Both the position numbers and the translations under genes were made by a program. This document shows, one piece after another, positions 1 through 64,000 of a DNA stretch of 64,000 bases. The notes beneath the pieces are model-generated. The model worked only from the letters and a program-made list of their open reading frames with translations, was not told the origin of the DNA and made no database searches. The stretch covers positions 11,303 to 75,302 of the forward strand of contig DASUFP010000039.1 in the NCBI GenBank assembly GCA_036274495.1. Direction: 5' to 3'. The stretch is from Bacteroidia bacterium (GTDB lineage Bacteria > Bacteroidota > Bacteroidia > AKYH767-A > OLB10). How positions within the stretch are numbered: position 1 is the stretch's first letter; each line of letters begins with the position of its first letter.

Positions 1-3000
1 ACATTAGGGCCACCCATTTGTACTGTTGTATTACCGCCATTGGGGGCAATGATATCCGGCTTAGATCTTACAACTCCATTTACCGGTGTTCCACCGCGTG
101 ATGAAAAGTTTTGTGCTGGAGGACTAAATGATCCGCCATAAGCCGGTGTATTATCAAAGTTAACAGCACCAACTGTAATGGCACTATTTGCATTGGCTTG
201 TCCTACAATTGTAGAGGTACCGGTTGCGTATTCATCGAACGAAAGCTCACCGCGGAATACTAATATTTTAATGTTTGAATTAATTGTTCCGGCGGCACGA
301 ACCACAACAATGTTCGCCTGAACCGGGACTGTTCCGGGAACTATGAAAGGAAGCACTTCAAACGGGTCGCTTCCAAGGTTATTCCTGTTAAAGCCAAAAT
401 ACTGGGTACCGAATTTATTGGTAAGGTAAATATCATAATCGGTAAGAGATCCTGTTGTAGTCTGACCCAGCGAATAAATGGAGTCCTGCCATTGCAGCAC
501 CACGGTGTAACTGCCTGGTGGCAGTGTAACACTTAACAAATTATCACCTCCGCCAAAGTCGTGTGCTGTACCTGCGAGACCTAATGGTGCAGCCATAGGA
601 TTATAAACACTCTGATAAGACTTTGAATCGAAGTTTCCGGCAGCGACAAAATAGGAGACTCCAAGGGATGAGACAGAATCTACTGCTTTGGCAACGACAC
701 CGTCCTGAAAAAACGGAGAAGTTAACCAGGTAATATCGTCTGCAATTACATTGCATCCATTTTGTGCGCACTGAATTATTCCCTGGGCCATGTCACCTTC
801 ACTGATTGTTCCGGTTCTGAATCCAAGTGTTGCACCGGGAGCCACATCGTGTACAACCTGCATCATTGCACGACCTTCGTCGGAGCGTGCACCATAGGGA
901 TATTCTTTGATAACCTGAACAGGAGTGGTGTGTCCGTAAGGATTACCTGCTCCTGGCAGATCGCCGTTTACAATGTCGGTTGCAGCCGGGTTACCTAAAA
1001 CTGTATTATAGCTATCGGAAAGCACACAAACTTTCACACCTGTTCCATCAACATTAAATCCTTCTCTCACCAGATTTGTTCCTTGTGCGCTATCACCCTG
1101 AGTCAATGCAACACCGCTATTAATGATTGACGGATAAACAGGGCGAACGTAGTTTATCATACTGACGGCCGGTGGTAATGCGAGGTTAATCAGGTTTGCT
1201 ATCGGATATCTGCCGGTAATGATCAGCGGGTTGAGTCCGTTTGGAATGGTGTCGGTGAGGCCATAACCGGGTTGGTTATAAACGAGGTTGAAGACGTTTT
1301 GGGTCTGACCTTCTTTGGTAATAATTTCGATGTAAACGCTATCGCCGGCAAAGAAATAAACATCATTAATGGTATCTGATCCCACCACATAATTCAGGTA
1401 AAGCGAACTCAGTTCACAACCCAATACACCATAATCTTTACCACCTGCGCAGGGAGTATAGTAGGGAAGAATACAGGGGCCCTCTTCAATTACAACTGTA
1501 TCGGTTGAAGTACATCCGTTTGAAGGGTCTGTTACTGTAAGTTGATAAGTCGCAATGCCATCTACAACAGGAGTTGCGGTATTTTCACCTGATACGAAAC
1601 TTCCGGCTCCTGAGGTAGTCCAGGCAAAATCAACACCTGAAGTTGGTGAAGAACCGGAAAGCGGCACCTGCAAAATAGTGCATGTTAAAGCGTTCCCGGG
1701 ACCTGCTTCTGCTCCGGGAGCTGTAATATTTGAACCAACGGAAGCATTGTCAGTTGCTGTGCAGCCGTTTGACGGATCAGTAACGACCAATGTATATGTG
1801 CCGGCAGCATTTACTGTTGGAGTTGCACTTGTATTACCCGAAACAATTCCCGGACCGCTCCAGCTAAAAGAAGCTCCGCTTGTTACAGATGAACCATCGA
1901 GTGATAAAGAAGTCAGCGTACAGGTGAGCGTTTTGTCCGAGCCGGCATTTGCATCAGGCGGTGTGTTGTTTAAACTTACATCTGCCTGATCGGTTGAGGT
2001 GCATCCGTTAACAGGATTGGTTACTATTAAAGTATATGTTCCTGCAGCATTTACAGTTGGAGTAGCGGAGGTATTTCCCGAATCAATTCCGGGACCGCTC
2101 CAGCTATAGGAAACGCCTCCTGTAGATGACGAACCGTCCAACGTTAAGCTTGTTGTTGTACACGTGAGTGCCTTATCGAGCCCGGCATTTGCTCCTGGAG
2201 CTGTATTATTTAAACTTACATCCGCCTGATCGGTTGAGGTACACCCGTTAACAGGATTGGTAACTACCAACGTATACGTTCCGGTAGCATTAACAGTTGG
2301 AGTTGCACTTGTATTCCCTGAAACAATTCCGGGACCGCTCCAGCTATAGGAGACGCCTCCGGTAGATGATGAGCCGTTCAACGTTACGCTTGTTGTGGTA
2401 CAGGTAAGTGTTTTATCAAGTCCCGCATTTGCTCCGGGAACAGTGTTATTCTGATTTACAACAGCCTGATCGGTAGAAGTACAGCCGTTAACCGGATTGG
2501 TAACAACCAGCGTATAGGTGCCAATGGCATTGACTGTTGGAGTAGCGGAGGTATTTCCCGAAACAATTCCGGGGCCGCTCCAGCTGTATGAAACGCCTCC
2601 GGTAGATGATGAGCCGTCTAATGTTAAACTGGTTGTTGTGCAGGTAAGTGTTTTATCAAGTCCTGCATTTGCTCCGGGAACAGTGTTGTTCTGATTAACA
2701 ACGGCCTGATCAGTAGAAGTACAGCCGTTAACCGGATTGGTAACTACAAGTGTATATGTGCCAATGGCATTTACTGTTGGAGTGGCGGATGTGTTTCCCG
2801 AGACAATTCCCGGACCGCTCCAGCTGTACGAAACACCTCCGGTAGGTGATGAGCCGTCTAATATTAAACTGGTTGCTGTGCAGGTAAGTGTTTTATCGAG
2901 CCCTGCATTAGCGCCGGGAGGAGTGGTATTTGAGGTAACAACCGCCTGATCGGTTGCAGTGCATCCATTATTATCAACAGTCACAGTATATGTTCCTGTT

Positions 3001-4194
3001 GCATTGACAGTAGGTGTTGCAGTATTGCCGCCGGAAACAATTCCGGGGCCTGTCCAGCTGTAAGTAACACCGGGAGTAGTTGATGAACCGCTCAGTTGTA
3101 AAGAGGTTGTTGTGCAATTGAGAATTTTGTCGGGACCCGCATTAGCATTTGGCGTGGTACATAAAATAGGAGGAACAAAATTGACTGTTACACCGCTATT
3201 CAATATCACTTGTGTTCCGCTCCAAAAGGCACCGAACACTTCAGTGGTACCGGTACCCGAACCCATGTAAATTGCAGAATAAGGGGCATACACTGTTCCG
3301 TTCCAGCGTGTACCCCCGCCATTTCCGTTTGATATTGAAAATGCGTTAGGTCCTGCTCCGTGTGTTTCCAGAAAAATTCTGGCGGCACTTCCGCCATTTA
3401 TAAGTGAAGAACTGAATTTACCAAGATCTACATTCCCGTAAACAAAAATCCGAAACGTTCCTGTGGCAGAATTCAGAAAATTAAATTTGAATGTATTTGA
3501 GTTACCGGTGTTTGTAATGGCATTAAAAACATAAACACCGGGTCCTGAGAAAGTGATTGTCTTGTTTCCTGATAACGTCATATTGTTATAGGAGCCGGGG
3601 GTAATTGTAGTTGTTCCTGTGATATTAGTAGATCCGATAGCAGGGAATACATTAGGTGTTGGAAGCGATGGAAGCACAGGGAGATTAGGAGTACCAACAG
3701 AAAGTGTACCTCCGGGTGTAGGACCTGAATACGTTGTGCCGGGAGAATGAGTAACATTTCCGACAATGGTTCCGCTGCTGATGCTGATATTTCCGGCGGC
3801 ATCCACATTTCCGCCAACATATACACCTGAAGCTATATCAATTGCATTACCGGTAGTGCCGATGTTTGCGGCTGAAAGGTTTCCGCCAATCGTATGACTG
3901 CTTGAAAATTGGATTCTGCCTCTGCTGTGCACAGAACTTCCGATGCTGGTATTACCCGAAGAGGTCACCAGCACATAACTTCCAATCATTCCTGAAGGAA
4001 TAGAAATGGAAGATGAGATATCAACAGCATAACCGGGTGCAGCAGGAACTGTTGATACAGCTCCGGGAACAGTACCGTTACCTGCAAAAACTACGTAATC
4101 GGTCATTTGAGTCTGAGCAAATACTGCAGTCAACGGCAGGCATAGCACAACAGACATTACGGCCAAAAGCCGTTTCAACTTTTGAAACTGTTTC
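1..4194 (-). CDS. Giant secreted repeat protein, N-terminal part (C-terminus lies beyond the window start). It contains a signal peptide, a Gly/Ser/Thr-rich beta-helix-like region and tandem ~80-aa Ig-like/PKD-like repeats
   Basis: The minus-strand ATG at 4194 gives MKQFQKLKRLLAVMSVVLCLPLTAVFAQ, a signal peptide. The reading frame stays open to position 1. It is absent from the ORF track only because no stop codon lies within the window. Repeat units translate to ...GTYTLVVTNPVNGCTSTDQA... Confidence 0.6.
1981..2940. repeat. Four near-identical in-frame tandem 240-bp repeats inside the giant gene, encoding 80-aa Ig-like domains
   Basis: A 240-bp periodicity is visible directly (units start near 1981, 2221, 2461 and 2701) with more than 85 percent identity between units. 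Confidence 0.85.
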
Positions 4195-4691
4195 ATGGGG
4201 TTTTGGGGGGGATTGAAATTTGAAACTATTAGGGGGTCACTTTTACGGAGATGACTAAGTGTTCAATGGTTTTGTTGAAGGGGAAGCAAGTTAACAAATT
4301 TTTCAAAAAATCCACTATATTTTTTGATGAATCGTGGTTATTATATGATTAATAATCAATCTATTCGTGGTAAAATATTGGATTTAAATAATCTGACCTT
4401 TTCGCAAGTTGCTGACTTTCAATCATATAGTAATAGGCATGATTCCTCTTGTGCCAACAGCAAAAGTCTGAACAGTTTATTGAAATTGCATTTAAAATAC
4501 TACAGGTTTTCCTGTACGACCCTATTTCTGAAGGGGTGAAAAATCAGGCTTGTGATGCCTTTCTGTGATTTCTAGGATTATCAATTGTCAGATGGAATGT
4601 GAAGTCTGCTCCAGCCACATAGGGTTCAACTTCCAATAGGGGTAGTCTCAAACGGCATTTGAAAAGAGGACTGTGAGCTATGGTTTGCCGG

Positions 4692-5672
4692 TCAATTTCC
4701 AATTTTCACAAATCTGGAGAACTGCTGATATATTGGACCTTTCACCATAACTGTATACGCTCCAGGCTTCAACATTGAAATATTCACTTCTGCATTATTG
4801 TCAGTAGCGGCACTGTTTAAAACGATCCGGCCGGAGAGATCTGATATTTGGATTTGTGTATTTACATCCATAACAAAACCCCACAATTTGATTTGGTTCG
4901 ATGCCGGATTGGGATATAGGTGCAATTTGTTTATAACTGCCAGTTCATTTATGCCTGTCTCAACGCCGCAATCCTGCGGATCGGTGGATACACAAATGTC
5001 ATCAATGAGATAGTATGCATAATTAGAAGAGGGATCACCCAACACAACTGTTGTATTGGCGTCGTCAAAATAATTACCAATACCAATATGAGTATATGCA
5101 GAGTCGGCAATAAATGATCCGGATATTTGAGTCCAGTTAACGGAATCGGAAATGACCGCGGTTGTAAATACGTGTCCGTTGTTGAGAGCGGTGTCGGGGT
5201 TAAACATACTATGAGGTGCAGTAGTAAAACGCACTCCCAGTTTATCAGATGAATGGGTTGCCAGCAATTGTTCAACACTGCAAACCCATAGCGAAACAAA
5301 ATATTGCTGACCGGGCACCAGTGGCTGCTGGAGTTCGCGCCCTACAAACTCACGTGAGTTAGCTGCAAAATCGGCGAATGTAAACAGACCAATATATGCC
5401 TGCCCGGAATGAGGCACCTGAAATCCCCTGCTGTTAAATGGGGTGCCGAACATAGGGTTAGGAATATTGGCGCAACTGTGATAGTAATCAGGTGTGGTTG
5501 CCCATGTACTCCACCCATCTGCTTTATCGACCTGATTAATTTGTGTCGGACAACTGTTGTTGATTTCGAATCCCGGATTGGGTACCAGGTTTTGTGAAGC
5601 CGCCTCCTTGCCTGAAAGTATGAGGCAACAAACAATCAAATAAAAACTTTTCATCAGCAGGGGTTTCTTCAA
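4692..5672 (-). CDS. Secreted protein with T9SS C-terminal sorting domain (jelly-roll-like N-terminal domain)
   Basis: Signal peptide MKKPLLMKSFYLIVCCLILSG. The C-terminus LYPNPASNQIKL...GAYTVMVKG...FVKI matches Bacteroidetes T9SS C-terminal domains. Confidence 0.7.
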   Translation of the reverse strand: MKKPLLMKSFYLIVCCLILSGKEAASQNLVPNPGFEINNSCPTQINQVDKADGWSTWATTPDYYHSCANIPNPMFGTPFNSRGFQVPHSGQAYIGLFTFADFAANSREFVGRELQQPLVPGQQYFVSLWVCSVEQLLATHSSDKLGVRFTTAPHSMFNPDTALNNGHVFTTAVISDSVNWTQISGSFIADSAYTHIGIGNYFDDANTTVVLGDPSSNYAYYLIDDICVSTDPQDCGVETGINELAVINKLHLYPNPASNQIKLWGFVMDVNTQIQISDLSGRIVLNSAATDNNAEVNISMLKPGAYTVMVKGPIYQQFSRFVKIGN

Positions 5673-5753
5673 AAATAAAGAATAGCCCCTTCATTACCAA
5701 TACTTATCGCATATTGTCAAATGGAATTCAAATGTGCCACAAAACTTTTTGCT

Positions 5754-6296
5754 TTAAAACACATAACGAAAACTTAGGGCTCCATCAACATACATTGAGG
5801 CTCCACTATAAACATCAATAAATGGATGGATGTCAAGTCCGAGAGACAAAGGCGCATTGTTAAATTTATATTCCAATCCTAACACGCCGTCAATTCCCGG
5901 CACAACCGCTGAGGTGCCCTCATCTACTACATAAATATGTTCTCCCCGGTTTTTATAAACCCGGTAAGTGCCGTTGTAAGCAAAGAATCCCATGTGTATT
6001 CCGGCTCCAGGATAAAAAGAGAGTCCTGCGGCACCTTTGATCGGGATATGGTGTTCATATAAACCGGTTACAACAAAACTGTGATAACCAAAACCTGCAA
6101 TTCCTTCAATTGCATTTACAGAACCTAAAAAACTTTTAACCGAAATGCCGGAAGTATATCCTCCAAGGCGTAAACCAATGCCGGTTTTATAATCTTGTGC
6201 TTGTACAGAAGCTGTCGTAAAGAAGAGCGCAGCAAGTACTACTGTCATTTTTAGTTTTTTCATGTTGTTTAATTTTAGATTAGATATATTTATCAA
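5754..6296 (-). CDS. Outer-membrane beta-barrel protein (OmpW/porin-like small OMP). The true start is probably MKKLKM at 6263
   Basis: Signal peptide ending AQA, alternating Gly/aromatic beta-strand pattern, and a C-terminal ...SFRYVF aromatic residue. Confidence 0.6.
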   Translation of the reverse strand: MINISNLKLNNMKKLKMTVVLAALFFTTASVQAQDYKTGIGLRLGGYTSGISVKSFLGSVNAIEGIAGFGYHSFVVTGLYEHHIPIKGAAGLSFYPGAGIHMGFFAYNGTYRVYKNRGEHIYVVDEGTSAVVPGIDGVLGLEYKFNNAPLSLGLDIHPFIDVYSGASMYVDGALSFRYVF

Positions 6297-6305
6297 AAGG
6301 GGTGT

Positions 6306-6905
6306 TTATCTGCCACCTCCCAAATCCCATGTTGCGCCAATTAAAATACGTGATGGTCTTTCCAGTGAGTAATTATCATTGTTCCCCGAATCAACAATTC
6401 CTCCGTAGTGCGCATATATGCCAAGCCGCACAAATTTTACTCTTACACCCAGCCGGTATCCAAGTGCGTTTCTATTTAGATTCACATTTACAGCACCAAC
6501 ATTTTTAGTGTAACTCATAAGGTAATTCCAGGAAGGTCCTCCCTCAATTGCAATTGCGGGTAAAATATTTAGTCCGCAAATAACAGGAACTTCAAGAGTC
6601 GTGAATTCAAAATCAGTTTGCGTATTCGGAGCTTCCTGATTTTCAGATTGTAGGTTACCTCTCAGGAAACTCGCCAATACCATGGGTCTTACATAAATTC
6701 CCGGGCCATCAAAGCTGAGATAAGCACCGCCTTCAAATCCTTTTACAGAACTTAGGTCGGTTGAAACCTGAGAGAGTCCTTCGAGACGGACATAGTTGAT
6801 GGATGCGCCACCGGTTATTCCGGCAACCGGCGTTTGTGCATGAGTAGTCGCTGACAAAACGCAGCACATCAGCATCAATACTGAGTTGTGGAGTGCGGTT
6901 TTCAT
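6306..6905 (-). CDS. Outer-membrane beta-barrel protein, paralogous in type to the previous gene
   Basis: Signal peptide ending HAQT, amphipathic beta-strand pattern, C-terminal ...GATWDLGGGR. It sits in tandem with the preceding OMP gene. Confidence 0.55.
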   Translation of the reverse strand: MKTALHNSVLMLMCCVLSATTHAQTPVAGITGGASINYVRLEGLSQVSTDLSSVKGFEGGAYLSFDGPGIYVRPMVLASFLRGNLQSENQEAPNTQTDFEFTTLEVPVICGLNILPAIAIEGGPSWNYLMSYTKNVGAVNVNLNRNALGYRLGVRVKFVRLGIYAHYGGIVDSGNNDNYSLERPSRILIGATWDLGGGR

Positions 6906-7202
6906 TGGTTATAGGATTTTGTCTTGATTTAGAAGCCCAACAACCATGCCCTGCCCTATTTCAGAATTAACAAGCTGACCTGCATAATTTTAAATGCAAG
7001 TATCAACAGTCTGATTTCCCATTTTGGGAGATACATTTCCCTTTCCGGAACAGACTAACATCTATGATGCAACTTTTGAATCGGTTAAAAGCATCACCGT
7101 TTCAAAAGATGTTCAAATAATTCTGATGAAAAAATATGTCGGTTACAATTCGTCAACAGAAAAGTGACAACTGATTTTACTTAGAATTAAAAAATGTCAA
7201 AA

Positions 7203-7430
7203 TCAGTTTGTGCTGTAAGAAGAGGCTACAATTTTTTGTGTATGCGCTTCCTTATCCTTTTCGAAATAACGTATAAAATAAATTCCCGGAGAAACCTGAA
7301 ATGGAATTTGGTTTGAGAAGTGTTTTGTGTTTAATACTTTTCTGTCGTATACATCATAACCCATGTATACGCTAGTGCAGGATGTTGATTTTTTCAAATT
7401 CAAGAACGCGTTCATCGACTTAACCCACAA
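7203..7430 (-). pseudogene. Orphan T9SS C-terminal sorting domain fragment (remnant of a secreted protein gene)
   Basis: The 75-aa ORF ...QIPFQVSPGIYFIRYFEKDKEAHTQKIVAS has the characteristic T9SS C-terminal signature with no upstream passenger domain. Confidence 0.4.
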
Positions 7431-7574
7431 ATTTACTCCGACTAAACAATTGTGTTTGTTAAATGAAGATGGAAAAATTAATACTGGATTTATTCTGAAT
7501 GAATCCTCCGAAGAGTGTAATTGTCCGACAGATTAAAATGTATCCCCGATGATCGGTTTGCGAGAGTCATTTTA

Positions 7575-8180
7575 TAAAAATCCCCTTACAATTTGCTGCC
7601 GGGGATTTGTGAGGTTGACACCAGATTACCTCCCCCGCTTGCGCGGTGTCGGTGATCTGGTGTTGGGGGGCCGTTCTCCAATCCCTTTCCGCCGCTTCGC
7701 GGCTTCAGGGGATTTTTGTTTTTCCGCTCTTGATTCCAGATTACCTCCGCCGCTTCGCAGCGTCAGGGGATTTTTTGTTTTTCCGCTCTTGATTCCAGAT
7801 TACCTCCCCCGCTTGCGCGGTATCGGTGATCTGGTGTTGGGGGGCCGTTCTCCAATCTCTTGCCGCCGCTTCGCAGCATCAGGGGATTTTTGTTTTTCCG
7901 CTCTTGATTCCAGATTACCTCCCCCGCTTGCGCGGTGTCGGTGATCTGGTGTTGGGGGGCCGCTCACAATTCCCTTTCCGCCGCTTCGCGGCGTCAGGGG
8001 ATTTTTGTTTTTCCGCTCTTGATTCCAGATTACCTCCCCCGCTTGCGCGGTGTCGGTGATCTGGTTGGGGGGGGGCCGTTCTCCAATCCCTGGCCGCCGC
8101 TTCGCGGCGTCAGGGGATTTTTGTTTTTCCGCTCGCCCAGACTCGTCTGGCTCGCTTCAAAACAAAAATCCCCTCCGACT
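7575..8180. repeat. GC-rich tandem array of a structured 115-bp unit (~4.5 copies, one internally deleted 59-bp unit), ending in a long imperfect hairpin
   Basis: Units at 7621-7735, 7736-7794 (short), 7795-7909, 7910-8024 and 8025-~8134. Each unit holds the internal hairpins ccagattacc/ggtgatctgg and cgccgc-ttc-gcggcg. The array is bracketed by aaaatcccc (7578) and aaaacaaaaatcccct (8160-8173), the reverse complement of the unit motif aggggatttttgtttt. Confidence 0.85.
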
Positions 8181-8198
8181 TCGTCGGAAGGGATTGGT

Positions 8199-8215
8199 GA
8201 GGTCGCGAGCAGATT
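8199..8215. repeat. Distal att core: exact 17-bp direct repeat of the 3' end of tRNA-Cys (gaggtcgcgagcagatt)
   Basis: Identical to 49704-49720, which corresponds to the T-loop, 3' acceptor strand, discriminator and first C of the tRNA. Confidence 0.7.
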
Positions 8216-8274
8216 TCTGAGGGTCAGGGCTAATTGATTGATTTGACACGTTTTATGTCCATTTCCAATGAGCA

Positions 8275-8298
8275 GGTGAAGCAAAAGGTGAAGCAAAA
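8275..8298 (+). repeat. Candidate integrase arm-type sites (2x ggtgaagcaaaa) about 60 bp inside the distal att core
   Basis: Direct repeats ggtgaagcaaaaggtgaagcaaaa. The same motif family is found at 49563-49606 inside the other island end. Confidence 0.45.
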
Positions 8299-8325
8299 TG
8301 ACATTACATGTCCCATACAATGCAT

Positions 8326-11300
8326 TTAACGGGCTACGACAAATTTGAAATAGTACTTTTTTGCGCCGATTTGTAATGCTCCCAAATAAATACCATCATT
8401 CAAATTTTTAACATCCACCAAATAGGTACTTTCTTCCGGAGTTAAGCGTAGAGACCGTGTGCCTCCGGCAAGTTTCCCTTCAATGGTATAAATCTCAAGA
8501 TTAGTATTGAAAGACTTCTCAACATGTAACTCCAAAGTAAAACTGCCGGATGTAGGGTTAGGATAAATTGCCAAATTGTTATTGGAGTCTGAGTTTACCA
8601 ACCTTGGACTAATACAGATAGCAAGCTCTGAAGAAGTCAATGTACCGGAATTTAAGGATGTAAAATTCGCCAAATCACCCTCATTGCTAATAATCCCTGG
8701 ATTGTTTGTTTGTAAGTTTAAATTGGTTAACGTACTGGAGATATTGAGTTGGTTGCAGCCACTGTTACCTGTTGAATCAACTTTGACAATGTAGCCGGTT
8801 TGCGTTCCGGAATCAAGTATATGACCTGAAATAAAATACCCTCCATCCTGGCATTTTGTTAAAGATGATGCATGCTCATCAGTGAGGACATCACCATATG
8901 CCTTTGACCATATCAATACTCCGGTACTTGTAGTTCTGATGAGCAAAATCTGAGAACCATAACCCGAAACATTGCCGCTAAATGAAATCACATAGTCGCC
9001 ATTGTCTGCTTGAACAATTTCGCCTCTTTCATAGGAACTACTTATTGAAATCGGATTACTAATCCACTTAGACCAGGTCAGTGAACCATTAGCTCCAAGC
9101 TTCATCAGCGCAAATTTGTTATTGTAAGTCCCCATGACCATATACCCACCTTCAATAGATTTGACAATTGAACCACCTCCTATTTGGTCTGAAATATTAA
9201 AATGGGCCTTATTTTCCAATAAATTTCCCAATGTGTCATATTTCAAAAATAAGAATCCATCATAAAACCCATTGCCTGCATCATATTGCTCAACCGTTCC
9301 GATTGCTACGATTTCGTTATTGAATTGAATAATATCGCTAATAGAGCTGCTGTAACCATCAATAGTTCCGAAATTGTTTATCCAGTCCAGACTTCCTGAT
9401 GAGCCAATCTTTGCAACCATTGCTTTATACTCAAATGTTGCAGGGAAATACAATTTGCCACAAACCAAGTTCGCATTCGAGGTCATATTTATTACTTTGT
9501 TAAAGGTTGCCTGATAAGCGGGGTTCACAAAATTCGGGTCCTTTATTAAAAACCCATTTGCAATAACTCCTGCCGAATTAGCATGCATCAATATACCGCC
9601 AGTATAGCTATTGATTCCAGCGTTATATATTAATTGACCAGCACTGGAGGTGCCGCCACCGTTTGTCGGTAAAATATTCCAGGAATAGATAGTTCCAGTC
9701 GTCCAGTTATGTGCATTACCTTGGGATACACCATGAGCATCTGTTTTAATAATTAATGCATCTCCGGTTTGATTTGATATATTATTGTATAACCCAGTTA
9801 TAGTGTATCCTTGGTCAACATTTTGGAATGCATCGGTTAAAGCAAAGGCATTATTCACTTGTCGTTGAAAAGATATTGCTGGGCATAATTGACTTATTGT
9901 TGTTACTACTGACACTCTTGAACAGTTGAATCCATTAGTAACCGTGACAGAATACTGTCCGGAATCCTTTACCCATAAACTTTGAGCTGTTTCACCTAAT
10001 ATATCAATGTTGTTTTCCTTCCATTGATACGAATATGCATTTCCTATTGGAGCTACCAATTCTACACTATCGGGAGGACAAATACTTGACGAACCATTTA
10101 CAGTGATAGTTGCTGAAGGAGGCCCCGAAACAATTATTGTAGGTGAATTTCTCGTGCATCCGTTTGGACCAGTAATAGTGACTTTATAAGCGCCAGCCAT
10201 TGAAGCGTAATACGTTTGGTTTGTGGCACCAGAAATATTATTGCCATACCTCTTCCATTGATATGTATATCCAGTTCCTGTTCCCGTAGATAATAAAACT
10301 GAATCCCCAGTACAAAATCCTGTGTCCACGCTTGGTGTGATTGTGGCAGTAGGCAAGGGCAAGACTGTAACTAATATAGGATTCGACTTCTTTTTACAGC
10401 CACTTGAATTTGTGACCTCCACTTTATAGTTTCCGGTTGCTGTTGCTTGGTATGTTGAAGCAGTTGCACCGTTTAACGGATTGCTGTATTTATACCATTG
10501 GTAAGTGAGTCCTGAGCCCTGGTTTGCACTTAACGTGACATTACCTCCAGCACAAAATGTAGTGGCTCCTGAAGCGGTAATGCTTGCTGCGGGCTTGGGT
10601 ACAACGAATATCTCGACAGGTTGTGATTTCCTAAAACAGCCGTTGCTGTCTGTAACCAGAACTCTGTATTTACCGGCTGAAGTGGCCAGGTATGTTGAAC
10701 CCGATGTGGAATCAACCACATTACTGTATCTATACCACTTATAAGTATACCCTGTACCCACGTTGGCGTTTAGCGCTAAAGAGCTGCCAGCACAAATTGT
10801 TGTAGTACCTGCCGGAGTTATAGAGGCCGGTGGAGCTGATATTGATGTAACAAGTACAGGGGCTGAGTTTTTACTGCATCCGTTGGAATCAGTGACCCTC
10901 ACTTTGTAACTACCAGTTGTAGAAGCTGTATAACTGGAAGTTGTGGCTCCGTTTATTGCATTGCCGTATTTTGTCCATTGGTATGTCAATCCGAGCCCTG
11001 TGTTTGCATTAAGTACTACTGAGCCTCCCGCACAAAAATATGTGGAGCTAAGAGGGGTAGCGACTGCTTGTGGCAAAGAATGAACTGTAACTGGTAAAAA
11101 TGAAGATGTCGAACTACATCCTGAATTATTAGTTACAATTACTTGATAATTTCCACCAGTAGTGGCAGTATAAGAATCAGATGAAGCACCTTGAATTTCA
11201 ATTCCATCTTTTAGCCAACTGTATGTGTTTGTGCTACCTGTGTCAGTTTGAATAATCACGGAATTTCCGGAACAGAATGTTGTTGAACTTAATGGGGTTA

Positions 11301-14300
11301 TTGATGATGCAGGATTACCGACTACCGTTATATAATTGGGTATAGTAAGTGTATCTATCTTACCTGGAAAAGTTGCAATTAATGTGACATCGTATATTCC
11401 TGGAGTATTATATACAATTGATGGGTTGGGCAAAGTTGATGTTGAAGGTATACCTCCTGGGAATTGCCACATAACATTTGAAGCTACTGTAGATTGATTA
11501 ATAAATTCAACTATACCATTTGCACAAATCGAAGTATTATTGGCACCAATTCCTGCTATAAATATTGAAGTATCGCTATAGATGTGAATCGGCACAAATG
11601 CGGTAACACCATTATAAGACAGATTTAGAATAGAATCTCCTTGATTTTTTCCAATAATGAAGCCTTGTCCTAAATGCTGCGCAAGATTAGTGTCCAATGA
11701 AATTTGTAGATTTGGGTCATATGAAATATCTCTAATAATCCCATCACTAAATATTCCTTTGATATTTAATTTAGCAATGAGTCCTACAGTTAGTTCAAGC
11801 ACATTCGGTTCGGCGAATATTGAATCAATATAAGCATTGGTATTAACATTAATTTTTATTGAATCCAAACAGGTATAATTCAATGTATCACCACCCAAAC
11901 TAACCAAGTTGACTATTCCAATAGCTTCTTGAGGAATTATATAACTATACGTAAGATGTGCAGTGATAGAATCATGAAATTCCGGTTCAATAAAATTATT
12001 TCCGGCACCAAATAAAATTTTATTTACATTTCCATGACCTTGTACAGATACTGCAATTGTATCTCCAGCATTAAAACTTTGATAATTGCTTGGAAATTGA
12101 AAAGTTACACTATCGAGTAATGGCATTGAATATTGTATCGGCAATGAAACATTAATGGTTGCTGGATTAGGTTGAGGTTCATTAATTAGCCCTGGCTCAA
12201 ATCCATCCATTGTAAACTTTGATAAATCAATTGGACTACTATTAATTAAATCCGTTAATACTCCCAAGATGCTTGGATTTGATGAAGCTCCCATGTGGCA
12301 CTGGTCGCTATAATCAGTGTTACTAATTTGAAAGCTGGATTCTTGCGAATGAACATCTACGATGTTGTCATTCTCTTCGCCATTAAATATATCATGAACT
12401 GAATATGCATTTGCTGCAGCAAAAATAACAGCTCTGCAACCTCCATTTGATTCCAATATATTCTCATCTTGATTAGTTGAAATCAAATTTGAAGGCACTT
12501 TGTTCTGAATAGCAGTAGGAATATTTAAATTTGAAATTGCAGTACTATTTACTCTCAAATCTTCTATAGCCCCTTTATAAGGATTTCTTCCAGTTAGAAA
12601 CAGCATCGTTCTTACTTGGTCGTTATCTGGCCAACCTATGTTTCCATCAGGCCAATTCAAGTAATTTGCCATTTGAGAACCATAATGAGGTGTATTGACA
12701 GTAAGAAGTTTTTGAATTTCACCTTTATAATTTGAGCTTTGCAAATATAATCTTGCAAGTACTCCTCCCATGCTATGAGCAATTACTACTAATTTACCAC
12801 AGGAAAAATAATTTTGTCTTGCTTTATAAAATAAGTCTGTTCTACCATTTATTATTACAAATCTGTTTTGATTAAAATAGACATCATTTGTTGATTTATA
12901 ATCTAATCGAAGTGTAAGAAAGTTAGTTTGGTAGTTTACATCATTTGAGAATACGTTTCCAGGATATAAATTCGTAACAAGCAATTCCATTTCAAACTCC
13001 TTAAATGCATCTCTATCCCCCCACAATCCATGAACCATCATCAATGGAGCCCTATAAATGTGAATAGGGAAATTTATACCAGATATTGGTGTATTGCCAT
13101 TATATATTATTTGTAAGCTGCATTCTCTTTTTAATTGACTCAGCTCCATATATGTCGGATGATGATAAACGAATTCCAATTCATTTGTTCCAATTACTGT
13201 AGGTGTATCGAAATATCCATATTTCTCAATGTCGTTTTGAATTTGACCATTTTCATTAAGTAATCTCAAGTTAATTGTTGAAATATCTGTTGCAAAAACT
13301 CGAATTCTGGTCGCAGCAGAACCATCGGCACAGATTTTAACTGGATTTGATGTGGCAAATGGGCTACCAGCATAAAGTGTTAATGGCTGAGCAAGTGCAG
13401 GAATATTGCTAACTTGATTGATAAAAGTGATATCATTAACAGATGGAGGCAGAGTATTTACCGTCGCATATCCATAGTCACAATCATTACAGGTAGACTC
13501 GAACCCATTTATATAAACTTTACATGCATAATTGCCACTCACAGTTGCCGTGAATGAAGCATTTGCACCAAGAGCCGTTCCAGTACAAGAAGTTCCTGCA
13601 TACCATTTATACGCATAACTTCCACCTGAGCCTCCTGTAGCGATGCAAGTCATTAGTACTGACCCAGTCCCTGTATTATCATTTACATTTGAAGTTGGGC
13701 TTGAACAAGAAGATGTTATGGTTGCCATTCCATAGTCACAGGAAAAACAAGTTGATTCAAATCCTGAAATATATGCTTTGCAGGCATAGTTTCCGGATAC
13801 AGTTGTGAGATAAGTTGAGTTCGTTCCAATAGGAATTCCGGAACATGAAGTGCCACTATACCATTTGTAAAGAACACTACCACCAGACCCACCGGAAGTG
13901 ATGCATGTTAAAGTTACATTTGGATTGCCTGAACTATTATTCACTGTTGCAATAGGTGAAGTACAACCACCTGGTGCAATTAAATAGGGTCCACCACTGG
14001 TCATACCATCACTTACCCATCCGGTCAATTTTTGTGTTGTTCCTCCACTACTTGTATAGCAATTTGGTGTCAAATAAACTTCATACCAATTGTCCCCATT
14101 GATAACTTGTGGAGAAGAGGTGGTTCTTGCAAGCTTTTGATTTGGCTCAAAAGAAGCCCATTGGTAAGCATAACCAGTATTATATATCCATGTTTGTGAC
14201 CCGTTTGCAGAATTTTTGATTAATACTCCATTGATTGCGCTTGGCTGAACAATTAAATAATTATTTGGTGTACTGGAAATCCCAAAGAAATTTGTAGCCA

Positions 14301-14565
14301 CAAATGCCGTTGTAGGGTATCCTGCTTGTCCATGTGCATTAGGTATATCAAATTCGTACCAAGTATAACCACAGTTTGAACCAGTTGTGTTTATTACCAC
14401 AAATGAATGAGGGTCATTAACTTGTCCAAAAGATGTTGCTGACGTGCAATTTGCAGCACGGATATTTACATTTGTTCCATTGCATTTGTAGACAGATTGG
14501 GCAAAGGAATTTGAAAAAAGCAAGCAAAGATTAACTATTGTTAAAACGAGTGTTATACCTTTCAT
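8326..14565 (-). CDS. Giant (2079 aa) T9SS-secreted protein with an alpha/beta-hydrolase (lipase-like GxSxG) domain, beta-propeller-like repeats and multiple Ig-like repeats
   Basis: N-terminal signal peptide MKGITLVLTIVNLCLLFSNSFAQ. The AHSMGG nucleophile elbow lies in the central region. Repeated ...YQWxKxG..I.GATxSxYTAxxxGxYxVxVTxxNGC... Ig-like modules follow. The C-terminus IYPNPTSGSFTLEL...YLGALQIGAKKYYFKFVV is a T9SS C-terminal domain. Confidence 0.75.
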   Translation of the reverse strand: MKGITLVLTIVNLCLLFSNSFAQSVYKCNGTNVNIRAANCTSATSFGQVNDPHSFVVINTTGSNCGYTWYEFDIPNAHGQAGYPTTAFVATNFFGISSTPNNYLIVQPSAINGVLIKNSANGSQTWIYNTGYAYQWASFEPNQKLARTTSSPQVINGDNWYEVYLTPNCYTSSGGTTQKLTGWVSDGMTSGGPYLIAPGGCTSPIATVNNSSGNPNVTLTCITSGGSGGSVLYKWYSGTSCSGIPIGTNSTYLTTVSGNYACKAYISGFESTCFSCDYGMATITSSCSSPTSNVNDNTGTGSVLMTCIATGGSGGSYAYKWYAGTSCTGTALGANASFTATVSGNYACKVYINGFESTCNDCDYGYATVNTLPPSVNDITFINQVSNIPALAQPLTLYAGSPFATSNPVKICADGSAATRIRVFATDISTINLRLLNENGQIQNDIEKYGYFDTPTVIGTNELEFVYHHPTYMELSQLKRECSLQIIYNGNTPISGINFPIHIYRAPLMMVHGLWGDRDAFKEFEMELLVTNLYPGNVFSNDVNYQTNFLTLRLDYKSTNDVYFNQNRFVIINGRTDLFYKARQNYFSCGKLVVIAHSMGGVLARLYLQSSNYKGEIQKLLTVNTPHYGSQMANYLNWPDGNIGWPDNDQVRTMLFLTGRNPYKGAIEDLRVNSTAISNLNIPTAIQNKVPSNLISTNQDENILESNGGCRAVIFAAANAYSVHDIFNGEENDNIVDVHSQESSFQISNTDYSDQCHMGASSNPSILGVLTDLINSSPIDLSKFTMDGFEPGLINEPQPNPATINVSLPIQYSMPLLDSVTFQFPSNYQSFNAGDTIAVSVQGHGNVNKILFGAGNNFIEPEFHDSITAHLTYSYIIPQEAIGIVNLVSLGGDTLNYTCLDSIKINVNTNAYIDSIFAEPNVLELTVGLIAKLNIKGIFSDGIIRDISYDPNLQISLDTNLAQHLGQGFIIGKNQGDSILNLSYNGVTAFVPIHIYSDTSIFIAGIGANNTSICANGIVEFINQSTVASNVMWQFPGGIPSTSTLPNPSIVYNTPGIYDVTLIATFPGKIDTLTIPNYITVVGNPASSITPLSSTTFCSGNSVIIQTDTGSTNTYSWLKDGIEIQGASSDSYTATTGGNYQVIVTNNSGCSSTSSFLPVTVHSLPQAVATPLSSTYFCAGGSVVLNANTGLGLTYQWTKYGNAINGATTSSYTASTTGSYKVRVTDSNGCSKNSAPVLVTSISAPPASITPAGTTTICAGSSLALNANVGTGYTYKWYRYSNVVDSTSGSTYLATSAGKYRVLVTDSNGCFRKSQPVEIFVVPKPAASITASGATTFCAGGNVTLSANQGSGLTYQWYKYSNPLNGATASTYQATATGNYKVEVTNSSGCKKKSNPILVTVLPLPTATITPSVDTGFCTGDSVLLSTGTGTGYTYQWKRYGNNISGATNQTYYASMAGAYKVTITGPNGCTRNSPTIIVSGPPSATITVNGSSSICPPDSVELVAPIGNAYSYQWKENNIDILGETAQSLWVKDSGQYSVTVTNGFNCSRVSVVTTISQLCPAISFQRQVNNAFALTDAFQNVDQGYTITGLYNNISNQTGDALIIKTDAHGVSQGNAHNWTTGTIYSWNILPTNGGGTSSAGQLIYNAGINSYTGGILMHANSAGVIANGFLIKDPNFVNPAYQATFNKVINMTSNANLVCGKLYFPATFEYKAMVAKIGSSGSLDWINNFGTIDGYSSSISDIIQFNNEIVAIGTVEQYDAGNGFYDGFLFLKYDTLGNLLENKAHFNISDQIGGGSIVKSIEGGYMVMGTYNNKFALMKLGANGSLTWSKWISNPISISSSYERGEIVQADNGDYVISFSGNVSGYGSQILLIRTTSTGVLIWSKAYGDVLTDEHASSLTKCQDGGYFISGHILDSGTQTGYIVKVDSTGNSGCNQLNISSTLTNLNLQTNNPGIISNEGDLANFTSLNSGTLTSSELAICISPRLVNSDSNNNLAIYPNPTSGSFTLELHVEKSFNTNLEIYTIEGKLAGGTRSLRLTPEESTYLVDVKNLNDGIYLGALQIGAKKYYFKFVVAR

Positions 14566-14813
14566 GTGGTTTTCGGTTAGGTGATTGATGAAAGATTTTA
14601 ATGATTACAGGTGTTAATAAAATCTTGGTCATAAGATTATAAAATATCCATGTAACTATCAATACCCGAATACATTGCTCCTTTAAATTACCTATATAGA
14701 TTAAAAACACTATTATATTAATATTCAATGCTTTACCACAAATGGCCTTAATCTCACCATATCCCAATCCCAAATTAAATTGAATTATCATTCATTAAGG
14801 ACTATTATATTTT

Positions 14814-15614
14814 TTGGCTAAGAAGTACATTTATCGCCTAAATATTGTGATTTTTAGGTTTAGAAAAGTTCAACCCATGAATAATGTCATTCCAATTGTG
14901 ATTGCCTTTCATCCTTCAACCAGCAGATTCATTCACATTGATGAAGCCAGTAATGGACTATCTTGTAATTGTGTTTGCATTCAATGCAATGAAAAGCTTG
15001 AAGCCATACAAGGCAATAAAAGAAAGAGGCATTTCCGGCACCACGTTAATACCAACTGCGTAGGAGCAAAGGAAACTGCCCTTCATGAGTTAGGTAAGCA
15101 AATACTGGTTGAAAATAATCGGATTAATATCCGTAACCATGGTATCATTACATATTCCAATGCAATTGCTGAAAAAAGATTAGAAAAATATCGACCAGAT
15201 GTTACTGCGTTTTATGAAGGTCAACCTATATATTTCGAAATTTTTGTGTCTCATGCTGTTGATAAAGAGAAGGCCAAATTTTTCTCTGACAACAAAATTA
15301 AATCCTTAGAAATTGATTTAAGCAAAAGCTTGACGGCCAATTTTGATGAAATAAAACAAATGGTTTTGGAAAAGACTCAACTGCAAACCGTATTCTATTG
15401 GGAAGATATTTCCGAATTGCCTTTAATTGATAGGAAGTATGATGTCAGATTTTTTGAAAGCCTTATTTTATTCTTAGTTATTCTCTTGGCTTTCATTGGC
15501 ATCCTAAAACTCATGAAAAACAAAAACAAATTAAATTATACCTTCATCGCAAAATCTTCATATCAAAAGCTGAAAAACAAACCTTATGGCCTACGAAAAA
15601 CCTATTACAATTAA
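14814..15614 (+). CDS. CoiA-like family protein (competence protein CoiA-like predicted nuclease) with C-terminal hydrophobic segment. The start could be the downstream Met at 14874
   Basis: Motif LSCNCVCIQCNEKLEAIQGNKRKRHFRHHVNTNCVGAKETALHELGKQIL matches the CoiA N-terminal Zn-ribbon/HFAH/EH signature. The gene overlaps the next gene by 29 bp. Confidence 0.5.
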   Translation: MAKKYIYRLNIVIFRFRKVQPMNNVIPIVIAFHPSTSRFIHIDEASNGLSCNCVCIQCNEKLEAIQGNKRKRHFRHHVNTNCVGAKETALHELGKQILVENNRINIRNHGIITYSNAIAEKRLEKYRPDVTAFYEGQPIYFEIFVSHAVDKEKAKFFSDNKIKSLEIDLSKSLTANFDEIKQMVLEKTQLQTVFYWEDISELPLIDRKYDVRFFESLILFLVILLAFIGILKLMKNKNKLNYTFIAKSSYQKLKNKPYGLRKTYYN

Positions 15615-17361
15615 GGATGCGATTGAGAATATTCAAAAGAAGAAGTACGTTCTTCCATCAATTCAAAGAGAATTTGTATGGGAGGCAAATCAAATTGAAA
15701 AATTATTTGATTCTCTGCTTAGAGACTATCCTATTAGCACTTTTCTATTCTGGAATGTTGAAAAACTAAAAATTAATGAATTTCAATTTTATGAGTTTCT
15801 TCAACATTACCATGAGCGTGATGCGACTCATAACCCAAAGGCATCTTTAGCTAATGACGAGGATGTAATTGCAATTCTTGATGGACAACAACGCTTAACT
15901 TCACTTTTCATAGCCTTGAAGGGCACATATGCTGAAAAATTACCATATTATTCCTGGGATAGCAATAAAGCTTTCCCCAAGAAAAAGTTATACATTAACT
16001 TAATTAAGGAAGCCGAAGATGTTGAAATGTTATACAATTTTAAGTTCCTAACTGAAGAGGAAATCAAAAATCAATCTGACGGCTTTTATTGGTATGAAGT
16101 AAGTAATATTTTCGACATCAAGGAATATCCAGATGTAATGACCTTTTTAATTTCGAGTGGATTGACTGATTCCTCCAAATATACAGATGAACAGATTCGA
16201 TTCTCTATGAATACCATGAATAATCTGTATAATGCTATTCATCAAAAAGGAACAATTAATTTCTACCTGGAGCGAAGTGATAAACTTGATAAAGTGTTAC
16301 AGATATTCATCAGAATTAACAGTGGTGGAACAAAATTGAGTTATTCTGATTTATTATTGTCTGTAGCAACTGCACAATGGCAAGAAAAAGATGCCAGGCA
16401 AGAAATTCATGATTTTGTTGACGAATTAAATGGTATAGGCCAAGGTTTTGATTTTGACAAAGATTTCGTTTTAAAATCCTGCTTAGTATTAGGGGATTTT
16501 AATGATGTAAAATTTAAAGTTGACAATTTTACTAAAACCAATATGCTAAAGATTGAGTCTCTGTGGAATAATATTACTCAATCTGTTTACACCGCAGTAA
16601 AATTGGTATCAAATTTTGGATTTAATCGTTCAACCCTTACATCCGCAAACACCCTCATTCCAATTGCATACTATTTAATGAAGAATAATCATGACGAGGC
16701 CTTTTTGACCAAGACCAAGTTTGAGCTTGAACGACAAAAAATACGACAATGGCTTCTTAGAGTATTACTCAAAAGAGTTTTTAGTGGCACACCTGATAAT
16801 CTTTACCCACAATTAAGAAAACTTATCAATGACGGCAATGGCGAATTCCCTCTCCAATCAATAATTGAATTTTATAGAGGCACAAATAAGAGTATAATAT
16901 ATAATTCAGATGATATAAACACTCTTGTTGAAATGGAATATGGAAACAAGTTTTCGTTTGCTGCTTTAGCAATAATTTATCCGGAACTGAACCTCGTTCA
17001 TACGTTTCATATGGACCACATCCATCCAAAAAAATTCTTTAGTGAAGTAAAGCTCAAGAAGAGGGGTATAATTCCCGAACACATTAAATTCTTCCTTGAA
17101 AATTATAACAAACTGAGTAATATTCAACTATTGGAAGGCAATTTGAACAAACAAAAAAATGGAACAGAATTATCCTCATGGTTAAATGATAATTTCAAAA
17201 CCAGCTCAGCATCTCAAGCATTTAAAATGCTTCATATGATACCTGAAAACATTTCTTTAGAATTGGATAATTTTCAGCAATTCTACAATGTGAGAAAATC
17301 GCTATTGGTAAACAAGTTTTCGGAAATATTACTTGACCCAACACATGCAAATGCAAATTAA
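15586..17361 (+). CDS. GmrSD-family type IV (modification-dependent) restriction endonuclease (DUF262 ParB-like NTPase + DUF1524 His-Me nuclease)
   Basis: N-terminus YVLPSIQREFVWEANQIEKLFDSLLRDYPISTFLFW is the DUF262 signature. C-terminal HMDHIHPK is the DUF1524 HNH-like motif. Confidence 0.75.
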   Translation: MAYEKPITIKDAIENIQKKKYVLPSIQREFVWEANQIEKLFDSLLRDYPISTFLFWNVEKLKINEFQFYEFLQHYHERDATHNPKASLANDEDVIAILDGQQRLTSLFIALKGTYAEKLPYYSWDSNKAFPKKKLYINLIKEAEDVEMLYNFKFLTEEEIKNQSDGFYWYEVSNIFDIKEYPDVMTFLISSGLTDSSKYTDEQIRFSMNTMNNLYNAIHQKGTINFYLERSDKLDKVLQIFIRINSGGTKLSYSDLLLSVATAQWQEKDARQEIHDFVDELNGIGQGFDFDKDFVLKSCLVLGDFNDVKFKVDNFTKTNMLKIESLWNNITQSVYTAVKLVSNFGFNRSTLTSANTLIPIAYYLMKNNHDEAFLTKTKFELERQKIRQWLLRVLLKRVFSGTPDNLYPQLRKLINDGNGEFPLQSIIEFYRGTNKSIIYNSDDINTLVEMEYGNKFSFAALAIIYPELNLVHTFHMDHIHPKKFFSEVKLKKRGIIPEHIKFFLENYNKLSNIQLLEGNLNKQKNGTELSSWLNDNFKTSSASQAFKMLHMIPENISLELDNFQQFYNVRKSLLVNKFSEILLDPTHANAN

Positions 17362-17411
17362 TTGACCTTTCACTATAACTTTATTAGATGCTCAAAAACA
17401 ATAAATATAAA

Positions 17412-18278
17412 TTATTCGGAATTCAACCGTTTAATATTTTTTGATAATGAAATCTGATTCATAAAATCCATTAAAAACCCATGGAATTTTAAATAGTATA
17501 AATATGGGGCACTTTCCACTCTATTAATTATTTGTTTTTGAGTATCATATTGCATACCTCCCCTATGAGTTTTGTTTCTCATCAATTTAATCTCTTCAAA
17601 GGTCAACAGAATGTCCTTAAATCGTTCTTCAGACAATACTTCCTCGTCAAAGTATAAGTAATACACCAGAAGTCGGAATCTTTGAAGAATCTCCTTGATG
17701 TCATTTTTCGTGGCATCTTTGAAATAATTGTCATAATCCGCTCCAGTATAATATTTATTACTTGGCTTAAATTTTATTCTTAGAATTGTTGACTCCAAAG
17801 AAAACCCTTTCCTTGATTTATCCTGCTGCTGGGTAATTTTATTATACCAAGTATTGGTAATCAGTTGTAACTTTCTATCTAATTTAAATTTATCAAATAA
17901 AGTTGAGTTTTCATAAATTGCATTTATAACACACTCCAGTTGCTGATATATGGAAACACAAAATCGCTCAAAATCATCCCTTCGTTTTTGATGTTCCATT
18001 TCAACAAAATCACTAACCAATTTTCTTTGAACTTCCGTTGACAATAGGTTATAAATACCTAAACATCCATAAAATTCCTGAGCTTGCTTGAATATGACCG
18101 GCTCCACTGCCTGTTCATGCACCAACCTTATAACTGAATTAGCAAATTCCTTCCCTGCCAGAGTGTAGAACTTCTCCTTAGCAGAAATTACATCTGAATG
18201 CTCCTTACCCAGTGTCCGTTCAAGAATATCTATTTGCTCTTGAATATCCATTAAGAATCGCAGCCTGTTCAATTCCAT
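17412..18278 (-). CDS. Retron-associated hypothetical protein (candidate effector), translationally coupled to the reverse transcriptase. No recognizable domain
   Basis: The start codon overlaps the RT stop at 18278. The 288-aa protein is alpha-helical and unassigned. Confidence 0.5.
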   Translation of the reverse strand: MELNRLRFLMDIQEQIDILERTLGKEHSDVISAKEKFYTLAGKEFANSVIRLVHEQAVEPVIFKQAQEFYGCLGIYNLLSTEVQRKLVSDFVEMEHQKRRDDFERFCVSIYQQLECVINAIYENSTLFDKFKLDRKLQLITNTWYNKITQQQDKSRKGFSLESTILRIKFKPSNKYYTGADYDNYFKDATKNDIKEILQRFRLLVYYLYFDEEVLSEERFKDILLTFEEIKLMRNKTHRGGMQYDTQKQIINRVESAPYLYYLKFHGFLMDFMNQISLSKNIKRLNSE

Positions 18279-19450
18279 TACAATTTATATTTTAACATAG
18301 CATTTTCTACCCCTTCAGATTCCCATATATTCAATATTTCAAGAATTGATTTGGTTTCAACATTCGAGTTTAAATCAATTGAAACGGATTCTGGTGTTTT
18401 CATTACCAGGCTCTGGTATTTCTCAAGCATTCGCTTTACAATAACATCATCCTTGCCTCTCACCATACTGATAAAATCAATCCGGCCCTTTAAAACATTG
18501 GTCAAGGACTTTCTTGTTGAATCTATCAGATAAACCTTGGTTTTATCAATATCTGAATTTAGTCGCTTTTGTGCGAATTCAAACCCAAAGCTATCCCATA
18601 CATATAATAGTAATCTGGTATAACCCATGTAACTTTGATTAACGTTCACTTTCCTATTAACAATTAAGCCGGTTACTTCCTGGCGATTTTTCCACGATTG
18701 TAGGCGTACTTTAGTTTCATTGATATTATACTTTTCATCCTTCACTATTTTTTCAATTTTGTCGATGAAGTCATCAATGAAAATATCTTTGTTCGAAGAA
18801 AATGTTATATCATCAGCATACCTCGAATACCTACATCCATTCTCTTTACTAAGCTTAAACAATTTTCGGTCGAGCCTTTGGCAGACAATATTCGTTAATA
18901 TTGGTGATGTAGGAGCCCCTTGCGGTAGAACCCCATTTTCACAACATAGGTTTGCAATCAAAAATGCAAGCGGCTCTTTATCTCCGGAGAGATTGAATGG
19001 GTTTAACCCTAAAACCGTTTTGACACGACGGAAATCTGTTGAAGGAAAGAATTCCTTTAAATCAATATTGTAAACAAATGCTTTATCTACATGAATCTTC
19101 GCATTATGGACAATACTTTTTTGATAAACAAATCCGGTAGCACAATGGTGAGGATTAAAAATAGCAGTAAAAATAACTGAAATGGCTTTCTGTAATAATT
19201 TCAGCGAAGCTATAGGAGCAGAAATATCTCTTGTATCACCATTCTTCTTTGGAATTTGAAATGTTTTATAGCGGGAGTTCTTTTTAAAAGCAAGGAATCG
19301 TAGAGTTTTAGCCTCAAACTTAATAGGCTTTTTTACATTTGGGTAAAGCTTTCCTAAAACATGATTAATTAATCCCGTCAGTTGCTTTTCATTTAACACC
19401 TGGGGATACCGTTTCCGAATTTCGTTTAATAATTCCTTTTCAATTTTCAT
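18278..19450 (-). CDS. ret: Retron-type reverse transcriptase
   Basis: RT motifs FQIPKKNGDTRDISAP, LPQGAPTSP and YSRYADDITFSS (YADD). Retron-specific NAxxH (VHNAKIH) and VTG (RQEVTGLIVN) motifs are present. The true start is the Met of MKIEKE at 19450 (the track ORF extends upstream into the ncRNA). Confidence 0.8.
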   Translation of the reverse strand: MKIEKELLNEIRKRYPQVLNEKQLTGLINHVLGKLYPNVKKPIKFEAKTLRFLAFKKNSRYKTFQIPKKNGDTRDISAPIASLKLLQKAISVIFTAIFNPHHCATGFVYQKSIVHNAKIHVDKAFVYNIDLKEFFPSTDFRRVKTVLGLNPFNLSGDKEPLAFLIANLCCENGVLPQGAPTSPILTNIVCQRLDRKLFKLSKENGCRYSRYADDITFSSNKDIFIDDFIDKIEKIVKDEKYNINETKVRLQSWKNRQEVTGLIVNRKVNVNQSYMGYTRLLLYVWDSFGFEFAQKRLNSDIDKTKVYLIDSTRKSLTNVLKGRIDFISMVRGKDDVIVKRMLEKYQSLVMKTPESVSIDLNSNVETKSILEILNIWESEGVENAMLKYKL

Positions 19451-19453
19451 AAA

Positions 19454-19649
19454 ATGGGTGCCCGATGGATTTTCTCTTATGGATGAACACAGCCTTTCTT
19501 TCAAAAAAAAGAAAAACTTTAAGCATGTAATGAAACTGTTCTTCCAGGTTTTCAACGCCAAAGTGCGAGCGCAGAATCCACGTAGGAACATTACAAATAA
19601 CCATCAGCAATCGTGATGTAGAATCAAAATCTCTTATTCGGGCACCCAT
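19454..19649 (-). ncRNA. msr-msd: Retron msr-msd non-coding RNA (candidate) bounded by 12-bp a1/a2 inverted repeats
   Basis: The inverted repeat atgggtgcccga (19454-19465) and tcgggcacccat (19638-19649) flanks ~170 nt immediately upstream of the RT start, as in known retrons. Confidence 0.5.
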
Positions 19650-19679
19650 GATACACACAATGATAAATAAAATAATCAA

Positions 19680-20666
19680 TTAATTTAGAAAGGTTGGGGG
19701 ATTGATTCTCAAATGATTAGTAAGTTTTTGTGTGCCAGGTAAACTCTGTCCACCATCATACCACCTCTGGTCTGCAGCAGCAATCTTCTTCATCCGGGCT
19801 TCCCCAATCTTCTCAATCATTTTAACCTTCCGGTCATAGTTTGATTCCGGGTGCTTCATTTTTAGTAAAACCACCAGAAATTCTACCATCATCAATAGTC
19901 CGGTAAAAATGAAATACATGATTCCCATAGCCCAGTCTGAAAACACCAGTTCAAACGTAGCCTTAATCCTGTTTAACAACATTCCTTCTCCAAATGAAGC
20001 TCTGACAAGTTGTTCAGAAGAATCCTTTTCGGAATCTGATAGCTGTTGAAGTTTTACCATGTCGGCATTGCGATTCTGGAATTCAGCATACTGTTTATCT
20101 GCTAATAAACTTTTCAAGGCCGTCACTTTTCCACTACCATACTTTCCGGTTCCATATGTACCATCGGATTCAGCTTTAACATCCTGTACCCCTCGTTGCC
20201 AATCCTGGAAAGCAACATCCGATTTCTGTTGCGCTTCGACTATTCTGGCTGCAAAATCCGATTCCACTTTTTTCCTTTCTGCATCGACTTTTACTTCCAA
20301 AGTTTGAGCAAGGTGATGGTCGATATCTTCTTTGAATACAATCTCATCAATGATAACAGAGCCGATTGTTGCAACAAAAAATCCCAGCAGCAATCTGATA
20401 ACACTGATGGTACCACAACAATCAGCAAGTATAATGGAACGGTCAATCAGGAAGACAACAAATCCTGCAATTGAGCCGGCAATAATTCCATTGAATGCTG
20501 ACATATGGAAAATCTGAGTAGCCATACCGTAACCGGTGAGGAACCATAAGATGACAGGGAGAAAAAGTGCGTTAGCAAACATCATCACTTTTTTCTTACT
20601 GGTAGGTGTATCGTTGACTAACATGTTGTAGTCATCGCCGGTGATTTTAGAGGAGAATTTGAGCAT
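19680..20666 (-). CDS. Membrane protein with N- and C-terminal transmembrane helices flanking a coiled-coil region (DUF4407-like architecture)
   Basis: Hydrophobic segments FANALFLPVILWFLTGYG, IIAGSIAGFVVFLI and GIMYFIFTGLLMMVEFLVVLL. The central region is Lys/Glu/Gln-rich and coiled-coil-like. Confidence 0.55.
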   Translation of the reverse strand: MLKFSSKITGDDYNMLVNDTPTSKKKVMMFANALFLPVILWFLTGYGMATQIFHMSAFNGIIAGSIAGFVVFLIDRSIILADCCGTISVIRLLLGFFVATIGSVIIDEIVFKEDIDHHLAQTLEVKVDAERKKVESDFAARIVEAQQKSDVAFQDWQRGVQDVKAESDGTYGTGKYGSGKVTALKSLLADKQYAEFQNRNADMVKLQQLSDSEKDSSEQLVRASFGEGMLLNRIKATFELVFSDWAMGIMYFIFTGLLMMVEFLVVLLKMKHPESNYDRKVKMIEKIGEARMKKIAAADQRWYDGGQSLPGTQKLTNHLRINPPTFLN

Positions 20667-20725
20667 GGTTAATGAGGTTAAAAGGTTAATAATTTTGTTG
20701 GTTGAATCATGTTTTAACAGGGATG

Positions 20726-21343
20726 TCAGTTAAACATCCCTGTTGTTTGAGCGAACAGTTTCGCCTCCTGGTACTCCCTGCATCCACGCAGGTAGCCTTC
20801 CCGGTATTGATGAATGGCTTTCATGACCAGTCCTTCATCTTCCGCCGAATAAGCCTTCTCAGCCTCCAACTTACTGATGTTGGATTCAATCTCTGAAATA
20901 CGGAGGTCAAGTTGTTCGCTCAGCCTTTCGGATAAGCCACGGGTCTCAATCTCTTGGTTGCGCAGTTGGAAAATCTCCTGCTTGCGAACATCAATTGCCC
21001 GGTCGATAATCTGACGAAAACTTGCCCGGATGATTGAAAGTTTCTGTTGCAGAAACTCCGTTGTATGCATGGCATAACCATCATTAAACCCGGTAGAAGA
21101 AAAATCAGCCTGCATGAACTCCTGCAGTGGACTCAATTGCTCTTGTTCCGGTTGTTCAACCGGCGGAGGTGTATTATCCACGAACAACCCTTTCAACAGG
21201 TCATTTGCGAATTCAGTTGAAGAATTGGATTCAACTGGTTGAGTTTCCAGTTGAGAATTGCTGGGCTCAGTTTTCGCTCCGAAGCCGAAGAGCTTTCTCA
21301 AGAAGTTCATAAGTGAATGGGTTAAAAGGTTAAAATTTTTCAT
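20726..21343 (-). CDS. Hypothetical coiled-coil protein
   Basis: 205-aa ORF that overlaps the upstream HNH gene by 14 bp. Heptad-like charged C-terminal half. Confidence 0.45.
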   Translation of the reverse strand: MKNFNLLTHSLMNFLRKLFGFGAKTEPSNSQLETQPVESNSSTEFANDLLKGLFVDNTPPPVEQPEQEQLSPLQEFMQADFSSTGFNDGYAMHTTEFLQQKLSIIRASFRQIIDRAIDVRKQEIFQLRNQEIETRGLSERLSEQLDLRISEIESNISKLEAEKAYSAEDEGLVMKAIHQYREGYLRGCREYQEAKLFAQTTGMFN

Positions 21344-21692
21344 TTGAAGGTGAGTTAATAGGGAAGGATGGTATTGTGAATAATTGATGCCCCCTTTCGT
21401 GGCATTCCCGGCACAGGGTTACCAGATACTTGTTCGCATATTGCCAGGGTAATCGTTTCTGGCCTGTTTTGGCGCAGAAATGGTACTGCCGGTGGTGGAC
21501 ATCCAAATACTTCGTAGAACCGCAATTCAGGCATTTATGTCCATCCCTGTTCAGGATTACTTTCCGCTTCTCCCTCCATTGAGTAAATTGAAGCAGTCTG
21601 GCGTATTCCGGTTGATTATTGATTATTTCTGACATCAGATTAGAATTTGTTGTGATGCCAGTCCATTGACAAAAATGTGTCCAGATTGGCAC
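21330..21692 (-). CDS. HNH endonuclease (small standalone His-Me finger nuclease). The likely start is MSEIINN near 21635
   Basis: HKCLNCGS...LDVHHR...LVTLCRECHERGH is the Cys4 Zn-finger HNH signature. Confidence 0.7.
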   Translation of the reverse strand: MPIWTHFCQWTGITTNSNLMSEIINNQPEYARLLQFTQWREKRKVILNRDGHKCLNCGSTKYLDVHHRQYHFCAKTGQKRLPWQYANKYLVTLCRECHERGHQLFTIPSFPINSPSNEKF

Positions 21693-21699
21693 CTATTTG

Positions 21700-22120
21700 T
21701 ATATCAATTGATTATAATTTTATCATCTATCATATTATGATTTATAATATCATTTTATGATATTATATCAACGTCTTTCGAAGTTCAATTGAACAGAATA
21801 TGATGTCTTTTCCCATTTGAGGAGCTTGGAAAAGCGTGATGAAAAACAGTAAAATCCTGATATTCAGTTAGTAAACGAAACCGACAGTTAACCGCAGTTA
21901 AGGGTAATAAAGAAAAGCATAGTAAACTGAAACTTGAATAAACTAAAAGCAGAATGAACCTAAACAGAAAAATAAACCTATCCGGACCTTAACCTCAGTT
22001 AAGGGTATTATAGTAAACTACAGTAAAGTAAATCATAGGAAAGATTAATAAACCCAAAGAAAAAAAAAGCAGAGTATAGGAAAACCCGCACCTTAACCTG
22101 GCTTACCGGTCACACACCAA
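21700..22120. repeat. AT-rich intergenic region with palindromic ATCATATTATGAT-like elements and ~100-bp imperfect direct repeats (cagttaagggta... x2-3)
   Basis: ttaaccgcagttaagggtaa at 21890, ttaacctcagttaagggtat at 21989 and ccttaacctggcttacc at 22091. The stretch lies upstream of the minus-strand HNH operon. Confidence 0.35.
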
Positions 22121-22132
22121 ACCTCAATTTAA

Positions 22133-22513
22133 TTAACCAACAGGAAATTTTATTTTAAAGGCTGTTGAACAAAATGCCTGAACAATATAAGACAACATTT
22201 CTGAATCCATTTTTTGAGTACGGAATTTTTTCTGGATATGGTATTTCCCATTAAATCGAACAACTGAGAAAACCGCCTTTTCCGTACAGTCCGAAGAAAT
22301 CACAAAAAAATATTTGCACTTGATAAAATGACCCCACCGGTCAGCAACCGGTTCCAGCTTATAAATACGGTAGCGGTATATTTCGGCAACCTTTTCCGAA
22401 CTGCATCCTTCCAATGCCTTTTGAATAAATCCCGAAGGCAATTCAATTGGAATTAAATCATCGTTCATAAATATACCATACGAATAATGATGATTGCTTA
22501 TTGATAGTAACAA
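22133..22513 (-). CDS. Hypothetical protein
   Basis: 126-aa ORF with no recognizable motif. Confidence 0.35.
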   Translation of the reverse strand: MLLSISNHHYSYGIFMNDDLIPIELPSGFIQKALEGCSSEKVAEIYRYRIYKLEPVADRWGHFIKCKYFFVISSDCTEKAVFSVVRFNGKYHIQKKFRTQKMDSEMLSYIVQAFCSTAFKIKFPVG

Positions 22514-22540
22514 ATCGAATTTTTATTTCGTAACTTAATA

Positions 22541-23077
22541 ATGAATCCTGTAAAAGGCTCCCAAGATAAAATAAACTGGGATGAGGTCATTATTTATGTG
22601 AGACCGGTAATCAGGAAGGCAATCAACAAACATGTTTTTTCAAAAGACCGGTTTCTTCTCCAGGACATCGAACAGGAAATCATTATCAAAATATACAACA
22701 AATTCCATTTGTTCAATCAGGATAAATCATTAAACGATTGGGTATATATTGTCTCAGTAAATCATATTCTGGATGTATTGAGAAAAATAAAACGAACAAC
22801 AGTTACTAACGAAAATCACTCTCGTTCAATTGATAATTGCCCTATACCAAGGGTTGAATCAATAAAGGTTTCTCCTTCAATTGAACTTTTAAACCAACTA
22901 CCTATAAAGTACAAAGAAATTATCATTAAAAAATACATTCAGGGATACAAACAAAAAGAAATCGCCATTCAGCTGGGTTTACCCATCGGTACAGTTTCAT
23001 CCCGAATTCAGAAAGGAATCAGCATTCTGAAATGCATGGTTCAAAATGAAAGCTTATCCCATTCAGACTGCCTGTAA
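22541..23077 (+). CDS. RNA polymerase sigma-70 family (ECF-type) sigma factor
   Basis: Region-2-like DIEQEIIIKIY...DWVYIVSVNHILDVLRK and region-4 helix-turn-helix YKQKEIAIQLGLPIGTVSSRIQKGISILK. Confidence 0.6.
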   Translation: MNPVKGSQDKINWDEVIIYVRPVIRKAINKHVFSKDRFLLQDIEQEIIIKIYNKFHLFNQDKSLNDWVYIVSVNHILDVLRKIKRTTVTNENHSRSIDNCPIPRVESIKVSPSIELLNQLPIKYKEIIIKKYIQGYKQKEIAIQLGLPIGTVSSRIQKGISILKCMVQNESLSHSDCL

Positions 23078-23652
23078 AAGTAGAATTCCACGGGCATATC
23101 ATTAATCACTTTTAAATAAATCCCGTCATCTTCGTTCAATTTCAGATATTTTACTGAACACCTTTCATTTGCATGATTTGTGATTTTATTTTCGTCAGGA
23201 ATATACCGGGAATATTCTTCAATTGAACAATCATTTATTGATTCATTTTTAAATAGGTCAATGTGAGAATAAACATATCGGAAAAGAAACGGGTTTGACT
23301 GCATGGTCACCGGTTGAAAGAAATTAATATCTTGATTCGGTATAATGTCACTCATTACATTACTTTGTTCTGAATTATATCTGCCGTTATGCTTTAACTC
23401 AACTGGCTGAAAATAATAAACTGAAAAGGTTTCCCTTTCAATCATACTGAATAAAAGCACTTTTACTGAAGTATCATATTCAATTGAAGAGGAATCATTG
23501 TTGAGGACATTTCTGAGGTGAGCTTTTACATCCTCAAATTGAAAAATAATATCAGGTAAGCTTGATTCAACTGAATACCATCCATCAGGGGTTCGGAAAA
23601 ATTCTACGAAAAAGAGGTCATCCCCAACTGCATTTTTAGCAAAGTATCTCAC
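23041..23652 (-). CDS. Hypothetical protein
   Basis: 203-aa ORF convergent with the sigma factor gene. Confidence 0.35.
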   Translation of the reverse strand: MRYFAKNAVGDDLFFVEFFRTPDGWYSVESSLPDIIFQFEDVKAHLRNVLNNDSSSIEYDTSVKVLLFSMIERETFSVYYFQPVELKHNGRYNSEQSNVMSDIIPNQDINFFQPVTMQSNPFLFRYVYSHIDLFKNESINDCSIEEYSRYIPDENKITNHANERCSVKYLKLNEDDGIYLKVINDMPVEFYFYRQSEWDKLSF

Positions 23653-23800
23653 CTATAAATAATTTATCAGGAGAAAAGTGGATAATCCTGGATTATGATA
23701 CTTTTCTCCTGGGCTTCTATTTCATGCAGGAAACTAAACAGTTGAAATACATATTATCTCAACCATTCAAAACTGAAAGGAAACGCCATTTATCCACTTT

Positions 23801-24388
23801 TTAAAGATTTAAATACGCATCTTTGATTATTTGCTGGCTAAGCCCAATGTATTTTCTGGTTATCGCTGTTGACGTGTGGTTGAAAATAGAGGATAATAAA
23901 ATTAACGATGCTTCACTCCGGTCATTAATTTCATAAACCCTACGCCCGAATGTTTTACGAAGGGTATGACTACTTGGATTCTGTACTTTTATTTTAAATT
24001 TATAAAACATTTTGTGCAACCGTCGATTGATGTGTTGTCGAGTATATGGCTTCCCATTCCGGCTGCAGAAAACGAATTGATTTGCATCCTTATTGTTCTG
24101 AATATTCAAATTGATAAATACCAGGTTGATAATTTCAATTAGTGAATTATTCAGAGCGATTTTCCTGAACTTTCCTGTTTTCCCTTCATGAAGGGCAATT
24201 TCATTTTTGTTTATTAATTGCTCCCACTTCAATTGAAGAATATCTCCGATTCTCATTCCACAGAAACCACCAAGACTAACAAAGAGGAGCAATTTATATT
24301 CACCTGTTTTTTTCAATGATTCGATTAAAACCAGAAATTGTCCCCAATCCATACCGGAGCATTCTGTAAGTTGATTTTGCTTTGCCAT
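23801..24388 (-). CDS. Tyrosine recombinase catalytic domain only (N-terminally truncated integrase remnant, probably non-functional)
   Basis: GMRIGD (box I Arg), HTLRKTF (His-x-x-Arg) and RKYIG (catalytic Tyr) are present in 195 aa with no core-binding domain. No ORF continues upstream. Confidence 0.55.
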   Translation of the reverse strand: MAKQNQLTECSGMDWGQFLVLIESLKKTGEYKLLLFVSLGGFCGMRIGDILQLKWEQLINKNEIALHEGKTGKFRKIALNNSLIEIINLVFINLNIQNNKDANQFVFCSRNGKPYTRQHINRRLHKMFYKFKIKVQNPSSHTLRKTFGRRVYEINDRSEASLILLSSIFNHTSTAITRKYIGLSQQIIKDAYLNL

Positions 24389-24533
24389 GTTGTTTTTTAA
24401 TAGATACGTTTCATTTTCCCCGTTTAATTATGGAAAGTGAAACTCCAATTGGTAAATCCACTAATCGACAAAACAAAAATGAATGATATTCAATTGATTG
24501 ATAAAAACGGGTTCACTTATACCAGAAGTGAAC

Positions 24534-24947
24534 TTATTCAACAGGGATTCCGGTCAATTCCGACAAGCGAATTCGCTCATGATTGGTGGTTTCGATGAAA
24601 AATTTTAACCAGATGTATTTTTCTCTGACAAAGTACGGTCTGATAGCTTCCATTATCCAATTTATCTGCTTTGGATTGTCTGACGAGCAATAATGTTCAA
24701 ATGGTAGTGAAATGAAATGCATGCTATCCTGATGACCTGATTCAATCCCAACCAGGCTGATATTGAAGAATGATATTCTGTTTAGTAAAGTTGGAAGGTC
24801 ATCAAATGAACAAAGCACAAAGTCGGAATCGTGGACCATTCCTTCCAGTATAAATTCAATCATTAACACCTTCTCAAATTGCAATGCAGGTGATGTGAAT
24901 AAAAGTGAATTGAATTTTATTCTTGCCAGTTTTGTAATCAGTACCAT
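24534..24947 (-). CDS. Hypothetical protein
   Basis: 137-aa ORF. Confidence 0.3.
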   Translation of the reverse strand: MVLITKLARIKFNSLLFTSPALQFEKVLMIEFILEGMVHDSDFVLCSFDDLPTLLNRISFFNISLVGIESGHQDSMHFISLPFEHYCSSDNPKQINWIMEAIRPYFVREKYIWLKFFIETTNHERIRLSELTGIPVE

Positions 24948-24990
24948 ATTTCAGTAATACGAAACCGACTACAAATCTGATTAATTGAAT

Positions 24991-26439
24991 TTATGAAAAC
25001 ATGTCGGGGTCAATATTAGCATCCTTCATCTTTTTCACCAACGTATTCACACTTCCATATCCAATTGCCAATCGTGTTTGTTCTTTGTTTCCGTTTTTCA
25101 GTTTGAGCACACGTTTAATATGTTCAGCTTCTACATGCTCAATCCTAAGTGGATTTTCTATCGGACTTACAATCATGCGTTCAGGCAAATCCTTTACTTG
25201 GACCAGACCATCACAAAAAATATGCAGTTTAGCAATCAAATTTTCAAGCTCACGCAGATTGCCTGGAAAATGATAATTCAACATAACTTCCATAGATTGT
25301 TTGTCGAACTCCAACAGTTTGGTTCGCTTTAGTTTTTTCTTGTAAAGTTTATTAAAAAACTCAATCATGTTTTTTAGCTCTGCTTTCCCCCTTTCCAGCA
25401 AGGCCGGTATATGTAATTCGCCAACAGCAAGCCGATAATATAAGTCCCACCGAAATTTATCCTCTTCACATCTCTTAATCAGGTTTTGATTGGTAGCACA
25501 AATTATCCTGACATCCACTTTTTCGGGTTTACCTCCAACCGGGTGTATTTCCTTCTGTTGTATGACTCGCAACAAAGCTTGTTGCATATAAGGGCTGATA
25601 TCACCAATTTCATCAAGAAAAATACTTCCTTTATCTGCTTCATGGAATAAGCCAGGCGCATCCTTGCCTGCCCCGGTAAAAGCCCCCTTTTTATAACCGA
25701 ACAGTCTTGATTCAAGAAGCTGGTCTCCTATACCGGCACAATTGAATACAATGAATGGTTTCCCTTTACGTGTTGATTGTTCGTGCACATAATTTGCCAG
25801 GTGCTCTTTACCGACTCCACTCATACCTAATATCAATGTTGTGATGTCATCGGTATGTGCAATTTTTAATGCCTGGTCATAAACTGGCTGAATCGAATCG
25901 GTTATTATATAATCAGAATCCTGTTTTGGTTTACCCGATTTCGATAACTCATTATCGAGTATAGTTACTGCCGTCGGGATTTGACTTTGTTCAAAGTTAA
26001 TTTCAACGAGCTCCGGCCTTTCCTTGCTTTTCGTGAATTTAGCTTCTCTTGATTGGAGTAATCTTGTCTTATAATTACCCCCCAGATGTATGAAATACCA
26101 GGCAATCTGCATTTGTGGGGTTCCCGGACTAACGAAAATATCAATCTCATCATCCTTTATGGATAGCATCCATCGCTCGACTTTCTGCCTGATTTCATTT
26201 ACATTAATTACATCATCCACACCCAAGTAAACAATTTCGAATTCCCTGCCTTTAAACTTTTTGGACAATAAGGTAAAAAGCTTTAGCGCACGCAAATCGT
26301 CCTCTTTTGCGCTCGACAAAATGTAATGTTTATCATGCTCGAAAAAGTTGCTATGGAACGAACATGTAGGTCCACTTTCAATTGCCTCTCCATCTTTGAA
26401 ATCATGCTGGAACGCTAACCAACTTACAAGAATTTTCAT
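24991..26439 (-). CDS. RtcR-like sigma-54-dependent transcriptional activator (N-terminal CARF-like domain + AAA+ sigma-54 interaction domain with GAFTGA + C-terminal helix-turn-helix)
   Basis: Walker A GMSGVGKE. FGYKKGAFTGAGKD contains the GAFTGA loop. The C-terminal Fis-type helix-turn-helix is present. N-terminal DIFVSPGTPQMQIAWYFIHLG closely parallels the E. coli RtcR CARF motif IHITTGTHVAQICWFLL. Confidence 0.8.
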   Translation of the reverse strand: MKILVSWLAFQHDFKDGEAIESGPTCSFHSNFFEHDKHYILSSAKEDDLRALKLFTLLSKKFKGREFEIVYLGVDDVINVNEIRQKVERWMLSIKDDEIDIFVSPGTPQMQIAWYFIHLGGNYKTRLLQSREAKFTKSKERPELVEINFEQSQIPTAVTILDNELSKSGKPKQDSDYIITDSIQPVYDQALKIAHTDDITTLILGMSGVGKEHLANYVHEQSTRKGKPFIVFNCAGIGDQLLESRLFGYKKGAFTGAGKDAPGLFHEADKGSIFLDEIGDISPYMQQALLRVIQQKEIHPVGGKPEKVDVRIICATNQNLIKRCEEDKFRWDLYYRLAVGELHIPALLERGKAELKNMIEFFNKLYKKKLKRTKLLEFDKQSMEVMLNYHFPGNLRELENLIAKLHIFCDGLVQVKDLPERMIVSPIENPLRIEHVEAEHIKRVLKLKNGNKEQTRLAIGYGSVNTLVKKMKDANIDPDMFS

Positions 26440-26498
26440 TATGTATCAGTATTTGACATGTAAATGTAATTATTGATAGACCCAAAAATAATATATAT

Positions 26499-27806
26499 TT
26501 GTATTTCAGCAAATTAATATTTGGAACATCAATTGAAAACGTATTAGGGTCAAACTATAAGCCAAAATCTATGAAAAACACCCTGATTTGCCCAAACTGT
26601 CGCCATGAAATTGATATAGAAAAAGCCTTGTTTGACCAGATTGCTTCACGGCAAAATGCTGAAATTCAACGTAAAAGAAAGGAATTGGAAGCATTAATAT
26701 CCGAACAGGAGAGTGTACTCCAGGAAAGGGAAGCCGAACTGAAAAACAAGATAGCTACTCAGGAGGAAGTTCTGAATTCCAAATTGAAGGAAAGGGAAGC
26801 CCAGATGAAAGAAAAACTCCGGTTGGAAATTTCCGATTGTTTAAGGATGGAAGTGGAAGAAAATAGGTTGAAAATGGAAGAGCAAAAATCCGAACTTAAC
26901 GCTCTTAAAAAAAGGGAGTTGGGTTTGCTCAGGGAGAAAGAAAAACTGGAGCAGGAACGCCAGGATATGGAATTAACTTTACAGCGCAAACTCACGGAAG
27001 AAAAAACCGCCCTGGAGGAAAGAGTTCGGAAACAAGAGCAAGAGTCCAACTTTCTCAGAAATCAGGAAAAAGATGAGCTTATTAATAATCTGAATCTCCA
27101 AATGAGCGATATGAAGCGCAAGTTGGAGCAGGGCTCCATGCAAAGCCAAGGTGAAATCCTCGAGCTGGAGTTGGAACGGATGCTGACAGCGCAATTCCCC
27201 TTTGATGATATCAGGGAGGTACCAAAAGGGGTAAACGGAGCGGATTTAGTTCAGGAAGTTAAGAATATTCGTCAGCAAAAGTGTGGTAGCATTTTATACG
27301 AAACCAAACGTACGAAGAACTTCAGTCCGACCTGGATTGATAAACTGAAATCCGACCAGCGAACTGTAGCTGCTGAAATAGCAGTACTCGTAACAGAAGT
27401 TCTACCAAAAGGAATGACACATTTTGGTTTGATGAATGGAGTTTGGATTTGTACATTTCAGCAAGTAAATTCACTGGTATTGGCACTCAGAGAAGGGTTA
27501 TTACAGATACAAGATGTCCGAGCTTCCGGTGAAAACAAATCCGGCAAGATGGCGCAGCTTTACGAATACCTAACCAACCAAGAATTTGCAGGGCAAATTC
27601 AGGCAATAGTCGACGGATTTGTGGGACAAAAAGATTTGCTTGAACGGGAAAAACGGTCGATGCAAGCTGTTTGGAAGCAACGAGAAAAACAAATTGAGAT
27701 GTGTACACAATCCGCCATAAGCTTATATAGCACCATTAAAGCTATTGCAGGGCACAATTCGATTTCAATTTCTTCATTGGAATTGCCAATTAACCAATTG
27801 ACCTAA
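26499..27806 (+). CDS. DUF2130-like protein (N-terminal zinc ribbon, long coiled coil, conserved C-terminal domain). The likely start is MKNTLICPNC at 26571
   Basis: CPNCRHEID zinc ribbon, a ~180-aa Glu/Lys/Leu-rich coiled coil and a conserved C-terminal region. It is the first gene of the plus-strand defense operon. Confidence 0.5.
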   Translation: MYFSKLIFGTSIENVLGSNYKPKSMKNTLICPNCRHEIDIEKALFDQIASRQNAEIQRKRKELEALISEQESVLQEREAELKNKIATQEEVLNSKLKEREAQMKEKLRLEISDCLRMEVEENRLKMEEQKSELNALKKRELGLLREKEKLEQERQDMELTLQRKLTEEKTALEERVRKQEQESNFLRNQEKDELINNLNLQMSDMKRKLEQGSMQSQGEILELELERMLTAQFPFDDIREVPKGVNGADLVQEVKNIRQQKCGSILYETKRTKNFSPTWIDKLKSDQRTVAAEIAVLVTEVLPKGMTHFGLMNGVWICTFQQVNSLVLALREGLLQIQDVRASGENKSGKMAQLYEYLTNQEFAGQIQAIVDGFVGQKDLLEREKRSMQAVWKQREKQIEMCTQSAISLYSTIKAIAGHNSISISSLELPINQLT

Positions 27807-27844
27807 TTAAACAATAAAAATTACATTTATTATATATTCAATTC

Positions 27845-30391
27845 ATGAGTGAAGACAATAATTCATCACAAAATTTTTTTAATACAATACGTTCGATACG
27901 TTCATTAGCACATATTTATGCAACAAATAGTGTTTTACTTTTTTTCTTTTACCTGAAGAGACTTGGATTGATTAATGACAAGTTGCTGTCGAGCAAATCT
28001 CAACTCAAATTTAATCTGCATAAAGCCATTCAAAATTCTTACAATTCAGATAGGATACTATATTCGGAACTTCAAATACTCTACAAGCTAAATGAAGAAA
28101 ATATTAATAACATACCCGAAGCTATATTAAATCAGATTCTGGGTAACATTGTTAACCTTGAGGATAGAGCAGATAATTTGATTATTAAAAATAATGTTGA
28201 ACAACTTATAAGTTCAATGGTCTCTACAAATGATAGAGAAATCGGATTATCATTTATGCCGTCGGAAGTGACAAAATTAATGTGCCAATTATCAGAAGCA
28301 AAGTCTGGCGATTATGTATATAATCCCTATGCCGGATTAGGCTCCTTGGGAGCGTATTTACCTCAAGACATTCATTTTATTGGGCAAGAATTAAATAAGA
28401 GCACATGGGCATTAGGATTTTTGAGAACTACCTTAGGCATGAATAACCCCAATTACAAATTTGTACAAGGTGATTCAATTGATGATTTTGGCTGCTTCAA
28501 ATACATTAATGAAAATCCCTATAAGTTTAAAAATTGGAATCAAAATAAACTTTACAGCCATATAATTTCCTGTCCTCCATTTGGTCTGAAAACTGCCTAT
28601 AGTGGAAAAAATGGAGAAATAATATCCGTATCATCCGAATTTCATTTGATTGAATCGGGAATTAAACTTTTAAGCAATAACGGAAAGCTCATTGCATGTA
28701 TTTCAAATGGATTTTTATTCAGACAAGGCAAGGAGGCTGAATTAAGAAAATATTTGGTAGAAAACGATTTGATTGAAACAGTCATATCACTTCCAAGCAA
28801 TCTGTTGTATAATACAGCTATCCCTACTTCCATCTTGTTAATTAATCAAAACAAGGCATTGAAAGGAAAAATCAAATTTATAGAAGGAAGACAATTAATT
28901 AGCACAGAAGATTTGCGACTTAATGTGTTGGATTTTGAAAGGATATTGAATTTATCCACATCAATTAATGATGGAGAATATCTCAGAATCGCTCCTATGG
29001 AACTGGTGGCACTTAATGAATACAATTTAATGCCCTCCAGGTATTTTCAAAAGTTTATTCCAGGAGAGCCCTTGAGCAATTTCTGTGAAATATTAAGATT
29101 TGGAAGAGATGAACAGTCATTAACTGGAAAATTTATTAGAATCCGAGACTTAAAGGGGGACCCGGCAGATTTTAGAATTAACACAAATAGCATTGCTGAA
29201 ATAAAATTACCATCGTATGCTGTTAAGATTAATAAATCCTGTCTTTTGGTTAGCACAAATTGGAAATCATTAAAACCAACCTATTTTAACTACGAAGGGA
29301 CCCCTCTTTTTTCTGGCAATGACATTATTGCAATTACATTTGATGAAAATAAAGTCAATCTTGGTTTTCTAATTGAAGAGCTTTCGTCTAAGTCTATCTT
29401 AGAACAAATAGATTTGTTGACAACAGGAACAACAGTTCCCCGATTATCAAAACAAGATTTACTCAATTTAAAGTTAGTACTCCCTCCTCTTGCAGAGCAG
29501 AATGCGAAATTTATGGGATTTATAGCAGGAGTAGCGGAATTAAAAAAAAGGGAGCTTGAATCATTTGCTAAAATAAATGGACTTGAAAATGAATTGTATG
29601 AACAAAATACATTTCTTCGTCACAAATTAGCTGGTCCTGTTAGTAATGCCCTTGGTGCATTTGAAAATATTTTTTCCATTCTCAATAGTGAAGTTGTAAG
29701 TAAACTTCCGGATGTCATGAATTTTAAACTTACTTCGAATCATCTTTATAGTTTGAATGATTATATAAACATACTGAAGAAAGGACTTGATGATATTTCT
29801 GACTCCGTAAAGAAGAAAATTACATTTGACATCAATTTTGCTAATAAAGTTAAATCTCCAATTGACATTCTCGCTTTTATAAACGCATATGTCAAGATTA
29901 AAAAGGAAAATCCAACATTAAATTACTCTATAGATGTAAAGTATGATAGTCCCGGATTTTTAGATGAAAACACTGAAACCGAATCAATAATTTATGTGAA
30001 CGGGAATGAAGAATTACTTACTGATTTATTTGATAATCTCTTAGAAAACGCTCAGGTGCATGCTTTTACCCAAGGAGCAAACAATAGAATCGAATTTTAT
30101 ATAATACCATATATAGTAAATGAAGATAAGCCCGAAATATGTATTTTGGTCTCTAACAATGGTAAGCCGTTTCCAGATGACGATGATTTAGTGTTTTCCA
30201 AAAATGGAAGTAAGGCGGGTCCAAATTCTGGTGATGGATTTGGGGGGTACTATGTTAGTGAGATTATAAAATTTCATGATGGCAAATGGGATATTATAGA
30301 TGAAACAGGACCGGAGGGTTTACCAAATACTGATTTGGCAACAACAATTGATATTACATTACCAGTAATTTCGAGTGATGCAAAAATATAA
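27845..30391 (+). CDS. Fusion protein: HsdM-like N6-adenine DNA methyltransferase domain + HsdS-like target recognition domain + histidine kinase (HisKA H-box + HATPase_c)
   Basis: Methyltransferase motif I VYNPYAGLGSLGAYL. Motif IV ISCPPFGL is a Cys variant of NPPF. The TRD ends with the type I S-subunit signature VLPPLAEQNAKF. The H-box is FLRHKLAGPVSNALGAFENIF. The ATPase N, G1 and G2 boxes are LLENAQVHA, VSNNGKPF and GDGFGGYYVSEII. Confidence 0.75.
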   Translation: MSEDNNSSQNFFNTIRSIRSLAHIYATNSVLLFFFYLKRLGLINDKLLSSKSQLKFNLHKAIQNSYNSDRILYSELQILYKLNEENINNIPEAILNQILGNIVNLEDRADNLIIKNNVEQLISSMVSTNDREIGLSFMPSEVTKLMCQLSEAKSGDYVYNPYAGLGSLGAYLPQDIHFIGQELNKSTWALGFLRTTLGMNNPNYKFVQGDSIDDFGCFKYINENPYKFKNWNQNKLYSHIISCPPFGLKTAYSGKNGEIISVSSEFHLIESGIKLLSNNGKLIACISNGFLFRQGKEAELRKYLVENDLIETVISLPSNLLYNTAIPTSILLINQNKALKGKIKFIEGRQLISTEDLRLNVLDFERILNLSTSINDGEYLRIAPMELVALNEYNLMPSRYFQKFIPGEPLSNFCEILRFGRDEQSLTGKFIRIRDLKGDPADFRINTNSIAEIKLPSYAVKINKSCLLVSTNWKSLKPTYFNYEGTPLFSGNDIIAITFDENKVNLGFLIEELSSKSILEQIDLLTTGTTVPRLSKQDLLNLKLVLPPLAEQNAKFMGFIAGVAELKKRELESFAKINGLENELYEQNTFLRHKLAGPVSNALGAFENIFSILNSEVVSKLPDVMNFKLTSNHLYSLNDYINILKKGLDDISDSVKKKITFDINFANKVKSPIDILAFINAYVKIKKENPTLNYSIDVKYDSPGFLDENTETESIIYVNGNEELLTDLFDNLLENAQVHAFTQGANNRIEFYIIPYIVNEDKPEICILVSNNGKPFPDDDDLVFSKNGSKAGPNSGDGFGGYYVSEIIKFHDGKWDIIDETGPEGLPNTDLATTIDITLPVISSDAKI

Positions 30392-31544
30392 CGTGATTTG
30401 GTTTGACGACCAATTTGACACATTAAATATCATACGAGAAGAAGCCCATTTAGCTGGCATTTCACTTGTTGGATTTTCTGACGCTCAGTCTGGTTTGCAT
30501 GAATTAGAGAAAAATTCACATTTGTATGATGCAGCCTTAGTCGATGGGAATTTCTTCATTAAACCTGGATTAAATTCTGACCAAGTTAGTGATGAAGCTC
30601 TTGACATTGTAGCTAAAGCTTTTCTTAGGCTTGAAACAAAAAAAATTATCCCATGGTTTATTCTTTCTGGTCAAGCCAATTTTACAAAAGGTGGAAACAA
30701 GTATGCTGATGTATATAAAAATGGAGAAGTTTTTGACAAAATAAATGAAAGTTCTCGTCAGGAATTATGGAATAAAATAAAAGAGGCAGCAAACCATCAA
30801 CCTGACACTCAACTTCGGCACAAATATCGTATGATTTTTGAGTTGTGCGATGAGAATTATCTGGGTATACATATGTCTGAAACATTGATGGGATTGATTC
30901 ATTTGCTTAAAGATGATTCAGAAGTGGAGCAAGGACTCCAATCTTGGAATACAATCCGGAAAGTAATTGAAAGATGTTTCATTGTACTTAACCGAATTGG
31001 CTTAATACCAGATGAGATAAATCGAACTTCTGGAAGTATAAATGGGTCAGGCTTGTTTTTGGCGGGCAAGCATTCCGATTTTCGATTGAAAAAAGAAATA
31101 GCTCCACCTGTAATTAATTTTATGATTCATAATTTGTTAGAACTTACACAAGACGGCTCTCATTCAAAAGAAGAATTAAAGCTTAAAGTAGATTTATTTG
31201 TAAAAAATCAACCAACCGGTTTTCTATTTAAAAGTAGCATTTATCAACTTTTGGAGATTCTAATTTGGCTTAAGAGCATTATTGACACTTATCCATCAAT
31301 AGATGACAACAAAAACCTTATTGAACTTCGAAGCGTCTCAAATACTGCCATTTATGAAGGCGAAATTGAACAAGACGAGCGTAAAAATTTTCACTGTGGA
31401 GAATATTTGTTAAACTTTCGTTTAGTAAATGAAAGTTACAAGGTTGGTGATATTATCAGAATATTGGATTTCACCTCTAACAACAATTCAAGAACAAATA
31501 TTTTTTATTCAAAATTTGCAACTAAATTTATAAAGATAACTTAA
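30375..31544 (+). CDS. Receiver (REC) domain protein with ~250-aa C-terminal domain of unknown function (candidate output/effector). It overlaps the kinase-fusion gene by 17 bp
   Basis: N-terminus VIWFDDQ...YDAALVDGNF...IPWFILSGQ...TKGGNK fits the REC Asp-Asp/Asp/Ser-Thr/Lys pattern. The C-terminal part is unassigned. Confidence 0.5.
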   Translation: MMQKYNVIWFDDQFDTLNIIREEAHLAGISLVGFSDAQSGLHELEKNSHLYDAALVDGNFFIKPGLNSDQVSDEALDIVAKAFLRLETKKIIPWFILSGQANFTKGGNKYADVYKNGEVFDKINESSRQELWNKIKEAANHQPDTQLRHKYRMIFELCDENYLGIHMSETLMGLIHLLKDDSEVEQGLQSWNTIRKVIERCFIVLNRIGLIPDEINRTSGSINGSGLFLAGKHSDFRLKKEIAPPVINFMIHNLLELTQDGSHSKEELKLKVDLFVKNQPTGFLFKSSIYQLLEILIWLKSIIDTYPSIDDNKNLIELRSVSNTAIYEGEIEQDERKNFHCGEYLLNFRLVNESYKVGDIIRILDFTSNNNSRTNIFYSKFATKFIKIT

Positions 31545-31551
31545 TAATCTC

Positions 31552-33027
31552 ATGACCCAAAAACAACTCGAAGACTACCTGTGGGGCGCAGCCAACATCT
31601 TGCGTGGAATGATTGATGCTGCCGATTTCAAGCAGTATATTTTTCCTTTGCTGTTTTTTAAACGAATCAGTGATTTGTGGGATGAGGAATTTGAAATTGC
31701 CAAAGTGGAGAGCGGTGGCGACTTAAAATACGCTGAGTTTGCCGAAAATCATCGGTTCCAGATTCCGAAAGGATGTCATTGGAACGATATCCGAAAAAAG
31801 ACGGTGGATGTAGGAGCCGCTTTGCAAAAGGCATTAACCGGTATTGAGAAGGCTAATTTTGAAATGCTACATGATGTATTTGGTGATGCCCAATGGACGA
31901 ACAAACGCCGGATGAGTGATGAAAAAATGCTCGACCTAATAGAACATTTCAGTAAAATGAATTTGAGTGTGAGTAATGTGCCCCACGACTTGATGGGGGA
32001 AGGGTATGAATACCTCATCAAAAAATTTGCGGATGACAGCGGGCACACGGCTGCGGAGTTTTATACCAATCGCACTGTGGTAAAACTCATGACCCAGATT
32101 ACAGACCCCAAAAGCAAAGAGAGTATATACGACCCGACATGTGGAAGTGGCGGAATTTTACTAAGTGCTGCCCTACATTTGAAAGAGCAAGGTAAAGAAT
32201 ACCGAACATTGAAGCTGTACGGACAGGAGTTGAACCTGATAACCTCTGCTATTGCCCGTATTAATATGTTTATGCATAACGTGGATGAGTTTCTTATTGT
32301 CCAAGGCGATACCCTTGACAGCCCACAAATTCTTGAAAACGATGAGTTGAAGCAATTTGATGTTATTATGGCCAATCCTCCTTATAGTGTAAAGAAATGG
32401 AGCCAGAAAAAGTGGATGAATGACCCTTTTGGACGTAATATCTGGGGTACGCCTCCCCAGGGTTGTGCCGATTATGCCTTCCAGCAGCACATTATGAAAA
32501 GCCTGAACCCTGTTACAGGACGTAGTGTGGTATTGTGGCCTCACGGAGTATTATTCCGGGATGCGGAAAATGAAATCCGTAAAAAAATGATTGAGGAAGA
32601 TTATGTGGATGCGGTTATCGGGCTTGGGAAAAATCTGTTTTACAACAGTAGTATGGAAAGTTGTTTGCTGGTGTGTAGGATGAAAAAGCCAAAGGAGCGA
32701 AAAGGAAAGATTATTTTCATTGATGCCAAAGATGAACTTAGAGTTGAGCGGACTAATGCCTGGTTGGAGCCACAGCACATTAAGAAGATAAGCGATGCAT
32801 ATTGGAAGTTTAAAGATATTGACGGTTTTGCCAAAGTAATCTCTAATAAGGAAGTGTTGGTTAACAATGGTAATCTCAGCTTACCACTCTACGTGAAGCA
32901 ATCTACTAATGCATCTGAACACAATACTCAAGAGTTAATTTCCGAAATTAAAGATAGACAGAAACAAATCAATAAGTCTATTGATAATTTGGTTGCTCAT
33001 CTTAAACAAATTGGAATAGAATCATGA
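31552..33027 (+). CDS. hsdM: Type I restriction-modification system methyltransferase subunit HsdM
   Basis: HsdM N-terminal domain LEDYLWGAANILRG. Motif I YDPTCGSGGIL. NPPY motif MANPPYSV. Confidence 0.9.
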   Translation: MTQKQLEDYLWGAANILRGMIDAADFKQYIFPLLFFKRISDLWDEEFEIAKVESGGDLKYAEFAENHRFQIPKGCHWNDIRKKTVDVGAALQKALTGIEKANFEMLHDVFGDAQWTNKRRMSDEKMLDLIEHFSKMNLSVSNVPHDLMGEGYEYLIKKFADDSGHTAAEFYTNRTVVKLMTQITDPKSKESIYDPTCGSGGILLSAALHLKEQGKEYRTLKLYGQELNLITSAIARINMFMHNVDEFLIVQGDTLDSPQILENDELKQFDVIMANPPYSVKKWSQKKWMNDPFGRNIWGTPPQGCADYAFQQHIMKSLNPVTGRSVVLWPHGVLFRDAENEIRKKMIEEDYVDAVIGLGKNLFYNSSMESCLLVCRMKKPKERKGKIIFIDAKDELRVERTNAWLEPQHIKKISDAYWKFKDIDGFAKVISNKEVLVNNGNLSLPLYVKQSTNASEHNTQELISEIKDRQKQINKSIDNLVAHLKQIGIES

Positions 33028-34184
33028 AGTTGAATAAGCATAAGTGGGGTTCGGTTAAGCTTTCCGAGGTTTGCGAAAAAACTCAAAATGTTGATATACG
33101 CAAGCAATCAGGAATATTCAGTTATATTGATATTGGGTCTATTAATTCTGATGCAAAAAGAGTATCTGAAGTCCAAATGCTGAATTGGTCAGAAGCTTCT
33201 TCAAGAGCAAGACAAATAATTCATAAAGGAGATACTCTTTTTTCAACTGTACGAGTCAATCTCGAAAGAATTGCGTTTATTGATAAGGAAATTCCTAATG
33301 CGATTGCCTCTACTGGATTTACTGTTATAAGAGCCAATAAAAAGGCTTTGCCAGAATTCTTATTTTACTCAACAAGTTCTCCGGAATTTATAGAAAGACT
33401 TTGCAAATTGCAAAAGGGGACTGCTTATCCTGCGGTTTCTGATAGAATAGTCTTTAATGAAGTTATTCCCCTCCCCTCACTCGCCGAACAAAAGCAAATA
33501 GCCGAATTATTTCAAAGCATTGAAGCTGCCATGGAACAGGTGGAGGGGCAGGAGAGGAATTTGAGGACACTTCAAAAATCCTTAGTCAATGGCTTAGTTG
33601 GCAAAAAACCAGTCTTTGGAGATTTATTGAACGCAAAAAACTGCACCCCTACAACCTTTGGTGAAATAGCCGAGTGCGACAAAAAGTACCCTGAGCATGA
33701 ATTAGAGGCGGAACGGTTTGTTGGTTTGGAGAATATTGAGGCTGATAACTTTCAACTGCTTGGTTATGGATTAGTTGCCAATGGAACCACTTTTTCCAAA
33801 CGGTTTTGCACTGGAGATGTATTGTTTGGGAAGCGAAGAGCATACTTAAAAAAAGTTGCAGTCGCAGATTTTAATGGTATATGTTCAGGTGACATCCTGG
33901 TAATAAGAGCTAAGGCTAAGAAAATGCTGCAGGGGCTTTTGCCATATTATATTTCAGCAGATGCATTCATTCAACATGCCGTCAGTACTTCTGCAGGCTC
34001 TTTATCTCCACGGACCAAATGGAAAGATTTAGCTGACTTCGAGATTTCAATACCTGATATAAAAACACAGGAGAAAATACTGGCAATCCTTAGTCAGTTT
34101 GATAATACTATTAATCAGCTCAAACAGCAGAAGGTGACATTGAAAAATTTGAAGCAAAAGTTACTGAATGAGATTTTGGGGTAA
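33024..34184 (+). CDS. hsdS: Type I restriction-modification system specificity subunit HsdS (two target recognition domains)
   Basis: Two TRDs separated by the conserved PLPSLAEQKQIAELF region, with C-terminal LKQKLLNEIL. The gene overlaps the end of hsdM. Confidence 0.85.
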   Translation: MKLNKHKWGSVKLSEVCEKTQNVDIRKQSGIFSYIDIGSINSDAKRVSEVQMLNWSEASSRARQIIHKGDTLFSTVRVNLERIAFIDKEIPNAIASTGFTVIRANKKALPEFLFYSTSSPEFIERLCKLQKGTAYPAVSDRIVFNEVIPLPSLAEQKQIAELFQSIEAAMEQVEGQERNLRTLQKSLVNGLVGKKPVFGDLLNAKNCTPTTFGEIAECDKKYPEHELEAERFVGLENIEADNFQLLGYGLVANGTTFSKRFCTGDVLFGKRRAYLKKVAVADFNGICSGDILVIRAKAKKMLQGLLPYYISADAFIQHAVSTSAGSLSPRTKWKDLADFEISIPDIKTQEKILAILSQFDNTINQLKQQKVTLKNLKQKLLNEILG

Positions 34185-34327
34185 TAGTATAGTATTGGGA
34201 TTCAATATTATAAGTTTAATTTTTTATGTCTCAGTAAAAAGGGGGCCAAGTTATATTAAAAAATTTGTCTTAGATTTGTGTTGTTCGTTTTCTGAGTGAC
34301 CTAACCCTGTGGTTAATCTAAAGTCAA

Positions 34328-36559
34328 ATGAAAATGAACAAAAAACCTTCACCTGAACCTGAAACAAAGGTTGCAAGAATCATTGGGTTATTCAAGACTT
34401 CTCCAACAGAAGCTTTTCAATCATTACTCGAAGAAGGAATTTTCTTTAACCACAAGCAAAGTGTCAATTTTTGGCAGAGTTATTCTGCAATTTACTCTGA
34501 TGAACTTGTTGTATCATTTCCTGAATCAACAGAATTATTCAACAAGTTGGTTTGGCTCAAACTGTTCCATGATTTAAATCAATTCTATAATTCGGAAAAG
34601 GATAAAAACCTAAAAGAGTTATATGCTCTCAATCCGAATCAAAAAGATTTTGTTCAAGCCCTATTTCTTTGTCTTGAACTTGGAACCTATAGTTATCCAT
34701 ACTCGACCTTTCCGATTTATTCTGGAGATTCCCTCACGGCAATTAAAACTATCCTTAAGGAAGTAAAACATCGCTTAAATCCCCAGAAACCATCTCCATA
34801 CTCCCCTGCACTTGCTCAAACGTGCAACACTCTGTTAAAAATCCAGATAGATTTGGATTCGCTCGAAGAATTCGTTGATGCATATGTATGGGCAGGACTT
34901 GAAATGGAGAAACTGAAAGATTTGCAAGGATTTTCATTATCCATTTCAGAACGAAATAAAAAAGAGCTCAATCCACTTGTATTAAATCAAATAAAGACGA
35001 TAATAAAGCGAACATATAAACAAACAGAATCACATGCTGGGATTTCGACAGAAAAACACTTTATAAAGAACGACCCTAAATGGAAGTCCAATGAAGGTAT
35101 ATTAGGGGCAATTGCCTTACATGGGGCAACTATCCATTCAAAAACACCTGGAATAACAGCGATAAATGCTGAGCCTGGAGAGTTTCCGGAATTAGACGTA
35201 ACCAATCCGCATTCTATTAATTCAATTGCGAAGAAAGCCATTGAAACATTTTTGACTCACAATTTTCATTTACAGCTAAGACAAGCAATCTCCAGTGTTT
35301 ATCAACCTAATGATGAGATAGATATCAAGACAATTCAGATTGAAGTCAAACCAAACATGTTTTTTTCACTTTTCGAGTTGATAGCTGCAATGTCAAGTCT
35401 GATTTCATGGTCGGATGCATATAGGTATTTCGCAGATTTTCCAGACAGTGGAAGCATCAAGTCTATCAAGAGGAAACTTTACCATCAGCTATCAAGCCAG
35501 GATGCAGATTTATCTGAGTTTGAAAAACACGAAATAATTAACTGGAAAATCGTGAGCGAATTTCAATTAATCAATTCAGCTCCAGAAAATATTTTCTATG
35601 CCTTATTGAGCTCAGATAGTATTATCAATAAATTTCGGGATGTTGAAGAATTAAGGGACAAGTCTCCGATTGAACTTGAATCTATTTTACATTTATTTTC
35701 AGATTTGAATATTAAAACGCCTTTTAATCCAATTTATACTGTTAATAGTGATTACTATTTTGCTAATCACAGTTGTCTTTTCAATATGAATCGCATGTTA
35801 TATGACAATTACATTTCAGATGAATTGTTCAATTCAAAAAAGCCCACGGGAAAGCAAAGAAAACATGTAGGGGATTTACAGAAAAATCGGGAATTACAAT
35901 TTGGCAATTCGATTTCAGATGTTTTTAAAGAAATAACTCCATATAGTAAAGCAAATATAAAATTTGATGGAACCAATCCTAAATATAATTTCGGTGATTT
36001 AAAGGGTGAACTGGATACGGCTGTTTATTTCGAGTCAGAAAACATATTGTTTGTAATTGAGGTGAAGTTAAGTAATGTTGCTCCAAGGAGCGAAAAAAGA
36101 AAATACACTTGGGTATACAATAATATTGCAAATAAACATAAAGTAAATTCGGGAGTAAATCAAATCAAGAAGGATTTAAAGTTATTAAGTATTGGTGTCG
36201 GGTTACAATTAATTTCAGAGGAGATTAACGCTCCGAGTACAATTACAAATCCCCGTGTTTATCCAATAATCATTACTGATAATTTCTTTGCTGACCATGA
36301 AGAATTCATATACAATGAGAGAGGAGATAAGGTTCGTTGCATCAGTTATTTTGAACTTAAACATCTCATTTTAAACAAACCGATTCACGAACAGCAAAAA
36401 TTGCCTGAATTAAAAGGAGAATCAATCGCATCACAATTAATAAAGGCAATTGATAACAATTTATTTTGGAAATTCATTACTGATGAGGCTGCAAACTATT
36501 CATACACCAAGTCCCTCACTGCCATCAATGATGAATTCAAAATAACTATGAAGATATAG
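34328..36559 (+). CDS. Large hypothetical protein (743 aa) with C-terminal PD-(D/E)xK-like nuclease motif, inserted between hsdS and hsdR
   Basis: GELDTAVYFESENILFVIEVKLS fits the Asp...Glu-x-Lys restriction-endonuclease-fold motif. No other recognizable domain. Confidence 0.4.
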   Translation: MKMNKKPSPEPETKVARIIGLFKTSPTEAFQSLLEEGIFFNHKQSVNFWQSYSAIYSDELVVSFPESTELFNKLVWLKLFHDLNQFYNSEKDKNLKELYALNPNQKDFVQALFLCLELGTYSYPYSTFPIYSGDSLTAIKTILKEVKHRLNPQKPSPYSPALAQTCNTLLKIQIDLDSLEEFVDAYVWAGLEMEKLKDLQGFSLSISERNKKELNPLVLNQIKTIIKRTYKQTESHAGISTEKHFIKNDPKWKSNEGILGAIALHGATIHSKTPGITAINAEPGEFPELDVTNPHSINSIAKKAIETFLTHNFHLQLRQAISSVYQPNDEIDIKTIQIEVKPNMFFSLFELIAAMSSLISWSDAYRYFADFPDSGSIKSIKRKLYHQLSSQDADLSEFEKHEIINWKIVSEFQLINSAPENIFYALLSSDSIINKFRDVEELRDKSPIELESILHLFSDLNIKTPFNPIYTVNSDYYFANHSCLFNMNRMLYDNYISDELFNSKKPTGKQRKHVGDLQKNRELQFGNSISDVFKEITPYSKANIKFDGTNPKYNFGDLKGELDTAVYFESENILFVIEVKLSNVAPRSEKRKYTWVYNNIANKHKVNSGVNQIKKDLKLLSIGVGLQLISEEINAPSTITNPRVYPIIITDNFFADHEEFIYNERGDKVRCISYFELKHLILNKPIHEQQKLPELKGESIASQLIKAIDNNLFWKFITDEAANYSYTKSLTAINDEFKITMKI

Positions 36560-36606
36560 TGCATAGGTGAGTTATCGGAGAATCCGATAATCTAAATCTC
36601 ACCACT

Positions 36607-37476
36607 ATGCAAAATTCTTCATTACCCAAAATCCCGTCCGTTAACTTTCACTTATGGGAACCCTGCAACATGCGTTGCGGATTTTGTTTTGCCACCTTCC
36701 AGGATGTAAAACAAACTGTTTTACCAAAAGGGCACCTTCCAAAAGATGATGCCCTGAGAATTGTAAAACTTCTGGCAGATGCCGGTTTTCAGAAAATCAC
36801 CTTTGCCGGTGGAGAGCCTACACTCTGCCCCTGGCTCACTGAGCTTATCGTTGAAGCAAAAAATGCCGGGATGACTACCATGATAGTTACAAATGGTACC
36901 GGCCTTAGCAACTCTTTCCTAAAACAGAACCGGGAATATCTGGACTGGATAGCCATCAGTATTGACAGCATCTCTCCTGAGACCAACATGGCTTCGGGCA
37001 GAGCTATCTCTGGTAACAGACCGTTAAGTTTAGCGCAATATCAGTTACTGATTGCACAGATTCATCAGTTTGGATACAACCTGAAAATTAATACCGTTAT
37101 AAACCGGTTAAATTATTTGGAAGACCTGAATGAATTTATCCGGTTTGCCAATCCTAAACGATGGAAGGTTTTGCAGGCACTGCCAATAGTTGGACAGAAC
37201 GACCGGAAAATTGATGCATTCAAAATTTCACAGCAGGAGTTCAACTTTTTCCTTCATACCCACCGGAAGTTGCATCACTTGTTAGTGCCTGAAACCAACT
37301 CTCAGATTTTAGGGTCATACGTAATGGTGGACCCAGCCGGGAGGTTTTTCGATAATTTCGAAGAAAAGCACCGGTACAGTATGTCGATTTTGGAGGTTGG
37401 GGCTCAACAAGCTTTGACGCAGGTGCATTATGATGCCTTAAAATTCCAAGACAGAGGTGGAATATATGATTGGTAG
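36607..37476 (+). CDS. Prokaryotic viperin homolog (pVip), a radical SAM antiviral enzyme
   Basis: CNMRCGFCF radical SAM cluster motif. Extended identity to human viperin is visible by eye: VNFHLWEPCNMRCGFCFATF vs NYHFTRQCNYKCGFCFHTA; YLDWIAISIDS vs YLDILAISCDS; LKINTVINRLN...NPKRWKVLQALPIVGQN vs FKINSVINRFN...NPVRWKVFQCLLIEGEN; LVPETNSQILGSYVMVD vs LVPESNQKMKDSYLILD. It ends in a C-terminal Trp like viperin. Confidence 0.85.
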   Translation: MQNSSLPKIPSVNFHLWEPCNMRCGFCFATFQDVKQTVLPKGHLPKDDALRIVKLLADAGFQKITFAGGEPTLCPWLTELIVEAKNAGMTTMIVTNGTGLSNSFLKQNREYLDWIAISIDSISPETNMASGRAISGNRPLSLAQYQLLIAQIHQFGYNLKINTVINRLNYLEDLNEFIRFANPKRWKVLQALPIVGQNDRKIDAFKISQQEFNFFLHTHRKLHHLLVPETNSQILGSYVMVDPAGRFFDNFEEKHRYSMSILEVGAQQALTQVHYDALKFQDRGGIYDW

Positions 37477-37485
37477 TTTCACGGG

Positions 37486-37790
37486 AAACATGTCGATTAT
37501 TTTAACTATTTTCGACACGTTATTGGCTTATGTCGATTTTATCAACATATAGGACAAGTTTTAAATTCAACCATCATTTAAATATATTTATTTGATATTC
37601 AACTATATATCAAACATTTTAAGTGTTTGTAAACCTCTATCTTGAAATCCTAAAACGTACTTTATTGAAATTCAAATAAATATAACTTTCAAAAACAAAA
37701 TATCCTTAGAATAGTTGGGAAGACTCTTGCATGTGTCGATTTTATTGTAGATTTTCGACATATCGAAAGCTCATGTCGAGCCTGTATACA
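37486..37790. promoter_or_regulatory. Two copies of a 28-bp AT-spaced dyad TGTCGA-N16-TCGACA plus extra half-sites in the pVip-Fic intergenic region (candidate operator)
   Basis: tgtcgattattttaactattttcgaca at 37490-37517 and tgtcgattttattgtagattttcgaca at 37734-37761. Additional tgtcga half-sites at 37530 and 37774. Confidence 0.3.
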
Positions 37791-37794
37791 TATC

Positions 37795-38877
37795 ATGAAT
37801 AGAACAGACCCCTTTAATCAGCTTCCGGATTTACCTCCCAAAACGGACCTTGAAAGCCCGGAATTTCTCAAAGCCAGTATCAAAGCCAGCAGGTTATTAG
37901 CTGAATTGAAAGGGTATTGTCAAACACTCCCAAACCCCAGACTACTGATAAATACCATAGTGCTACAGGAAAGTAAAGATAGCTCCGCAATTGAAAATAT
38001 TGTTACCACCCAGGATGAACTGTACAGAGCAGTTGCTTCTATTGACGACGGAGATGGATTTGGTGCAGCAACAAAGGAAGTGTTATGGTATCGTGAAGCA
38101 CTGTACCATGGATTGGATTTAATGAGAAGCCGGGGGTTGACCACAAATACCCTCATTGCCATCATGCGGAAATTGAAAAATACAGATGAGGGTATTCGAA
38201 AAAACACAGGCACCAAGCTTGCTAATCCAACCACAAAAGAAATAATCTATACGCCACCCGAAGGAGAAACGCTCTTAAGAGAAAAACTCACTTCACTTGA
38301 AAAATTCATGCATAATGACAAGGATGATATTGATGTATTGATAAAAATGGCACTCATTCATTATCAATTTGAGGCAATTCACCCATTTTCCGATGGCAAT
38401 GGTAGAACAGGTAGAATTTTAAATGTGTTGTATCTGGTACAAAAGGAGCTATTAAATATCCCGGTATTATATATGAGTTCTTATATCATCCAAAGAAAAG
38501 GTGATTACTATCGTTTACTCCGTGAAGTAACAGAAAATCAAAATTGGAGAGGTTGGATATTGTTTATGCTTCAAGCTGTATCCGAGACGGCTGAAATCAC
38601 GCTTGCAAAGATTGATGAAATCCAGAAGTTGAAAAAGGAAATGACCGGAACGGTAAAAGATGTGCTAAAAAATTCATACAACAGCGAATTAGTCGATTTA
38701 ATGTTTAGCTTTCCGTATTTGAAAATTAAAATTTTGGAAAAACACGATATTGCCCAGAGACAAACTGCATCAGTGTACTTGCAAAAGCTCGCAAATGTTG
38801 GTATTCTCCAGCCTATGAAAGTCGGAAAGGAAATGTATTATATCAATCACAGACTCATGAAACTTTTTAGCAACTAA
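37795..38877 (+). CDS. Fic family protein (AMPylation/Fido domain with C-terminal winged helix)
   Basis: Canonical Fic motif HPFSDGNGRTGR. Confidence 0.85.
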   Translation: MNRTDPFNQLPDLPPKTDLESPEFLKASIKASRLLAELKGYCQTLPNPRLLINTIVLQESKDSSAIENIVTTQDELYRAVASIDDGDGFGAATKEVLWYREALYHGLDLMRSRGLTTNTLIAIMRKLKNTDEGIRKNTGTKLANPTTKEIIYTPPEGETLLREKLTSLEKFMHNDKDDIDVLIKMALIHYQFEAIHPFSDGNGRTGRILNVLYLVQKELLNIPVLYMSSYIIQRKGDYYRLLREVTENQNWRGWILFMLQAVSETAEITLAKIDEIQKLKKEMTGTVKDVLKNSYNSELVDLMFSFPYLKIKILEKHDIAQRQTASVYLQKLANVGILQPMKVGKEMYYINHRLMKLFSN

Positions 38878-38882
38878 TTTTT

Positions 38883-41861
38883 ATGTCATTTAATGAACTT
38901 AATGCGGTAGAACATTTTATCATTCACCAGTTAACCGGTGTAAATCTGAATGATGTTCAAAAGAGTCGTGCGGAAGATGGTCCGGTATCGTATGCAAACG
39001 AACCGAAGTGGAGATATGTTCAATCTGAACTGCTAAAACGGGATATATCTGATGTACTGCTGGAATCCGAATTGAAGGATGCTCTTTACAGATTAAATCC
39101 ACAGTTGAATGGTAGCTCTGAAAAGGCAGATGAAATAATTCATAAACTCAGAGCGATTCTAATAACAGTTAACAATGTAGGACTTGTAAGAGCTAACGAA
39201 GAGTTTTCAAAATGGCTCCGTAATGAAATGACGTTGCCTCTTGGTAAGAATCATGAACACATCACCATCAGGTTAATTGACTTTGAGCAGGTAGAAAACA
39301 ACAGTTATATTCTAACTAACCAATTAAACTTTCGGGCACGGGAAACTAAAATTCCTGACATCGTAATGTATGTCAATGGTATTCCGCTTGTAATTGGCGA
39401 AGCGAAGACACCGGTACGTCCTGCCGTGACCTGGTTTGATGGTGCCCATGACATTCATCAAATTTATGAGAATGCAATACCGCAACTATTCGTCCCAAAT
39501 ATCTTTTCATTTGCAACGGAAGGCAAAGAGCTGTTCATTGGTGGTGTCCGAACTCCACTTGAATTTTGGGCTCCCTGGCGAATTGAAGTCGAAAAAGACG
39601 AACTAAGTCATTTTGCCGGTCTGAACGATGTGGCGAAACAGCTAACACACTTGCTGAAACCCTCAACTGTTCTGGATATTCTCCAGTTCTACACAGTTTA
39701 TGCAACCAGCAGCAAGAAAAAGAAAATCAAAGTGGTGTGCAGGTATCAGCAATATGAGGGCGCAAATGGTATTGTGGAGCGTGTGAAAGAGGGGAAAATC
39801 AAGAAAGGACTCATTTGGCACTTCCAGGGTTCCGGTAAATCGTTGCTGATGTTGTTTGCAGCTCAGAAATTGCGAAAACAGCAAGACTTGCATAATCCTA
39901 CGGTCTTGATAGTGGTTGACCGAACCGACCTGGATACTCAGATAGCAGCAACTTTTAATACTGCCGAGGTTCCCAACATGGTTACAACCGACAACATAAA
40001 GCAACTGCACAAATTACTCGAACAAGATACCCGCAAAATCATTATCACCATGGTTCACAAGTTCAAGGAAGCGTATGCTGATATGAACACACGGGAGAAC
40101 ATCATTGTGATGGTGGATGAAGCTCATCGAACGCAAGAAGGTGATTTGGGTAGAAAAATGCGAAGCGCACTTCCAAATGCTTTTCTTTTCGGACTAACCG
40201 GTACTCCCATCAATAAAGCAGATAAAAACACTTTCTGGGCTTTTGGAGCTGAGCAGGATTCGGGAGGATATATGAGCCGGTATACTTTCCAGGACAGCAT
40301 CCGTGATAATGCTACCCTACCATTACATTTTGAACCCCGATTACCAAATTATCATATCGACAAAGAAAGTCTCGATGTTGCTTTCAGGGAGATGGCAAAT
40401 GACCTAAGTGAAGAAGACCGGAATAAACTTAGCCAGAAGGCTGCAAATATGTCGGTCTTTCTAAAATCTCCTGAGCGAGTAAAAACCATTGTTGCCGATA
40501 TCGCAGAACATTTTAAAGCACACGTTGAGCCGGAAGGTTTAAAGGCGATGATAGTTACTCCGGACAGGTATGCTTGCATCCAGTACAAGGAAGAACTGGA
40601 TAAACTCATGGGTGCTGAATGCAGTGCGGTTGTTATCAGTACATCCGCAAACGATGATTATGAATTCAAACAGAAATGGGGACTTGATAAAGATGCACAG
40701 GAAAAGGTGGTGGAGAAATTTAATGATTCTGATTCGCCATTGAAGTTTCTCATTGTGACAGCCAAACTTCTAACAGGGTTCGATTCTCCCATTCTGCAAA
40801 CCATGTACCTGGATAAATCATTAAAAGACCATACTCTCCTACAAGCGATTTGCAGAACAAACAGACTATTTCCCAATAAAACATTTGGTAGAATCGTAGA
40901 TTATTTCGGTGTGTTTGACGATACAGCCTCTGCCCTGGCGTTTGACGAAGCCAGTGTAAAGGCAGTTATCACTAATTTACAAGAGTTGCGTGACAAATTA
41001 CCTGAGTGGATTGACAAATGCCTTTCTCATTTCTCTGGAGTTGATAGGACTCTTGGCGGATTTGAAGGATTACAAAAAGCTCAGGATTGTATTAACACAA
41101 ATGAGAAGCGTGATGCATTCGCCAAAGACTACAGCAGCTTGTGCAAATTATGGGAAGCCCTTTCACCTGACCCGGTATTAAATCAATATCAGAAAGATTA
41201 CAAATGGCTGTCGCAGGTATATACAAGTGTAAAACCTGCTTCAGATGATAATGGCCGTTTGCTCTGGCATGCACTTGGTGCACAAACAACAGCTCTAATT
41301 CACGAACACATTCATGTTACAGGCATCAACAAAGAGATGGAAGAGTTGGTGCTGGATGCCGAAGTGATTGATGACTTAATGAATAAAAAAGACCCAAACA
41401 AGGCAAAGAAAGTGATGATTATATTAATTGGCCGTTTGAAGAAACACGGCAATAATCCAATCTTTAAAAAGCTAAGTGAACGACTGGAAATCATACGTAG
41501 CAAAGCAGAACAAGGCCTCATTAATTCAGTTGAGTTTATCAAGGAACTGTGTCAAATTGCGAAGGAGACACTGCAGGCGGAAAAAGGCATTGAAACTAAA
41601 GTCGAGCAGAAATCTGGCAAAGCTGCACTAACTGAATTGTTTTTGGAATTAAAAACCGACACCACTCCAGCAATCGTAGAACGAATCGTTAATGACATTG
41701 ACGAAATCGTTCGAATTGTCCGTTTTGACGGATGGCAGGATTCTACGGTAGGCGAGCGGGAAGTGAAAAAAGAACTCCGGAAGGTGCTTTGGACAAAATA
41801 TCAAATAAAAGATGAGGAGTTGTTTAATAGGGCGTATGATTATATAAGGGAATATTATTAA
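38883..41861 (+). CDS. hsdR: Type I restriction-modification system restriction subunit HsdR
   Basis: SF2 helicase motif I FQGSGKS and DEAH box VMVDEAHRTQ. Length 992 aa. It directly follows the hsdM/hsdS cluster. Confidence 0.9.
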   Translation: MSFNELNAVEHFIIHQLTGVNLNDVQKSRAEDGPVSYANEPKWRYVQSELLKRDISDVLLESELKDALYRLNPQLNGSSEKADEIIHKLRAILITVNNVGLVRANEEFSKWLRNEMTLPLGKNHEHITIRLIDFEQVENNSYILTNQLNFRARETKIPDIVMYVNGIPLVIGEAKTPVRPAVTWFDGAHDIHQIYENAIPQLFVPNIFSFATEGKELFIGGVRTPLEFWAPWRIEVEKDELSHFAGLNDVAKQLTHLLKPSTVLDILQFYTVYATSSKKKKIKVVCRYQQYEGANGIVERVKEGKIKKGLIWHFQGSGKSLLMLFAAQKLRKQQDLHNPTVLIVVDRTDLDTQIAATFNTAEVPNMVTTDNIKQLHKLLEQDTRKIIITMVHKFKEAYADMNTRENIIVMVDEAHRTQEGDLGRKMRSALPNAFLFGLTGTPINKADKNTFWAFGAEQDSGGYMSRYTFQDSIRDNATLPLHFEPRLPNYHIDKESLDVAFREMANDLSEEDRNKLSQKAANMSVFLKSPERVKTIVADIAEHFKAHVEPEGLKAMIVTPDRYACIQYKEELDKLMGAECSAVVISTSANDDYEFKQKWGLDKDAQEKVVEKFNDSDSPLKFLIVTAKLLTGFDSPILQTMYLDKSLKDHTLLQAICRTNRLFPNKTFGRIVDYFGVFDDTASALAFDEASVKAVITNLQELRDKLPEWIDKCLSHFSGVDRTLGGFEGLQKAQDCINTNEKRDAFAKDYSSLCKLWEALSPDPVLNQYQKDYKWLSQVYTSVKPASDDNGRLLWHALGAQTTALIHEHIHVTGINKEMEELVLDAEVIDDLMNKKDPNKAKKVMIILIGRLKKHGNNPIFKKLSERLEIIRSKAEQGLINSVEFIKELCQIAKETLQAEKGIETKVEQKSGKAALTELFLELKTDTTPAIVERIVNDIDEIVRIVRFDGWQDSTVGEREVKKELRKVLWTKYQIKDEELFNRAYDYIREYY

Positions 41862-41872
41862 AATATCTTAAC

Positions 41873-42676
41873 ATGGATTATAATATCAAGGAGCATGGGG
41901 ATTGGCTCGAAAAGCAGGCAGCAGACTATATTAATACAAATATTCCCGCATACGAACTGATTTGGAAATCGTTAATTGGTCACAAGGGAAATGGGCAAAT
42001 GGCGACAATGCAAAATCTCAATGATTCAGCAGCACGAACAAGAGTTGATTTTGCTCAACATCATTATACAATTCTTGAATCCCTTTATTTTATGCAATTG
42101 ATGGCAGATGATGAAAATAAAATCAAAACAATAATTTCATTTGAGCAATATAGAATAGTCATAAATCAAATAATGTCTTTTCAGGCATATTCGGGAAGGC
42201 TCAGAGATAATATAGGAGAGTGCTTTTTTTTAATAGCCCCCAAGGAAGAAGCCGAAAAAGCCATAAAAAAACTGGAAGAGTTTTACAACGAACGTCATAT
42301 TTATATTCACGGTAGAAAGGTTCCATTTTCAATTGATGCCGACAATATTTTTAAAATTGCTTTGGTAAAACGTAGTACTATTTCTTCTACAGGGTTTGGA
42401 AAAGATATGCCATGGGAATCCATTTCAGACAAAGAAATGAATTACTTAACTGATACATTCAATAAATCGCTCACTGAACTAAAACCATTAGTACAAGGAT
42501 TGCTGAGTAATCTTTACCAATTTGTAAATAAGTTTATACATAAAAGTGGCGGAAAGTTAATCTTTGGGTATTCTGCAAATTTGGAATCCCCAATTTCCTC
42601 ATCAATTAATCCGGCTCCTTCAGCATCGGCATATTTTCCGGATATAAATTCATCTGGCGGAAACTATTTGTCATAA
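41873..42676 (+). CDS. Hypothetical protein
   Basis: 267-aa ORF immediately downstream of hsdR. Confidence 0.35.
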   Translation: MDYNIKEHGDWLEKQAADYINTNIPAYELIWKSLIGHKGNGQMATMQNLNDSAARTRVDFAQHHYTILESLYFMQLMADDENKIKTIISFEQYRIVINQIMSFQAYSGRLRDNIGECFFLIAPKEEAEKAIKKLEEFYNERHIYIHGRKVPFSIDADNIFKIALVKRSTISSTGFGKDMPWESISDKEMNYLTDTFNKSLTELKPLVQGLLSNLYQFVNKFIHKSGGKLIFGYSANLESPISSSINPAPSASAYFPDINSSGGNYLS

Positions 42677-42711
42677 ATCTCCAGAATTTTCTAATCCAAA
42701 ACATGTAACTT

Positions 42712-44202
42712 TTGAAAGTATTACTGGATACAAATATTATTATTCATAGAGAAGCAAGTCGGGTAATCAACCAGGATATTGGAATCTTATTTAATTGGCT
42801 GGATAGACTACATTATATAAAATGCGTTCATCCACTTTCTGCAGACGAATTAGGTCGACATCAGGATATAAAGACCGTGCAAACTATGCATGCAAAGTTG
42901 CAGAATTACCAAATTTTGCAAACACCAGCACCCCTACATGAAAAAGTAAAACAAATAAGTTCTGGAATTGATGTTTCACCAAATGACATTGAAGATACAA
43001 AGCTTTTAAATGAGGTGTTTTGTGAAAGAGTAGATTTTCTAATTTCAGAAGATAAGAAAATTCACGCCAAAGCTGCTTTACTTGGAATTTCACCGAAAGT
43101 TTTTAGAATAGATTCCTTTTTAGAAAAGGTCACTGCAGAAAATCCCGATTTTGTAAATTATCAGGTCCTTTCTGTAAGAAGGGATTATTTTGGAAACATA
43201 AATCTTAATGATGAATTCTTTGATAGCTTTAGAGGTGACTATGTAGGATTTGACAAATGGTATAACGGGAAAGCTGGTGACAACGAAAAGGCATATGTTT
43301 GTTATGAAGAAGGCACTTTGAAAGCGTTTTTATTCCTCAAAGTAGAAAATGAAAATGAAAACTATTCTGAATTAAATCCGGGTTTTCCCAAAAAGAAAAG
43401 ATTAAAAATCGGCACCTTCAAAGTTGTAAGCAATGGATTACGTTTAGGCGAAAGGTTTCTAAAAATTATATTCGACAATGCCCGGCAATATAAAGTTGAT
43501 GAAATATATGTCACCATTTTTGATAAGCGGCCCGAATTGCTAAGCCTCATTAATCTACTTGAGAAATTTGGTTTTAGGTATCATGGTGAGAAAACATCTC
43601 AATCAGGAATTGAAAAAGTATATGTTCGTGATTTTTCTAAAATTACTGATGACCAAAACCCCAAAAATACATTTCCCTGGCTTTCCAAAACAAGTGATGT
43701 ATATATTATACCAATACGTCCTGAATATCATACCGATTTATTACCTGATTCAATGTTAAGAACTGAATCAGCCATCAATTTTATAGAAAATGAACCTTAT
43801 CGGAACGCTATTAGCAAAGTTTATGTGTCACATTCACAAACCCGTAATTTGAGAACAGGAGATATAATTGTTTTTTACCGTAGCGGAGGTATACATAAGG
43901 GTGTAGCAACTACAATTGGAATAGTTGAGAATGTGATTATTCCATCTACACTTGAAGAACTTATCAGTGTGTGCCGAAAACGGACCGTATTAACTGAATC
44001 CGAATTGGCAGAATACTGGAACAGGTTTTCAAACTTAAAACCATTCGTGATTAACTTCTTATATGCATTCTCATTTAAGAAACGGATGAATTTAAAAGGT
44101 ATGTTAGATAATGGTATACTTGCTAACATGGATATGGTGAAAACTATTACCAAAATGGAAAGAGAATCCTTAGTTAATCTAATAATTTCGTGCGGAATAT
44201 GA
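42712..44202 (+). CDS. Multidomain protein: N-terminal PIN-like nuclease domain + GNAT acetyltransferase-like domain + C-terminal ASCH/PUA-like domain
   Basis: MKVLLDTNIII...ISED gives the PIN acidic residues. RLKIGTFKVVSNGLRLGERFLK fits the GNAT R-x-x-G-x-G/A acetyl-CoA loop. The C-terminal VYIIPIRPEYHTDLLPD...GDIIVFYRSGG...IGIVENV resembles the ASCH fold. Confidence 0.45.
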   Translation: MKVLLDTNIIIHREASRVINQDIGILFNWLDRLHYIKCVHPLSADELGRHQDIKTVQTMHAKLQNYQILQTPAPLHEKVKQISSGIDVSPNDIEDTKLLNEVFCERVDFLISEDKKIHAKAALLGISPKVFRIDSFLEKVTAENPDFVNYQVLSVRRDYFGNINLNDEFFDSFRGDYVGFDKWYNGKAGDNEKAYVCYEEGTLKAFLFLKVENENENYSELNPGFPKKKRLKIGTFKVVSNGLRLGERFLKIIFDNARQYKVDEIYVTIFDKRPELLSLINLLEKFGFRYHGEKTSQSGIEKVYVRDFSKITDDQNPKNTFPWLSKTSDVYIIPIRPEYHTDLLPDSMLRTESAINFIENEPYRNAISKVYVSHSQTRNLRTGDIIVFYRSGGIHKGVATTIGIVENVIIPSTLEELISVCRKRTVLTESELAEYWNRFSNLKPFVINFLYAFSFKKRMNLKGMLDNGILANMDMVKTITKMERESLVNLIISCGI

Positions 44203-44570
44203 GAGTTGTTTTATCTATTAAACCGGAATTTGCAGACAAAATATTCGATGGCTCAAAGAAATTTGAGTTTCGAAGGAGCATCTTCAAAAATCCTGATGTA
44301 AGTCGAATCGTTGTGTATGCCTCTTCCCCGGTTCAAAAAATAATTGGAGAGTTTGAGGTTGAACAAATTTTAGTACATGACTTAAAAACTCTTTGGAATA
44401 TAACAAAGGATTATTCAGGTATTTCAAAGAATTATTTTTATGAATATTTTAATGATAAGGAGAAGGGATTCGCTATTAAAATTAAAAACACTAAGAAATA
44501 TAAAAAGCCGAAGTGTATACGAAAGGATTTCAACCTATTTCCCCCACAGTCCTTCTTGTATTTAATTTAA
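44190..44570 (+). CDS. ASCH domain protein
   Basis: VVLSIKPEFADKIFDGSKKFEFRR is the classic ASCH N-terminal signature. It overlaps the preceding gene by 13 bp. Confidence 0.7.
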   Translation: MRNMRVVLSIKPEFADKIFDGSKKFEFRRSIFKNPDVSRIVVYASSPVQKIIGEFEVEQILVHDLKTLWNITKDYSGISKNYFYEYFNDKEKGFAIKIKNTKKYKKPKCIRKDFNLFPPQSFLYLI

Positions 44571-44950
44571 GTATAACATTTGAGAATTGTATTTTACTAA
44601 ACATACATTCTCTCCTTTTTTCTAAATCCATTAAACTTTATTGTATATCAGAGACCTGCCAAAATTTGACGGGCTTAAACCAGGGAATCGGGGTCCTGCC
44701 ATTCCCTCTGAAGATAAGTACTGAACAAACTCCAATTTCTTAGGAGCTTATTTAACAGGCTATTTTTACACTCTTATATTCGTATCTTATTTTGTACCTA
44801 ATGCCTTATTTACTCATTGAAAGGAATACTTATTCTCGTGATTTACAGCATCATTTAAGAATTTCTGCTCAACCAATCAAGTATGATTCTTAAAATTTTT
44901 TCCGGCCAAATTTTTTTCTGAAATTTAGGGTGCGTATTAATAAGTAAATT

Positions 44951-45811
44951 ATGGAAGATAAGAAAACTCTCACGTTACGTGAATTTAACCTTTGCGGTGA
45001 AATTTCCATTCATAATTTCCGTACAGAAGCTGTCGGACTAACAGGCGACATAACAGATTTGTTAAGAATATACCTTGGACTTGATACCGATGAAGAAATT
45101 GAAAAGCTAATTTACAATTACCCTGTGGCCCTTGGCGAGGATGAAGAGGACGAAATTCACTATTTTAATTCAAAAACTTGGGTTGAAAAAACAATTTATA
45201 GGGCAATTGAAAAACTTTTTAAGCAGACCGGGTATGAGGTAGATTTCCATCCAGCGTTAGTATTGACACTTTTTTTGAAAAACAGATATAACTTTATTAA
45301 CATACCGGTTGATTTATTTGAAAAGGTTCAGTCGCCATATGAATTATATCAGTTTTTTAAAACTACGGATGATTCAACTTTGTCCAGTTTGAAAATAAAA
45401 TTAAGTACTTCGGTCAACACAAATATTTTAACATTGGATATTAAGTCCTATCAATTCATGAAACGGGCTATTGAATATTATTCAAATTCCCCAGATGGAG
45501 AACATTACATTGATGATATAAAATCGGATTACGCAATCATGTCAGGTATCATCGAAAAAATGCAGCAAGTAAATCAAAATAATATAAAACAAGCTAAGAA
45601 CGACTTTCGACATTACTTCATTCCAATCGTGGATAACTATTATCATAAAACAATTACTAATGCAAGACTAAGGTCACTTGTTATTGGGGAATTGCTGACA
45701 ATGATTATACCAAAGAGCATGGTTTTTAAAGGGAATTCCAGTAATATTGAAGCTAAGGCGGACTTCTATTATCGAAATATTCGGAAATATTTTCCGAAAA
45801 CAAAAAAATAG
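44951..45811 (+). CDS. Hypothetical protein
   Basis: 286-aa ORF. Confidence 0.35.
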   Translation: MEDKKTLTLREFNLCGEISIHNFRTEAVGLTGDITDLLRIYLGLDTDEEIEKLIYNYPVALGEDEEDEIHYFNSKTWVEKTIYRAIEKLFKQTGYEVDFHPALVLTLFLKNRYNFINIPVDLFEKVQSPYELYQFFKTTDDSTLSSLKIKLSTSVNTNILTLDIKSYQFMKRAIEYYSNSPDGEHYIDDIKSDYAIMSGIIEKMQQVNQNNIKQAKNDFRHYFIPIVDNYYHKTITNARLRSLVIGELLTMIIPKSMVFKGNSSNIEAKADFYYRNIRKYFPKTKK

Positions 45812-45994
45812 AGTAATTGTCTATGGTGTGGATATATTTTCAGAATTATAACACCATTGCAATCGCAATATGTTAAGGTTGTTACTGCTTATTTCCTGAG
45901 AAATGCTACTTATCGAATTTCGCAAATATTTTAAAGTAGCAACTGGGAAATTAACACCTGATAATTTTGCACTGAATTTCAAACTCAGTGTAAA

Positions 45995-46585
45995 ATGGAC
46001 ACAAACAAAGGTGGCAGAATTGCAAAAACTGCTTCAGACTATTTCGGCATCACTTCAGTAAGAGATGCTAATTTCAGAGAATTAAAAAGGAGGTTCGGAA
46101 GTGCCGGAGTGGATATTTATCTGCTCATTCTCCAATTGATGGCGCAATCTTCATTTTTTCTTTTTCCACTAAACCCTGTTAATCTTCGTAGAATCCAGGA
46201 AGAGGACCTTGTCAATCCGGAGAAATTCGATGCGGTTGTAAAATATTGCGTCGAAGAACTCCAGATTCTGGACAAGCCGTTATATGATAATGGGTATTTA
46301 TTCAGCGTGAACTTCGTCCGGACATTTAATAAAGCGGGTTTGTTTCGGCAACGCAAATACACAGCTGTTCATGTACTGAATGCCGCTAATCACTTTCGAC
46401 CTGGTCACCCACCCTTGACTCTTGAGGATAGGTTGGAAATGATAGCCCAGGGTAATCTTCCATCCGGAAATGGGCATGACAATAGTATTCAGGATGCTGA
46501 TGAGGATAAGCCTACCCCTCCTAAAAAGGATAATAATAATGATGACAATATACCTCTGCTGGGTGAAAATGAGCTTCCGTTCTGA
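45995..46585 (+). CDS. DUF4373 (Lin1244/Lin1753-like N-terminal domain) protein, typical of Bacteroidetes phage/integrative-element replication modules
   Basis: N-terminus GGRIAKTASDYFGITSVRDANFRELKRRFGSAGVDIYLLILQLM follows the DYF..D.N.R...+...G..G..IY pattern. It sits directly upstream of the integrase. Confidence 0.4.
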   Translation: MDTNKGGRIAKTASDYFGITSVRDANFRELKRRFGSAGVDIYLLILQLMAQSSFFLFPLNPVNLRRIQEEDLVNPEKFDAVVKYCVEELQILDKPLYDNGYLFSVNFVRTFNKAGLFRQRKYTAVHVLNAANHFRPGHPPLTLEDRLEMIAQGNLPSGNGHDNSIQDADEDKPTPPKKDNNNDDNIPLLGENELPF

Positions 46586-46587
46586 CC

Positions 46588-47922
46588 ATGTCTTCTACAG
46601 TAATAACGGAAAAGTCAGCGTATCCGATGGTGACCTATACACCATCCTTTATGACCATAAACGAGCGAAAATGCAGGCTGACAGTACGTTTTCATCTGAA
46701 AATCACCAAAGCCAATCATGGTGAATTCCCACTTTATCTCCGCATCATATATAAAAGAATTAAAGTTGAACTCAGCACAGGACTATTAATTAGTCCGGAT
46801 GAATGGAACTTCAAAACCGGGGAACTGCGCTACAAACACCAGCATACAGAGGTACATCAAAAACTAATTGCATTGGAATCGCAAGTGTACCAGATTTCAA
46901 AGCATCGTGAATTAAAAGGTCTGAAAGTCAGCTCATCAATAATAAAACAAATAATAAGAAACAAAATGAATATAGACACACCGATAGGGCATGGGAGTTT
47001 ACTTATAGCCTACCTTAAATCGTATATCGAATTTATCAAGGGAATCAATAAAGAGTATACTCCTGGAACTGTACAACACTATGTAACTCTGGTAGGCCAC
47101 CTTGAAAATTTCATAAAGTCATTGGGATTAATCGACATCCCGATACATGTGGTTGACACTCGGTTTATTCAGGGGTTCGATGACTTCTTAATGACCTGGA
47201 TAAATCCAAAACTGGGTCGTGCTATGAATCGGAATACCGCAAACCGCAATCATTCAAAATTGAACCCTTTACTAACACGAGCAGTGTTGGAGAAGTTAAT
47301 TCATTCGAACCCGTATGCCGGTTTCAAACTGAAACGAGCGAAGCCAAAGTCTGATTACTTGGTGGACCACGAAATTCAACTTCTTATAAATAAGCGACTC
47401 GATAACAATTCGCTGGAAACCGTCCGTCTGTATCTTTTGATGTCCATATTCATGGGTGGGGTTCGATTCAGCGACCTTAAAAATGTTAAGTCTTACAATA
47501 TCATCGAGGAGGATGGATTCTACTTTTTGCATATTCACCGACAGGAGAAAACGGATGCCAGCGTGCTCACCCCATTGCTTCCATGTGCAGTTGAAATATT
47601 TAGTAAGTACCAATGGTGCCAAGATGAAGAGGGTTACATATTGCCGAGACTCACTCAACAGAAATTGAATGAATATTTGAAAACATTGGCTGATTTATGT
47701 GGTGTCCAAAAGAGGATGACTCACAAAATAGCCAGGCATACATTCGCCACAACCATATGCAGTCAGCACGGTGTACCACGTCATTTAATTGCTGCCTGGC
47801 TGGGCCATTATTCTCAAATCCGAACCACCGACATTTATGCTCGTGTGACAAAGCAAGAATCAATGATTTGGGTCAAAAAACTTTGGGAAATCTATAACAA
47901 GCCTGAATACATTCTTAAGTAA
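46588..47922 (+). CDS. int: Tyrosine-type site-specific integrase (Bacteroidetes phage-integrase family with N-terminal arm-binding domain)
   Basis: Catalytic region ARHTFATTICSQHGVPRHLIAAWLGHYSQIRTTDIYARV carries the Arg/His-x-x-Arg/Tyr motifs. Full length 444 aa with N-terminal DNA-binding domain. Confidence 0.9.
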   Translation: MSSTVITEKSAYPMVTYTPSFMTINERKCRLTVRFHLKITKANHGEFPLYLRIIYKRIKVELSTGLLISPDEWNFKTGELRYKHQHTEVHQKLIALESQVYQISKHRELKGLKVSSSIIKQIIRNKMNIDTPIGHGSLLIAYLKSYIEFIKGINKEYTPGTVQHYVTLVGHLENFIKSLGLIDIPIHVVDTRFIQGFDDFLMTWINPKLGRAMNRNTANRNHSKLNPLLTRAVLEKLIHSNPYAGFKLKRAKPKSDYLVDHEIQLLINKRLDNNSLETVRLYLLMSIFMGGVRFSDLKNVKSYNIIEEDGFYFLHIHRQEKTDASVLTPLLPCAVEIFSKYQWCQDEEGYILPRLTQQKLNEYLKTLADLCGVQKRMTHKIARHTFATTICSQHGVPRHLIAAWLGHYSQIRTTDIYARVTKQESMIWVKKLWEIYNKPEYILK

Positions 47923-47943
47923 CCTATCATATCAATCTAATAT

Positions 47944-48789
47944 ATGTACGACTTTGACCGTTATTACAACCATTGCCCAAAAACTTACCTCCTGAAGGCT
48001 ATCGGAGGAAAATTTCGTTCCCGTTCAAAAATTGTTGGTGAACTCATTAGACTCATTCGTGCCAACCAACGCTATGAATTCAGGGAGCCATTTGCATTCG
48101 GAGGAGCCATCACATTTGAAATGATGCGACAAACCAACATTCATAAATATTGGATGAATGACAGGGACCCAGCTGTGACCTGCTTTTGGATAGCCGTGAG
48201 GGATTCTGCCGACTTGTTGATTGAACACCTGGTTCAATCAACCCCGAATGACAAGCAGTATGATGAATACCGGCATCAATTGCTGGCATTGAGGAGTGTT
48301 CCCAGAAGCAAGTACGAGATTGTATATGTCGCTCTAATGAAATTAGTGATTCAAAGGCTCTCTTACTCTGGTTTGGGTACCATGGCATCACAGCCTTGTA
48401 AAAATAAAAGCGTGCGCTGGAACCGTGAGAATCTCACCAGTGAGTTAGAGATATTGTCAGCATTAATGAATGACAATACAGTCCGAATTACCAATCATGA
48501 TTTTGAGCCCATGCTTACCGACACTTCACGGCAGGCGTTAATTTATTTAGACCCTCCATATTTTCATAAGGGTAAGGGTCTATATCAGTATAACATGGAT
48601 GTGGACGACCATGTTCGGCTGGCTTGCATTTTAAAAAATACGCCTCACCCATTTGTGCTCAGTTATGACGATTGCGAGGAGGTCCGTGACCTCTATGGTG
48701 GTTGGACTAAGTTTAATTTGCTTCCATTTGAGTATACCAGCAAGAATCAGCGCAACACTCAAAATGAATTACTCATCATTCGTAAATAA
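47944..48789 (+). CDS. Dam-family (D12 class) N6-adenine DNA methyltransferase, orphan
   Basis: AIGGKF and EPFAFGGAITFE (motif I), and IYLDPPYF (DPPY motif IV). Confidence 0.8.
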   Translation: MYDFDRYYNHCPKTYLLKAIGGKFRSRSKIVGELIRLIRANQRYEFREPFAFGGAITFEMMRQTNIHKYWMNDRDPAVTCFWIAVRDSADLLIEHLVQSTPNDKQYDEYRHQLLALRSVPRSKYEIVYVALMKLVIQRLSYSGLGTMASQPCKNKSVRWNRENLTSELEILSALMNDNTVRITNHDFEPMLTDTSRQALIYLDPPYFHKGKGLYQYNMDVDDHVRLACILKNTPHPFVLSYDDCEEVRDLYGGWTKFNLLPFEYTSKNQRNTQNELLIIRK

Positions 48790-48797
48790 TTAATCAC

Positions 48798-49193
48798 ATG
48801 CACATACAAATCAATCAAAAATATTATTATGAAGACGAACTGACCTTCATTGCCGTTTATCAAAACATGGAAGACCAACATTGTTATTATCACTACCGTG
48901 AAACTTTATTGTTGGCCGGGGATGGAACATACATTTTAAAATGTCAAGGGAATCCTGGTTCTCGATATCACAGAACTAAACATGGAGTTCCTGTCAGGTC
49001 GCTTTATTTCAAGCATGAACCTCATCCTGGAATTTGGCTGTTGCAACACGGGCATCAGCGTTTGGCCGGCTTAATGTTTACTGAGTTGCGGCCTTCAATT
49101 GAAGCTGAACTTCTTTCAAAATATATCTATACTGAACCAAAAAACTGCGATTCACTATACGACTCACTGATAACTCCCAATACAGATATTTAA
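48798..49193 (+). CDS. Hypothetical protein
   Basis: 131-aa ORF inside the island near the tRNA end. Confidence 0.3.
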   Translation: MHIQINQKYYYEDELTFIAVYQNMEDQHCYYHYRETLLLAGDGTYILKCQGNPGSRYHRTKHGVPVRSLYFKHEPHPGIWLLQHGHQRLAGLMFTELRPSIEAELLSKYIYTEPKNCDSLYDSLITPNTDI

Positions 49194-49197
49194 AAAA

Positions 49198-49524
49198 ATG
49201 AATTCACAACAAGCATTAGAAGCAATTTGCAATGAAGCGAACCGACAGGTTGATTCAAATAACTGGTTTTCGGTTGAAAGGGAAATTGATGGATATAAAA
49301 TGATGCCCGGTTTTGAAAATCATGAATGTGACGAACCAGATTACAGGGAACGAATTGAAGATTTTAACTATACAGGGAAAATCTTCATAGCAGCACCTTT
49401 TATTAATAAATTAATTGAAGTCCCGGAGGAATTGTATGATTCGGCTGACGACATTGTTGCTTTTTCTTACTGGATGCAATATGTTGGAAATGCTATTGTG
49501 GAAAGCTACCGTGACATCCGATAA
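49198..49524 (+). CDS. Hypothetical protein
   Basis: 108-aa acidic ORF. Confidence 0.3.
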   Translation: MNSQQALEAICNEANRQVDSNNWFSVEREIDGYKMMPGFENHECDEPDYRERIEDFNYTGKIFIAAPFINKLIEVPEELYDSADDIVAFSYWMQYVGNAIVESYRDIR

Positions 49525-49562
49525 TATGGAGAAGAGGCTGAAATTTCCATGGAAAACCTGCA

Positions 49563-49606
49563 GGTGAAACATTTTATACCTCTGGTGAAACAAAAGGTGA
49601 AACAAA
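49563..49606 (+). repeat. Candidate integrase arm-type sites (3x ggtgaaaca...) about 100-140 bp inside the tRNA-proximal att core
   Basis: ggtgaaacatttt, ggtgaaacaaaa, ggtgaaacaaa. Same motif family and orientation as 8275-8298. Confidence 0.45.
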
Positions 49607-49636
49607 TGGGGTTATTTTATAGATATTTTCAGAATT

Positions 49637-49690
49637 ACCCGAAAAAAAGAAACCCTGGTTATCAATGAGATACCAGGGTTCTTATTTGGA
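49637..49690. terminator. Bidirectional rho-independent terminator (hairpin aaccctggt/accagggtt flanked by A-run and T-run)
   Basis: Stem 49651-49659 / 49672-49680 with a 12-nt loop. On the minus strand it is followed by tctttttttcggg, directly downstream of the tRNA 3' end. Confidence 0.55.
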
Positions 49691-49702
49691 GGTTACCCTC
49701 CC

Positions 49703-49775
49703 GGAGGTCGCGAGCAGATTCGAACTGCTGTACAAGGTTTTGCAGACCTCTACCTAGCCTCTCGGTCACGCGACC
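49703..49775 (-). tRNA. tRNA-Cys (anticodon GCA)
   Basis: Minus-strand sequence GGTCGCGTGACCGAGAGGCTAGGTAGAGGTCTGCAAAACCTTGTACAGCAGTTCGAATCTGCTCGCGACCTCC. It has a 7-bp acceptor stem, a T-arm AGCAG-TTCGAAT-CTGCT, and an anticodon loop CTGCAAA with U33 and GCA at positions 34-36. The variable loop is short. Confidence 0.85.
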
Positions 49776-49875
49776 ATTTTTGTGATTCAATCAACAAACT
49801 GGTTGGTAACTGAATGCGGTGACAAAAGTAATGTTTTTCTCTCTTTCTACCTTGGCCCGAGGTAAAGGTTACTGA

Positions 49876-50247
49876 TTATTCCAATTTACCGGAAAACAAT
49901 GTAACAGTAGCTTTCCCCAGATATCCGTTGTTGATGGGCGGACGGTGTTTTGAAACACTTAACCGGATGGTGGTCGCCCCGGGAAATGCCTCTTTTAATG
50001 CCTGCAATATTCTGGCAGCCACATTTTCAATGAGTTTGGAGCGAATGGCCATCTGTTCTCTGACAATGCGGTGCACCGTTACATAATCGATAGTCCCCGA
50101 CAATTCATCCTTTTCGCATGCAACAGCAGTATCAGCAGTAAATTCAACATCAATTGTGAAATCAGTGCCTATACGCGATTCCTCATTCAGACAGCCATGA
50201 AAAGCCCTGCACCTGATGTCGCTTATGGTAATGGTAGTGAGGCTCAT
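49876..50247 (-). CDS. folB: Dihydroneopterin aldolase
   Basis: FHGCLNEESRIGTDFTIDVEF...TIDYVTVHRIV...LIENVAARI matches the FolB family pattern. 123 aa. Confidence 0.7.
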   Translation of the reverse strand: MSLTTITISDIRCRAFHGCLNEESRIGTDFTIDVEFTADTAVACEKDELSGTIDYVTVHRIVREQMAIRSKLIENVAARILQALKEAFPGATTIRLSVSKHRPPINNGYLGKATVTLFSGKLE

Positions 50248-50263
50248 AAGAGATTCCCGTTCG

Positions 50264-51802
50264 TTATTTTATTTCCGGAAGAGCCTTCAGCGCCTTTTCA
50301 ATTCGGGTCACAACATCCTCTTTACCAAGCAATTCCATCATTTCAACCAGGGAGGCTCCCGAGGAAACACCTGTAATCAATACCCTGAGCAGCTGTTTGT
50401 CAACTTTATCGCCACCTGTTTCAACTACAGCAATCATCTGATTGATTCCGCTCATATCCCAGCTGTCGGCCTGATTAAAAACAGCATGCAGCTTATTCAT
50501 GGCGGCAGATGATGTCAGGTTCCATTTTTTCTCTATCACTTTTGAATCGTAAGTGCCCGGTATTTCAAAGAAGTAGGAACCTAACTCCCAAAATTCATTT
50601 ACAAAGTGGGCCTTTTCACGAATCAATTCGCAAAACCGCTCTACAAATTGTTGGCTGCGGTTTATATTCTTTGACTTCAGCACTTTATCGAATTCGAGTG
50701 CAAGCTCATGTAACGAGTGTTTTCTGAGGTATTGCTGGTTGAACCACCTTGTTTTCTCAGGATCAAATTTGGCTCCCGACTTACTGACCCTTTCAAATGA
50801 AAAGGCCTGAATGAGTTCGTCCATCGAAAACAACTCCTGGTTGGTACCGGGATTCCAGCCCAAAAGGGCTAACATATTTACAAATGCTTCAGGGTAATAA
50901 CCCTTCTCCCGGTAACCCGATGATTGTTCGCCGGTATTGGGATCGGTCCAGTTTAACGGGAATACCGGAAACCCAAGCCGGTCGCCATCCCGTTTGCTGA
51001 GCTTTCCATTTCCGTCGGGCCGGAGCAATAAAGGCAGGTGGGCATATCGGGGCATTTGTTCTTCCCAGCCTAAATACCTGTAAATCAATATGTGAGCAGG
51101 GGCAGACGGGAGCCATTCCTCGCCTCTGACGGCGTGACTGATCTCCATCAGAACATCATCTATAATATGTGCCAGATGGTAGGTAGGCATTCCATCGGAT
51201 TTCAGCAGTACCTTATCATCCACCTGAGCCGAATTAACACTTACCCATCCTCGTATAATATCCTCAAAACGAATCTCTTCGTTCCTGGGAACATTTAACC
51301 TTATCACATAAGGATCTCCTGACGCAATTCTTTTAGCTACTTCATCTTCACTGAGTGTCAGTGAATTTTTCATCGACTGCCTCACAATGGCATTGTATTG
51401 AGGTGCCACAACCTTGGCTGCAGTAAGCCTTTGACGCATAGCCTCGAGTTCCTCCGGAGTATCAAAAGCATAGTAAGCATGGCCGTCATGAACAAGCTGC
51501 ATCGCATATTTAAGGTAAATCCCTTCGGCTTTACGTTCCGATTGCCTGTAAGGAGCGTGGGGGCCACCTGCCGAAACGCCTTCATCAATATGAATCCCGC
51601 ACCAGTTCAGTGCTTCAATAATATATTCCTCAGCACCCGGCACATACCGTGTCTGGTCTGTATCCTCAATGCGCAGCAGGAAATCGCCACCATGTTTTTT
51701 GGCAAACAGGTAATTAAATAAAGCTGTACGGACGCCACCCATGTGCAATGGCCCAGTAGGACTGGGAGCGAATCGGGTACGTACGCGTCGACCGGTATTC
51801 AT
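50264..51802 (-). CDS. gltX: Glutamate--tRNA ligase (glutamyl-tRNA synthetase)
   Basis: HIGH-type motif RFAPSPTGPLHMGG, KLSKR (KMSKS variant), 512 aa. Confidence 0.9.
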   Translation of the reverse strand: MNTGRRVRTRFAPSPTGPLHMGGVRTALFNYLFAKKHGGDFLLRIEDTDQTRYVPGAEEYIIEALNWCGIHIDEGVSAGGPHAPYRQSERKAEGIYLKYAMQLVHDGHAYYAFDTPEELEAMRQRLTAAKVVAPQYNAIVRQSMKNSLTLSEDEVAKRIASGDPYVIRLNVPRNEEIRFEDIIRGWVSVNSAQVDDKVLLKSDGMPTYHLAHIIDDVLMEISHAVRGEEWLPSAPAHILIYRYLGWEEQMPRYAHLPLLLRPDGNGKLSKRDGDRLGFPVFPLNWTDPNTGEQSSGYREKGYYPEAFVNMLALLGWNPGTNQELFSMDELIQAFSFERVSKSGAKFDPEKTRWFNQQYLRKHSLHELALEFDKVLKSKNINRSQQFVERFCELIREKAHFVNEFWELGSYFFEIPGTYDSKVIEKKWNLTSSAAMNKLHAVFNQADSWDMSGINQMIAVVETGGDKVDKQLLRVLITGVSSGASLVEMMELLGKEDVVTRIEKALKALPEIK

Positions 51803-51927
51803 TGTTATTTAATAAAGGATGGCAAAGGTAACATTTTTACCCACCTCATGTAAGCCTACACAAGGCATCTGTACCTGTTTACCAAATAGATTGAAAACAG
51901 ATAATCGGTAGGACTATTTTTGCGCTC

Positions 51928-52335
51928 ATGGTTACCCTCGAAACTGTTTTGTTCACCAGTGATGTGGTGGATATCTTTCACGACACCGACAATCATTACG
52001 TTCACATGCAGTGGAAACGCTTTGCCGATTCAAAACAGTTCAGGGATGCTCTTGAGCTTGGATTTGATCAGGTTGTTGAATACAACATTACCGGTTGGCT
52101 GGGCAATCTGAAACACATGGAATCGATATTGCCGGCTGATGAAGAATGGGCCGCTAATGTATGGCTTCCTAAACTTGCCAAAACAGGAGTTACCAAAATG
52201 GCTATAGTGACTTCACTCGATTTTTTTAACAATGTTGCCGTCAAGCGGATTATGCAAACCGCCGATCCTGTTATCCATTTTGAAACGCGTTATTTTGTCG
52301 ATTTGCAGGACGCGCGTGACTGGCTCTCAAAATAG
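51928..52335 (+). CDS. Hypothetical protein
   Basis: 135-aa ORF followed by a terminator hairpin. Confidence 0.4.
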   Translation: MVTLETVLFTSDVVDIFHDTDNHYVHMQWKRFADSKQFRDALELGFDQVVEYNITGWLGNLKHMESILPADEEWAANVWLPKLAKTGVTKMAIVTSLDFFNNVAVKRIMQTADPVIHFETRYFVDLQDARDWLSK

Positions 52336-52361
52336 TTTTTTCGGTTCCCCCCTTCATACTA

Positions 52362-52401
52362 AAGCCGGCAAAATTGCCGGCTTCTTAATTATTATTTTTT
52401 T
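52362..52401 (+). terminator. Rho-independent terminator (aagccggc-aaaatt-gccggctt followed by T-run)
   Basis: Perfect 8-bp GC-rich stem, then cttaattattattttttttg. Confidence 0.6.
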
Positions 52402-52431
52402 TGTCGTCGGTTAGACTCACAAAACCGATTA

Positions 52432-52815
52432 TCAGGTAACAGGAAGTCCATCCAAAATTTTACCTATTTCATCAAACGCGGCTTTATCTTTTATGATATA
52501 ATTTTCGGCGCCATGTGATATTGTTTGCAAAGCCACGCCGTAACTTTTTTGTCCCGACAGAAATACACAATGTGATTTTGGTGAAATTTTTTTCAATTTC
52601 ATCATCGTTTCTATTCCCGAGAGTCCTTTCAAATTCACAGAGTCGAGGTGGTAATCAATTATAACCAGTTCCGGATCGAGATAAGCATTGGTGAGGGCAT
52701 CTTCTCCCGTCATAAAATGTTTTACCTCCCACATTGGTCTCGACTTCAAATAATCCTGAAGCATTTCGGCAAACATCGGGTCATCTTCAATGATAAAAAG
52801 CTTTCTTTTGCTCAT
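52432..52815 (-). CDS. Single-domain response regulator (CheY-like receiver)
   Basis: KLFIIEDDP...LVIIDYHLD...VFLSGQ...K gives the REC Asp-Asp, Asp, Ser and Lys positions. 127 aa. Confidence 0.75.
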   Translation of the reverse strand: MSKRKLFIIEDDPMFAEMLQDYLKSRPMWEVKHFMTGEDALTNAYLDPELVIIDYHLDSVNLKGLSGIETMMKLKKISPKSHCVFLSGQKSYGVALQTISHGAENYIIKDKAAFDEIGKILDGLPVT

Positions 52816-52958
52816 GTTCGGTAATTACTGATTAGCTCTGCTAAAATACAAAAAATAGATCGTGTTTTACCTCCTGCGATTCATGAATTATTCCGCCACA
52901 CCGTCAACCTGAACGATCTTATGATTTTCATATCTTTATCGATTAAGAAAATACGATT

Positions 52959-54383
52959 ATGAAAAAATTATTCCCGCTTATCCTGTTAATCAGTCTGTTT
53001 GCTTTACGGACCCAGGCACAGGGTATTGATAAGCCTCAGTTTCAGATTGAGACACATAGGGCAGGAAACTACCTGGGGACTTTCAACATTGAGCTATTCC
53101 CGCTAATTGCTCCATTGGCCACGCACAATTTTGATAGTCTTGTTACAGAGCAGTTTTACGACAGCACGGCCTTTCACAGGGTAGTTCCGGGATTTGTGAT
53201 TCAGGGCGGCGACCCCAATTCCATAAGCGGACCTATATCGACCTGGGGGCAGGGGCAGCCGTGGCAGCCGACTGTCCCGGCCGAGTTTAGTGCGGTGCGG
53301 CATGTCAGGGGTATCTTAGGCGCAGCTCGCGACAGCGATCCGAACAGTGCCAATTCCCAGTTTTATATCTGTGTTGCCAACGCCACTTTTCTTGACGGCA
53401 ACTATACTGTTTACGGAAAAGTTATCAGCGGCATGGAGGTAGTTGACACCATTGTCGCCTCTCCGCGTGATGCGAATGATGTACCCTTGCAGAAAATTGA
53501 TATGTTTGTTACGTATACCGGCGTCAACGACAGTGTGCCGGATCCTCCTGCACTCACCTCTCCGGCTGACGGATCATCAGGCATTTTAAATACCCAGTTT
53601 TTTACCTGGACAGCTGTTCCGGGTGCTGTGTTGTACACCATGGAATTCAGCACCGACCCGACCTTTTCTGTAATTGATATTACTGCAAACAGCGGCACTA
53701 ATTCATTAATTGTTACTTCTCTTGGCGGCTCGACACTTTATTACTGGAGAGTAAAAGCAAATAACGGCGGACATGAGAGTGTGCCATCACCTGTTTTCAG
53801 TTTTACCTCTGCTACTGCGGCAGCCACATTAATTTATCCGGCTGATACAAGTACCGGCATTCCTGTGAACCCGGTATTTCAATGGTCAGCTGTTCCAAAT
53901 GCTACCAGCTACACGCTGCAGGTTAGCACCTCGTCGACCTTTACTACCGCTTCAATGATATATAACACAGCCGGCATTACAGATACTTCGATGCAGGTAA
54001 ACGGACTCAATTCAAATTCGCTCTACTACTGGCGCATACGATCGGCCGATGGCTCTCAACAAGGCTTTTATTCAACCAAATTTACTTTTACTACCGGAAC
54101 AAGCAGTGGTGTTAATGAATTATCGAACGACTTTAATTTACTTCGCCTGTATCCCAATCCTGCATCCGCAACATTAAATCTGGAAATAAGCGCAAGTCAG
54201 ACCGAACCTATGCAACTTCTCATTTCCGATGTTACCGGAAAAATTGTTGCTTCGTCGGAGTGGGAAATGCCTCATGCGATCAGCAACAAAAACATTGACA
54301 TTTCAAATCTTGAAGCAGGAATGTATTTTTTAATCCTGCAAAACCGTTCCGGTTCGCTGCAGCGAAGGTTTACCGTTGAATAA
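52959..54383 (+). CDS. Secreted cyclophilin-type peptidyl-prolyl cis-trans isomerase with fibronectin-III-like repeats and T9SS C-terminal sorting domain
   Basis: Signal peptide. Cyclophilin motif FHRVVPGFVIQGGDP. FN3-like repeats. C-terminal LYPNPASATLNLEI...GMYFLILQ...RFTVE. Confidence 0.8.
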   Translation: MKKLFPLILLISLFALRTQAQGIDKPQFQIETHRAGNYLGTFNIELFPLIAPLATHNFDSLVTEQFYDSTAFHRVVPGFVIQGGDPNSISGPISTWGQGQPWQPTVPAEFSAVRHVRGILGAARDSDPNSANSQFYICVANATFLDGNYTVYGKVISGMEVVDTIVASPRDANDVPLQKIDMFVTYTGVNDSVPDPPALTSPADGSSGILNTQFFTWTAVPGAVLYTMEFSTDPTFSVIDITANSGTNSLIVTSLGGSTLYYWRVKANNGGHESVPSPVFSFTSATAAATLIYPADTSTGIPVNPVFQWSAVPNATSYTLQVSTSSTFTTASMIYNTAGITDTSMQVNGLNSNSLYYWRIRSADGSQQGFYSTKFTFTTGTSSGVNELSNDFNLLRLYPNPASATLNLEISASQTEPMQLLISDVTGKIVASSEWEMPHAISNKNIDISNLEAGMYFLILQNRSGSLQRRFTVE

Positions 54384-54496
54384 TTTTCTGCCATGTTGAT
54401 TGCAATTGGTCTTAGGGCTGATTAATTTTTGATTGTGCTGGATATTTGAATGAATTAGTATATTGATCATTCACATTTGATATTCATACAATCATT

Positions 54497-55546
54497 TTGG
54501 AAGACTATATTAAGGGACGGGGTTCTCAAATAAACACTCGAAACCGGTTTTCGAAACACGAGCAGGTACTTGAGCATTTCGAAGGCATAGATGAACTGCC
54601 CGATCCTGACAGCGGAACAGAAGTATTTGTTGATCACCCAAAACAAATTGTCAATAAAATCGACAGTCCTGATTTGCCATTTTTATATTCACTCAATCCG
54701 TATCAGGGGTGTGAGCACGGATGCTCCTACTGTTATGCACGTAATGCACATCAATACTGGGGGTTTAGTGCCGGTCTCGATTTTGAGCGAAAAATAATTG
54801 TGAAGCCCGATGCCGCCAGGTTGTTAAAAAAATTTTTCGGCAACAAAAATTATACTCCTGCTTCCATCAGCATGTCAGGTAATACCGACTGCTATCAACC
54901 TTTGGAACGCAAGTACCGGATTACAAGAAGTTTGCTTGAAGTTTTTCTTCAATACCGGCATCCCGTTGGCATAATTACCAAAAATGCGTTGATATTACGC
55001 GATCTGGATTTACTTAAAGAACTTGCTTCGATGCAGCTTGTGCAAGTGTACATCTCTCTTACAACACTGAATGAGGAATTACGGCGCATAATGGAACCGA
55101 GAACTGCCTCATCAGCACAACGACTGAAAGTTATTGAAACCTTTTCGGCGAATGGTATTCCGGTTGGTGTTATGACAGCTCCCATTATTCCCGGGCTCAA
55201 CAGCGATGAAATCCCGCAATTACTGAAAGCTGCCGCCGACCACGGTGCCCTGGCGGCAGGCTATACCATGGTGCGGCTGAATGGCTCTGTAAAAGAAATT
55301 TTTGGTGATTGGCTGATAAAAAATCGTCCTGATGCGGCGCAAAAAGTCTGGAATCACATAAAGAACGCACACGGGGGCTCCGTTAGCGACAGTCGTTCCG
55401 GAACACGGATGCGCGGAGAAGGAAATATGGCTGAATCGGTAAGTCAGGTTTTTAAATTGTTCTCAAAAAAATATTTTGAAGGCCGCCATATGCCTGAATA
55501 CAACATGACACATTTCCTGAGGCCGGGACAAATGAGTCTGTTCTGA
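54497..55546 (+). CDS. Radical SAM protein of the PA0069/SplB-like (DNA-repair photolyase-like) family
   Basis: NPYQGCEHGCSYCYA is the C-x3-C-x2-C motif in the family-typical context. 349 aa. Confidence 0.6.
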   Translation: MEDYIKGRGSQINTRNRFSKHEQVLEHFEGIDELPDPDSGTEVFVDHPKQIVNKIDSPDLPFLYSLNPYQGCEHGCSYCYARNAHQYWGFSAGLDFERKIIVKPDAARLLKKFFGNKNYTPASISMSGNTDCYQPLERKYRITRSLLEVFLQYRHPVGIITKNALILRDLDLLKELASMQLVQVYISLTTLNEELRRIMEPRTASSAQRLKVIETFSANGIPVGVMTAPIIPGLNSDEIPQLLKAAADHGALAAGYTMVRLNGSVKEIFGDWLIKNRPDAAQKVWNHIKNAHGGSVSDSRSGTRMRGEGNMAESVSQVFKLFSKKYFEGRHMPEYNMTHFLRPGQMSLF

Positions 55547-55578
55547 AGCAGCTTGACATACCGGCAAGTTGCTTCACT

Positions 55579-56802
55579 TCACGTTTCCTGATAATCCAAT
55601 TCTTTTCCGAATGTTTCCGGAAGTGTAATAACACCGGTTAATGCAAGCATCCAAACAAATACACCTGTAACAATCAGGCTGGATGTTAAGGATAAACCAA
55701 ACGCATGTTCGAGCCACATATGAAACGGGATGAGGAGCGTGACGGCACCTCTCATAAAATTGGTGACGGTTGCCGTAACCAGCACCCTCAGATTAGTCCC
55801 GAAATGTTCGGCTGTTGCAGTAACAAATACCGATAAATAGCCACAACCCAGCCCCATAAGAAAAGAGGTGGTATACACGTTGTATCCGCTATTGAGAAGC
55901 ATAAAATGCATAACGGTAACGGCACATGCGAAAACCATATATCCCAGAATTACTTTCTTTCGTGTTTTGAATACCTGGCTTAAAATTCCGCTCGATAAAT
56001 CGCCGGCGGTAATACCGATCTGAAAGAGAATAAAACATTTAGTAAGCAGGAGTCCGTCTATGCCATGGTCGGCGGCAAGTTCAGGGGAAAGTGTTATCAG
56101 CAAACCCACACTGTACCATATCGGGATTCCGATTAACACGCACATAAGATAGGTGAGCGATCGTTTCCGGGAAGAAAACAGGAGTCTGAACGAACCGCGT
56201 GCTAACGTTTTGCTTTTTATAGCGGCGTTAAACATTTCCGATTCGAGCGATTTTAAGCGAAAGAGCAGCAACAGCAATCCTGCTATGCCGGCAAATAGAA
56301 AGGCCTGCCGCCAGGGCAACAGGTCACCGGCTATTCCGGCTGCAACGGCCCCACAGGCGCCTAAAGTGGCAACGAGTATAGTGCCATACCCGCGCCGTTC
56401 AACTGTCATGGTTTCGCTTACCAGTGTAATACCGGCACCCAGTTCGCCGGCGAGTCCAAGACCGGCAAGAAAACGGATAAGTGCATACCAGTTCACGTCA
56501 TGGACGTAAGCGTTAGCAATATTTGAAAGTGAGTACAAAATAATGGAGCCGAACAATACCGTCACGCGGCCTTTTTTATCGCCTATGATTCCCGTTATGA
56601 TGCCTCCGGTCATCATTCCAAACATCTGAATGGCCAACAACTTTTCGCCCGCAGCCGTGAGATCGGGGCCGCTGAATCCCATTTCCTTCAAGCTGGGAAT
56701 ACGGTAGATATTAAAGAGAAAAAGGTCGAAGGCATCGATAAAAAAACCCATTCCTGCTGCCAGCACTCCGATATTGAAAACAGAACCATGCAATTTCCCC
56801 AT
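55579..56802 (-). CDS. MFS transporter
   Basis: Twelve hydrophobic helices. MFS motif GDKKGRVTVL in the loop between helices 2 and 3. Confidence 0.7.
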   Translation of the reverse strand: MGKLHGSVFNIGVLAAGMGFFIDAFDLFLFNIYRIPSLKEMGFSGPDLTAAGEKLLAIQMFGMMTGGIITGIIGDKKGRVTVLFGSIILYSLSNIANAYVHDVNWYALIRFLAGLGLAGELGAGITLVSETMTVERRGYGTILVATLGACGAVAAGIAGDLLPWRQAFLFAGIAGLLLLLFRLKSLESEMFNAAIKSKTLARGSFRLLFSSRKRSLTYLMCVLIGIPIWYSVGLLITLSPELAADHGIDGLLLTKCFILFQIGITAGDLSSGILSQVFKTRKKVILGYMVFACAVTVMHFMLLNSGYNVYTTSFLMGLGCGYLSVFVTATAEHFGTNLRVLVTATVTNFMRGAVTLLIPFHMWLEHAFGLSLTSSLIVTGVFVWMLALTGVITLPETFGKELDYQET

Positions 56803-57681
56803 AGTGCGTCAAATATAAAAGTAACATCTCATTTTCATGGTATGACCCAGGTCATTTGGGATGCAGTCCTTAAAAAGGTATCTTTGAATCTTCAATCAGG
56901 CGAACAGGTGTCATCTCTCAAAAAATCGCTTTCAGAATTCCTTGAAGAAGTAGGAGGTATCGCATCCTTTTCGGGCCGGGTTATTTCCGAAGGCTGGCGG
57001 CCCCGATATGAATGGCAGGAGTTTTTGCGGCAGTGTTACATCATCGGCTATATGTCGTTGCCACTGGTCGGCATTACTGCGTTTATCATGGGCATGGTTC
57101 TTACTGTTCAGTCACGTCCTACACTCGCCGAATTCGGTGCCGAATCGATGTTGCCTGCCATGGTTGCGATTTCCGTTGTGCGTGAAATCGGTCCGGTCAT
57201 CACCGCGCTCATATGTGCGGGAAAAATTGGCTCCAGCATAGGCGCAGAGTTAGGATCGATGAAAGTGACCGAACAGATTGACGCGATGGAAGTATCGGGG
57301 ACCAATCCGTTTAAATATCTTGTTGTTACGCGCGTGATTGCCGCGACCATTATGGTACCGATGCTGGTTGTTATTGCCGATCTGATATCGATGTACGCCT
57401 CCTATATTGGAGTTAATATTAAAGATGTGGTTAGTTTTAAATTATACACCAGCCAGGTTTTCAACACTCTTGAATACAGCGATTTTCTTCCTGCCTATCT
57501 CAAATCCTACTTTTTTGGGTTTGCCATTGGCGTGGTGGGTTGCTATAAGGGATACAATTCAAAAAAGGGAACAGAGGGTGTTGGACATTCCGCTAATTCA
57601 TCGGTGGTGGTTGCCTCATTACTGGTGTTTATAATTGATCTGATAGCCGTACAAATTACTGATGCTTTGAATTTAAATTAA
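56788..57681 (+). CDS. mlaE: MlaE-family ABC transporter permease (the start is probably an internal Met near 56842)
   Basis: Polytopic permease with the conserved MlaE core ...GPVITALICAGKIGSSIGAELGSMKVTEQIDAMEVSG... Confidence 0.75.
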   Translation: MQFPHSASNIKVTSHFHGMTQVIWDAVLKKVSLNLQSGEQVSSLKKSLSEFLEEVGGIASFSGRVISEGWRPRYEWQEFLRQCYIIGYMSLPLVGITAFIMGMVLTVQSRPTLAEFGAESMLPAMVAISVVREIGPVITALICAGKIGSSIGAELGSMKVTEQIDAMEVSGTNPFKYLVVTRVIAATIMVPMLVVIADLISMYASYIGVNIKDVVSFKLYTSQVFNTLEYSDFLPAYLKSYFFGFAIGVVGCYKGYNSKKGTEGVGHSANSSVVVASLLVFIIDLIAVQITDALNLN

Positions 57682-58464
57682 ATGGATACCCAAGCCGTAA
57701 CGACGCATCAAAAGAGTGCCACTCCAGATGAACCTGTTATCGAAGTAACAGGCCTGTACAAATCATTTGGAAGCAATCATGTGCTCAGAGATTTTCATAT
57801 TACGGTGAAACGAGGCGAAAATGTAGTTGTACTCGGGAAGTCAGGCAGCGGGAAATCGGTATTGATAAAATGTATTGTCGGATTGCTGACTCCGGATGCG
57901 GGATCCATTAAAGTTCTTGGCCGAGAAATTACCAATATGAACAGCAACGAACTGGATCTGATAAGAGTACATATTGGTTTTCTTTTTCAGAACAGCGCCT
58001 TGTACGACTCAATGACGGTGCGGGAAAATCTGGAGTTCCCCATGCGGCGGCATTTATCACATCTTTCAGAAGACGAATCGAATGCACTGGTGGTTGAAGC
58101 ACTTGAAAATGTCGGGTTGAGTCATACCATTGACATGATGCCGGTGGAGCTTTCAGGAGGTATGCGTAAGCGCATCGGCCTTGCGAGAACGCTGATATTA
58201 AAACCCGATCTTGTTTTGTACGACGAGCCTACCACAGGTCTCGATCCGATTACCGGAAGAGAGATCGTGGACCTTATGCTTAAACTTCAGAAAAAATACA
58301 ACACTTCGTCCATCATTATCAGTCACGATATGGAGGTAGCACATGTTACGTCCAATCGAGTAATTGTATTGGTTGAGGGACGGAATTATGCTGAAGGCAC
58401 CTTTAATGAACTCAAACAATCCAACGATCCCAAAGTGAAACAATTTTTCAGCTCGGTAACATGA
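57682..58464 (+). CDS. mlaF: ABC transporter ATP-binding protein (MlaF-like)
   Basis: Walker A GKSGSGKS, ABC signature LSGGMRKR, Walker B LVLYDEPTTGLD. Confidence 0.85.
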   Translation: MDTQAVTTHQKSATPDEPVIEVTGLYKSFGSNHVLRDFHITVKRGENVVVLGKSGSGKSVLIKCIVGLLTPDAGSIKVLGREITNMNSNELDLIRVHIGFLFQNSALYDSMTVRENLEFPMRRHLSHLSEDESNALVVEALENVGLSHTIDMMPVELSGGMRKRIGLARTLILKPDLVLYDEPTTGLDPITGREIVDLMLKLQKKYNTSSIIISHDMEVAHVTSNRVIVLVEGRNYAEGTFNELKQSNDPKVKQFFSSVT

Positions 58465-59420
58465 AAAAAAACGCGGTCAACAACATTAAACTGGGAATAT
58501 TTGTAGTAGCAGGCTCAGTTATCCTGATTGCCGGATTATATATGATCGGCAGTAACAGAAATATTTTCGGCAACACCATTCGGGTCAGGTCAAACTTTTA
58601 TAATGTAAACGGACTCATGCCGGGAAACAATGTACGGTATGCCGGAATTGATATTGGCACGGTAGACAAAATAAGTATTGAAAACGACTCGAGTGTTACC
58701 GTATACATGATCATTGAAAACAAGCAAAAAAAGTTCATCAAAAAAAATTCAGTTGCTGCAATCGGCACCGATGGGCTGATGGGAAACAAACTGGTTAATA
58801 TAAATCCGGGTATTGAAAACGCGCCCACCATTGAAGACGGAGATGTTATTGCTTCGGTAAAACCGGTAGAAAGCGATGAAATGATACGTACGTTGAATGC
58901 GACAAACGATAATCTGGCAGCCATTACCGGTGACTTACGAAAATTCACCTCGCGGCTTAACAAAGACCGTGGTATATTAAAATTTATAGAAGACAGTGCC
59001 TCCGCCGAAAATATCCGCCTCGCGCTTGAACATTTCAGAGAGGTTGCTGAAAATGCCAGCACCATAAGTTCGCGCTTAAATAAAATAGCTTACGATCTGG
59101 ATTTAAACAGGGGTGTAGCGGGGGTATTGCTTAACGATACTGCTGCCGCAACACAGCTGAAAAGCACTTTAGCCAGTCTGGATGCCGTTTCGGACAGTCT
59201 GCAATACATCTCATCAGGCCTAAGAACCTTTACCGACAACATCAATCGTCCCGGCGGGTTACTTGAGGCGGTGAGTGCTGACACAAGTCTTGCTAATGAT
59301 GTAAAGTCAAGTGCAAAAAACATTCATGAAGGCACCGAACTGCTTAATGAAAACTTAAAGGCCATGCGGCAGAGTCCCTTGTTCCGCAAATACTTTAAAG
59401 ACAAAGGCAAAAAGCCCTGA
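58461..59420 (+). CDS. mlaD: MlaD/MCE-family substrate-binding protein
   Basis: N-terminal TM anchor and MCE domain (...FYNVNGLMPGNNVRYAGIDIGTV...). It completes the permease/ATPase/MCE operon. Confidence 0.7.
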   Translation: MKKNAVNNIKLGIFVVAGSVILIAGLYMIGSNRNIFGNTIRVRSNFYNVNGLMPGNNVRYAGIDIGTVDKISIENDSSVTVYMIIENKQKKFIKKNSVAAIGTDGLMGNKLVNINPGIENAPTIEDGDVIASVKPVESDEMIRTLNATNDNLAAITGDLRKFTSRLNKDRGILKFIEDSASAENIRLALEHFREVAENASTISSRLNKIAYDLDLNRGVAGVLLNDTAAATQLKSTLASLDAVSDSLQYISSGLRTFTDNINRPGGLLEAVSADTSLANDVKSSAKNIHEGTELLNENLKAMRQSPLFRKYFKDKGKKP

Positions 59421-59422
59421 TT

Positions 59423-60340
59423 TCATTTTGTATTATATTGCTGTAACAGATCTGAAAAATGCGGATGGGTTTTTAGCTGTGTAAGCAAATCCTTCTGACT
59501 TTCTGCAACTGTATTCAGTGTGCTAAGTTGCAAGCCGAGCCAACCGGCAACCAGCTGATAAATGAGAGACGCATTTTTACCTGATGCGCTGATAGCATTG
59601 ACAGAAGCGGCGCCACTTGATTTTGACAGCTTTACATCACCGGCATCTACAACCAGCGGATGATGCACAAATCCAACAGCTGAGAAACCGGATTGCAACA
59701 AGCTATCGATATACAACTGACACGCCGTTGAGGTTATAAGATCACGGCCTCTAACAATCAGGTTTATATTGTAAAACAGGTCATCCGCTAAAGAAGCAAT
59801 CTGATATGCGGGTCTGCCATTCTTACTTCTGATTACAAACGAGCCTGTTGTAGTATTGAGGTTCACCAGTTGCGGACCGGCTAATACATCTGCAAACCGG
59901 ATCACATCACTGTTTGTTGTGTTCAGCCGCCAGGCTGTATCGCTTTGTGTTAATGGAATTCCTTTATGGATACATGTTCCAGGATACGGCCCATCAGGCA
60001 ATTGACTGCGCGAACAGGTGCAGGCAAAAACACTGTTGTGTTGCTGTGCCAATTTCGACAAGAAGGATTCATAGTGATCAATGCGATTTAGCTGGCTCCA
60101 GTTTTTTTGAAAATCATCGGGGCCTTCGGGGCCCTCATCGTAATCGAGATTTAAAAAGTCAAGTGTATTAAAAATATCCTCGACAAATTCCGGTCGTGTC
60201 CGCTCGTTGTCAAGATCATCAATCCGCAAAAGTATTTTACCACCGGCAGCACGAGCAAGGAGCCAGGTTAGCACAAAAGAGGCAGCATTCCCAACATGAA
60301 GATAACCACTCGGGGTTGGCGCAAACCGGGTTTTGATCAT
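59423..60340 (-). CDS. gluQ: Glutamyl-Q tRNA(Asp) synthetase (truncated GluRS paralog)
   Basis: RFAPTPSGYLHVGNAASF HIGH-like motif. 305 aa, a catalytic domain without an anticodon-binding domain. Confidence 0.7.
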   Translation of the reverse strand: MIKTRFAPTPSGYLHVGNAASFVLTWLLARAAGGKILLRIDDLDNERTRPEFVEDIFNTLDFLNLDYDEGPEGPDDFQKNWSQLNRIDHYESFLSKLAQQHNSVFACTCSRSQLPDGPYPGTCIHKGIPLTQSDTAWRLNTTNSDVIRFADVLAGPQLVNLNTTTGSFVIRSKNGRPAYQIASLADDLFYNINLIVRGRDLITSTACQLYIDSLLQSGFSAVGFVHHPLVVDAGDVKLSKSSGAASVNAISASGKNASLIYQLVAGWLGLQLSTLNTVAESQKDLLTQLKTHPHFSDLLQQYNTK

Positions 60341-60408
60341 TAAACAAAGATAGGTGCCGGAATATTAAATGCCATTAACTAAAATCGGGCACCTCAACAA
60401 AACGCCGG

Positions 60409-61623
60409 TTATGCGTGGTTGTTTTTATTTAATGCTTTCATAGCAAAATATGCCGAAAAAAGACATAACAACGCACCGGCAGCAAATGGAATTCCAGGAA
60501 AGTAAACGGGGGCTTTGGGTGAGGTAAACACGGCAAACAAATTGGTCATTAAGAGCGGTCCTACAATTGAGGTGACGCTTATCAGGCTGGTGAGTCCTCC
60601 CTGCAATTCACCCTGTTCGTTGGGCGGAACCTGATTAGCCATAATACCCTGCAAGGCAGGTCCGGCAATTCCGCCTAAGCAATAGGGAACTAAAATGGCA
60701 AACATCATCCAGCCTTTGGAAGCCATTGCAAACAAACTCAACCCAACGGCATAAGTAAGAATCCCAACTGTTACCGAGCGTTTCGGTCCCAGCTTAGGAT
60801 TTATTTTTCTTATCAGCATTCCCTGCACAATGGCTACCATAAGTCCTGCAAAGCCGAGTGAATATCCAACCATGGCTTCACTCCAGCCGAATTTTTCCAT
60901 TGTAAAAAACGCCCATGTTGACTGCACAGCATGGGCTGCGATATAAATCAAAACCAGCGAAGTCACTAAACCGGAAATCAACGGATATCTTGTCAGCGAC
61001 TTTAACGTGCCGACGGGATTTGCCCGTTTCCAATCGAATTTGCGGCGGTGGTCCACCGAAAGTGATTCGGGAAGAATAAAATATCCATACAGCCAGTTTA
61101 TCAATGTGAGAATGGCCGCAGCAAAAAATGGGATCCGGGGACCATATTGTCCGAGGAATCCGCCAAACACCGGACCGATAATAAATCCCAAACCAAAAGC
61201 CGCACCGACGATTCCAAAATTCTGAGCACGCTTTTCAGGCGTACTGATATCAGCGATATAGGCAGTAGCAGTTGTAAAGCTGGCACCGGTTATTCCGGCA
61301 ATAATCCGTCCAACAAAGAGCCATCCCAGCGTCGGGGCCACGGCAAGCAGAAGGTAATCAATACCGAAACCAAAAAGCGAAGCAAGCAGTACCGGTCTGC
61401 GGCCATACCTGTCGCTTAAGCCGCCAATAACAGGAGAAGCCAGAAACTGCATTATGGCATAGGCAAAAACCAGCCAGCCGCCGATGCTTGCCGCTTTGCT
61501 CAAAGAGACATCAGAAAGATGCATGATGAGTTTGGGCATCACCGGAATGATGATTCCCAGCCCTGTAATATCAATAAGTAATGTTACGAAAATGAACCCC
61601 AATGCGGGTTGACGGCCTGCCAT
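60409..61623 (-). CDS. MFS transporter (DHA1/TetA-like efflux family)
   Basis: [11 protein letters not shown] motif A and twelve TM helices. Confidence 0.8.
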
Positions 61624-61678
61624 ACTGCTAAATGTGCGGCTAATTTAGGAAAAGAAGAACCTCCTTTACAAAGAACGA

Positions 61679-62032
61679 TCAAAAAGGAGCCAGCACCTGC
61701 AATTTCACTTTGAACTGCTCAAGCGTTTCATGTACATAGGCTGTTACCTGCTGTTCGTTGCGGATGTTTATGTCGCGCAATTGCGGGTACAGGTTCTCGG
61801 CAAAATGATCAAAGGACTCTTTGATCTGCATGTACTCAGAAAATCTCTCGCGCGCAGTGGGCCCTTCGGCAACAGCCGCAAAGTAAAAGAAGTCGCCATT
61901 TTCACAAAGTCCCGATGAACAAAAGGCCATATCCTCAAACGTTTTTTGTTTGAGCAGTTCCTGTTCCGCAGCCGAAAAGAGTCGCTCTGTCTGAGCAACC
62001 ATTTGTTGTACTGAGGCAACAAATTCACTCAT
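61679..62032 (-). CDS. Hypothetical protein
   Basis: 117-aa ORF. Confidence 0.35.
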   Translation of the reverse strand: MSEFVASVQQMVAQTERLFSAAEQELLKQKTFEDMAFCSSGLCENGDFFYFAAVAEGPTARERFSEYMQIKESFDHFAENLYPQLRDINIRNEQQVTAYVHETLEQFKVKLQVLAPF

Positions 62033-62329
62033 TCAGCGAACTACTTTCAGAATCTCTCTTTCCGAAGAACGCACATGAGCCTTTAGCCGGTTATACCATT
62101 CCTGCCAGGCTGCATTAGCCATTCCGGAAGTAAGCATGGTTTCATACTCGGCTAGTGTTTCAAACGGCGATTCAAGAATTACCCTGTAAGAAGTACCTGT
62201 GAAATCGCTGAGAATGCGATCGCGTTCGGTGCCGGGGAAAAGTTTTTTATCATACGCCTCATCAAGAAGCTGCTTAACGTGACGGAAGTGACCGAATTCG
62301 AGATGAAAGATGTCGCGGACAATGTACAT
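62033..62329 (-). CDS. Hypothetical protein
   Basis: 98-aa ORF adjacent to the previous one. Confidence 0.35.
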   Translation of the reverse strand: MYIVRDIFHLEFGHFRHVKQLLDEAYDKKLFPGTERDRILSDFTGTSYRVILESPFETLAEYETMLTSGMANAAWQEWYNRLKAHVRSSEREILKVVR

Positions 62330-62341
62330 GACTTTAACGTT

Positions 62342-63007
62342 TTAAGGTTTGGTGATTGATGTTGTTCTGATTAACTTATATTGTTGCTCATTAACAAAAT
62401 AATGTCTTTTCACATATTCTCCGAGTGCAGCGTGCAAGGCAGTGGTGTTCCCAAACAGACAAGGGTCTTTGTCGAAGTTGTCCATAAAATAAACCGGCCA
62501 TCCTGAAGATTGCACTGCCTGCTTTAATTTTTCAGCTGAAATATCGGCGTATCTGATACTGTCCTTTGAAGCAGTGATTAGTCTTACAATATATTTTTTC
62601 TCCATGTAAAAAATATCTGCATCATTAAGCTGTTCGGCCAATGTTACATTCCCGATTGCTCGTGTTAATTCGACAAAAGTCTCACCTTCGGCTTTAAATA
62701 AAACGACATTGTATTTGAGCGTATCCGTTTTGGAGTTGTGTTCAGATTTTATCCGAAGTTCGGCATACATGGTGTTTGGAAATAATCCCGACCCGGTAAA
62801 AAAATCAGGGTCCATTTGCGCCAACACCAACTCATTGTCTTTTGAAACACCTCCGCTGTCTGTTACCCAGGTCCAGCTTCCATAAATTCCATCCGGCACC
62901 GCAATGGTTTCACCGGGATTTACCCAATGATTGATACTATAAGGTGTAGTGCAAGCGGCTGACAGAACTATCAGTATACAAATCCAGCCTTTTGATATAC
63001 GGTTCAT
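62342..63007 (-). CDS. Putative lipoprotein
   Basis: Signal peptide with lipobox-like LSAACTT. Confidence 0.45.
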   Translation of the reverse strand: MNRISKGWICILIVLSAACTTPYSINHWVNPGETIAVPDGIYGSWTWVTDSGGVSKDNELVLAQMDPDFFTGSGLFPNTMYAELRIKSEHNSKTDTLKYNVVLFKAEGETFVELTRAIGNVTLAEQLNDADIFYMEKKYIVRLITASKDSIRYADISAEKLKQAVQSSGWPVYFMDNFDKDPCLFGNTTALHAALGEYVKRHYFVNEQQYKLIRTTSITKP

Positions 63008-63051
63008 CTATCCGAAAGTACGAAAACCGGATGTGAATAACAAACGTGGTA

Positions 63052-63963
63052 TCAGGGCAGCTTGATGACATGAGAATGGACGGTAGTTGTGCCTTTGGCA
63101 ACTACCGAATAGAGTCCTGCTGCAAAATCACTGAAGTCGATAGTTGTTTGTGTTTGCCCTTTTTGTAAGCGCTTTTCGAATACGGTTGCGCCGGAGGCAT
63201 TGACCACTGTGAGTAAAATAAAAGTATCCGGTTCGGGCAGCGCAATGTTAAGGGTGGATTGCACAGGAACCGGAAACAATACCATGGAATGTTCGGCTCC
63301 CACTTGCATGACATCTGTAGTGATGGCACAGACATAGGGCAGCGGATTTAATTCGATTGGCAATCCCGGCGTAAGTGTTACTCCTGATAATCCGGAATAA
63401 CCGGGAGCGTATCGCTGAATTTTAAATACCGTATTTTGAACCGGCGTAGTTCCCTGATTCAATACCCCAACTGCCGAGACGGGATTTATATACTTCCACA
63501 CCTGAGTGCCGGTTGAATCTATTTCAAAAAAAGTACCTGAAGGGCCTTCACAAATCAACAAATTTCCATTTGCCTGCATTTGAACACCGGAAATATTTGC
63601 TCCAAAAAACGAAGTGTCGGGTTGAGACGGCCATGTTAGTTCAGTGACCTGCGGTCCGTAAGGTTGTCCGGCAGTTAACTGGTAACCGCCTCCCGGCAGC
63701 AATGGCGGCTGAATAATTTCGATGGTAGAATAGTTTCCTGCAGGACGTCCAAATCCATTGTTAAAGCACATAATGGATCCGCCATGGGGTAACGAATCGG
63801 CAATCCATTGCACATCGTGCTGTCCGAATAATTTCTGATCGAATACCGTTCCTCTCTGATAGGCAAACGGGTTTCCCCAGCGATACAACAGATCGCCACC
63901 GGCACCCGCATTTCCTCCTGAATGCGAAGCTGCTTCCGAAGTGGTAGTGCTGTGATCAATCAC
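63052..63963 (-). CDS. T9SS C-terminal-domain secreted protein (the N-terminus may extend beyond the window end)
   Basis: The C-terminus ...LLTVVNASGATVFEKRLQKGQTQTTIDFSDFAAGLYSVVAKGTTTVHSHVIKL is a T9SS sorting domain. No clear signal peptide at the listed Met, which suggests a start upstream of 64000. Confidence 0.55.
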   Translation of the reverse strand: MIDHSTTTSEAASHSGGNAGAGGDLLYRWGNPFAYQRGTVFDQKLFGQHDVQWIADSLPHGGSIMCFNNGFGRPAGNYSTIEIIQPPLLPGGGYQLTAGQPYGPQVTELTWPSQPDTSFFGANISGVQMQANGNLLICEGPSGTFFEIDSTGTQVWKYINPVSAVGVLNQGTTPVQNTVFKIQRYAPGYSGLSGVTLTPGLPIELNPLPYVCAITTDVMQVGAEHSMVLFPVPVQSTLNIALPEPDTFILLTVVNASGATVFEKRLQKGQTQTTIDFSDFAAGLYSVVAKGTTTVHSHVIKLP

Positions 63964-64000
63964 CCATATCTCTCCAAACTGATGTACACTTAAGATTATT

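Follow-up and report, generated by a model that had tools for sequence, protein, structure and literature searches.

A tandem array of a structured 115-bp unit lies next to tRNA-Cys in an uncultured Bacteroidota, outside the genomic island that has integrated into this gene. Its sequence is conserved above the neutral rate, its pairing is asymmetric between the two strands, its first hairpin covaries, and its copy number differs between relatives. There is, in our estimate, about an even chance that a conserved plus-strand RNA-end module has been amplified in tandem at this site, where it would serve either as a multicopy small RNA (sRNA) or as a stack of terminators. The array is an undescribed yet unsurprising element, a structured intergenic repeat or candidate sRNA of narrow spread among uncultured Bacteroidota. 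All positions refer to the window, that is, the whole 64,000-nucleotide stretch of DNA that was analysed. Its host is known from a MAG and encodes T9SS sorting domains; the closest GTDB representative has a GltX only 73% identical.

Layout of the array and its place beside tRNA-Cys

A repeat search resolves positions 7615–8134 (520 bp) into four full 115-bp units and one internally deleted unit of 59 bp (Table 1). Tandem Repeats Finder (TRF) reports 7747–8134 as a repeat of period 115 with 3.4 copies, 92% matches, 0% indels and a score of 667; together with the in-register alignment of the copies, this agrees with the roughly 4.5 copies and single 59-bp copy described in an earlier note on this DNA. 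Full units are 91–96% identical to the reference unit and all are in register. One 26-mer from the unit is found four times where 0.00 copies are expected; for the 16-mer AGGGGATTTTTGTTTT, the figures are six and 0.26. Each unit runs straight into the next, and no unique sequence separates them. In the short unit (spacings 58/59; 30.1 bits, E = 1.5e-4 with the covariance model described below), the deletion, as read from the sequence, lies between two look-alike motifs, CCTCC(C/G)CCGCTT, one at the apex of each hairpin. The array has a GC content of 0.51–0.62 compared with 0.31–0.39 on both flanks, as the note's remark on contrasting composition had implied, and an AT skew of about -0.5, with T strongly in excess over A on the plus strand. 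The copy number derives from one short-read MAG contig assembly; exact-protein look-ups with the flanking genes returned no second assembly or strain that spans the array, only contigs from the same sample (SRR25158403) that end before it. A second tandem repeat is present at 1780–3128, with a period of 240 bp, about five copies and 82% matches. Its period is divisible by 3, and it probably encodes an 80-aa domain repeated within a large protein; the reading frame of this protein extends beyond the window.

On the plus strand, one unit folds into two hairpins with an energy of -50.6 kcal/mol (z = -3.7), in keeping with the two hairpins per unit that had been predicted. Hairpin 1 comprises 10 bp, with the stem CCAGAUUACC/GGUGAUCUGG; its lower stem, CAGAUUA/UGAUCUG, is conserved, and an inner stem-loop reads C(UUGC)G. 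It is followed by a G-rich, single-stranded linker, UGUUGGGGGGCCG, and by a second hairpin, T2, for which an interrupted stem of 8+5 bp followed by UUUUUGUUUUU is predicted. The module is hence a 10-bp hairpin, a linker and an intrinsic-terminator-like hairpin, on the strand opposite to tRNA-Cys. Unit 5 occupies the ancestral copy position, which is common to the window and the related locus L084. The unit junctions and the adjoining spacer hairpin have the short direct repeat TCTGG..GAGCGG in common.

Terminator-like hairpins flank the array on both sides. T2 on the plus strand points toward T1, the tRNA's own terminator, and the spacer hairpin between them is kept in L084 with one compensatory pair change. 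A simple terminator scan called T1 and did not call the T2 copies, which have interrupted stems. T1, T2 and the left-hand hairpin T3 resemble each other. The tails of T2 and T1 form an inverted repeat (8112–8127 and 8159–8174; 16 nt, 100% complementary, 31 nt apart). The hairpin said to terminate the array is therefore present, with 16 perfect base pairs, and its distance from the 17-bp att core is 24 bp. The T1 and T2 tails are exact or near-exact complements within each genome and differ between genomes (TTTTTGTTTT, TTTTTATTTT and TTTTTTATTTG among the window, L084, L004 and L022), a pattern that suggests concerted evolution or selection for pairing. The whole array is bracketed by a direct repeat of the tRNA 3' end plus terminator (7576–7627 versus 8164–8215, 71% identity). 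Part of the left-hand copy, 7611–7627, doubles as the outer arm of the first hairpin 1. Farther left, the minus strand of 7549–7566 reads CTCTCGCAAACCGATCAT, similar to the tRNA acceptor 3' strand CTCGCGACC and to a pseudo-end in L004, GCGCAAACC; it may be a third, older remnant of a tRNA 3' end or a chance likeness.

Table 1 Features of the array, the island and tRNA-Cys (positions in the window)
Feature	Position	Strand	Details
T3, terminator-like hairpin AAATCCCCGGCAGCAAATTGTAAGGGGATTTTTAT	7576..7610	-	Diverged T1 copy; left bracket of the array; direct-repeat family D4
Degenerate tRNA-Cys 3' end/att core AATCTGGTGTCAACCTC	7611..7627	-	13/17 matches to AATCTGCTCGCGACCTC, by-eye comparison
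Unit 1, 115 bp	7615..7729	+	Hairpin 1 7621-7660, G-rich linker, T2 with U-run 7680-7723; 107.3 bits
Short unit, 59 bp	7730..7788	+	5' arm of hairpin 1 fused to apex and 3' arm of T2
Unit 3	7789..7903	+	Hairpin 1 7795-7834, T2 7854-7897; 106.1 bits
Unit 4	7904..8018	+	Hairpin 1 7910-7949, T2 7969-8012; 110 bits
Unit 5, 116 bp	8019..8134	+	Longer G-run; hairpin 1 8025-8064, T2 8085-8128; 101.4 bits
Spacer hairpin, core CCAGAC/GTCTGG	8128..8166	.	Between convergent T2 and T1
T1, native intrinsic terminator of tRNA-Cys	8167..8195	-	13-bp stem, GAA loop, U-run; terminator scan
attR core, 17 bp	8199..8215	.	Displaced original tRNA-Cys 3' end; repeat family D12
Integrated island, 41.5 kb	8216..49703	.	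Tyrosine integrase 46588-47922
tRNA-Cys (GCA)	49703..49775	-	Last 17 nt (49704-49720) = attL core

The 17-bp direct repeat GAGGTCGCGAGCAGATT marks the two ends of the island, and the full core occurs nowhere else; att identity ends exactly at 17 bp. The island's integrase is of the Bacteroidetes type. Since attR lies between the array and the island, the array is DNA that natively follows tRNA-Cys and does not belong to the island. Reading downstream from the array on the plus strand, one meets T1, the att core and then, on the opposite strand, the 3' end of the gene for a 2079-aa T9SS protein. Just inside both island ends are 12-bp direct repeats, (A)GGTGAA(G/A)CAAA (8274–8298 and 49584–49606), which are probably arm-type binding sites of the integrase. 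Other integrase islands occupy the same tRNA-Cys site in L010, L019, L027 and L110; in L010, TGTTTCACC repeats also follow tRNA-Cys, pointing to a related island there. The presence of several islands with at least two types of arm repeat (TGTTTCACC and ATGTTTCAG) identifies tRNA-Cys as an integration hot spot in this clade.

The 41.5-kb element in tRNA-Cys is a defence island. It encodes a GmrSD-type HEC-05 nuclease (15586–17361), a retron-type reverse transcriptase (18278–19591; best PADLOC matches RT-Protease_XI and RT-TIR_XII) adjoined by a DUF4407 protein (19680–20666), an RtcR-like CARF-AAA-HTH protein (24991–26439), a type I-like methyltransferase/specificity fusion (27845–30391) and a D12 adenine methyltransferase (47944–48789). 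The 2079-aa protein at the attR end (8326–14565, minus strand) is secreted and combines PKD, PGAP1-like lipase and T9SS sorting domains, an unusual cargo for a defence island.

Relatives, constraint and covariation

DNA downstream of tRNA-Cys was taken from 46 loci and searched with nhmmer, which returned four loci with the architecture of the window. The closest, L084 (GltX 90% identical, E = 1.4e-20), is an island-free JGI metagenome contig in which T1 directly follows tRNA-Cys, with the spacer hairpin, T2 and the G-run after it; at least these elements are present, and the contig ends in the G-run. L004 (GltX 73%, E = 5e-13) has one full module and a second piece consisting of T2 only, L022 (GltX 62%, E = 1.5e-6) has three diverged copies spaced ~170–180 bp apart, and L024 (GltX 62%, E = 1.7e-5) has one copy. 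Copy number of the module differs among L004, L022 and L024, from 1 (L024) to 3 (L022), with 4.5 in the window; the check for the unit in relatives that the earlier note had proposed finds it beside tRNA-Cys in L004, L022 and L024, in differing numbers. When 8216–49703 is removed from the window, the remaining sequence is colinear with L084 (88% identity over 307 nt). This colinear empty site indicates that the first unit is older than the present island.

Two further loci, L047 and L049, are without hairpin 1 but retain T1, the spacer, T2 and the motif GGCCCCCCAACA. Most relatives examined have no module, including several with 64–73% GltX identity, and a search with the 199-aa protein encoded on the left flank of the array yielded no relative above 49% identity. 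Other rearrangements were seen at the same gene. In L047 (12000–12250), the last 16 nt of tRNA-Cys and the terminator are near-identically duplicated ~115–150 nt downstream; L058 (~10960–11200) has a similar duplication, with a run of N between the copies. Downstream of tRNA-Cys in L015 (6290–6531), there is a ~145-bp tandem repeat within which the contig stops; its unit consists of a tRNA 3' end split by a 61-nt GC-rich C(GAA)G-hairpin insert, followed by the terminator.

Comparison of the window with L084 provides a measure of constraint. Over the 129 nt that follow the tRNA, identity is 80.5%, compared with ~48% at fourfold-degenerate sites (0.49 in GltX and 0.47 in FolB); the spacer upstream of tRNA-Cys is 88% identical. 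At the larger distance of L004, with GltX 73% identical and divergence saturated, both arms of hairpin 1 are nevertheless identical to those of the window.

Covariation of hairpin 1 was assessed over its 10 pairs in a set of only seven sequences from four lineages. In this alignment, 98.5% of cells are paired, and at three pairs both partners vary; covariation scores 0.319 compared with 0.125 in shuffled alignments, and none of 500 shuffles reached the observed score. As a control, registers slid by 1–3 columns gave pairing in 21–44% of cells. Ten of 67 cells are G·U on the plus strand, among them a U·G that is invariant in 7/7 sequences; on the tRNA-sense strand, these cells become A·C mismatches and the calculated pairing falls to ~84%. 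Consistent with a plus-strand orientation, the minimum free energy of the module RNA is lower on that strand in nine of ten homologues, and in the low-GC relatives a U-run follows the T2 homologue on the plus strand in all cases. The seven sequences hence display the compensatory changes and strand-specific G·U pairs by which a conserved structured RNA is recognized. The spacing between the arms of hairpin 1 varies from 3 nt in L022 to ~18–19 nt in the window and L004, which a folded single strand tolerates but a dimeric double-stranded-DNA operator would not. Read in the tRNA-sense direction, hairpin 1 resembles a tRNA T-arm with an insertion, and on this likeness att/tRNA ancestry could account for part of its conservation.

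Searches for known families, coding potential and promoters

At the gathering threshold, the sole Rfam 15 match in the window is tRNA-Cys. Lowering the cut-off to E <= 10 for 7300–8500 added only chance sub-threshold matches of 15–22 bits. CRISPR direct-repeat families scored at best 17–19 bits compared with gathering scores of 42–48, and no cas genes were present among the ORFs scanned in the window. CRISPR arrays require unique spacers and the tRNA-Cys array has none, as the earlier note had recognized. Integron attC sites, dif/Xer sites and IS200/IS605 hairpins were considered and set aside, with no matching consensus sequences or partner genes seen. A literature search found nothing relevant on tRNA-Cys-linked repeats or on tandem sRNAs in Bacteroidetes/flavobacteria.

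ORFs of 77–131 aa overlap the array. A protein-coding repeat was rejected because 115 cannot be divided by 3, so that the frame rotates between copies. The 131-aa ORF has no homologue at E <= 1e-3 among 5.8 billion proteins, and the array ORF gives no Pfam family above threshold; the note had likewise dismissed these ORFs as artefacts. A 57-aa plus-strand ORF at 7363–7536 was considered as an upstream gene with the array as its possible 3' UTR; it belongs to no family and matches only short repeated stretches in long proteins, and is unlikely to be a gene.

We built a covariance model from eight module copies; over 1.44 Mb (the window plus 90 loci, 91 sources), it found no copies away from tRNA-Cys, and neither hairpin recurs anywhere else in the window. 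GTDB species representatives contain no exact match to a 20-mer of the unit. The one match of this 20-mer in JGI metagenomes (L003) was discarded as chance, falling inside a high-GC coding region. Hairpin and linker patterns gave no matches in IMG/VR, or chance ones with unrelated flanks, and the flanking ORFs that were scanned include no transposase. The idea of a satellite-like element, raised in the same note, thus finds no counterpart elsewhere in the window, the 90 related loci, IMG/VR, the GTDB representatives or the JGI metagenomes.

Bacteroidetes-type promoters have a -7 box with the consensus TAnnTTTG. On the plus strand of 7300–8300, in or upstream of the array, no exact TAnnTTTG is present; the only candidates, each with one mismatch, lie within the tail of T2 (GATTTTTG) and at 7335 (TACTTTTC). 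The sole exact box in this interval, TAAATTTG at 7428–7435, lies on the minus strand downstream of T3 and is a possible promoter for the minus-strand genes to the left.

Among known systems, the LhrC1-4 sRNAs of Listeria offer a close analogy in form to a set of sibling RNAs. Like the array, they are ~100-nt head-to-tail units, each with its own intrinsic terminator (a putative one in the array), a structured 5' part and a single-stranded linker, and their copy number differs between relatives. LhrC1-4 are tandem sibling sRNAs in which each copy has a demonstrated promoter and known targets, whereas the array is a candidate sRNA without an evident promoter, and its units are only ~20 nt apart. 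BIME-2/REP arrays of enterobacteria are similar in their ~100-bp tandem units with two imperfect palindromes, their location on the 3' side of genes and near terminators, and their variable copy number; REPs, however, are dispersed in hundreds of copies and associated with RAYT transposases, whereas the module was found only beside tRNA-Cys. CIMEs and other tRNA att remnants share the tRNA 3'-end hot spot and the two direct copies of a tRNA 3' end as brackets. The array differs from them in that its period is not bounded by att cores, and its module is present and conserved at the empty site and has no arm-type sites. Type III antitoxin (ToxI) and CRISPR arrays are also tandem non-coding repeats with predicted RNA structure, but ToxI units measure ~34–45 nt and immediately precede a toxN-type gene, and there is no such gene here.

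Competing explanations and a proposed origin

Among the alternatives, the one that deserves most attention holds that the array is a neutral, copy-number-unstable duplication of terminator-rich intergenic DNA that makes no product, its hairpins being terminators and remnants of tRNA-derived palindromes and its apparent conservation mirroring only the terminator zone of the tRNA. We regard this as possible, if on the unlikely side. It would fit the missing exact -7 box on the plus strand of 7300–8300, the mutual likeness of T1, T2 and T3, the many relatives without the module, a recent expansion as implied by 92–96% likeness of the copies, and the TCTGG..GAGCGG junctions, which suit slippage or unequal exchange. 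Yet T2 and the linker lie past the tRNA's own terminator and are still well above the ~48% identity of neutral sites, hairpin 1 is unchanged in L004 despite saturated divergence, and neither the U·G asymmetry nor the compensatory changes are expected of inert DNA. The earlier note had also raised the scar of repeated integration and excision, and a broader form of this idea, a CIME-like remnant of earlier elements at the hot spot with units multiplied by integrase-mediated accretion, is improbable in our judgement. The present island did not leave the array as its scar: T1, the spacer hairpin, T2 and the G-run are already in place in L084, where no island has inserted. Nor do scars account for the 115-bp period, as the inner unit junctions have only AATCTGG, or 7/17 bases, in common with the core. 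Homology between the brackets runs past the tRNA into the terminator, whereas att identity of the present island stops at 17 bp; the module has none of the island's arm-type sites; and conservation above neutral at an empty site is unlike a decaying scar. What speaks for such an origin is that the brackets are diverged direct copies (71%) of the tRNA 3' end and terminator, that L047 has a near-identical duplicate and L015 tandem pseudo-tRNA-3'-ends, and that tRNA-Cys has been targeted repeatedly (the window, L010, L019, L027 and L110). Given this duplicate of tRNA 3' end and terminator that brackets the array, the locus may still have had an old att-related origin.

The remaining alternatives carry less weight. 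A dispersed palindromic element of the REP/BIME or MITE kind that happens to cluster here is very unlikely: the alternation of two different palindromes in a ~100-bp tandem unit at a gene 3' end resembles the architecture of BIME-2 arrays, and the tails of T1 and T2 pair as a perfect inverted repeat of 16 bp, but there are no other copies in the 64-kb window or away from tRNA-Cys in 1.44 Mb, searches of GTDB representatives, JGI metagenomes and IMG/VR for exact words gave nothing beyond chance matches, no RAYT or transposase gene lies among the neighbouring ORFs that were scanned, and the position is conserved across species. That the array is an assembly artefact, or the region protein-coding, we likewise consider very unlikely. 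The source is a short-read MAG with no second assembly across the array, the L084 contig breaks in the G-run, and ORFs of 77–131 aa do overlap the repeats; however, the copies differ at specific positions and one has a clean internal deletion, as real paralogous copies would, and the rotating frame of a 115-bp period, the empty search of 5.8 billion proteins and the lack of a Pfam family argue against coding.

We therefore return to the RNA-end module, amplified locally, as the preferred explanation. Of the classes named in the earlier note, a small-RNA or terminator array is the best supported, since in each unit a terminator-like hairpin with a U-run comes after hairpin 1. In this lineage, the module natively sits just downstream of tRNA-Cys on the opposite (plus) strand and, from the look of its hairpin, linker and putative terminator, would form the 3' end of a plus-strand transcript. 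Its most likely product would be a short non-coding RNA kept as several sibling copies, if transcription is assumed; as a minimum role, the copies would act as a terminator stack that stops transcription running antisense into tRNA-Cys. Amplification may have begun by slippage or unequal crossing-over between the junction repeats TCTGG...GAGCGG, microhomology of the kind that seeds tandem duplication, and later expansion may have proceeded by unequal exchange between the 92–96% identical copies. A more elaborate version is quite unlikely: the array would belong to an undescribed family of tRNA-Cys-linked antisense sRNAs in uncultured Bacteroidota with a T-arm/att-derived 5' hairpin, whose copy number would tune expression of the tRNA-Cys 3' end or the use of attB by tyrosine-integrase islands, for example by occluding attB or acting as its decoy. 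Under this version, the module DNA would mimic the T-arm/att region of the tRNA, and the expansion to 4.5 copies would be tied to carriage of the 41.5-kb defence island.

The tRNA-Cys array does not overturn current understanding. It accounts for spurious ORF calls of 77–131 aa and marks a spot where short-read assemblies break. Even as a terminator stack, it sets the true chromosomal side of the tRNA-Cys hot spot and with it the correct boundaries of the islands that integrate there. If transcribed, it would add an unclassified structured RNA family to a phylum with poorly charted small RNAs, and would represent a natural case of copy-number expansion among sibling sRNAs.

What the first reader, a model, noticed from the sequence alone, without database searches (positions are those of the whole stretch)
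8199..49775. About 41.5-kb defense island integrated into tRNA-Cys with precise att repeats and candidate arm-type sites
Seen in sequence: a tRNA-Cys(GCA) lies at 49703-49775 (minus strand). Its 3'-terminal 17 nt (plus-strand gaggtcgcgagcagatt, 49704-49720) recur exactly at 8199-8215 in the same orientation. A full-length tyrosine integrase with an N-terminal arm-binding-type domain (46588-47922) and a DUF4373 gene sit just inside the tRNA end. Direct repeats of ggtgaaRcaaaa occur 60-140 bp inside both ends (8275-8298, 49563-49606), as expected for P and P' arm sites of an integrated element. The interior is visibly AT-richer than either flank. It is packed with restriction-modification genes, a retron, pVip, Fic, the PIN-GNAT protein and a second degraded integrase (23801-24388), which suggests a composite history. 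Established knowledge: tRNA 3' ends are classic integration sites and the duplicated segment marks attL/attR.
Basis: partly seen in the sequence, partly recalled or inferred. Interest (0 to 1): 0.6.

Follow-up and report, generated by a model that had tools for sequence, protein, structure and literature searches.

The report
Defence island inserted in tRNA-Cys
A 41.5-kb block of mostly anti-phage genes was inserted by its own integrase into the end of a cysteine tRNA gene of an uncultured Bacteroidota bacterium; it is a clean example of a well-known kind of mobile island, and it belongs to a small family that has not been described.

Summary
tRNA-Cys(GCA) lies at 49705-49775 (-). Its last 16 nt plus one base (GAGGTCGCGAGCAGATT) recur exactly once, at 8199-8215, where chance predicts none. 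The 41.5 kb between is 36.6% GC, against 44.5-44.9% in the flanks. Synteny with the nearest relatives stops at the tRNA.

An intact Bacteroidota-type tyrosine integrase sits 1.8 kb inside attR. It has arm-binding, SAM-like and catalytic domains. Eight related elements from other samples, with integrases 50-67% identical, all abut tRNA-Cys. All carry the same triple (A)GGTGAA repeat 106-115 bp from the core. The window has two further copies 59 bp inside attL.

The orphan 17-mer at attL is followed by a hairpin and T-run like the native tRNA-Cys terminators of relatives. In one related pair (L148 occupied, L008 without an island), flank homology of 93.7% starts at the first base of the core.

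The cargo is mostly defence: GmrSD/HEC-05, a retron-type RT, RtcR-like plus DUF2130, type I R-M, pVip, Fic, PDC-M11 and Dam. It also includes a 2079-aa T9SS protein. Cargo modules are shuffled between backbones. I found no relaxase, conjugation or phage structural genes.

Verdict: a real but ordinary tRNA-integrated defence island, a new member of a known kind. Excision was not tested.

The parts
8167..8195 (-). Native tRNA-Cys intrinsic terminator, now separated from the tRNA: a 13-pair hairpin followed by TTTGTTTTG.
   Evidence: Terminator scan. It aligns in position with the terminators that follow unoccupied tRNA-Cys genes in L002, L008, L013, L033 and L073.
8199..8215 (+). attL core: the orphaned original 3' end of tRNA-Cys (17 bp).
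   Evidence: Exact second copy of 49704-49720; none expected by chance.
8275..8298 (+). Distal-arm candidate arm-type sites: GGTGAAGCAAAA, two tandem copies, 59 bp inside attL, non-coding.
8326..14565 (-). Cargo: 2079-aa secreted protein with a PKD domain, a PGAP1-like lipase domain and a T9SS Por_Secre_tail.
   Evidence: Pfam. GC is like the island's.
15586..17361 (+). Cargo: GmrSD-type (type IV) restriction enzyme, matching PADLOC HEC-05.
   Evidence: Pfam GmrSD_N 2.6e-33; PADLOC HEC-05 5e-221.
17412..21692 (-). Cargo: retron-type reverse-transcriptase operon. In order it encodes a 120-aa Zn-ribbon protein, a 205-aa protein, a DUF4407 protein, the RT and a 288-aa protein.
   Evidence: RVT_1 and DUF4407; PADLOC retron RT models down to 1e-107.
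23801..24388 (-). Second tyrosine recombinase, 195 aa, catalytic domain only, unrelated to the main integrase.
   Evidence: Pfam 6e-23; no BLASTP similarity to the main integrase; residues R46, K70, H141, R144, H171 and Y180 present.
24991..27806 (.). Cargo: RtcR-like CARF-AAA-HTH regulator (-) and a divergent DUF2130 gene (+).
   Evidence: Pfam; PADLOC RtcR_PspF2 1.7e-126.
27845..31544 (+). Cargo: fused N6-methyltransferase, specificity domain and HATPase protein (848 aa), plus a 389-aa protein of unknown function.
   Evidence: Pfam; PADLOC MTase_I and Specificity_I.
31552..41861 (+). Cargo: type I R-M operon hsdM-hsdS-...-hsdR, with a 743-aa unknown protein, pVip (36607-37476) and Fic (37795-38877) embedded between hsdS and hsdR.
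   Evidence: Pfam; PADLOC pVip 1e-138. The module is shared at 86-90% nt identity with L082 and L089.
42712..44570 (+). Cargo: PDC-M11A (weak PIN_3 match at the N-terminus) and PDC-M11B (ASCH), a candidate defence pair.
   Evidence: PADLOC 2.7e-205 and 5e-52; Pfam.
44951..46585 (+). Backbone: a 286-aa protein of unknown function and a DUF4373/Lin1244_N protein. The stop codon of the DUF4373 gene abuts the integrase start codon.
   Evidence: Conserved next to the integrase in L082, L085, L086, L088 and L089. PHROG replication-initiator N-domain, 1.6e-6.
46588..47922 (+). Backbone: tyrosine integrase with Arm-DNA-bind_5, Phage_int_SAM_5 and catalytic domains.
   Evidence: Pfam. Catalytic K321, R383, H407 and Y417 are invariant in the clade. 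A 100% identical NCBI MAG protein exists.
47944..48789 (+). Orphan D12 (Dam-type) N6-adenine methyltransferase inserted in the backbone; absent from L082.
   Evidence: Pfam 7.6e-22.
48798..49524 (+). Backbone: a 131-aa protein from a conserved family of unknown fold and function, and a 108-aa ORF.
   Evidence: Homologues follow the integrase in L082, L083, L085 and L088. The family has 9 clusters. AF2 model pLDDT 84.6 with no informative fold match.
49563..49607 (+). Integrase-proximal candidate arm-type sites: GGTGAAACATTT, 9 nt, then GGTGAAACAAAA and GGTGAAACAAAT.
   Evidence: The same triple with the same spacing occurs in 9 elements. GGTGAA is invariant in 28 of 29 units. The third unit lies 106-115 bp from the core.
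49651..49680 (.). Element-borne hairpin flanked by A and T runs: a two-way terminator that now terminates tRNA-Cys.
   Evidence: Fold z = -4.16. The stem covaries among elements: CCCTGGT/ACCAGGG, GCCTGCT/AGCAGGC and GGCTGCA/TGCAGCC.
49704..49720 (+). attR core, which is the 3' end of the functional tRNA-Cys.
49705..49775 (-). tRNA-Cys(GCA), intact.
   Evidence: ARAGORN; Rfam 55 bits.

Best explanation
This is a 41,505-bp integrative genomic island. Its own heterobivalent tyrosine integrase inserted it by site-specific recombination into the 3' end of tRNA-Cys(GCA).

Recombination sites. The common core is 17 bp, running from the T-loop to the discriminator base plus one more base. The element's copy now completes the tRNA and forms attR (49704-49720). 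The element also supplies a replacement terminator hairpin. The original tRNA 3' end and its native terminator were pushed 41.5 kb away to form attL (8199-8215).

Arm sites. The integrase's N-terminal arm-binding domain is inferred to bind five direct (A)GGTGAA(A/G)CA repeats. Three lie in the integrase-proximal arm and two in the distal arm. Together they would build the intasome.

Organisation. The element has a roughly 5-kb conserved backbone: a protein of about 290 aa, a DUF4373 protein, the integrase and a protein of about 133 aa. Next to the backbone sits a large exchangeable cargo region, which here carries at least eight defence systems or candidates plus a T9SS-secreted protein.

What is shown and what is inferred.
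- Shown: the sequence anatomy, conservation across relatives, and the synteny and composition breaks.
- Inferred: which protein binds the repeats, present-day excision competence, and how the element moves between cells. It has no recognisable transfer genes.
For: - The 17-mer is exact, unique and in direct orientation.
- The tRNA is intact.
- GC is 0.366 in the island against 0.445 and 0.449 in the flanks, with the switch at the junctions.
- The right flank (49.9-59.4 kb) is syntenic with L002 and L008 up to the tRNA. Nothing from 1-49.7 kb has a homologue beyond tRNA-Cys in the 80 gltX loci.
- In those relatives tRNA-Cys is followed by housekeeping genes, and none of the 80 gltX loci holds an integrase related to this one.
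- Read on the tRNA strand, attL is the 17-mer followed by a 13-pair hairpin and a T-run. Unoccupied tRNA-Cys loci have the same layout.
- The integrase has all three domains and conserved catalytic residues.
- Eight further elements, with integrases 50-67% identical, were found: L082, L083/84, L085, L086/87, L088, L089-92, L147 and L148/149. All sit with the same polarity against tRNA-Cys or its 3' end, in at least four additional host contexts.
- All of them have the triple GGTGAA repeat at 106-115 bp from the core. Positions 1-6 are invariant in 28 of 29 units. This includes the positions that would be codon wobble sites in the elements where an ORF reads through the repeats.
- L148 (occupied) and L008 are 93.7% identical over 9.5 kb, and the homology begins exactly at the first base of the core.
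- The same cargo occurs on different backbones and different cargo on the same integrase. L089 shares Fic-hsdR at 86% nt identity with the window while its integrase is only 53% identical at the protein level. L090 has an integrase identical to L089's but different upstream genes.
Against: - No conspecific genome or contig with an empty site joining this left flank to tRNA-Cys could be found. The species appears on only one other contig.
- No attP or attB junction evidence exists, so excision is not shown.
- The distal-arm repeat could not be checked in any relative. A metagenome scan for the attL architecture found nothing.
- No recombination directionality factor was identified. The 131-aa backbone protein has no informative fold match.
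- In L082, L083, L085 and L148 the proximal repeats lie in frame in the 3' end of the roughly 133-aa gene. A coding role is therefore not formally excluded.
- The 'unoccupied' partner L008 still carries a relic arm dimer, so it is not a pristine attB.
Confidence: 0.85

Rival explanations
1. The island did integrate site-specifically but is now a fixed, immobile relic. The att cores and arm repeats survive only because the insertion is recent, and the element no longer excises.
For: No excision evidence and no identifiable RDF. Related elements show decay: truncated integrases in L147 and L148 and a bare arm-site scar in L008.
Against: The cores match at 17 of 17 positions. All five repeat units are intact. 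The integrase is full length with conserved catalytic residues. The integrase operon and its terminator are intact.
Confidence: 0.25
2. The element is a mobilizable element (IME, NBU-like), a conjugative element, or a phage satellite or prophage, rather than a plain genomic island. Transfer or replication functions would be hidden among its unannotated ORFs. The DUF4373 protein could be a replication initiator and the 286-aa protein a mobilization protein.
For: DUF4373 matches a PHROG replication-initiator N-domain at 1.6e-6. A sister element, L083, carries a BT4734-like_N gene (weak Pfam hit) and a helicase gene instead of defence cargo. The 131-aa protein has one structural neighbour, an uncharacterised phage protein. 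About ten island ORFs have no annotation.
Against: Pfam on the 33 main island ORFs and PHROGs on ten unannotated ones found no relaxase, T4SS, coupling protein, capsid, terminase or portal family. The integrase clade is absent from IMG/VR, where the best match is at most 34% identical and no contig has the att architecture. Reference phages and plasmids give less than 30% identity.
Confidence: 0.2
3. The GGTGAA repeats are not integrase arm sites. Two alternatives exist. They could encode a functional C-terminal GExFY..GExKGEx peptide of the roughly 133-aa protein. Or they could be binding sites (iterons or an operator) for another backbone protein such as DUF4373.
For: In six of nine representative family members the protein ends with the translated repeats. 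Nothing links the integrase to this sequence directly.
Against: In the window, L086, L089 and L147 the repeats lie outside the gene, yet they keep their sequence, spacing and distance to the core. The would-be third codon positions never vary (T in 29 of 29, A in 29 of 29), although the integrases are only 50-67% identical. Two copies lie in non-coding DNA on the other side of the core, as expected for the P and P' arms. The integrase has an Arm-DNA-bind_5 domain.
Confidence: 0.12
4. There was no site-specific insertion. The 17-mer would be a chance or duplicated tRNA fragment, and the AT-rich region a chromosomal defence hotspot built by gradual accretion.
For: Defence genes do accumulate at hotspots. 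The internal GC is heterogeneous, 0.31-0.42.
Against: No copies are expected by chance. An integrase and conserved arm repeats lie at fixed distances from both cores. Eight sister elements show the same polarity at tRNA-Cys. The L148/L008 homology break falls exactly at the core.
Confidence: 0.02

Closest known systems
NBU1 and NBU2 (Bacteroides mobilizable transposons / IMEs) and relatives such as Tn6031
   Same: They are Bacteroidota elements. A tyrosine integrase inserts them site-specifically into the 3' end of a tRNA gene: tRNA-Leu for NBU1, tRNA-Ser for NBU2 and tRNA-Pro for Tn6031 (PMC5704250). The integrase sits at the tRNA-proximal end, and accessory proteins are needed for excision.
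   Different: The target here is tRNA-Cys. No MobP relaxase or oriT is recognisable. The element is about four times larger, and its cargo is defence systems rather than resistance genes. The integrase is only distantly related to reference Bacteroides integrases, at less than 30% identity to any plasmid or phage record. I did not compare it directly with IntN1.
Riemerella anatipestifer 10K genomic island
   Same: A Flavobacteriales genomic island next to a tRNA gene, flanked by perfect direct repeats. It has an IntN1-like tyrosine integrase beside the tRNA and no transfer genes. Integration and excision were shown experimentally (PMC6764341).
   Different: It targets tRNA-Arg with a 53-bp repeat and is 10 kb long. 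Its integrase alone suffices for excision. The element here has a 17-bp core, conserved arm repeats, an arm-binding domain and 41.5 kb of mainly defence cargo.
Heterobivalent integrases with arm-type sites (lambda Int, CTnDOT IntDOT)
   Same: An N-terminal arm-binding domain is combined with core-binding and catalytic domains. [quoted passage not shown] Here there are five repeats, split three and two.
   Different: Binding has not been tested here. CTnDOT is conjugative and has low target specificity, and lambda is a phage. This element is tRNA-specific and has neither set of functions.
Defence islands carried on chromosomally integrated mobile elements
   Same: Several unrelated defence systems are clustered on an integrase-bearing element. 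The general phenomenon is documented (PMC10201445; title and abstract only).
   Different: This particular backbone (a protein of about 290 aa, DUF4373, the integrase and a protein of about 133 aa, targeting tRNA-Cys) did not turn up in my literature searches.

Membership tests
tRNA-integrated genomic island (tyrosine-integrase type) | An intact tRNA gene at one boundary, and a direct repeat of its 3' end at the other. | tested here: met
   tRNA-Cys at 49705-49775. The exact 17-mer occurs at 8199-8215 and 49704-49720 only.
tRNA-integrated genomic island (tyrosine-integrase type) | An integrase gene inside the element near the tRNA-proximal end. | tested here: met
   Integrase at 46588-47922, 1.8 kb from attR, with three domains and catalytic residues.
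tRNA-integrated genomic island (tyrosine-integrase type) | Composition differs from the flanking chromosome. | tested here: met
   GC 0.366 against 0.445 and 0.449; the tetranucleotide class switches at both junctions.
tRNA-integrated genomic island (tyrosine-integrase type) | Absent from the same site in related genomes (an empty attB). | tested here: inconclusive
   No conspecific genome is available. In relatives whose GltX is 65-73% identical, synteny stops at the tRNA and no related integrase follows. For a sister element, L148 against L008 shows the homology break exactly at the core, but L008 keeps an arm-site scar.
tRNA-integrated genomic island (tyrosine-integrase type) | Excision to a circle with a restored attB. 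| not testable with these tools
   This needs PCR or read-level data.
Heterobivalent (arm-binding) tyrosine integrase system | An N-terminal arm-binding domain in the integrase. | tested here: met
   Pfam Arm-DNA-bind_5, 1.7e-9, above the curated cut-off.
Heterobivalent (arm-binding) tyrosine integrase system | Repeated arm-type sites on both sides of the core, conserved among related elements. | tested here: met
   Three units lie in the proximal arm and are conserved in 9 elements at a fixed distance. Two units lie in the distal arm of the window. Conservation of the distal arm in relatives could not be tested.
Heterobivalent (arm-binding) tyrosine integrase system | The integrase binds the arm sites. 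| not testable with these tools
   This needs EMSA or footprinting.
Integrative mobilizable element (NBU-like IME) | Its own relaxase and/or oriT. | tested here: not met
   No relaxase or Mob family was found by Pfam on the 33 main island ORFs, or by PHROGs and NCBIfam on the unannotated ones. A divergent or novel relaxase among the ten or so unknown ORFs cannot be excluded.
Integrative conjugative element | A T4SS or mating-pore apparatus and a coupling protein. | tested here: not met
   No Tra, VirB or VirD4 families.
Prophage or phage satellite | Capsid, terminase or portal genes, or satellite hallmark genes; relatives in viral collections. | tested here: not met
   No structural genes. The integrase clade and the att architecture are absent from IMG/VR. 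The only hint is a weak match of DUF4373 to a phage replication-initiator N-domain.
Defence island | Several independent known defence systems clustered together. | tested here: met
   GmrSD/HEC-05, a retron-type RT, an RtcR-like protein, a methyltransferase-specificity fusion, type I HsdMSR, pVip and PDC-M11A/B.

The most novel reading that the evidence does not exclude
The backbone (a protein of about 290 aa, a DUF4373 protein, the integrase and a protein of about 133 aa) may define an undescribed family of tRNA-Cys-specific carriers of defence cargo in environmental Bacteroidota. These carriers move without any recognisable conjugation or mobilization genes. They might replicate after excision through the DUF4373 Rep-like protein, or hitch-hike on a helper in the manner of a satellite. 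Their integrase arm sites are embedded in frame in the 3' end of the conserved roughly 133-aa gene. Integrase binding could thereby be coupled to expression of an accessory factor with a new fold, such as a recombination directionality factor.
Probability: 0.2. Interest if true: 0.5.

Novelty: new member of a known kind. Interest (0 to 1): 0.3.

Why it matters
The island gives exact, sequence-defined boundaries for a 41.5-kb defence island in an uncultured Bacteroidota lineage. It also yields a reusable signature: the tRNA-Cys 17-bp core, the triple GGTGAA repeat at 106-115 bp and the DUF4373-integrase pair. That signature can locate sister islands in metagenomes, and their variable cargo can be mined for new defence genes. 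Several cargo ORFs here have no annotation; examples are the 743-aa protein beside pVip, the 389-aa and 267-aa proteins, and the partners of the retron RT.

The integrase with its attP could also become a tRNA-Cys-targeting integration tool for Flavobacteriales-like bacteria, as was done for the Riemerella island. In concept the finding adds nothing unexpected. tRNA-integrated islands that carry defence systems are textbook.

Tried and rejected
- Empty site in the same species. An exact attL/attB junction pattern scanned over the JGI metagenomes gave 0 hits. Exact-protein look-ups found FolB on only one other contig, the same island-bearing sequence, and the left-flank 199-aa protein on none.
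- Left ends of sister elements. A metagenome scan for the 17-mer, a gap of 45-75 nt and the arm dimer gave 0 hits. All sister contigs end before their left ends, so distal-arm conservation remains untested.
- Tandem or composite integration at the same att. There is no degenerate internal copy of the core or of the arm repeats, and no long internal repeats. I rejected this. The second recombinase is unrelated to the main integrase.
- Phage or plasmid origin. IMG/VR, INPHARED and PLSDB hold only distant integrases, at most 34% identical. The 42 IMG/VR hits to the arm dimer pattern lack the core and the triple repeat, so they are chance matches.
- Contig ends inside tRNA-Cys. The ends of eight sister contigs fall inside or just short of tRNA-Cys. 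I considered this as evidence of population heterogeneity and rejected it. A tRNA sequence shared among community members breaks assemblies anyway.
- Core-type inverted repeats around the reconstructed attP. They are not conserved among the elements, so I make no claim about them.


Full report
OBSERVATION

ARAGORN finds a single tRNA in the window, tRNA-Cys(GCA) at 49703-49775 on the minus strand. Rfam places it at 49705-49775 with 55 bits. The 17-mer GAGGTCGCGAGCAGATT occurs at 49704-49720 and at 8199-8215, both on the + strand. No other copy exists at up to 2 mismatches, and 100 dinucleotide-preserving shuffles gave none. At up to 4 mismatches there is still no copy inside the interval. The bases next to the repeat differ on both sides, so the repeat is exactly 17 bp. 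It covers the last 16 nt of the tRNA, from the 3' part of the T-loop to the discriminator, plus one more base.

GC content is 0.445 in the left flank, 0.366 between the repeats and 0.449 in the right flank. Three-kb tetranucleotide windows change class near both junctions.

GENE CONTENT

Pfam and PADLOC were run on the 33 main ORFs. Reading from attL, they give:
- a 2079-aa PKD and lipase protein with a T9SS sorting domain;
- GmrSD/HEC-05;
- a minus-strand operon with a retron-type reverse transcriptase and a DUF4407 protein;
- an ECF-type sigma factor;
- a 195-aa tyrosine recombinase;
- an RtcR-like CARF-AAA-HTH regulator with a divergent DUF2130 gene;
- a fusion of methyltransferase, specificity domain and HATPase;
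- hsdM-hsdS, then a 743-aa unknown protein, pVip and Fic, then hsdR;
- PDC-M11A/B;
- a 286-aa unknown protein, DUF4373/Lin1244_N and the integrase (Arm-DNA-bind_5, Phage_int_SAM_5 and Phage_integrase);
- a Dam-type methyltransferase, and ORFs of 131 aa and 108 aa.

No relaxase, conjugation or phage structural family was found.

THE HOST LOCUS

The integrase is 100% identical to a protein of an NCBI 'MAG TPA: Bacteroidia bacterium' on a 90-kb contig. One Logan contig, L001, carries the same sequence. The nearest species representatives are uncultured Bacteroidota whose GltX is at most 73% identical.

The order gltX-folB-tRNA-Cys is conserved in many of these relatives. The window's right flank (49.9-59.4 kb) is syntenic with L002 and L008 right up to the tRNA. 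Nothing from 1-49.7 kb has a homologue beyond tRNA-Cys in any of the 80 loci. In L002 and L008 the tRNA is followed by ordinary genes: T9SS lectins, DcuC and an RND efflux system. None of the 80 gltX loci holds an integrase related to this one.

The window's attL is informative when read on the tRNA strand. The 17-mer is followed after 3 nt by a 13-pair hairpin and TTTGTTTTG. This is the same layout as the terminators that follow tRNA-Cys in L002, L008, L013, L033 and L073, and the T-run columns are invariant in the alignment. The copy at 8199-8215 is therefore the original 3' end of the gene, still attached to its native terminator.

At attR the tRNA is followed instead by an element-borne hairpin at 49651-49680, flanked by A and T runs (fold z = -4.16). 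Its stem covaries among sister elements.

THE INTEGRASE FAMILY

A clade of integrases 50-67% identical to this one exists in metagenomes. I fetched the context of eight of them: L082, L083/84, L085, L086/87, L088, L089-92, L147 and L148/149.

In every case the integrase points towards tRNA-Cys, with one or two small ORFs between. tRNA-Cys or its 3' end is present wherever the contig reaches that far. Host flanks differ among the window, L085, L086 and L147; L148 shares the folB-gltX context. The association is therefore with the tRNA and not with its neighbourhood.

L148 gives a family-level occupied/unoccupied comparison. Its flank is 93.7% identical to L008 over 9,541 bp. The homology starts at L148 position 11457, the first base of the core, which corresponds to the last base of L008's tRNA.

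L008 is not pristine, however. Beyond its tRNA by 178 nt it keeps a GGTGAAACAAAAGGTGAAACA dimer and remnants of the element hairpin. No integrase lies within 7.6 kb. This looks like the scar of an earlier element.

ARM-TYPE SITES

All nine elements carry GGTGAA, 15 nt, then GGTGAAnnAAAAGGTGAA. The third unit lies 106-115 bp from the core. Among 29 units, positions 1-6 are invariant except for one A-to-G change, while the surrounding sequence diverges.

In L082, L083, L085 and L148 the repeats fall in frame (GGT GAA = Gly-Glu) in the 3' end of the conserved roughly 133-aa gene. Six of nine representatives of that protein family end in GExFY..GExKGEx. In the window, L086, L089 and L147 the repeats are non-coding, yet they keep their sequence and position. 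The would-be wobble positions never vary: T in 29 of 29 units and A in 29 of 29. The constraint therefore acts on the DNA.

The window has two more units (8275-8298) 59 bp inside attL, in non-coding DNA and in the same orientation. A reconstructed attP would thus carry three sites on one arm and two on the other. This matches the asymmetric arrangement known for heterobivalent integrases; attDOT has five IntDOT sites (PMC2817482). Together with the Arm-DNA-bind_5 domain, this makes integrase arm sites the best reading. Binding itself is inferred. I could not inspect the distal arm of any relative.

MOSAIC STRUCTURE

The conserved backbone consists of a protein of about 290 aa, a DUF4373 protein, the integrase and a protein of about 133 aa. 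The cargo differs between elements:
- L086 carries BREX genes.
- L088 carries a type I R-M system, GmrSD and UDG.
- L085 carries a type I R-M system and two GmrSD genes.
- L083 carries a BT4734-like_N gene (weak Pfam hit) and a helicase gene.

L082 shares the module of the 743-aa protein with pVip, and hsdR, at 88-90% nt identity with the window. It has NOV_C where the window has Fic, and it lacks PDC-M11 and Dam. L089 shares Fic-hsdR at 86% nt identity, although its integrase is only 53% identical at the protein level. L090 has the same integrase as L089 but different upstream genes.

The 'composite history' is therefore real. It reflects exchange of cargo modules, not tandem integration. There is no internal att remnant.

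COMPARISON WITH KNOWN ELEMENTS

The element works like the tRNA-targeting Bacteroidota elements NBU1 (tRNA-Leu), NBU2 (tRNA-Ser) and Tn6031 (tRNA-Pro) (PMC5704250). It also works like the Riemerella anatipestifer 10K island at tRNA-Arg, whose integrase-driven integration and excision were shown experimentally (PMC6764341).

It fails the IME and ICE membership tests, because no relaxase or T4SS was found. It shows no prophage or satellite hallmarks. It is best filed as a non-conjugative, integrase-bearing genomic (defence) island. The integrase clade is not represented in IMG/VR, INPHARED or PLSDB except by relatives at most 34% identical. My literature searches found no description of this backbone.

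WHAT REMAINS OPEN

- Excision and transfer have not been shown.
- No RDF was identified. The 131-aa protein gives a confident model (pLDDT 84.6) but no informative structural neighbour. The 286-aa protein could not be modelled.
- No conspecific empty site exists in the collections searched.

VERDICT

This is an ordinary tRNA-integrated defence island, preserved well enough that its cores, arms and both terminators can all be read. It belongs to a small uncharacterised family. Novelty: new member of a known kind. Interest: about 0.3.

Noticed in passing
window 7747-8134: A 115-bp tandem repeat of 3.4 copies at 92% identity lies in the left flank just outside attL. Each unit contains a GC-rich hairpin followed by GGGGATTTTTGTTTTT, which resembles the tail of the native tRNA terminator. 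Its function is unknown.
   Followed up: partly
window 1780-3128: 240-bp tandem repeats, about 4.9 copies at 82% identity. They probably encode Ig/PKD-like repeats of a large minus-strand gene that runs off the left end of the window.
   Followed up: no
window 48798-49193; L082 11317-11721; L083 11346-11753; L085 11744-12163; proteins P0124-P0131: The roughly 133-aa protein family downstream of the integrase usually ends with GExFY..GExKGEx. That is the in-frame translation of the integrase arm repeats. In some elements the arm sites therefore overlap the 3' end of the gene. The AF2 model (pLDDT 84.6) shows a beta-sheet domain plus three helices with no informative structural match.
   Followed up: partly
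L008 13881-14150: The 'unoccupied' tRNA-Cys locus of relative JAEUTI010000026.1 keeps a relic arm dimer (GGTGAAACAAAAGGTGAAACA) and a decayed element hairpin 178 nt beyond the tRNA. No integrase lies nearby. This looks like the scar of a lost island of the same family.
   Followed up: partly
window 23801-24388 (-): A 195-aa tyrosine recombinase made of the catalytic domain only, with all active-site residues present and a size like FimB/FimE. It could be an invertase rather than a decayed integrase. No convincing flanking inverted repeats were found.
   Followed up: partly
window 21700-22130: A 440-bp non-coding region lies upstream of the retron-type RT operon. It holds a pair of 60-nt direct repeats 101 bp apart (21872-21931 and 21973-22032, 73% identical). 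It might contain the retron ncRNA or regulatory sites. Rfam found nothing there.
   Followed up: no
window 31552-41861: In the type I R-M operon, three unrelated genes (a 743-aa unknown protein, pVip and Fic) sit between hsdS and hsdR. In the sister element L082, Fic is replaced by a NOV_C-domain gene at the same position. This suggests a swap site for effectors within the operon.
   Followed up: partly
window 45995-46585 and homologues (alignment A6): The DUF4373/Lin1244_N backbone protein has an invariant C-terminal (D/N)(E/N)LPF tail after a variable linker of low complexity. This looks like a short docking motif for a partner protein.
   Followed up: no
window 46588-47922 (alignment A3): In this integrase clade the canonical His of the HxxR box is replaced by Lys (THKIARH), with a His one position earlier. 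The change is conserved in all seven clade members aligned.
   Followed up: no
L085 12357-12395: A duplicated fragment of the 5' part of tRNA-Cys lies about 40 bp beyond the intact tRNA-Cys, on the host side of a sister element.
   Followed up: no
L001 end, corresponding to window ~44.69 kb: The independent Logan assembly of the same genome breaks at the junction between cargo and backbone, between PDC-M11B and the 286-aa gene. A short stretch there (44631-44699) is 78% identical to L082. It could be a recombination or strain-variation hotspot.
   Followed up: no

Follow-up and report, generated by a model that had tools for sequence, protein, structure and literature searches.

An HNH-CC-DUF4407 gene trio beside a retron: a candidate self-contained unit of Bacteroidota defense islands

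Three minus-strand genes lie immediately 5′ of a retron in the stretch of Bacteroidia DNA analyzed here (64,000 nucleotides; "the window"), which raises the question of whether they belong to the retron or form a unit of their own. A first-pass annotation had offered both possibilities, accessory effectors of the retron or a separate small defense system. The answer proposed here, to which we give an even chance of being right, is that the genes constitute a self-contained HNH-CC-DUF4407 operon (the trio), an uncatalogued unit of Bacteroidota defense islands that is not part of the retron. All three open reading frames were recovered where the annotation had placed them. The features of the region, listed 5′ to 3′ on the coding strand, are as follows.

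21693..22132, minus strand: upstream non-coding region of the trio; probable promoter/operator, a function suggested by its sequence
21330..21635, minus strand: HNH gene, encoding a mini nuclease of 101 aa that begins with the ATG at 21635, as supported by homologs (the longest open reading frame, 120 aa, starts at a GTG at 21692, minus strand)
20726..21310, minus strand: CC gene, encoding a helical protein of 194 aa, whose start is M12 of a 205-aa open reading frame
19680..20666, minus strand: DUF4407 membrane protein gene, 328 aa
19650..19679, minus strand: junction 3′ of the DUF4407 stop codon, 30 nt
19454..19649, minus strand: retron noncoding RNA (msr-msd), 196 nt, bounded by a 12-nt a1/a2 repeat
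18278..19450, minus strand: retron reverse transcriptase (RT), 390 aa from the ATG at 19450
17412..18278, minus strand: p288, candidate retron effector, 288 aa, directly 3′ of the RT

Gene models and proteins of the trio

The starts of the HNH and CC genes were corrected from the starts of their homologs. Both genes had been called correctly in the first-pass annotation, but at excessive lengths: homologs of the 120-aa HNH protein begin at the later ATG, and the 205-aa CC product is shortened to begin at M12, a residue that is invariant across the aligned CC homologs. Because homologs support later starts for both genes, the 14-bp overlap that had been described between them is most likely an artifact of choosing the longest open reading frame; the corrected starts leave a spacing of ∼19 nt, and the corresponding spacing is 17 to 49 nt in most other loci. 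The dN/dS ratios between the window and sister loci (0.06 to 0.11 for the trio genes, with 0.06 for HNH against locus L001) indicate that the genes are real.

The third protein had been described as a DUF4407-like membrane protein of 328 aa, and this description held. It matches Pfam PF14362, a family with no assigned function, over its full length and above the gathering score (profile positions 4 to 294 of 297; E = 1.6e-28; 100.3 bits against a cut-off of 31.3). Hydropathy analysis revealed four hydrophobic segments (residues ∼28 to 48, 58 to 76, 88 to 108, and 245 to 271) flanking a long helical hairpin, giving a layout of three N-terminal transmembrane helices, the hairpin, a fourth transmembrane helix, and a basic C-terminal tail. 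The hairpin is antiparallel (∼55 + 50 residues) with a conserved Gly-rich tip, where E166, D168, and G169 lie, and was modeled by AlphaFold2 with a pLDDT of 83 to 92, within a whole model of mediocre confidence (65.6). Both termini are predicted to be cytoplasmic from the positive-inside distribution of charges, and the alignment of homologs contains invariant motifs; DUF4407 carries an N-terminal DTPxSxKK motif. A Foldseek comparison with the PDB returned nothing below E = 0.07, fold searches yielded only generic hairpins and helical bundles, and sequence searches of the PDB found no relatives of the DUF4407 or HNH proteins and only spurious ApoE coiled-coil matches for CC. The literature retrieved for DUF4407 or PF14362 consisted of unrelated gene lists or spurious coiled-coil matches to Lamassu SMC proteins, and no paper was found tying DUF4407 to defense or to an HNH partner.

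The CC protein is a cytosolic protein composed of a disordered linker and a bundle of three long helices. It begins with a conserved MNFLKKLFG, and the AlphaFold2 model places disorder at residues ∼1 to 55 and a helical bundle at residues 60 to 190 (pLDDT >90), so the earlier label of "coiled coil" was approximately right. No family was found for it in Pfam, PADLOC, PHROG, or NCBIfam. The CC family comprises 220 representatives among 1.84 billion at E ≤ 1e-10, with lengths of 86 to 243 aa among the matches listed; a profile-based word-index search seeded with 86 CC sequences yielded just 16 proteins.

The HNH protein matched 17 PHROG families, 15 of which are HNH endonuclease families (best E = 6.8e-12) and one of which is a terminase small subunit family. 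Pfam matches were all below threshold (HNHc_6, E = 0.004, below the gathering score), and in NCBIfam only the HNH segment of IscB was matched (27 bits). Residues C35, C38, H47, H48, C75, C78, H79, and H83 are kept in at least 90% of 33 non-identical homologs, one of which is truncated and one substituted beside C75. The resulting pattern, CxxC...HH...CxxCH..H, follows the canonical order of the HNH superfamily, with a catalytic HH, a distal His, and zinc ligands in two CxxC pairs; the central Asn of the motif is mostly replaced.

Conservation of the trio and its relation to the retron

To assess co-conservation, 47 trio-anchored loci were collected, and every taxonomically labeled locus among them belongs to the Bacteroidota. 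CC adjoins DUF4407 in 41/41 loci with enough flanking sequence, and HNH is present beside this pair in 38/40 loci with enough upstream flank. The two loci that lack HNH (L011 and L012) keep CC and DUF4407, and the nuclease is therefore not strictly obligatory. The isolate Larkinella knui KCTC 42998 carries a CC-DUF4407 pair. Gene order and strand are held down to 23 to 25% DUF4407 identity, and the intergenic gaps, after start correction, range from a few to ∼100 nt on the same strand, an operon-like arrangement. The divergence of the two smaller proteins tracks that of DUF4407 (pairwise identities; r = 0.92 over 703 pairs for CC and r = 0.77 for HNH).

The association with RTs is much looser. 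A retron-clade RT occurs within 10 kb in 12/47 (26%) of the loci, and the other 35 have no RT in the flanks available. The RTs that do occur take varied positions: immediately downstream of the trio or separated from it by one gene, by an ATPase pair, or by 2.5 kb, as well as 6 to 10 kb upstream or on the opposite strand. Neither the steady co-occurrence nor the fixed arrangement with an RT and noncoding RNA that would mark retron accessory genes was thus found in the 47 trio-anchored loci. The first-pass annotation had staked its proposals on conservation of the three genes with retron RTs or with each other; the former fails, and the latter holds.

The retron itself is complete and lies where it had been reported, with a repeat pair, a folded RNA, and an RT all located directly 3′ of DUF4407. 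The a1/a2 inverted repeat is a perfect 12 nt (ATGGGTGCCCGA at 19649 to 19638 and TCGGGCACCCAT at 19465 to 19454); a1 begins 30 nt past the DUF4407 stop codon, the noncoding RNA, with a folding z score of −3.2, reaches to within 4 nt of the start codon of the RT. An Rfam scan of the 17- to 23-kb region found no family and no retron msr model. The RT matches NCBIfam retron RT families and, in its RT part only, the PADLOC models RT-Protease_XI, RT-TIR_XII, and RT-Toprim_I-C (E ∼1e-107 to 1e-97), which makes its clade XI/XII/I-C-like. The p288 protein has no family in Pfam, PADLOC, PHROG, or NCBIfam and no viral or plasmid matches; its alignment shows an invariant, HEPN-like RN(K)xxHR motif, and it occurs directly 3′ of the RT in seven loci. 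An a1/a2 repeat of its own was also found upstream of the RT in six other loci (L001, L004, L009, L010, L016, and L035), i.e., in 7/7 retrons checked including that of the window. The noncoding RNA, the RT, and p288 are most likely neighboring cargo, outside the trio.

These data bear directly on the first of the annotation's two proposals, namely, that HNH, CC, and DUF4407 are extra effectors of this retron and together with it define a new multi-gene retron type. The 30-nt gap on the same strand, present in the window and in L001, would fit such a unit, as would the more divergent block that these two loci share from DUF4407 onward, retron included. However, most of the surveyed trios have no RT within reach, the position and orientation of the RTs that do occur are unconstrained, close relatives (DUF4407 identity of 77 to 79%) have ATPase systems in the slot that the retron occupies here, the retron already possesses its own noncoding RNA and usually a dedicated, HEPN-like effector, and no PADLOC retron-accessory model matches any trio protein. 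We regard this proposal as highly improbable and as largely refuted by the neighborhood data. Because the survey was anchored on the trio, a dependence in the other direction, of this retron type on the trio, may still exist. The analysis also shows which of the genes nearby are to be left out of the retron.

The slot downstream of DUF4407

The genes that flank the trio are recurrently those of defense islands. ATPase pairs resembling NsnB, AriA, or AbiL are found in 19/47 (∼40%) of the loci, and other flanking genes encode type I restriction-modification systems, MkoA-like proteins, RmuC, methyltransferase-HATPase fusions, Cas1/Cas2/Cas6, and GmrSD. This enrichment among known defense genes is qualitative (no control set). 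The ATPases of sister loci resemble NsnB (E = 1e-43 to 1e-48), but neither the proteins encoded beside them nor those of the trio matched any Menshen component. Searches of PADLOC, NCBIfam, the PDB, and the literature found nothing linking CC or DUF4407 to a known system.

Comparison of closely related loci points to a site of exchange immediately 3′ of DUF4407. In one pair (L024 and L025), the DUF4407 proteins are 100% identical, the downstream ATPases are only 29% identical, and homology breaks at the stop codon. In the clade of the window, the retron-carrying loci (the window and L001) and the ATPase-carrying loci (L003 and L007) part from 30 nt past the stop; the 30-nt junction is conserved between them, and homology ends where the a1 repeat starts. 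In another subclade, the break falls right after the DUF4407 stop codon. The slot is therefore most likely an exchange site for interchangeable cargo modules, of which the retron is one. That the ATPase is swapped between identical trios led us to reject a downstream ATPase as an obligate partner of HNH.

The co-occurrence of RTs and ATPase pairs with the trio is above what we would expect of unrelated neighbors, and the short co-oriented junctions are also compatible with functional coupling. The trio could thus be a front end common to different cargoes, contributing a regulated promoter along with a membrane sensor, an HNH effector, or both, and working with whatever is inserted (a retron with its HEPN-like effector here, NsnB-like ATPase pairs elsewhere), such that trio and retron are functionally coupled and neither is specific to the other. 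The next downstream gene is co-oriented in ∼30/36 loci with downstream sequence and starts 7 to 30 nt past the stop in 15 loci, there is no terminator-like site between DUF4407 and the retron, the 30-nt junction is kept ahead of different cargoes, and restriction-modification genes are less frequent in these flanks than either RTs or ATPase pairs. A precedent for joint action of ATPase, HNH, and retron exists in Septu and type I-A retrons. On the other hand, the exchange of 29%-identical ATPases between identical trios speaks against contacts between specific proteins. Each kind of cargo also arrives with a protein of its own, a partner in the case of the ATPases and an effector in that of the retrons; at many loci, co-oriented cargo is unrelated to defense or missing (IS21, DnaB, DUF900, or rsmE upstream); and RTs are also found upstream, at a distance, or on the other strand. 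On balance, we consider a shared front end unlikely. It is rather unlikely that, in a cooperation without specificity, a regulated membrane-anchored HNH machine serves as promoter and as executioner or sensor for interchangeable sensor modules recombined precisely at the stop codon. If such coupling were true, it would represent a new organizational principle linking retrons to a membrane-associated nuclease.

The same breakpoints allow a reading in which the trio has no role in immunity and serves an integrative element or the envelope, for example in excluding entry, in processing DNA through its small HNH protein as in cos-phage packaging, or in envelope stress, and merely flanks a recombination hot spot that gathers defense genes. 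The breakpoints coincide with the edges of the trio, and in the window's clade the trio lies in a low-GC island, where a conserved block unites it with genes for an ECF sigma factor, a sigma-54 activator, and a tyrosine-recombinase-like protein of 195 aa. Moreover, HNH proteins of ∼100 aa are typical phage packaging accessories, which the single terminase small subunit match recalls. However, the recombinase block is limited to one clade, most loci consist of a WYL gene and the trio only, and the surroundings showed no genes for conjugation or packaging. Trio homologs were absent from IMG/VR viral contigs, phage genomes, and plasmids, on which ground a phage or plasmid origin was also rejected. 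We consider a function outside immunity very unlikely.

The second of the annotation's proposals, a separate small defense system, fits the mutual conservation of the three genes, the frequent divergent WYL-WCX regulator, and the restriction-modification, CRISPR, retron, and ATPase neighbors. Most likely, the trio is an independent candidate anti-phage module, whose defense role we infer from gene neighborhood, by guilt by association. If it does protect against phages, it would be a new Bacteroidota-specific system built around DUF4407 and a family of helical proteins that had no name before, and this would be the first function for DUF4407. Further Bacteroidota defense genes could be sought by means of the cargo slot right after the DUF4407 stop codon, and the genes reachable through it include the uncatalogued retron effector and ATPase partners found here.

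Possible mechanism, known systems, and regulation

The closest conceptual relative of the trio is Zorya type II, in which ZorAB, an inner-membrane complex extended by a long helical structure, recruits the HNH nickase ZorE to the membrane on infection (PMC11890865). Both comprise three genes, and in the trio, too, an HNH protein is accompanied by a soluble helical protein and by a membrane protein from which a long helical element projects. There is no homology, however: the trio proteins match no ZorA or ZorB model, Pfam domains of the MotA/ExbB or OmpA type are absent from them, DUF4407 does not resemble MotA/ExbB, and no peptidoglycan-binding counterpart of ZorB is present. The match of the HNH protein to ZorE is negligible (PADLOC ZorE2, E = 0.0043 and 14.4 bits; NCBIfam ZorE, 14.8 bits against a cut-off of 600 bits), and its size of ∼100 aa compares with 358 positions in the NCBIfam ZorE model. 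The ZorA tail lies in the cytoplasm, and the predicted location of the DUF4407 hairpin is the periplasm. Membership in Zorya II is thus rejected, and the trio is probably a membrane-anchored HNH system that is analogous but not homologous to it.

In the mechanism proposed here, DUF4407 would be an inner-membrane protein with four transmembrane helices and cytoplasmic N and C termini, whose antiparallel hairpin of ∼8 nm would stand in the periplasm and report the entry of DNA or a perturbation of the envelope. On the cytosolic side, CC may dock on the conserved cytoplasmic motifs of DUF4407 and tether or activate the minimal HNH nuclease, which would nick or cut DNA at the membrane, as ZorAB-recruited ZorE does. 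Expression would be under a dedicated regulator, the divergent WYL-WCX protein in many loci and the block of ECF sigma factor and RtcR-like activator in the window's clade, and co-oriented downstream cargo would probably be co-transcribed with the trio. If true, this would be the second, non-homologous case of a membrane machine coupled to an HNH nuclease, after Zorya II.

The roles of the proteins could also be reversed, with DUF4407 as an abortive-infection effector that permeabilizes or depolarizes the membrane and with HNH and CC as sensor, trigger, or second effector. Membrane disruption in defense systems is commonly the work of multi-transmembrane proteins with helical hairpins, tight control by a WYL repressor would fit a toxic product, and CC and DUF4407 persist without HNH at two loci. 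However, apart from generic helical hairpins, DUF4407 shows no likeness to pore formers that are known, and conservation of the catalytic HNH in 95% of the loci suggests that the nuclease matters. This arrangement seems quite unlikely to us.

Other known systems share single aspects with the trio. Type I-A retrons consist of a retron with a PtuA ATPase and a PtuB HNH protein, and Septu consists of PtuA and PtuB. The window resembles them in having an HNH gene beside a retron, as do many sister loci in having an AAA_15/AAA_21 ATPase in an operon-like array. In the window, however, the cassette has no ATPase, HNH lies 5′ of the noncoding RNA, the RT belongs to a XI/XII/I-C-like clade, no PtuA or PtuB match was reported for the trio, and the ATPases beside the trio in other loci are swapped independently of HNH. 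Septu and type I-A membership is thus rejected, and the annotation had rightly noted that the layout departs from that of type I-A retrons. Membership in Menshen (NsnABC) was rejected, as only the ATPases of sister loci are NsnB-like and no NsnA or NsnC match was found. In Kiwa, KwaA is a multi-transmembrane membrane sensor coupled to the cytosolic, DNA-acting KwaB. The trio shares the concept of a membrane sensor with a cytosolic DNA-acting partner, but it has other domain content and no PADLOC KwaA or KwaB match, on which ground Kiwa was rejected.

Directly upstream of the trio, at least 12/31 loci have a divergent WYL-WCX regulator gene, which co-varies with the trio (r = 0.80), an arrangement reminiscent of BrxR/CapW-type WYL-regulated islands. 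The window's clade has no WYL gene and carries instead an RtcR-like sigma-54 activator together with an ECF sigma factor. A search for the sigma-54 −24/−12 motif (TGGCAC-N5-TTGC, ≤2 mismatches) found none in the 13.9- to 25.8-kb region, with total matches at the level of chance, leaving direct RtcR-like/sigma-54 drive of the trio unsupported. A scan for sigma-70-type promoters, with a model ill-suited to Bacteroidota, yielded 19 matches against 18 expected. The region upstream of the trio contains three copies of a ACCCTTAACTG[AC]GGTTAA-type direct repeat and an AT-rich run of ATGATA/TATCAT palindromes, and it is probably the promoter/operator of the operon.

Conservation of the HNH-CC-DUF4407 gene unit

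Region 19680-21692 of the window contains three consecutive minus-strand ORFs encoding an HNH protein, a helical protein (CC), and a DUF4407 protein, as the first-pass annotation had described. The lengths of the first two are revised to 101 and 194 aa by homolog-supported starts, the CC start being invariant in its alignment (A2). These starts leave a spacer of ∼19 nt between HNH and CC; because homologs fix later starts for both genes, the 14-bp overlap noted earlier most likely comes from longest-ORF calling. The description of the 328-aa membrane protein as DUF4407-like was confirmed by a clear Pfam match (E = 1.6e-28; 100 bits versus a 31-bit cutoff).

Trio genes in the window
ATG at 21635, minus strand: HNH gene, 101 aa, 5′-most ORF; start set by homologs
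21310 (M12 of the ORF), minus strand: start of CC gene, 194 aa, MNFLRKLFG...; start set by homologs
20666..19680, minus strand: DUF4407 gene, 328 aa, 3′-most ORF; stop codon 19682-19680

Values of dN/dS relative to sister loci (0.06-0.11) indicate purifying selection on each gene of the trio. Forty-seven loci anchored on DUF4407 or CC were assembled from exact-protein look-ups, a GTDB species-genome scan, and a JGI metagenome scan, and neighbors were called by profile searches over all ORFs. The taxonomically labeled records are all from Bacteroidota (Chitinophagaceae, Cyclobacteriaceae, Bacteroidales, Saccharicrinis, and the isolate Larkinella knui). Where ≥700 nt of upstream sequence was available, CC was the gene immediately 5′ of DUF4407 in every locus (41/41); where ≥1,100 nt was available, HNH immediately preceded CC in 38/40, the exceptions being L011 (rsmE upstream) and L012. 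The order is kept down to 23-25% DUF4407 identity (L019, L021, L041-L043); the genes are separated by genuine gaps of a few to ∼100 nt, and apparent overlaps reflect over-extended ORF starts. Pairwise identities of CC (r = 0.92, 703 pairs) and HNH (r = 0.77, 528 pairs) follow those of DUF4407. Thus, by adjacency, small gaps, and covarying identities, the trio is a conserved operon-like unit, and the neighborhood analysis that had been proposed shows its genes to be mutually co-conserved.

One MAG (CAZCXH01) carries two copies of the module: L011, a CC-DUF4407 pair without HNH that adjoins rsmE, and L014, in which an ATPase pair follows a full trio. Between the window and L001, nucleotide identity is 92-97% over the stretch that runs from the sigma-54 activator to the end of CC; from the DUF4407 start (junction at window 20656) it falls to 73-83% and remains low through the retron except in the ncRNA (92%). 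The corresponding dS is 0.3-0.4 for HNH and CC and 1.55 for DUF4407, and this step marks a recombination boundary inside the trio.

Linkage to retrons and exchange of downstream cargo

The first-pass annotation had offered two readings of the trio, as accessory effectors of the adjacent retron or as a separate small defense system. The retron begins just past the DUF4407 stop.

Junction and retron in the window
19650-19679, minus strand: conserved ∼30-nt junction, with equivalents in L001, L003, and L007; precedes retron or ATPase cargo
19649-19638, minus strand: a1 repeat, perfect 12-nt ATGGGTGCCCGA, beginning 30 nt after the DUF4407 stop
19465-19454, minus strand: a1 complement, 4 nt before the RT start codon at 19450
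17412-18278, minus strand: 288-aa protein

When the intervening RNA is folded (z = −3.2), the repeats pair to form its closing stem. For the RT, matches to PADLOC retron RT models XI, XII, and I-C (E down to 1e-107) cover the RT portion only, and these closest models are fused RT-effector types. Its gene overlaps by one base that of the 288-aa protein on its 3′ side. Members of this protein's family occupy that position relative to the RT in seven loci (the window; L001 10392-11267; L009 13456-14193; L010 12427-13212; L016 3757-4623; L032 1217-2002; L035 3070-3930), and no model of Pfam, PADLOC, NCBIfam, or PHROG matches the family. Its invariant residues are R234-N235-(K)-x-H238-R239 (RN(K)xxHR, a HEPN-like Rx3-4H motif), D90, M94, D102, F106, Q113, and E115. 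An RT with a separate HEPN-like effector may represent an uncatalogued retron subtype. Having its own repeats and RNA, RT, and HEPN-like protein, the window's retron looks complete on its own. In 7/7 retrons examined, the RT is preceded immediately by the retron's own a1/a2 repeat.

Retron-clade RTs are present in the available flanks of 12/47 trio loci (26%); all sampling was trio-anchored, so this is the share of trio loci with an RT and not the converse. Their position and strand vary.

Placement of RTs relative to the trio
Directly downstream: window, L001
One gene after: L004, L009
After an ATPase pair: L028, L047
2.5 kb downstream: L046
6-10 kb upstream: L016, L032, L035
Opposite strand: L010, L029

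The cargo, meaning the genes immediately 3′ of DUF4407, is also exchanged between close relatives. L003 and L002/L007, whose DUF4407 is 77-79% identical to the window's, share its upstream block, and in the slot of the window's retron L003 has an AAA_15/21 ATPase pair together with a CSD-DUF3825 gene, and L002/L007 an ATPase pair alone. DNA homology with these relatives runs through the DUF4407 stop plus ∼30 nt and ends exactly at a1; the ∼30-nt junction could act as a promoter for the cargo or mark a site of recombination. In another subclade, DUF4407 is 100% identical between L024 and L025, whereas the downstream ATPases are only 29% identical, the break falling immediately after the stop codon. 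No trio protein matches a PADLOC retron-accessory model. The trio is therefore not tied to the retron, at least from the trio's side, and a strict retron-accessory role is largely refuted.

NsnB/AriA/AbiL-like ATPase pairs accompany ∼40% of trio loci. In recurrent two-gene modules (L005 3664-6136; L014 4142-7020; L010 7479-10378; L022, L024-L028, L031, L037, L047), an AAA_15/AAA_21 ATPase (best PADLOC match NsnB, then AriA and AbiLi) is joined by a 335- to 356-aa partner from one of two families, neither matched in PADLOC or Pfam; these modules may be uncatalogued defense pairs. The most serious rival explanation is that the trio cooperates with whichever cargo comes next: in many loci co-oriented cargo begins 7-30 nt past the DUF4407 stop, the junction is conserved, no terminator is predicted, and the RT and ATPase-pair frequencies are high, seeming to exceed the level for unrelated neighbors as judged from general knowledge of retron rarity rather than a control set. 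However, identical trios exchange cargo, the cargo modules are self-contained, and some loci have non-defense neighbors. Of the two first-pass readings, the evidence favors the second, in which this conserved, RT-independent trio, found among defense genes, would be a separate small defense system.

Several loci (L004 6682-7029; L010 14695-15451; L035 1265-1618; L028 11427-11765) have a DUF3127 (OB-fold-like) gene immediately 5′ of the retron ncRNA, possibly a further retron-associated gene. In the same type of island, RT architecture differs at L028 6579-9083 and L047 7060-9324, where retron-clade RTs 754-834 aa long follow the trio and an ATPase pair; the L047 RT carries a fused "HisKin-conflict" domain.

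Protein anatomy and a possible mechanism

The 5′-most ORF is predicted to encode a minimal HNH nuclease. Its Pfam matches are all sub-threshold, and it matches 17 PHROG families, of which 15 are HNH endonuclease families (best E = 6.8e-12). Across 33 non-identical homologs the pattern is Y..LL....W..KR..IL.RD...C.NCGS...L.VHHRQYH....PW.Y...YL.TLC..CH..GH; the ligands are intact, with the two CxxC zinc pairs, HH dyad, and distal His each kept in ≥90%.

CC has no family match in Pfam, PADLOC, PHROGs, or NCBIfam. An exhaustive profile search of 1.84 billion cluster representatives found 220 at E ≤ 1e-10; the matches listed are all 86-243 aa (mostly ∼170-240 aa), so CC is, by sequence, a discrete stand-alone family. 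In CC, a disordered linker connects a conserved N-terminal peptide to a helical bundle that is modeled with confidence at residues 60-190.

The AlphaFold2 model of DUF4407, built on a 10-sequence alignment, has a mean pLDDT of 65.6 and a confident antiparallel hairpin (helices 112-167 and 178-227, pLDDT 83-92) with an invariant tip motif, E166-x-D168-G169...G172...G177...T182. Hydropathy places three TM segments N-terminal and one C-terminal to the hairpin. By the positive-inside rule, the KKK-rich N terminus and basic C-tail (11 K/R versus 6 D/E) point to a cytoplasmic location for both termini; the hairpin would then be periplasmic. Two invariant motifs predicted to be cytoplasmic, DTPxSxKK (N terminus) and NYxxKxxxIExxGxxR (C-tail), are candidate docking sites. 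Fold and sequence searches of solved structures returned generic hairpins and bundles only.

Taken together, these components suggest a nuclease system anchored at the membrane, in which an envelope event would be sensed by DUF4407, and CC would link DUF4407 to the ∼100-aa HNH. The HNH lacks a DNA-recognition domain and presumably needs recruitment or activation. A parallel is Zorya II, in which ZorAB recruits the HNH nickase ZorE to the membrane during infection (PMC11890865). The likeness is functional only: the trio has no ZorA/ZorB homology and negligible ZorE similarity in PADLOC and NCBIfam. Two further readings are less probable: abortive infection, in which DUF4407 would be the effector and disrupt the membrane, and a role outside immunity, in a mobile element or the envelope.

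Neither CC nor DUF4407 matches a model in PADLOC-DB 2.0, candidate systems included, or NCBIfam (June 2026), and the searchable papers and checked supplements link neither DUF4407 nor the trio to defense. On these grounds, the trio is regarded as an uncatalogued candidate defense-island cassette that combines a membrane component and a nuclease. A PADLOC RecD_like match to DUF4407 (E = 0.0048) was rejected as a chance coiled-coil match.

Genomic neighborhood and regulation

The window's trio and neighboring systems lie within a low-GC genomic island of ∼38 kb (about 11000-49000; GC 0.30-0.42 versus ∼0.45 in the flanks). A GmrSD-family type IV restriction enzyme (HEC-05; PADLOC E = 5e-221) at 15586-17361, plus strand, is convergent with the retron; the sister locus L001 lacks it and has a TPR protein at that position. 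Flanks elsewhere contain type I restriction enzymes (L009, L016), an MkoA-like helicase (L018), RmuC (L015), Cas1/Cas2/Cas6 (L004, L045), and IS21 (L039). The trio was not found in IMG/VR, phage genomes, or plasmids.

Fusions of HARE-HTH, N6-methyltransferase, specificity, and HATPase_c domains occur at L035 11030-13891, L038 3716-6439, and the upstream ends of L001, L003, and L046, as well as in the window's clade. They recall the methyltransferase/HATPase components of MADS or "Ambrosia", and the large fusions are mad2-like in PADLOC.

At least 12/31 loci have a divergent WYL-WCX regulator immediately 5′ of HNH, and this regulator covaries with the trio (r = 0.80). In place of WYL-WCX, the window's clade carries an ECF sigma factor, a 195-aa recombinase-like gene, and an RtcR-like sigma-54-dependent activator (window 24991-26439, minus strand; NCBIfam RtcR over residues 82-417, including part of the CARF-like N-domain), the last of which recurs upstream of the trio in 10/47 loci; no −24/−12 promoter motif was found near the window's trio. 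The noncoding segment upstream of HNH (21700-22130, minus strand) carries three copies of a ∼25-nt direct repeat, ACCCTTAACTG[AC]GGTTAA...CGG, together with an AT-rich tract of ATGATA/TATCAT palindromes; these elements resemble operator sites.

Follow-up and report, generated by a model that had tools for sequence, protein, structure and literature searches.

An RtcR-like regulator with two predicted sigma-54 control units beside defence-type genes in a Bacteroidota genome

The regulator and its sensor domain

The window analysed here is a 64-kb stretch of DNA from a Bacteroidota host. Within it, a regulator gene on the minus strand diverges from a plus-strand operon led by a gene for a DUF2130 protein, an arrangement described in an earlier note on this DNA and borne out by the Pfam match of the leader (E 6e-63). 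That note had the regulator gene spanning 24991-26571; the gene actually ends at 26439, and 26440-26570 is an intergenic control region. The regulator and its parts are as follows:

24991 to 26439, minus strand: regulator gene, 482 aa, CARF - AAA+ (sigma-54 activator) - HTH, from the ORF, Pfam and PADLOC
25990 to 26439, minus strand: CARF sensor domain, about residues 1-150
26092-26130, minus strand: the SPGTPQMQIAWYF motif in the CARF domain
25414 to 25896, minus strand: AAA+ sigma-54 interaction domain, residues 182-342, from Pfam
25804-25827, minus strand: Walker A GMSGVGKE, residues 205-212
25669-25686, minus strand: GAFTGA, residues 252-257
25603-25620, minus strand: Walker B FLDEIG, residues 274-279
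25027 to 25125, minus strand: C-terminal Fis-type helix-turn-helix, residues 439-471, inside the full-length PADLOC model

Pfam Sigma54_activat matched residues 182-342 with an E value of 1.7e-58, and AAA_lid_14 was matched as well. The GAFTGA loop reported earlier is present, as are the further AAA+ motifs FRWDLYYRL (residues 329-337) and NLRELEN (residues 394-400), and the gene is predicted to encode a bacterial enhancer-binding protein with intact catalytic motifs. Pfam HTH_8 (PF02954) was found in homologues of the regulator and gave no match to the window's own copy. Over nearly its whole length (residues 1-476 against profile positions 1-480 of 481), the protein matched the PADLOC profile RtcR_PspF2--CARF_AAA_HTH (PDLC01995) with an E value of 1.7e-126 and 421 bits, while the sister profiles RtcR_PspF1 and RtcR scored 188 and 144 bits. 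The name of this model presumably derives from the CARF census of Makarova et al. 2020. The ORFs scanned in the window included no rpoN; RpoN occurs widely in Bacteroidota. A protein-index search for homologues succeeded with the full-length query and returned no matches with the N-terminal domain alone; the cultivated hosts among the relatives include Spirosoma, Fibrella, Mucilaginibacter and Emticicia.

The earlier note had assigned the N-terminal domain to CARF from a core pattern, which we find as IDIFVSPGTPQMQIAWYF at regulator residues 99-116. Tested by HMM search, this assignment held for the family and not for the single sequence. The window's own domain fell below threshold on every single CARF HMM (best Cas_Csm6_CARF, E 0.023, and cas_csm6, E 0.006), and a profile search against PDB sequences was at most suggestive (Can2, E 0.029; ring nuclease Sso2081, E 0.3). 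On the other hand, the PADLOC CARF_AAA_HTH match takes in the domain, and 32 of the 33 family N-terminal domains individually matched Pfam RtcR (PF06956) at a permissive cutoff of E<=0.1, the best at 2.8e-8. When the family profile was aligned by hhalign with residues 49-165 of E. coli RtcR (probability 93.8%, E 1.8e-7), SPGTPQMQIAWYF came to lie opposite TTGTHVAQICWFL of the E. coli protein. As far as these comparisons go, the N-terminal domain is a CARF fold related to that of RtcR.

In the 33 sequences, conservation is complete or at least 90% for the residues following strand 1 (S6, W7, D13 and F14) and strand 4 (S104-P-G-T107), and M110, Q111 and W114 are family-invariant. These are the places where CARF domains bind their ligand, according to the available text of PMC4012209. 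The same text describes a basic residue after strand 4 as typical of cyclic-oligoadenylate binders and as missing in the RtcR family; the regulator, too, has no K or R there (SPGTPQMQ). The lack of this residue in an RtcR-like CARF domain argues against cyclic oligoadenylate and favours no particular ligand.

Two enhancer-promoter units and the genes behind them

The control region and the genes that read away from it on the plus strand are listed below; the assignment of the receiver-domain protein comes from structure prediction.

26445 to 26479: candidate enhancer (UAS), palindrome ATCAGTATTTGAC at 26445-26457 and half-site TTGATAG at 26473-26479
26522-26536, plus strand: predicted sigma-54 promoter TGGAAC-ATCAA-TTGA (TGGAACATCAATTGA), from comparison of related loci
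26571 to 27806, plus strand: DUF2130 protein, the first gene behind the promoter, from Pfam DUF2130
27845 to 30391, plus strand: N6-adenine methyltransferase (MTase) with target-recognition domain and histidine-kinase-like module, from Pfam N6_Mtase (E 2e-34), Methylase_S and HATPase_c
30378 to 31544, plus strand: putative receiver-domain (REC) protein, partner of the kinase-like fusion, from AF2 and Foldseek
31552 to 44570, plus strand: co-directional downstream array of hsdM, hsdS, a 743-aa unknown, viperin, SoFic, hsdR, a 267-aa unknown and PDC-M11A/B

In the promoter, the -24 GG lies at 26523-26524 and the -12 G at 26535, and the site ends 35 nt ahead of the DUF2130 ATG at 26571, a start that is conserved in relatives. 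It departs from the consensus twice, with A replacing C both at -22 and at -11. The promoter shares one register with TGGAATACGGATTGT, TGGAATACAGATTGG and TGGCATTGTAATTGT of the related loci L001, L016 and L003 and with the canonical TGGCACAAGAATTGC of L047. We searched the related loci for the motif TGGCAC-N5-TTGN between 55 and 135 nt from the regulator ATG, in the orientation that points away from the regulator. It was present in 64 of 85, against 1.9 on average and never more than 6 in shuffles; in the remaining 21 it was not detected with the patterns used. Positions left free by the pattern also fit the sigma-54 consensus: of the 64 sites, 46 have C at position 4, 61 have A at position 5 and 62 have T at position 12. 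An imperfect -12 base is frequent in the family (A in 17/64, T in 12/64). Scanning the window for the bare pattern with up to two mismatches, as had been suggested for the island, was uninformative (54 matches, 50.9 expected), so that the significance of the promoter comes only from the comparison with related loci. The element had been described as weak, about 35 bp before DUF2130 and imperfect at -12; its placement and its -12 base stand as described, and it is the local copy of a site that so many loci keep at one place and on one strand. From the alignments, we regard TGGAAC-N5-TTGA as a genuine, position-conserved sigma-54 promoter.

The candidate enhancer palindrome lies 6 nt from the regulator ATG. 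With at most one mismatch and within 75 nt of that ATG, ATCA-N5-TGAT occurs in 72 of 85 loci (shuffles: mean 5.4, maximum 12); a spacer of 6 nt was also tried and matched nothing, 5 nt being correct. The distance to the promoter is nearly fixed: in 49 of 56 loci the -24 TGG follows the palindrome at 76-77 nt (77 nt in the window). Composite enhancer-plus-promoter units were found once in 50 loci and twice in 15, while 1.35 Mb of shuffled sequence held 5. Two further composite matches in the window, 18338-18414 (plus) and 13444-13369 (minus), are inside ORFs and are regarded as chance. These palindromes would be the binding sites of the regulator, that is, its predicted UAS.

The consensus of the Bacteroidota housekeeping -7 box is TAnnTTTG. 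It is rare ahead of the sigma-54 site on the strand of the cargo genes, occurring in 2 of 64 loci when about 5 are expected. A TATATTTG box does lie at 26494 on the plus strand of the window and could act as a housekeeping-type promoter, so basal, sigma-54-independent expression of the DUF2130 operon is possible. A scan of the array for sigma-70-type promoters and terminators gave nothing above shuffles, with models ill-suited to Bacteroidota, and Rfam recognised no RNA family in the control regions.

The DUF2130 product combines a Zn-ribbon, a coiled coil and a domain of the PD-(D/E)XK superfamily, the last assigned in PMC3424549. The first gene behind the promoter is DUF2130 in 15 of 71 loci and, in other clades, encodes a 157-aa protein (30 of 71). 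The MTase/kinase-like fusion, whose histidine-kinase-like module has an H-box-like FLRHKLAGP and HATPase_c, recurs in L001, L003, L007, L085 and L093. Its putative partner at 30378-31544 has no Pfam or PADLOC match; the AF2 model (pLDDT 89) found its best Foldseek matches in the response regulators PorX, FixJ, ArlR and KdpE, and W8, D56, K121, R194 and H262 are invariant, with D10 and D11 present in at least 90% of the sequences. Intergenic gaps in the array are no longer than 47 nt, except for 143 nt (34185-34327) and 318 nt (37477-37794), and read-through from the promoter may reach its genes; the array is not conserved in the closest relatives.

A second enhancer-promoter unit, which the earlier note does not mention, lies at 21669-21761 on the minus strand, 4.8 kb from the first cassette and on the opposite strand, where it fronts an HNH / DUF4407 / retron-type reverse transcriptase (RT) cluster:

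21729-21741 and 21749-21761: second candidate enhancer, a pair of exact ATCA-N5-TGAT palindromes spaced 20 nt apart
21669 to 21683, minus strand: second predicted sigma-54 promoter TGGACACATTTTTGT, 78 nt from the distal palindrome
17412 to 21635, minus strand: second putatively regulated cluster, from Pfam and PADLOC scans
21330-21635, minus strand: HNH-type small protein, its frame conserved in L001, L016 and L003
20726-21343, minus strand: 205-aa protein
19680-20666, minus strand: DUF4407
18278-19591, minus strand: retron-type RT
17412-18278, minus strand: 288-aa protein

The unit as a whole is conserved in L001, L016 and L003. Its enhancer is kept in L001 and L016, and its promoter aligns with TGGATAATAGTTTGC of the former and TGGTATATTGATTGA of the latter.

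Across the family, the genes behind the promoters are restriction-modification (R-M), BREX, RT and helicase genes, and never rtcA or rtcB. A census of 130 non-redundant cargo proteins gave N6_Mtase (12), Methylase_S (9), DUF2130 (8), HATPase_c (6), HsdM_N (5), DEAD (5), BrxA (3), BrxB (2), AAA_15/21 (3) and RVT_1 (2). In agreement with the earlier note, which had seen neither gene nearby, tblastn with E. coli RtcA and RtcB (E<=1e-3) found no match in the window, which flanks the regulator by about 25 kb on one side and 37 kb on the other, or up to 8-10 kb away from the regulator in 95 related loci. The conserved promoter, the second unit and the defence cargo without rtcA or rtcB support the interpretation as a regulator of defence genes rather than of rtcBA. 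As far as sequence can show, none of the findings that the earlier note named as refuting this interpretation came up.

The proposed switch and its rivals

We consider it likely that a CARF-gated sigma-54 activator turns on the two neighbouring defence clusters. The AAA+ motor would be kept inactive by the N-terminal RtcR-type CARF sensor while a dimer of the regulator occupies the ATCA-N5-TGAT palindromes adjoining its own start codon. On binding a ligand produced in infection or nucleic-acid damage, the regulator would oligomerise, touch the RpoN holoenzyme 76-77 nt away at TGGAAC-N5-TTGA and open the promoter. This would activate the DUF2130 nuclease-like gene, the MTase/histidine-kinase-like fusion and its REC partner and perhaps, by read-through, the Type I R-M, viperin and SoFic array, and the second cassette would let the regulator control the HNH / DUF4407 / retron-type RT cluster as well.

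The domain architecture, the RtcR-related CARF fold, the conserved cassette with its orientation, the defence-type cargo and the lack of rtcA/rtcB are read from the sequence, whereas binding of the palindromes by the regulator, dependence on RpoN, negative control by the CARF domain and the ligand are inferred. RtcR offers a precedent for the mechanism: deletion of its CARF domain makes expression constitutive (PMC7790460). [quoted passage not shown] Damaged RNA or cyclic nucleotides might be the inducing signal here, as the earlier note had surmised; a cyclic oligonucleotide and a phage-derived nucleotide are equally open as the CARF ligand. According to the available portion of PMC9650030, activation of E. 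coli RtcR needs RtcA and RtcB bound to the CARF domain, and since neither partner occurs here, activation may follow another logic.

The CARF domain could also be controlled by a protein partner, either the leader product (DUF2130 or the 157-aa protein) or a phage protein, instead of a nucleotide or RNA; transcription would still be sigma-54 dependent. Such control would parallel the RtcA/RtcB requirement of E. coli RtcR and would fit the finding that the genes kept beside the regulator include neither a cyclase nor another enzyme that makes a signal. The leader gene, moreover, is far more conserved than the other cargo, which suggests that it belongs to the regulatory module. However, the most conserved residues fall at the CARF nucleotide-binding places described in the text at hand of PMC4012209, RtcR binds RNA ends directly through its CARF domain (PMC7790460), and contact between the regulator and DUF2130 is purely hypothetical; we think this alternative unlikely. 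That the regulator serves a mobile element (recombination, excision or maintenance), with the defence genes as passengers under their own promoters, is very improbable. In the closest relatives the regulator does have constant neighbours, namely genes for a 195-aa tyrosine-recombinase-like protein, an ECF sigma factor and DUF4407 and a 137-aa gene, and an integrase (46588-47922) and a tRNA gene (49705-49775) lie close to the end of the island. Yet both cassettes face nuclease, MTase and RT genes rather than a recombinase or ECF sigma gene, the wider family conserves only the regulator and the divergent promoter, not these backbone genes, and the cargo census gives R-M, BREX and RT genes. The chance is slimmer still that the protein is a true RtcR orthologue, with rtcBA elsewhere in the genome and a coincidental promoter-like sequence next to it. 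NCBIfam RtcR is among the better full-length matches, with an alignment that extends into the N-terminal domain (82-417 against 91-430), and RtcR has a homologous CARF domain; but the equivalog model NF038308 scores 231.5 bits against a cutoff of 650, PADLOC RtcR falls far below RtcR_PspF2, neither rtcA nor rtcB lies in the window or the 95 loci, and promoter and enhancer keep their position and orientation beside the regulator. We rejected identity with RtcR on this score and on gene context.

Going beyond the switch itself, one may speculate, though we hold it rather doubtful, that a mobile island of several defence systems has in this regulator its one inducible master switch. The cassette would then be a docking platform for interchangeable modules (R-M, BREX, RT, MTase/kinase-REC, possibly viperin/Fic), and the leader gene, a DUF2130 nuclease or HNH protein, would make or remove the CARF ligand in a feedback loop, as RtcA/RtcB do for RtcR.

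Sigma-54 promoters are essentially off without an activator. A CARF-gated enhancer-binding protein would therefore make the defence clusters strictly inducible, limiting autoimmunity and cost. If true, the master switch would provide an infection-induced, interferon-like transcriptional immune response in Bacteroidota. The locus and its relatives offer two predicted binding sites, two predicted promoters of fixed geometry and a compact sensor domain, and the identity of the ligand would tell whether damaged RNA ends are a general infection alarm beyond the Rtc system.

Relation to known systems

With RtcR, the rtcBA regulator of E. coli and Salmonella, the window regulator has in common the CARF - NtrC-type AAA+ - HTH architecture and a homologous CARF domain with the motif xSxGTxxxQIxW; identity is low, only about 26% over residues 84-426. 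E. coli rtcR and rtcBA are likewise divergent, with the sigma-54 promoter TGGCACGACGGTTGCA between regulator and target. RtcR, however, has one promoter and rtcA/rtcB as targets, whereas the window regulator has two putative promoters and defence-type genes. As a member of RtcR_PspF2 CARF_AAA_HTH (PDLC01995), the protein shows nothing different in kind from that family.

In the portion of Makarova et al. 2014 at hand (PMC4012209), this family appears as RtcR-like proteins linked to R-M and not to Rtc, which are predicted to activate sigma-54 promoters on sensing ligands derived from infection. Bell et al. 2024 (eLife; PMC11090510), in the available text, place RtcR homologues at the head of CoCoNuT / Type I R-M / Druantia superoperons. 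There, as here, an RtcR-like CARF activator heads long co-directional multi-defence arrays that include Type I R-M, and the coiled-coil nuclease ShdA accompanies the R-M genes, where the window has DUF2130. The superoperon regulators described are co-directional with their cargo and the genus named is Pseudomonas, whereas the window regulator is divergent and its host belongs to Bacteroidota. The cargo here (the MTase/kinase-like and REC pair, viperin, SoFic and the retron-type RT) is unlike that given for the superoperons, and the scan of the array genes turned up no recognisable CoCoNuT (McrBC-type) gene; 44951-45811 and certain further ORFs matched no family.

PspF has a closely similar AAA+/HTH core (161 bits to PspF structures), and both proteins are sigma-54 activators of a stress-response operon; PspF lacks a sensor domain, its control being exerted in trans by PspA, whereas the window regulator carries a CARF sensor in cis. 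The regulation of bacterial immune genes is poorly understood, and the studied cases found in the material at hand are WYL-type regulators. Among these, BrxR and CapW, as the available text of PMC9122601 and PMC11662680 presents them, are likewise ligand-sensing transcription factors at the edges of defence systems or islands. They are wHTH-WYL repressors at sigma-70-type promoters, whereas the window regulator would be an ATP-driven sigma-54 activator, unrelated in fold and logic.

We found no experiment in the literature on RtcR-like sigma-54 activators of defence operons. The principle that such activators control R-M and defence operons is already published as a prediction in the parts consulted of PMC4012209 and PMC11090510, which say nothing of such cis-elements, a second promoter or a DUF2130 leader; to this, the present analysis adds a fixed enhancer-promoter cassette, a putative two-promoter regulon and DUF2130 as a conserved leader gene.

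The regulator and its sensor domain

The regulator, an RtcR-like CARF and AAA+ sigma-54 activator, is identical to an NCBI protein from a Bacteroidia metagenome-assembled genome that is annotated as 'sigma 54-interacting transcriptional regulator'. Pfam Sigma54_activat covers residues 182-342 (E 1.7e-58), the AAA+ lid comes next, and the catalytic motifs are all intact. The GAFTGA loop and the CARF-core string that the earlier note had read in the protein are both present, the latter as IDIFVSPGTPQMQIAWYF at residues 99-116.

Regulator gene and motifs of the protein
24991..26439, minus strand, regulator open reading frame, 482 aa
Residues 205-212, Walker A, GMSGVGKE
Residues 252-257, GAFTGA
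Residues 274-279, Walker B, FLDEIG
Residues 329-337, FRWDLYYRL
Residues 394-400, NLRELEN
Residues 439-471, Fis-type HTH

Relatives of the regulator number in the thousands; the best 120, all of them full-length, are 50-80% identical to it and belong to the Bacteroidota wherever a taxon is given. Residues 1-476 fit the PADLOC model RtcR_PspF2--CARF_AAA_HTH (E 1.7e-126); for its sisters RtcR_PspF1 and RtcR the scores are 188 and 144 bits.

The proposal that the N-terminal domain is a CARF domain is borne out at family level; taken singly, the window's copy passed no curated threshold in single-sequence HMM scans and was matched weakly by Csm6 CARF models (E 0.023 and 0.006). When 33 diverse N-terminal domains of regulator relatives were aligned and scanned, 32 individually matched Pfam RtcR (PF06956; best 2.8e-8) at a permissive E<=0.1, counted without reference to the gathering score. 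Csm6 CARF was matched by 14 members, HFX_2341_N by 11, the unrelated DUF1462 by 8, and Card1 CARF and Csa3_N by 2 each. The family profile aligned with residues 49-165 of E. coli RtcR (93.8% probability, E 1.8e-7), placing SPGTPQMQIAWYF opposite TTGTHVAQICWFL. Searching 1.84 billion representatives with a profile of the CARF domain alone gave 366 clusters at E<=1e-3, and nearly all of their full-length members have 470-510 aa, indicating a moderate-sized family with one architecture. This family-level evidence clearly argues for a CARF fold in the N-terminal domain of the regulator.

Conserved promoter and candidate enhancer

The element TGGAAC-N5-TTGA, which the earlier note had called weak and imperfect at -12, is present as TGGAACATCAATTGA at 26522-26536 (+), and the divergent DUF2130 gene does head the plus-strand operon, with its true ATG at 26571. 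As a bare pattern this first promoter is no better than chance, as a scan of the window with up to 2 mismatches gave 54 matches versus 50.9 expected, and it is the related loci that decide. These comprise 15 found via identical-protein look-ups and 80 taken at one genome for each species (a regulator relative is encoded in 224 species genomes). Among the 85 loci with enough upstream sequence, 64 carry TGG-N8-TTGN or TGG-N10-GC at 55-135 nt from the regulator ATG, on the strand that points away from the regulator, and shuffled controls average 1.9 and never exceed 6; a sigma-54-type motif ahead of the operon is thus kept in position and strand. In these predicted promoters, the positions left free in the search pattern (C at position 4 in 46/64, A at 5 in 61/64, T at 12 in 62/64) reproduce the sigma-54 consensus tTGGCAC-N5-TTGC, and many sites are perfect, such as TGGCACAAGAATTGC in the related locus L047. 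Directly after the -12 G, 33 of the 64 sites have C, 17 have A and 12 have T, so the TTGA of the window is ordinary for the regulator family. The closest relatives have TGGAAT-N5-TTGT or TTGG in a register identical to that of the window's promoter.

The palindrome ATCA-N5-TGAT, a candidate enhancer, adjoins the regulator ATG in 72 of the 85 loci (shuffle mean 5.4), often with a second palindrome or half-site 20-21 nt beyond the first. The first palindrome and the -24 TGG are 76-77 nt apart in 49/56 loci and 77 nt apart in the window (26445 to 26522), and this predicted arrangement is the one classically seen between enhancer and promoter where an enhancer-binding protein acts. The housekeeping -7 box of Bacteroidota has the consensus TAnnTTTG. 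On the strand of the cargo (the genes behind the promoter) this box is rare (2/64 loci, the window being one of the two, versus about 5 expected), and on the regulator strand it is enriched (16/64).

The island-wide sigma-54 search proposed in the earlier note stays at chance with the bare motif but is informative in a composite form (palindrome, 75-78 nt, promoter). Across the window and the related-locus sequence, one composite unit was found in 50 loci and two in 15 loci, compared with 5 units in 1.35 Mb of shuffled sequence, and the window has a credible second candidate unit on the minus strand.

Second composite unit and its genes
21749-21761 and 21729-21741, minus-strand unit, two exact copies of the palindrome
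21683-21669, minus strand, sigma-54-type promoter TGGACACATTTTTGT
21635 (ATG), minus strand, first gene, HNH-type protein, 101 aa
17412-21635, minus strand, whole cluster; after the HNH-type gene come a 205-aa protein, DUF4407, a retron-type reverse transcriptase and a 288-aa protein

The palindromes, promoter and HNH reading frame align with counterpart regions of the related loci L001 and L016, and an equivalent unit is visible in L003. The reverse transcriptase matches PADLOC RT classes XI, XII and I-C (E about 1e-107).

No convincing gene occupies the stretch that separates the second enhancer from the ECF sigma gene; the only open reading frame noted there (126 aa, 22133-22513) has no family match. 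The stretch holds a direct repeat of about 60 nt (21872-22032), in two copies that are 73% identical and 101 nt apart from start to start, with no Rfam match. The repeat core is CAGTTAAGGGTA, and similar CCCTTAACT repeats occur in the corresponding gap of L003.

Cargo genes and island setting

The DUF2130 protein (26571-27806, +) combines a zinc ribbon and a coiled coil with a third domain listed within the PD-(D/E)XK superfamily (PMC3424549). The second gene encodes an 848-aa fusion in which an N6-adenine methyltransferase and a target-recognition domain are joined to a histidine-kinase-like module with an H-box-like FLRHKLAGP and HATPase_c. In the 388-aa product of the third gene, the N-terminal domain is a response-regulator receiver (AlphaFold2 pLDDT 89, Foldseek); W8, D56, K121, R194 and H262 do not vary, and conservation of D10 and D11 reaches at least 90%. 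The fusion and the receiver protein (27845-31544, +) look like a two-component pair built into a restriction-modification (R-M)-like module. PADLOC lacks a model for the pair, which recurs in at least nine loci; in the closest relatives, it recurs together with DUF2130.

The array continues with small gaps through hsdM, hsdS, a 743-aa protein, viperin, SoFic, hsdR, a 267-aa protein and PDC-M11A/B. Past the third gene it is not conserved; read-through from the first promoter may reach the hsdM-to-PDC-M11A/B genes. The Type I R-M genes (33024-41861, +) are split, with hsdM and hsdS away from hsdR.

Genes between hsdS and hsdR
34328-36559, plus strand, 743-aa protein, no family match
36607-37476, plus strand, prokaryotic viperin
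37795-38877, plus strand, SoFic-type Fic protein

A sigma-54-like TGGGAAGACTCTTGC with intact GG and GC lies at 37716-37730 (+), 65 nt upstream of the SoFic ATG; the chance expectation for the 318-nt gap that holds it is about 0.13, and there is no palindrome near it.

Across the family, the leader gene (the first behind the promoter) encodes DUF2130 in 15/71 loci and a 157-aa protein in 30/71, the latter without a match in Pfam, the sole library scanned, and the genes that follow vary between loci. DUF2130 is always first, with changing genes after it, in the window and in loci L037, L068-L071, L074, L085, L089, L091 and L093. The leader gene may be part of the regulatory module. The families represented among 130 non-redundant cargo proteins include N6_Mtase, Methylase_S, DUF2130, HATPase_c, HsdM_N, DEAD and Helicase_C, BrxA and BrxB, ResIII, AAA_15 and AAA_21, DnaB_C, YhcG nuclease, RVT_1, SNF2 and Schlafen/AlbA_2, and none of the 25 most frequent families listed is concerned with RNA repair or metabolism. 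A tblastn search with RtcA and RtcB of E. coli found nothing in the window, as the earlier note had stated, or in the 95 related loci; its assignment of the regulator to a defence operon rather than to rtcBA agrees with both results. In the Crocinitomicaceae-type loci L030, L031, L036, L041, L044 and L045, the 157-aa protein is encoded in the sigma-54 operon together with a vWA protein, a DnaB_C/KaiC-like ATPase and a reverse transcriptase; the operon may be an uncharacterised RT-based system.

Beside the regulator lies a conserved backbone (22541-24947), in identical order in L001-L007. The integrase, Dam-type methyltransferase and tRNA gene (46588-49775) probably delimit, on one side, a genomic island integrated at a tRNA gene.

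Backbone and island features
24534-24947, minus strand, backbone 137-aa gene
23801-24388, minus strand, backbone 195-aa tyrosine-recombinase-like gene, catalytic domain only
23041-23652, minus strand, backbone 203-aa gene
22541-23077, plus strand, backbone ECF-type sigma factor
42712-44570, plus strand, PDC-M11A/B, candidate defence system (E 2.7e-205 and 5e-52)
15586-17361, plus strand, GmrSD-type HEC-05 protein, candidate defence system (E 5e-221)
46588-47922, tyrosine integrase
47944-48789, Dam-type methyltransferase
49705-49775, minus strand, tRNA gene
8326-14565, minus strand, 2079-aa open reading frame adjoining the island

Mechanism, signal and known systems

The architecture and fold of the regulator, its homology to RtcR, the conserved, oriented cis-elements and the defence-type cargo are shown at sequence level, and the best-supported model is that of a CARF-gated enhancer-binding protein. 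The regulator would sit on the palindromes, oligomerise upon sensing a ligand and, with energy from ATP, open an RpoN promoter at each of two places in the island. Expression becomes constitutive when RtcR loses its CARF domain, which marks that domain as inhibitory (PMC7790460); by analogy, the CARF domain of the regulator would be inhibitory, and ligand binding would drive its oligomerisation. RtcR binds 5' tRNA halves with a 2',3'-cyclic phosphate (PMC7790460). PMC4012209 describes the RtcR family as having no basic residue after strand 4, and the regulator family likewise is without one, which speaks against cyclic oligoadenylates as the ligand. According to PMC9650030, E. coli RtcR requires RtcA/RtcB bound to its CARF domain; since neither was found in the window or the 95 loci, input from a partner protein, which may be the product of the conserved leader gene, has to be taken seriously as an alternative to ligand sensing. 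Apart from the inducing signal, the architecture, the conserved promoter and enhancer motifs and the defence-type cargo support the overall proposal of the earlier note, a predicted RtcR-like sigma-54 activator of a defence operon.

The locus mirrors the divergent layout of E. coli rtcR-rtcBA, where the promoter is TGGCACGACGGTTGCA. We rejected the regulator as an RtcR orthologue (231 bits versus an equivalog cutoff of 650). Makarova et al. (2014; PMC4012209) described this very kind of RtcR-like family, predicting sigma-54-dependent activators that sense infection-derived ligands, and Bell et al. (2024; PMC11090510) showed that defence 'superoperons' with Type I R-M, Druantia and CoCoNuT are headed by RtcR homologues, proposing cyclic-phosphate RNA as the signal. 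PADLOC already holds a model of the family, and we found no experimental study of it in the literature. Given these predictions, the PADLOC model and the orthologue score, the regulator belongs to a family already known by prediction. To this, our analysis adds explicit predicted cis-elements with a fixed geometry over dozens of species, a putative two-promoter regulon, a conserved leader gene, and an unusual methyltransferase/kinase-like and receiver module among the cargo.
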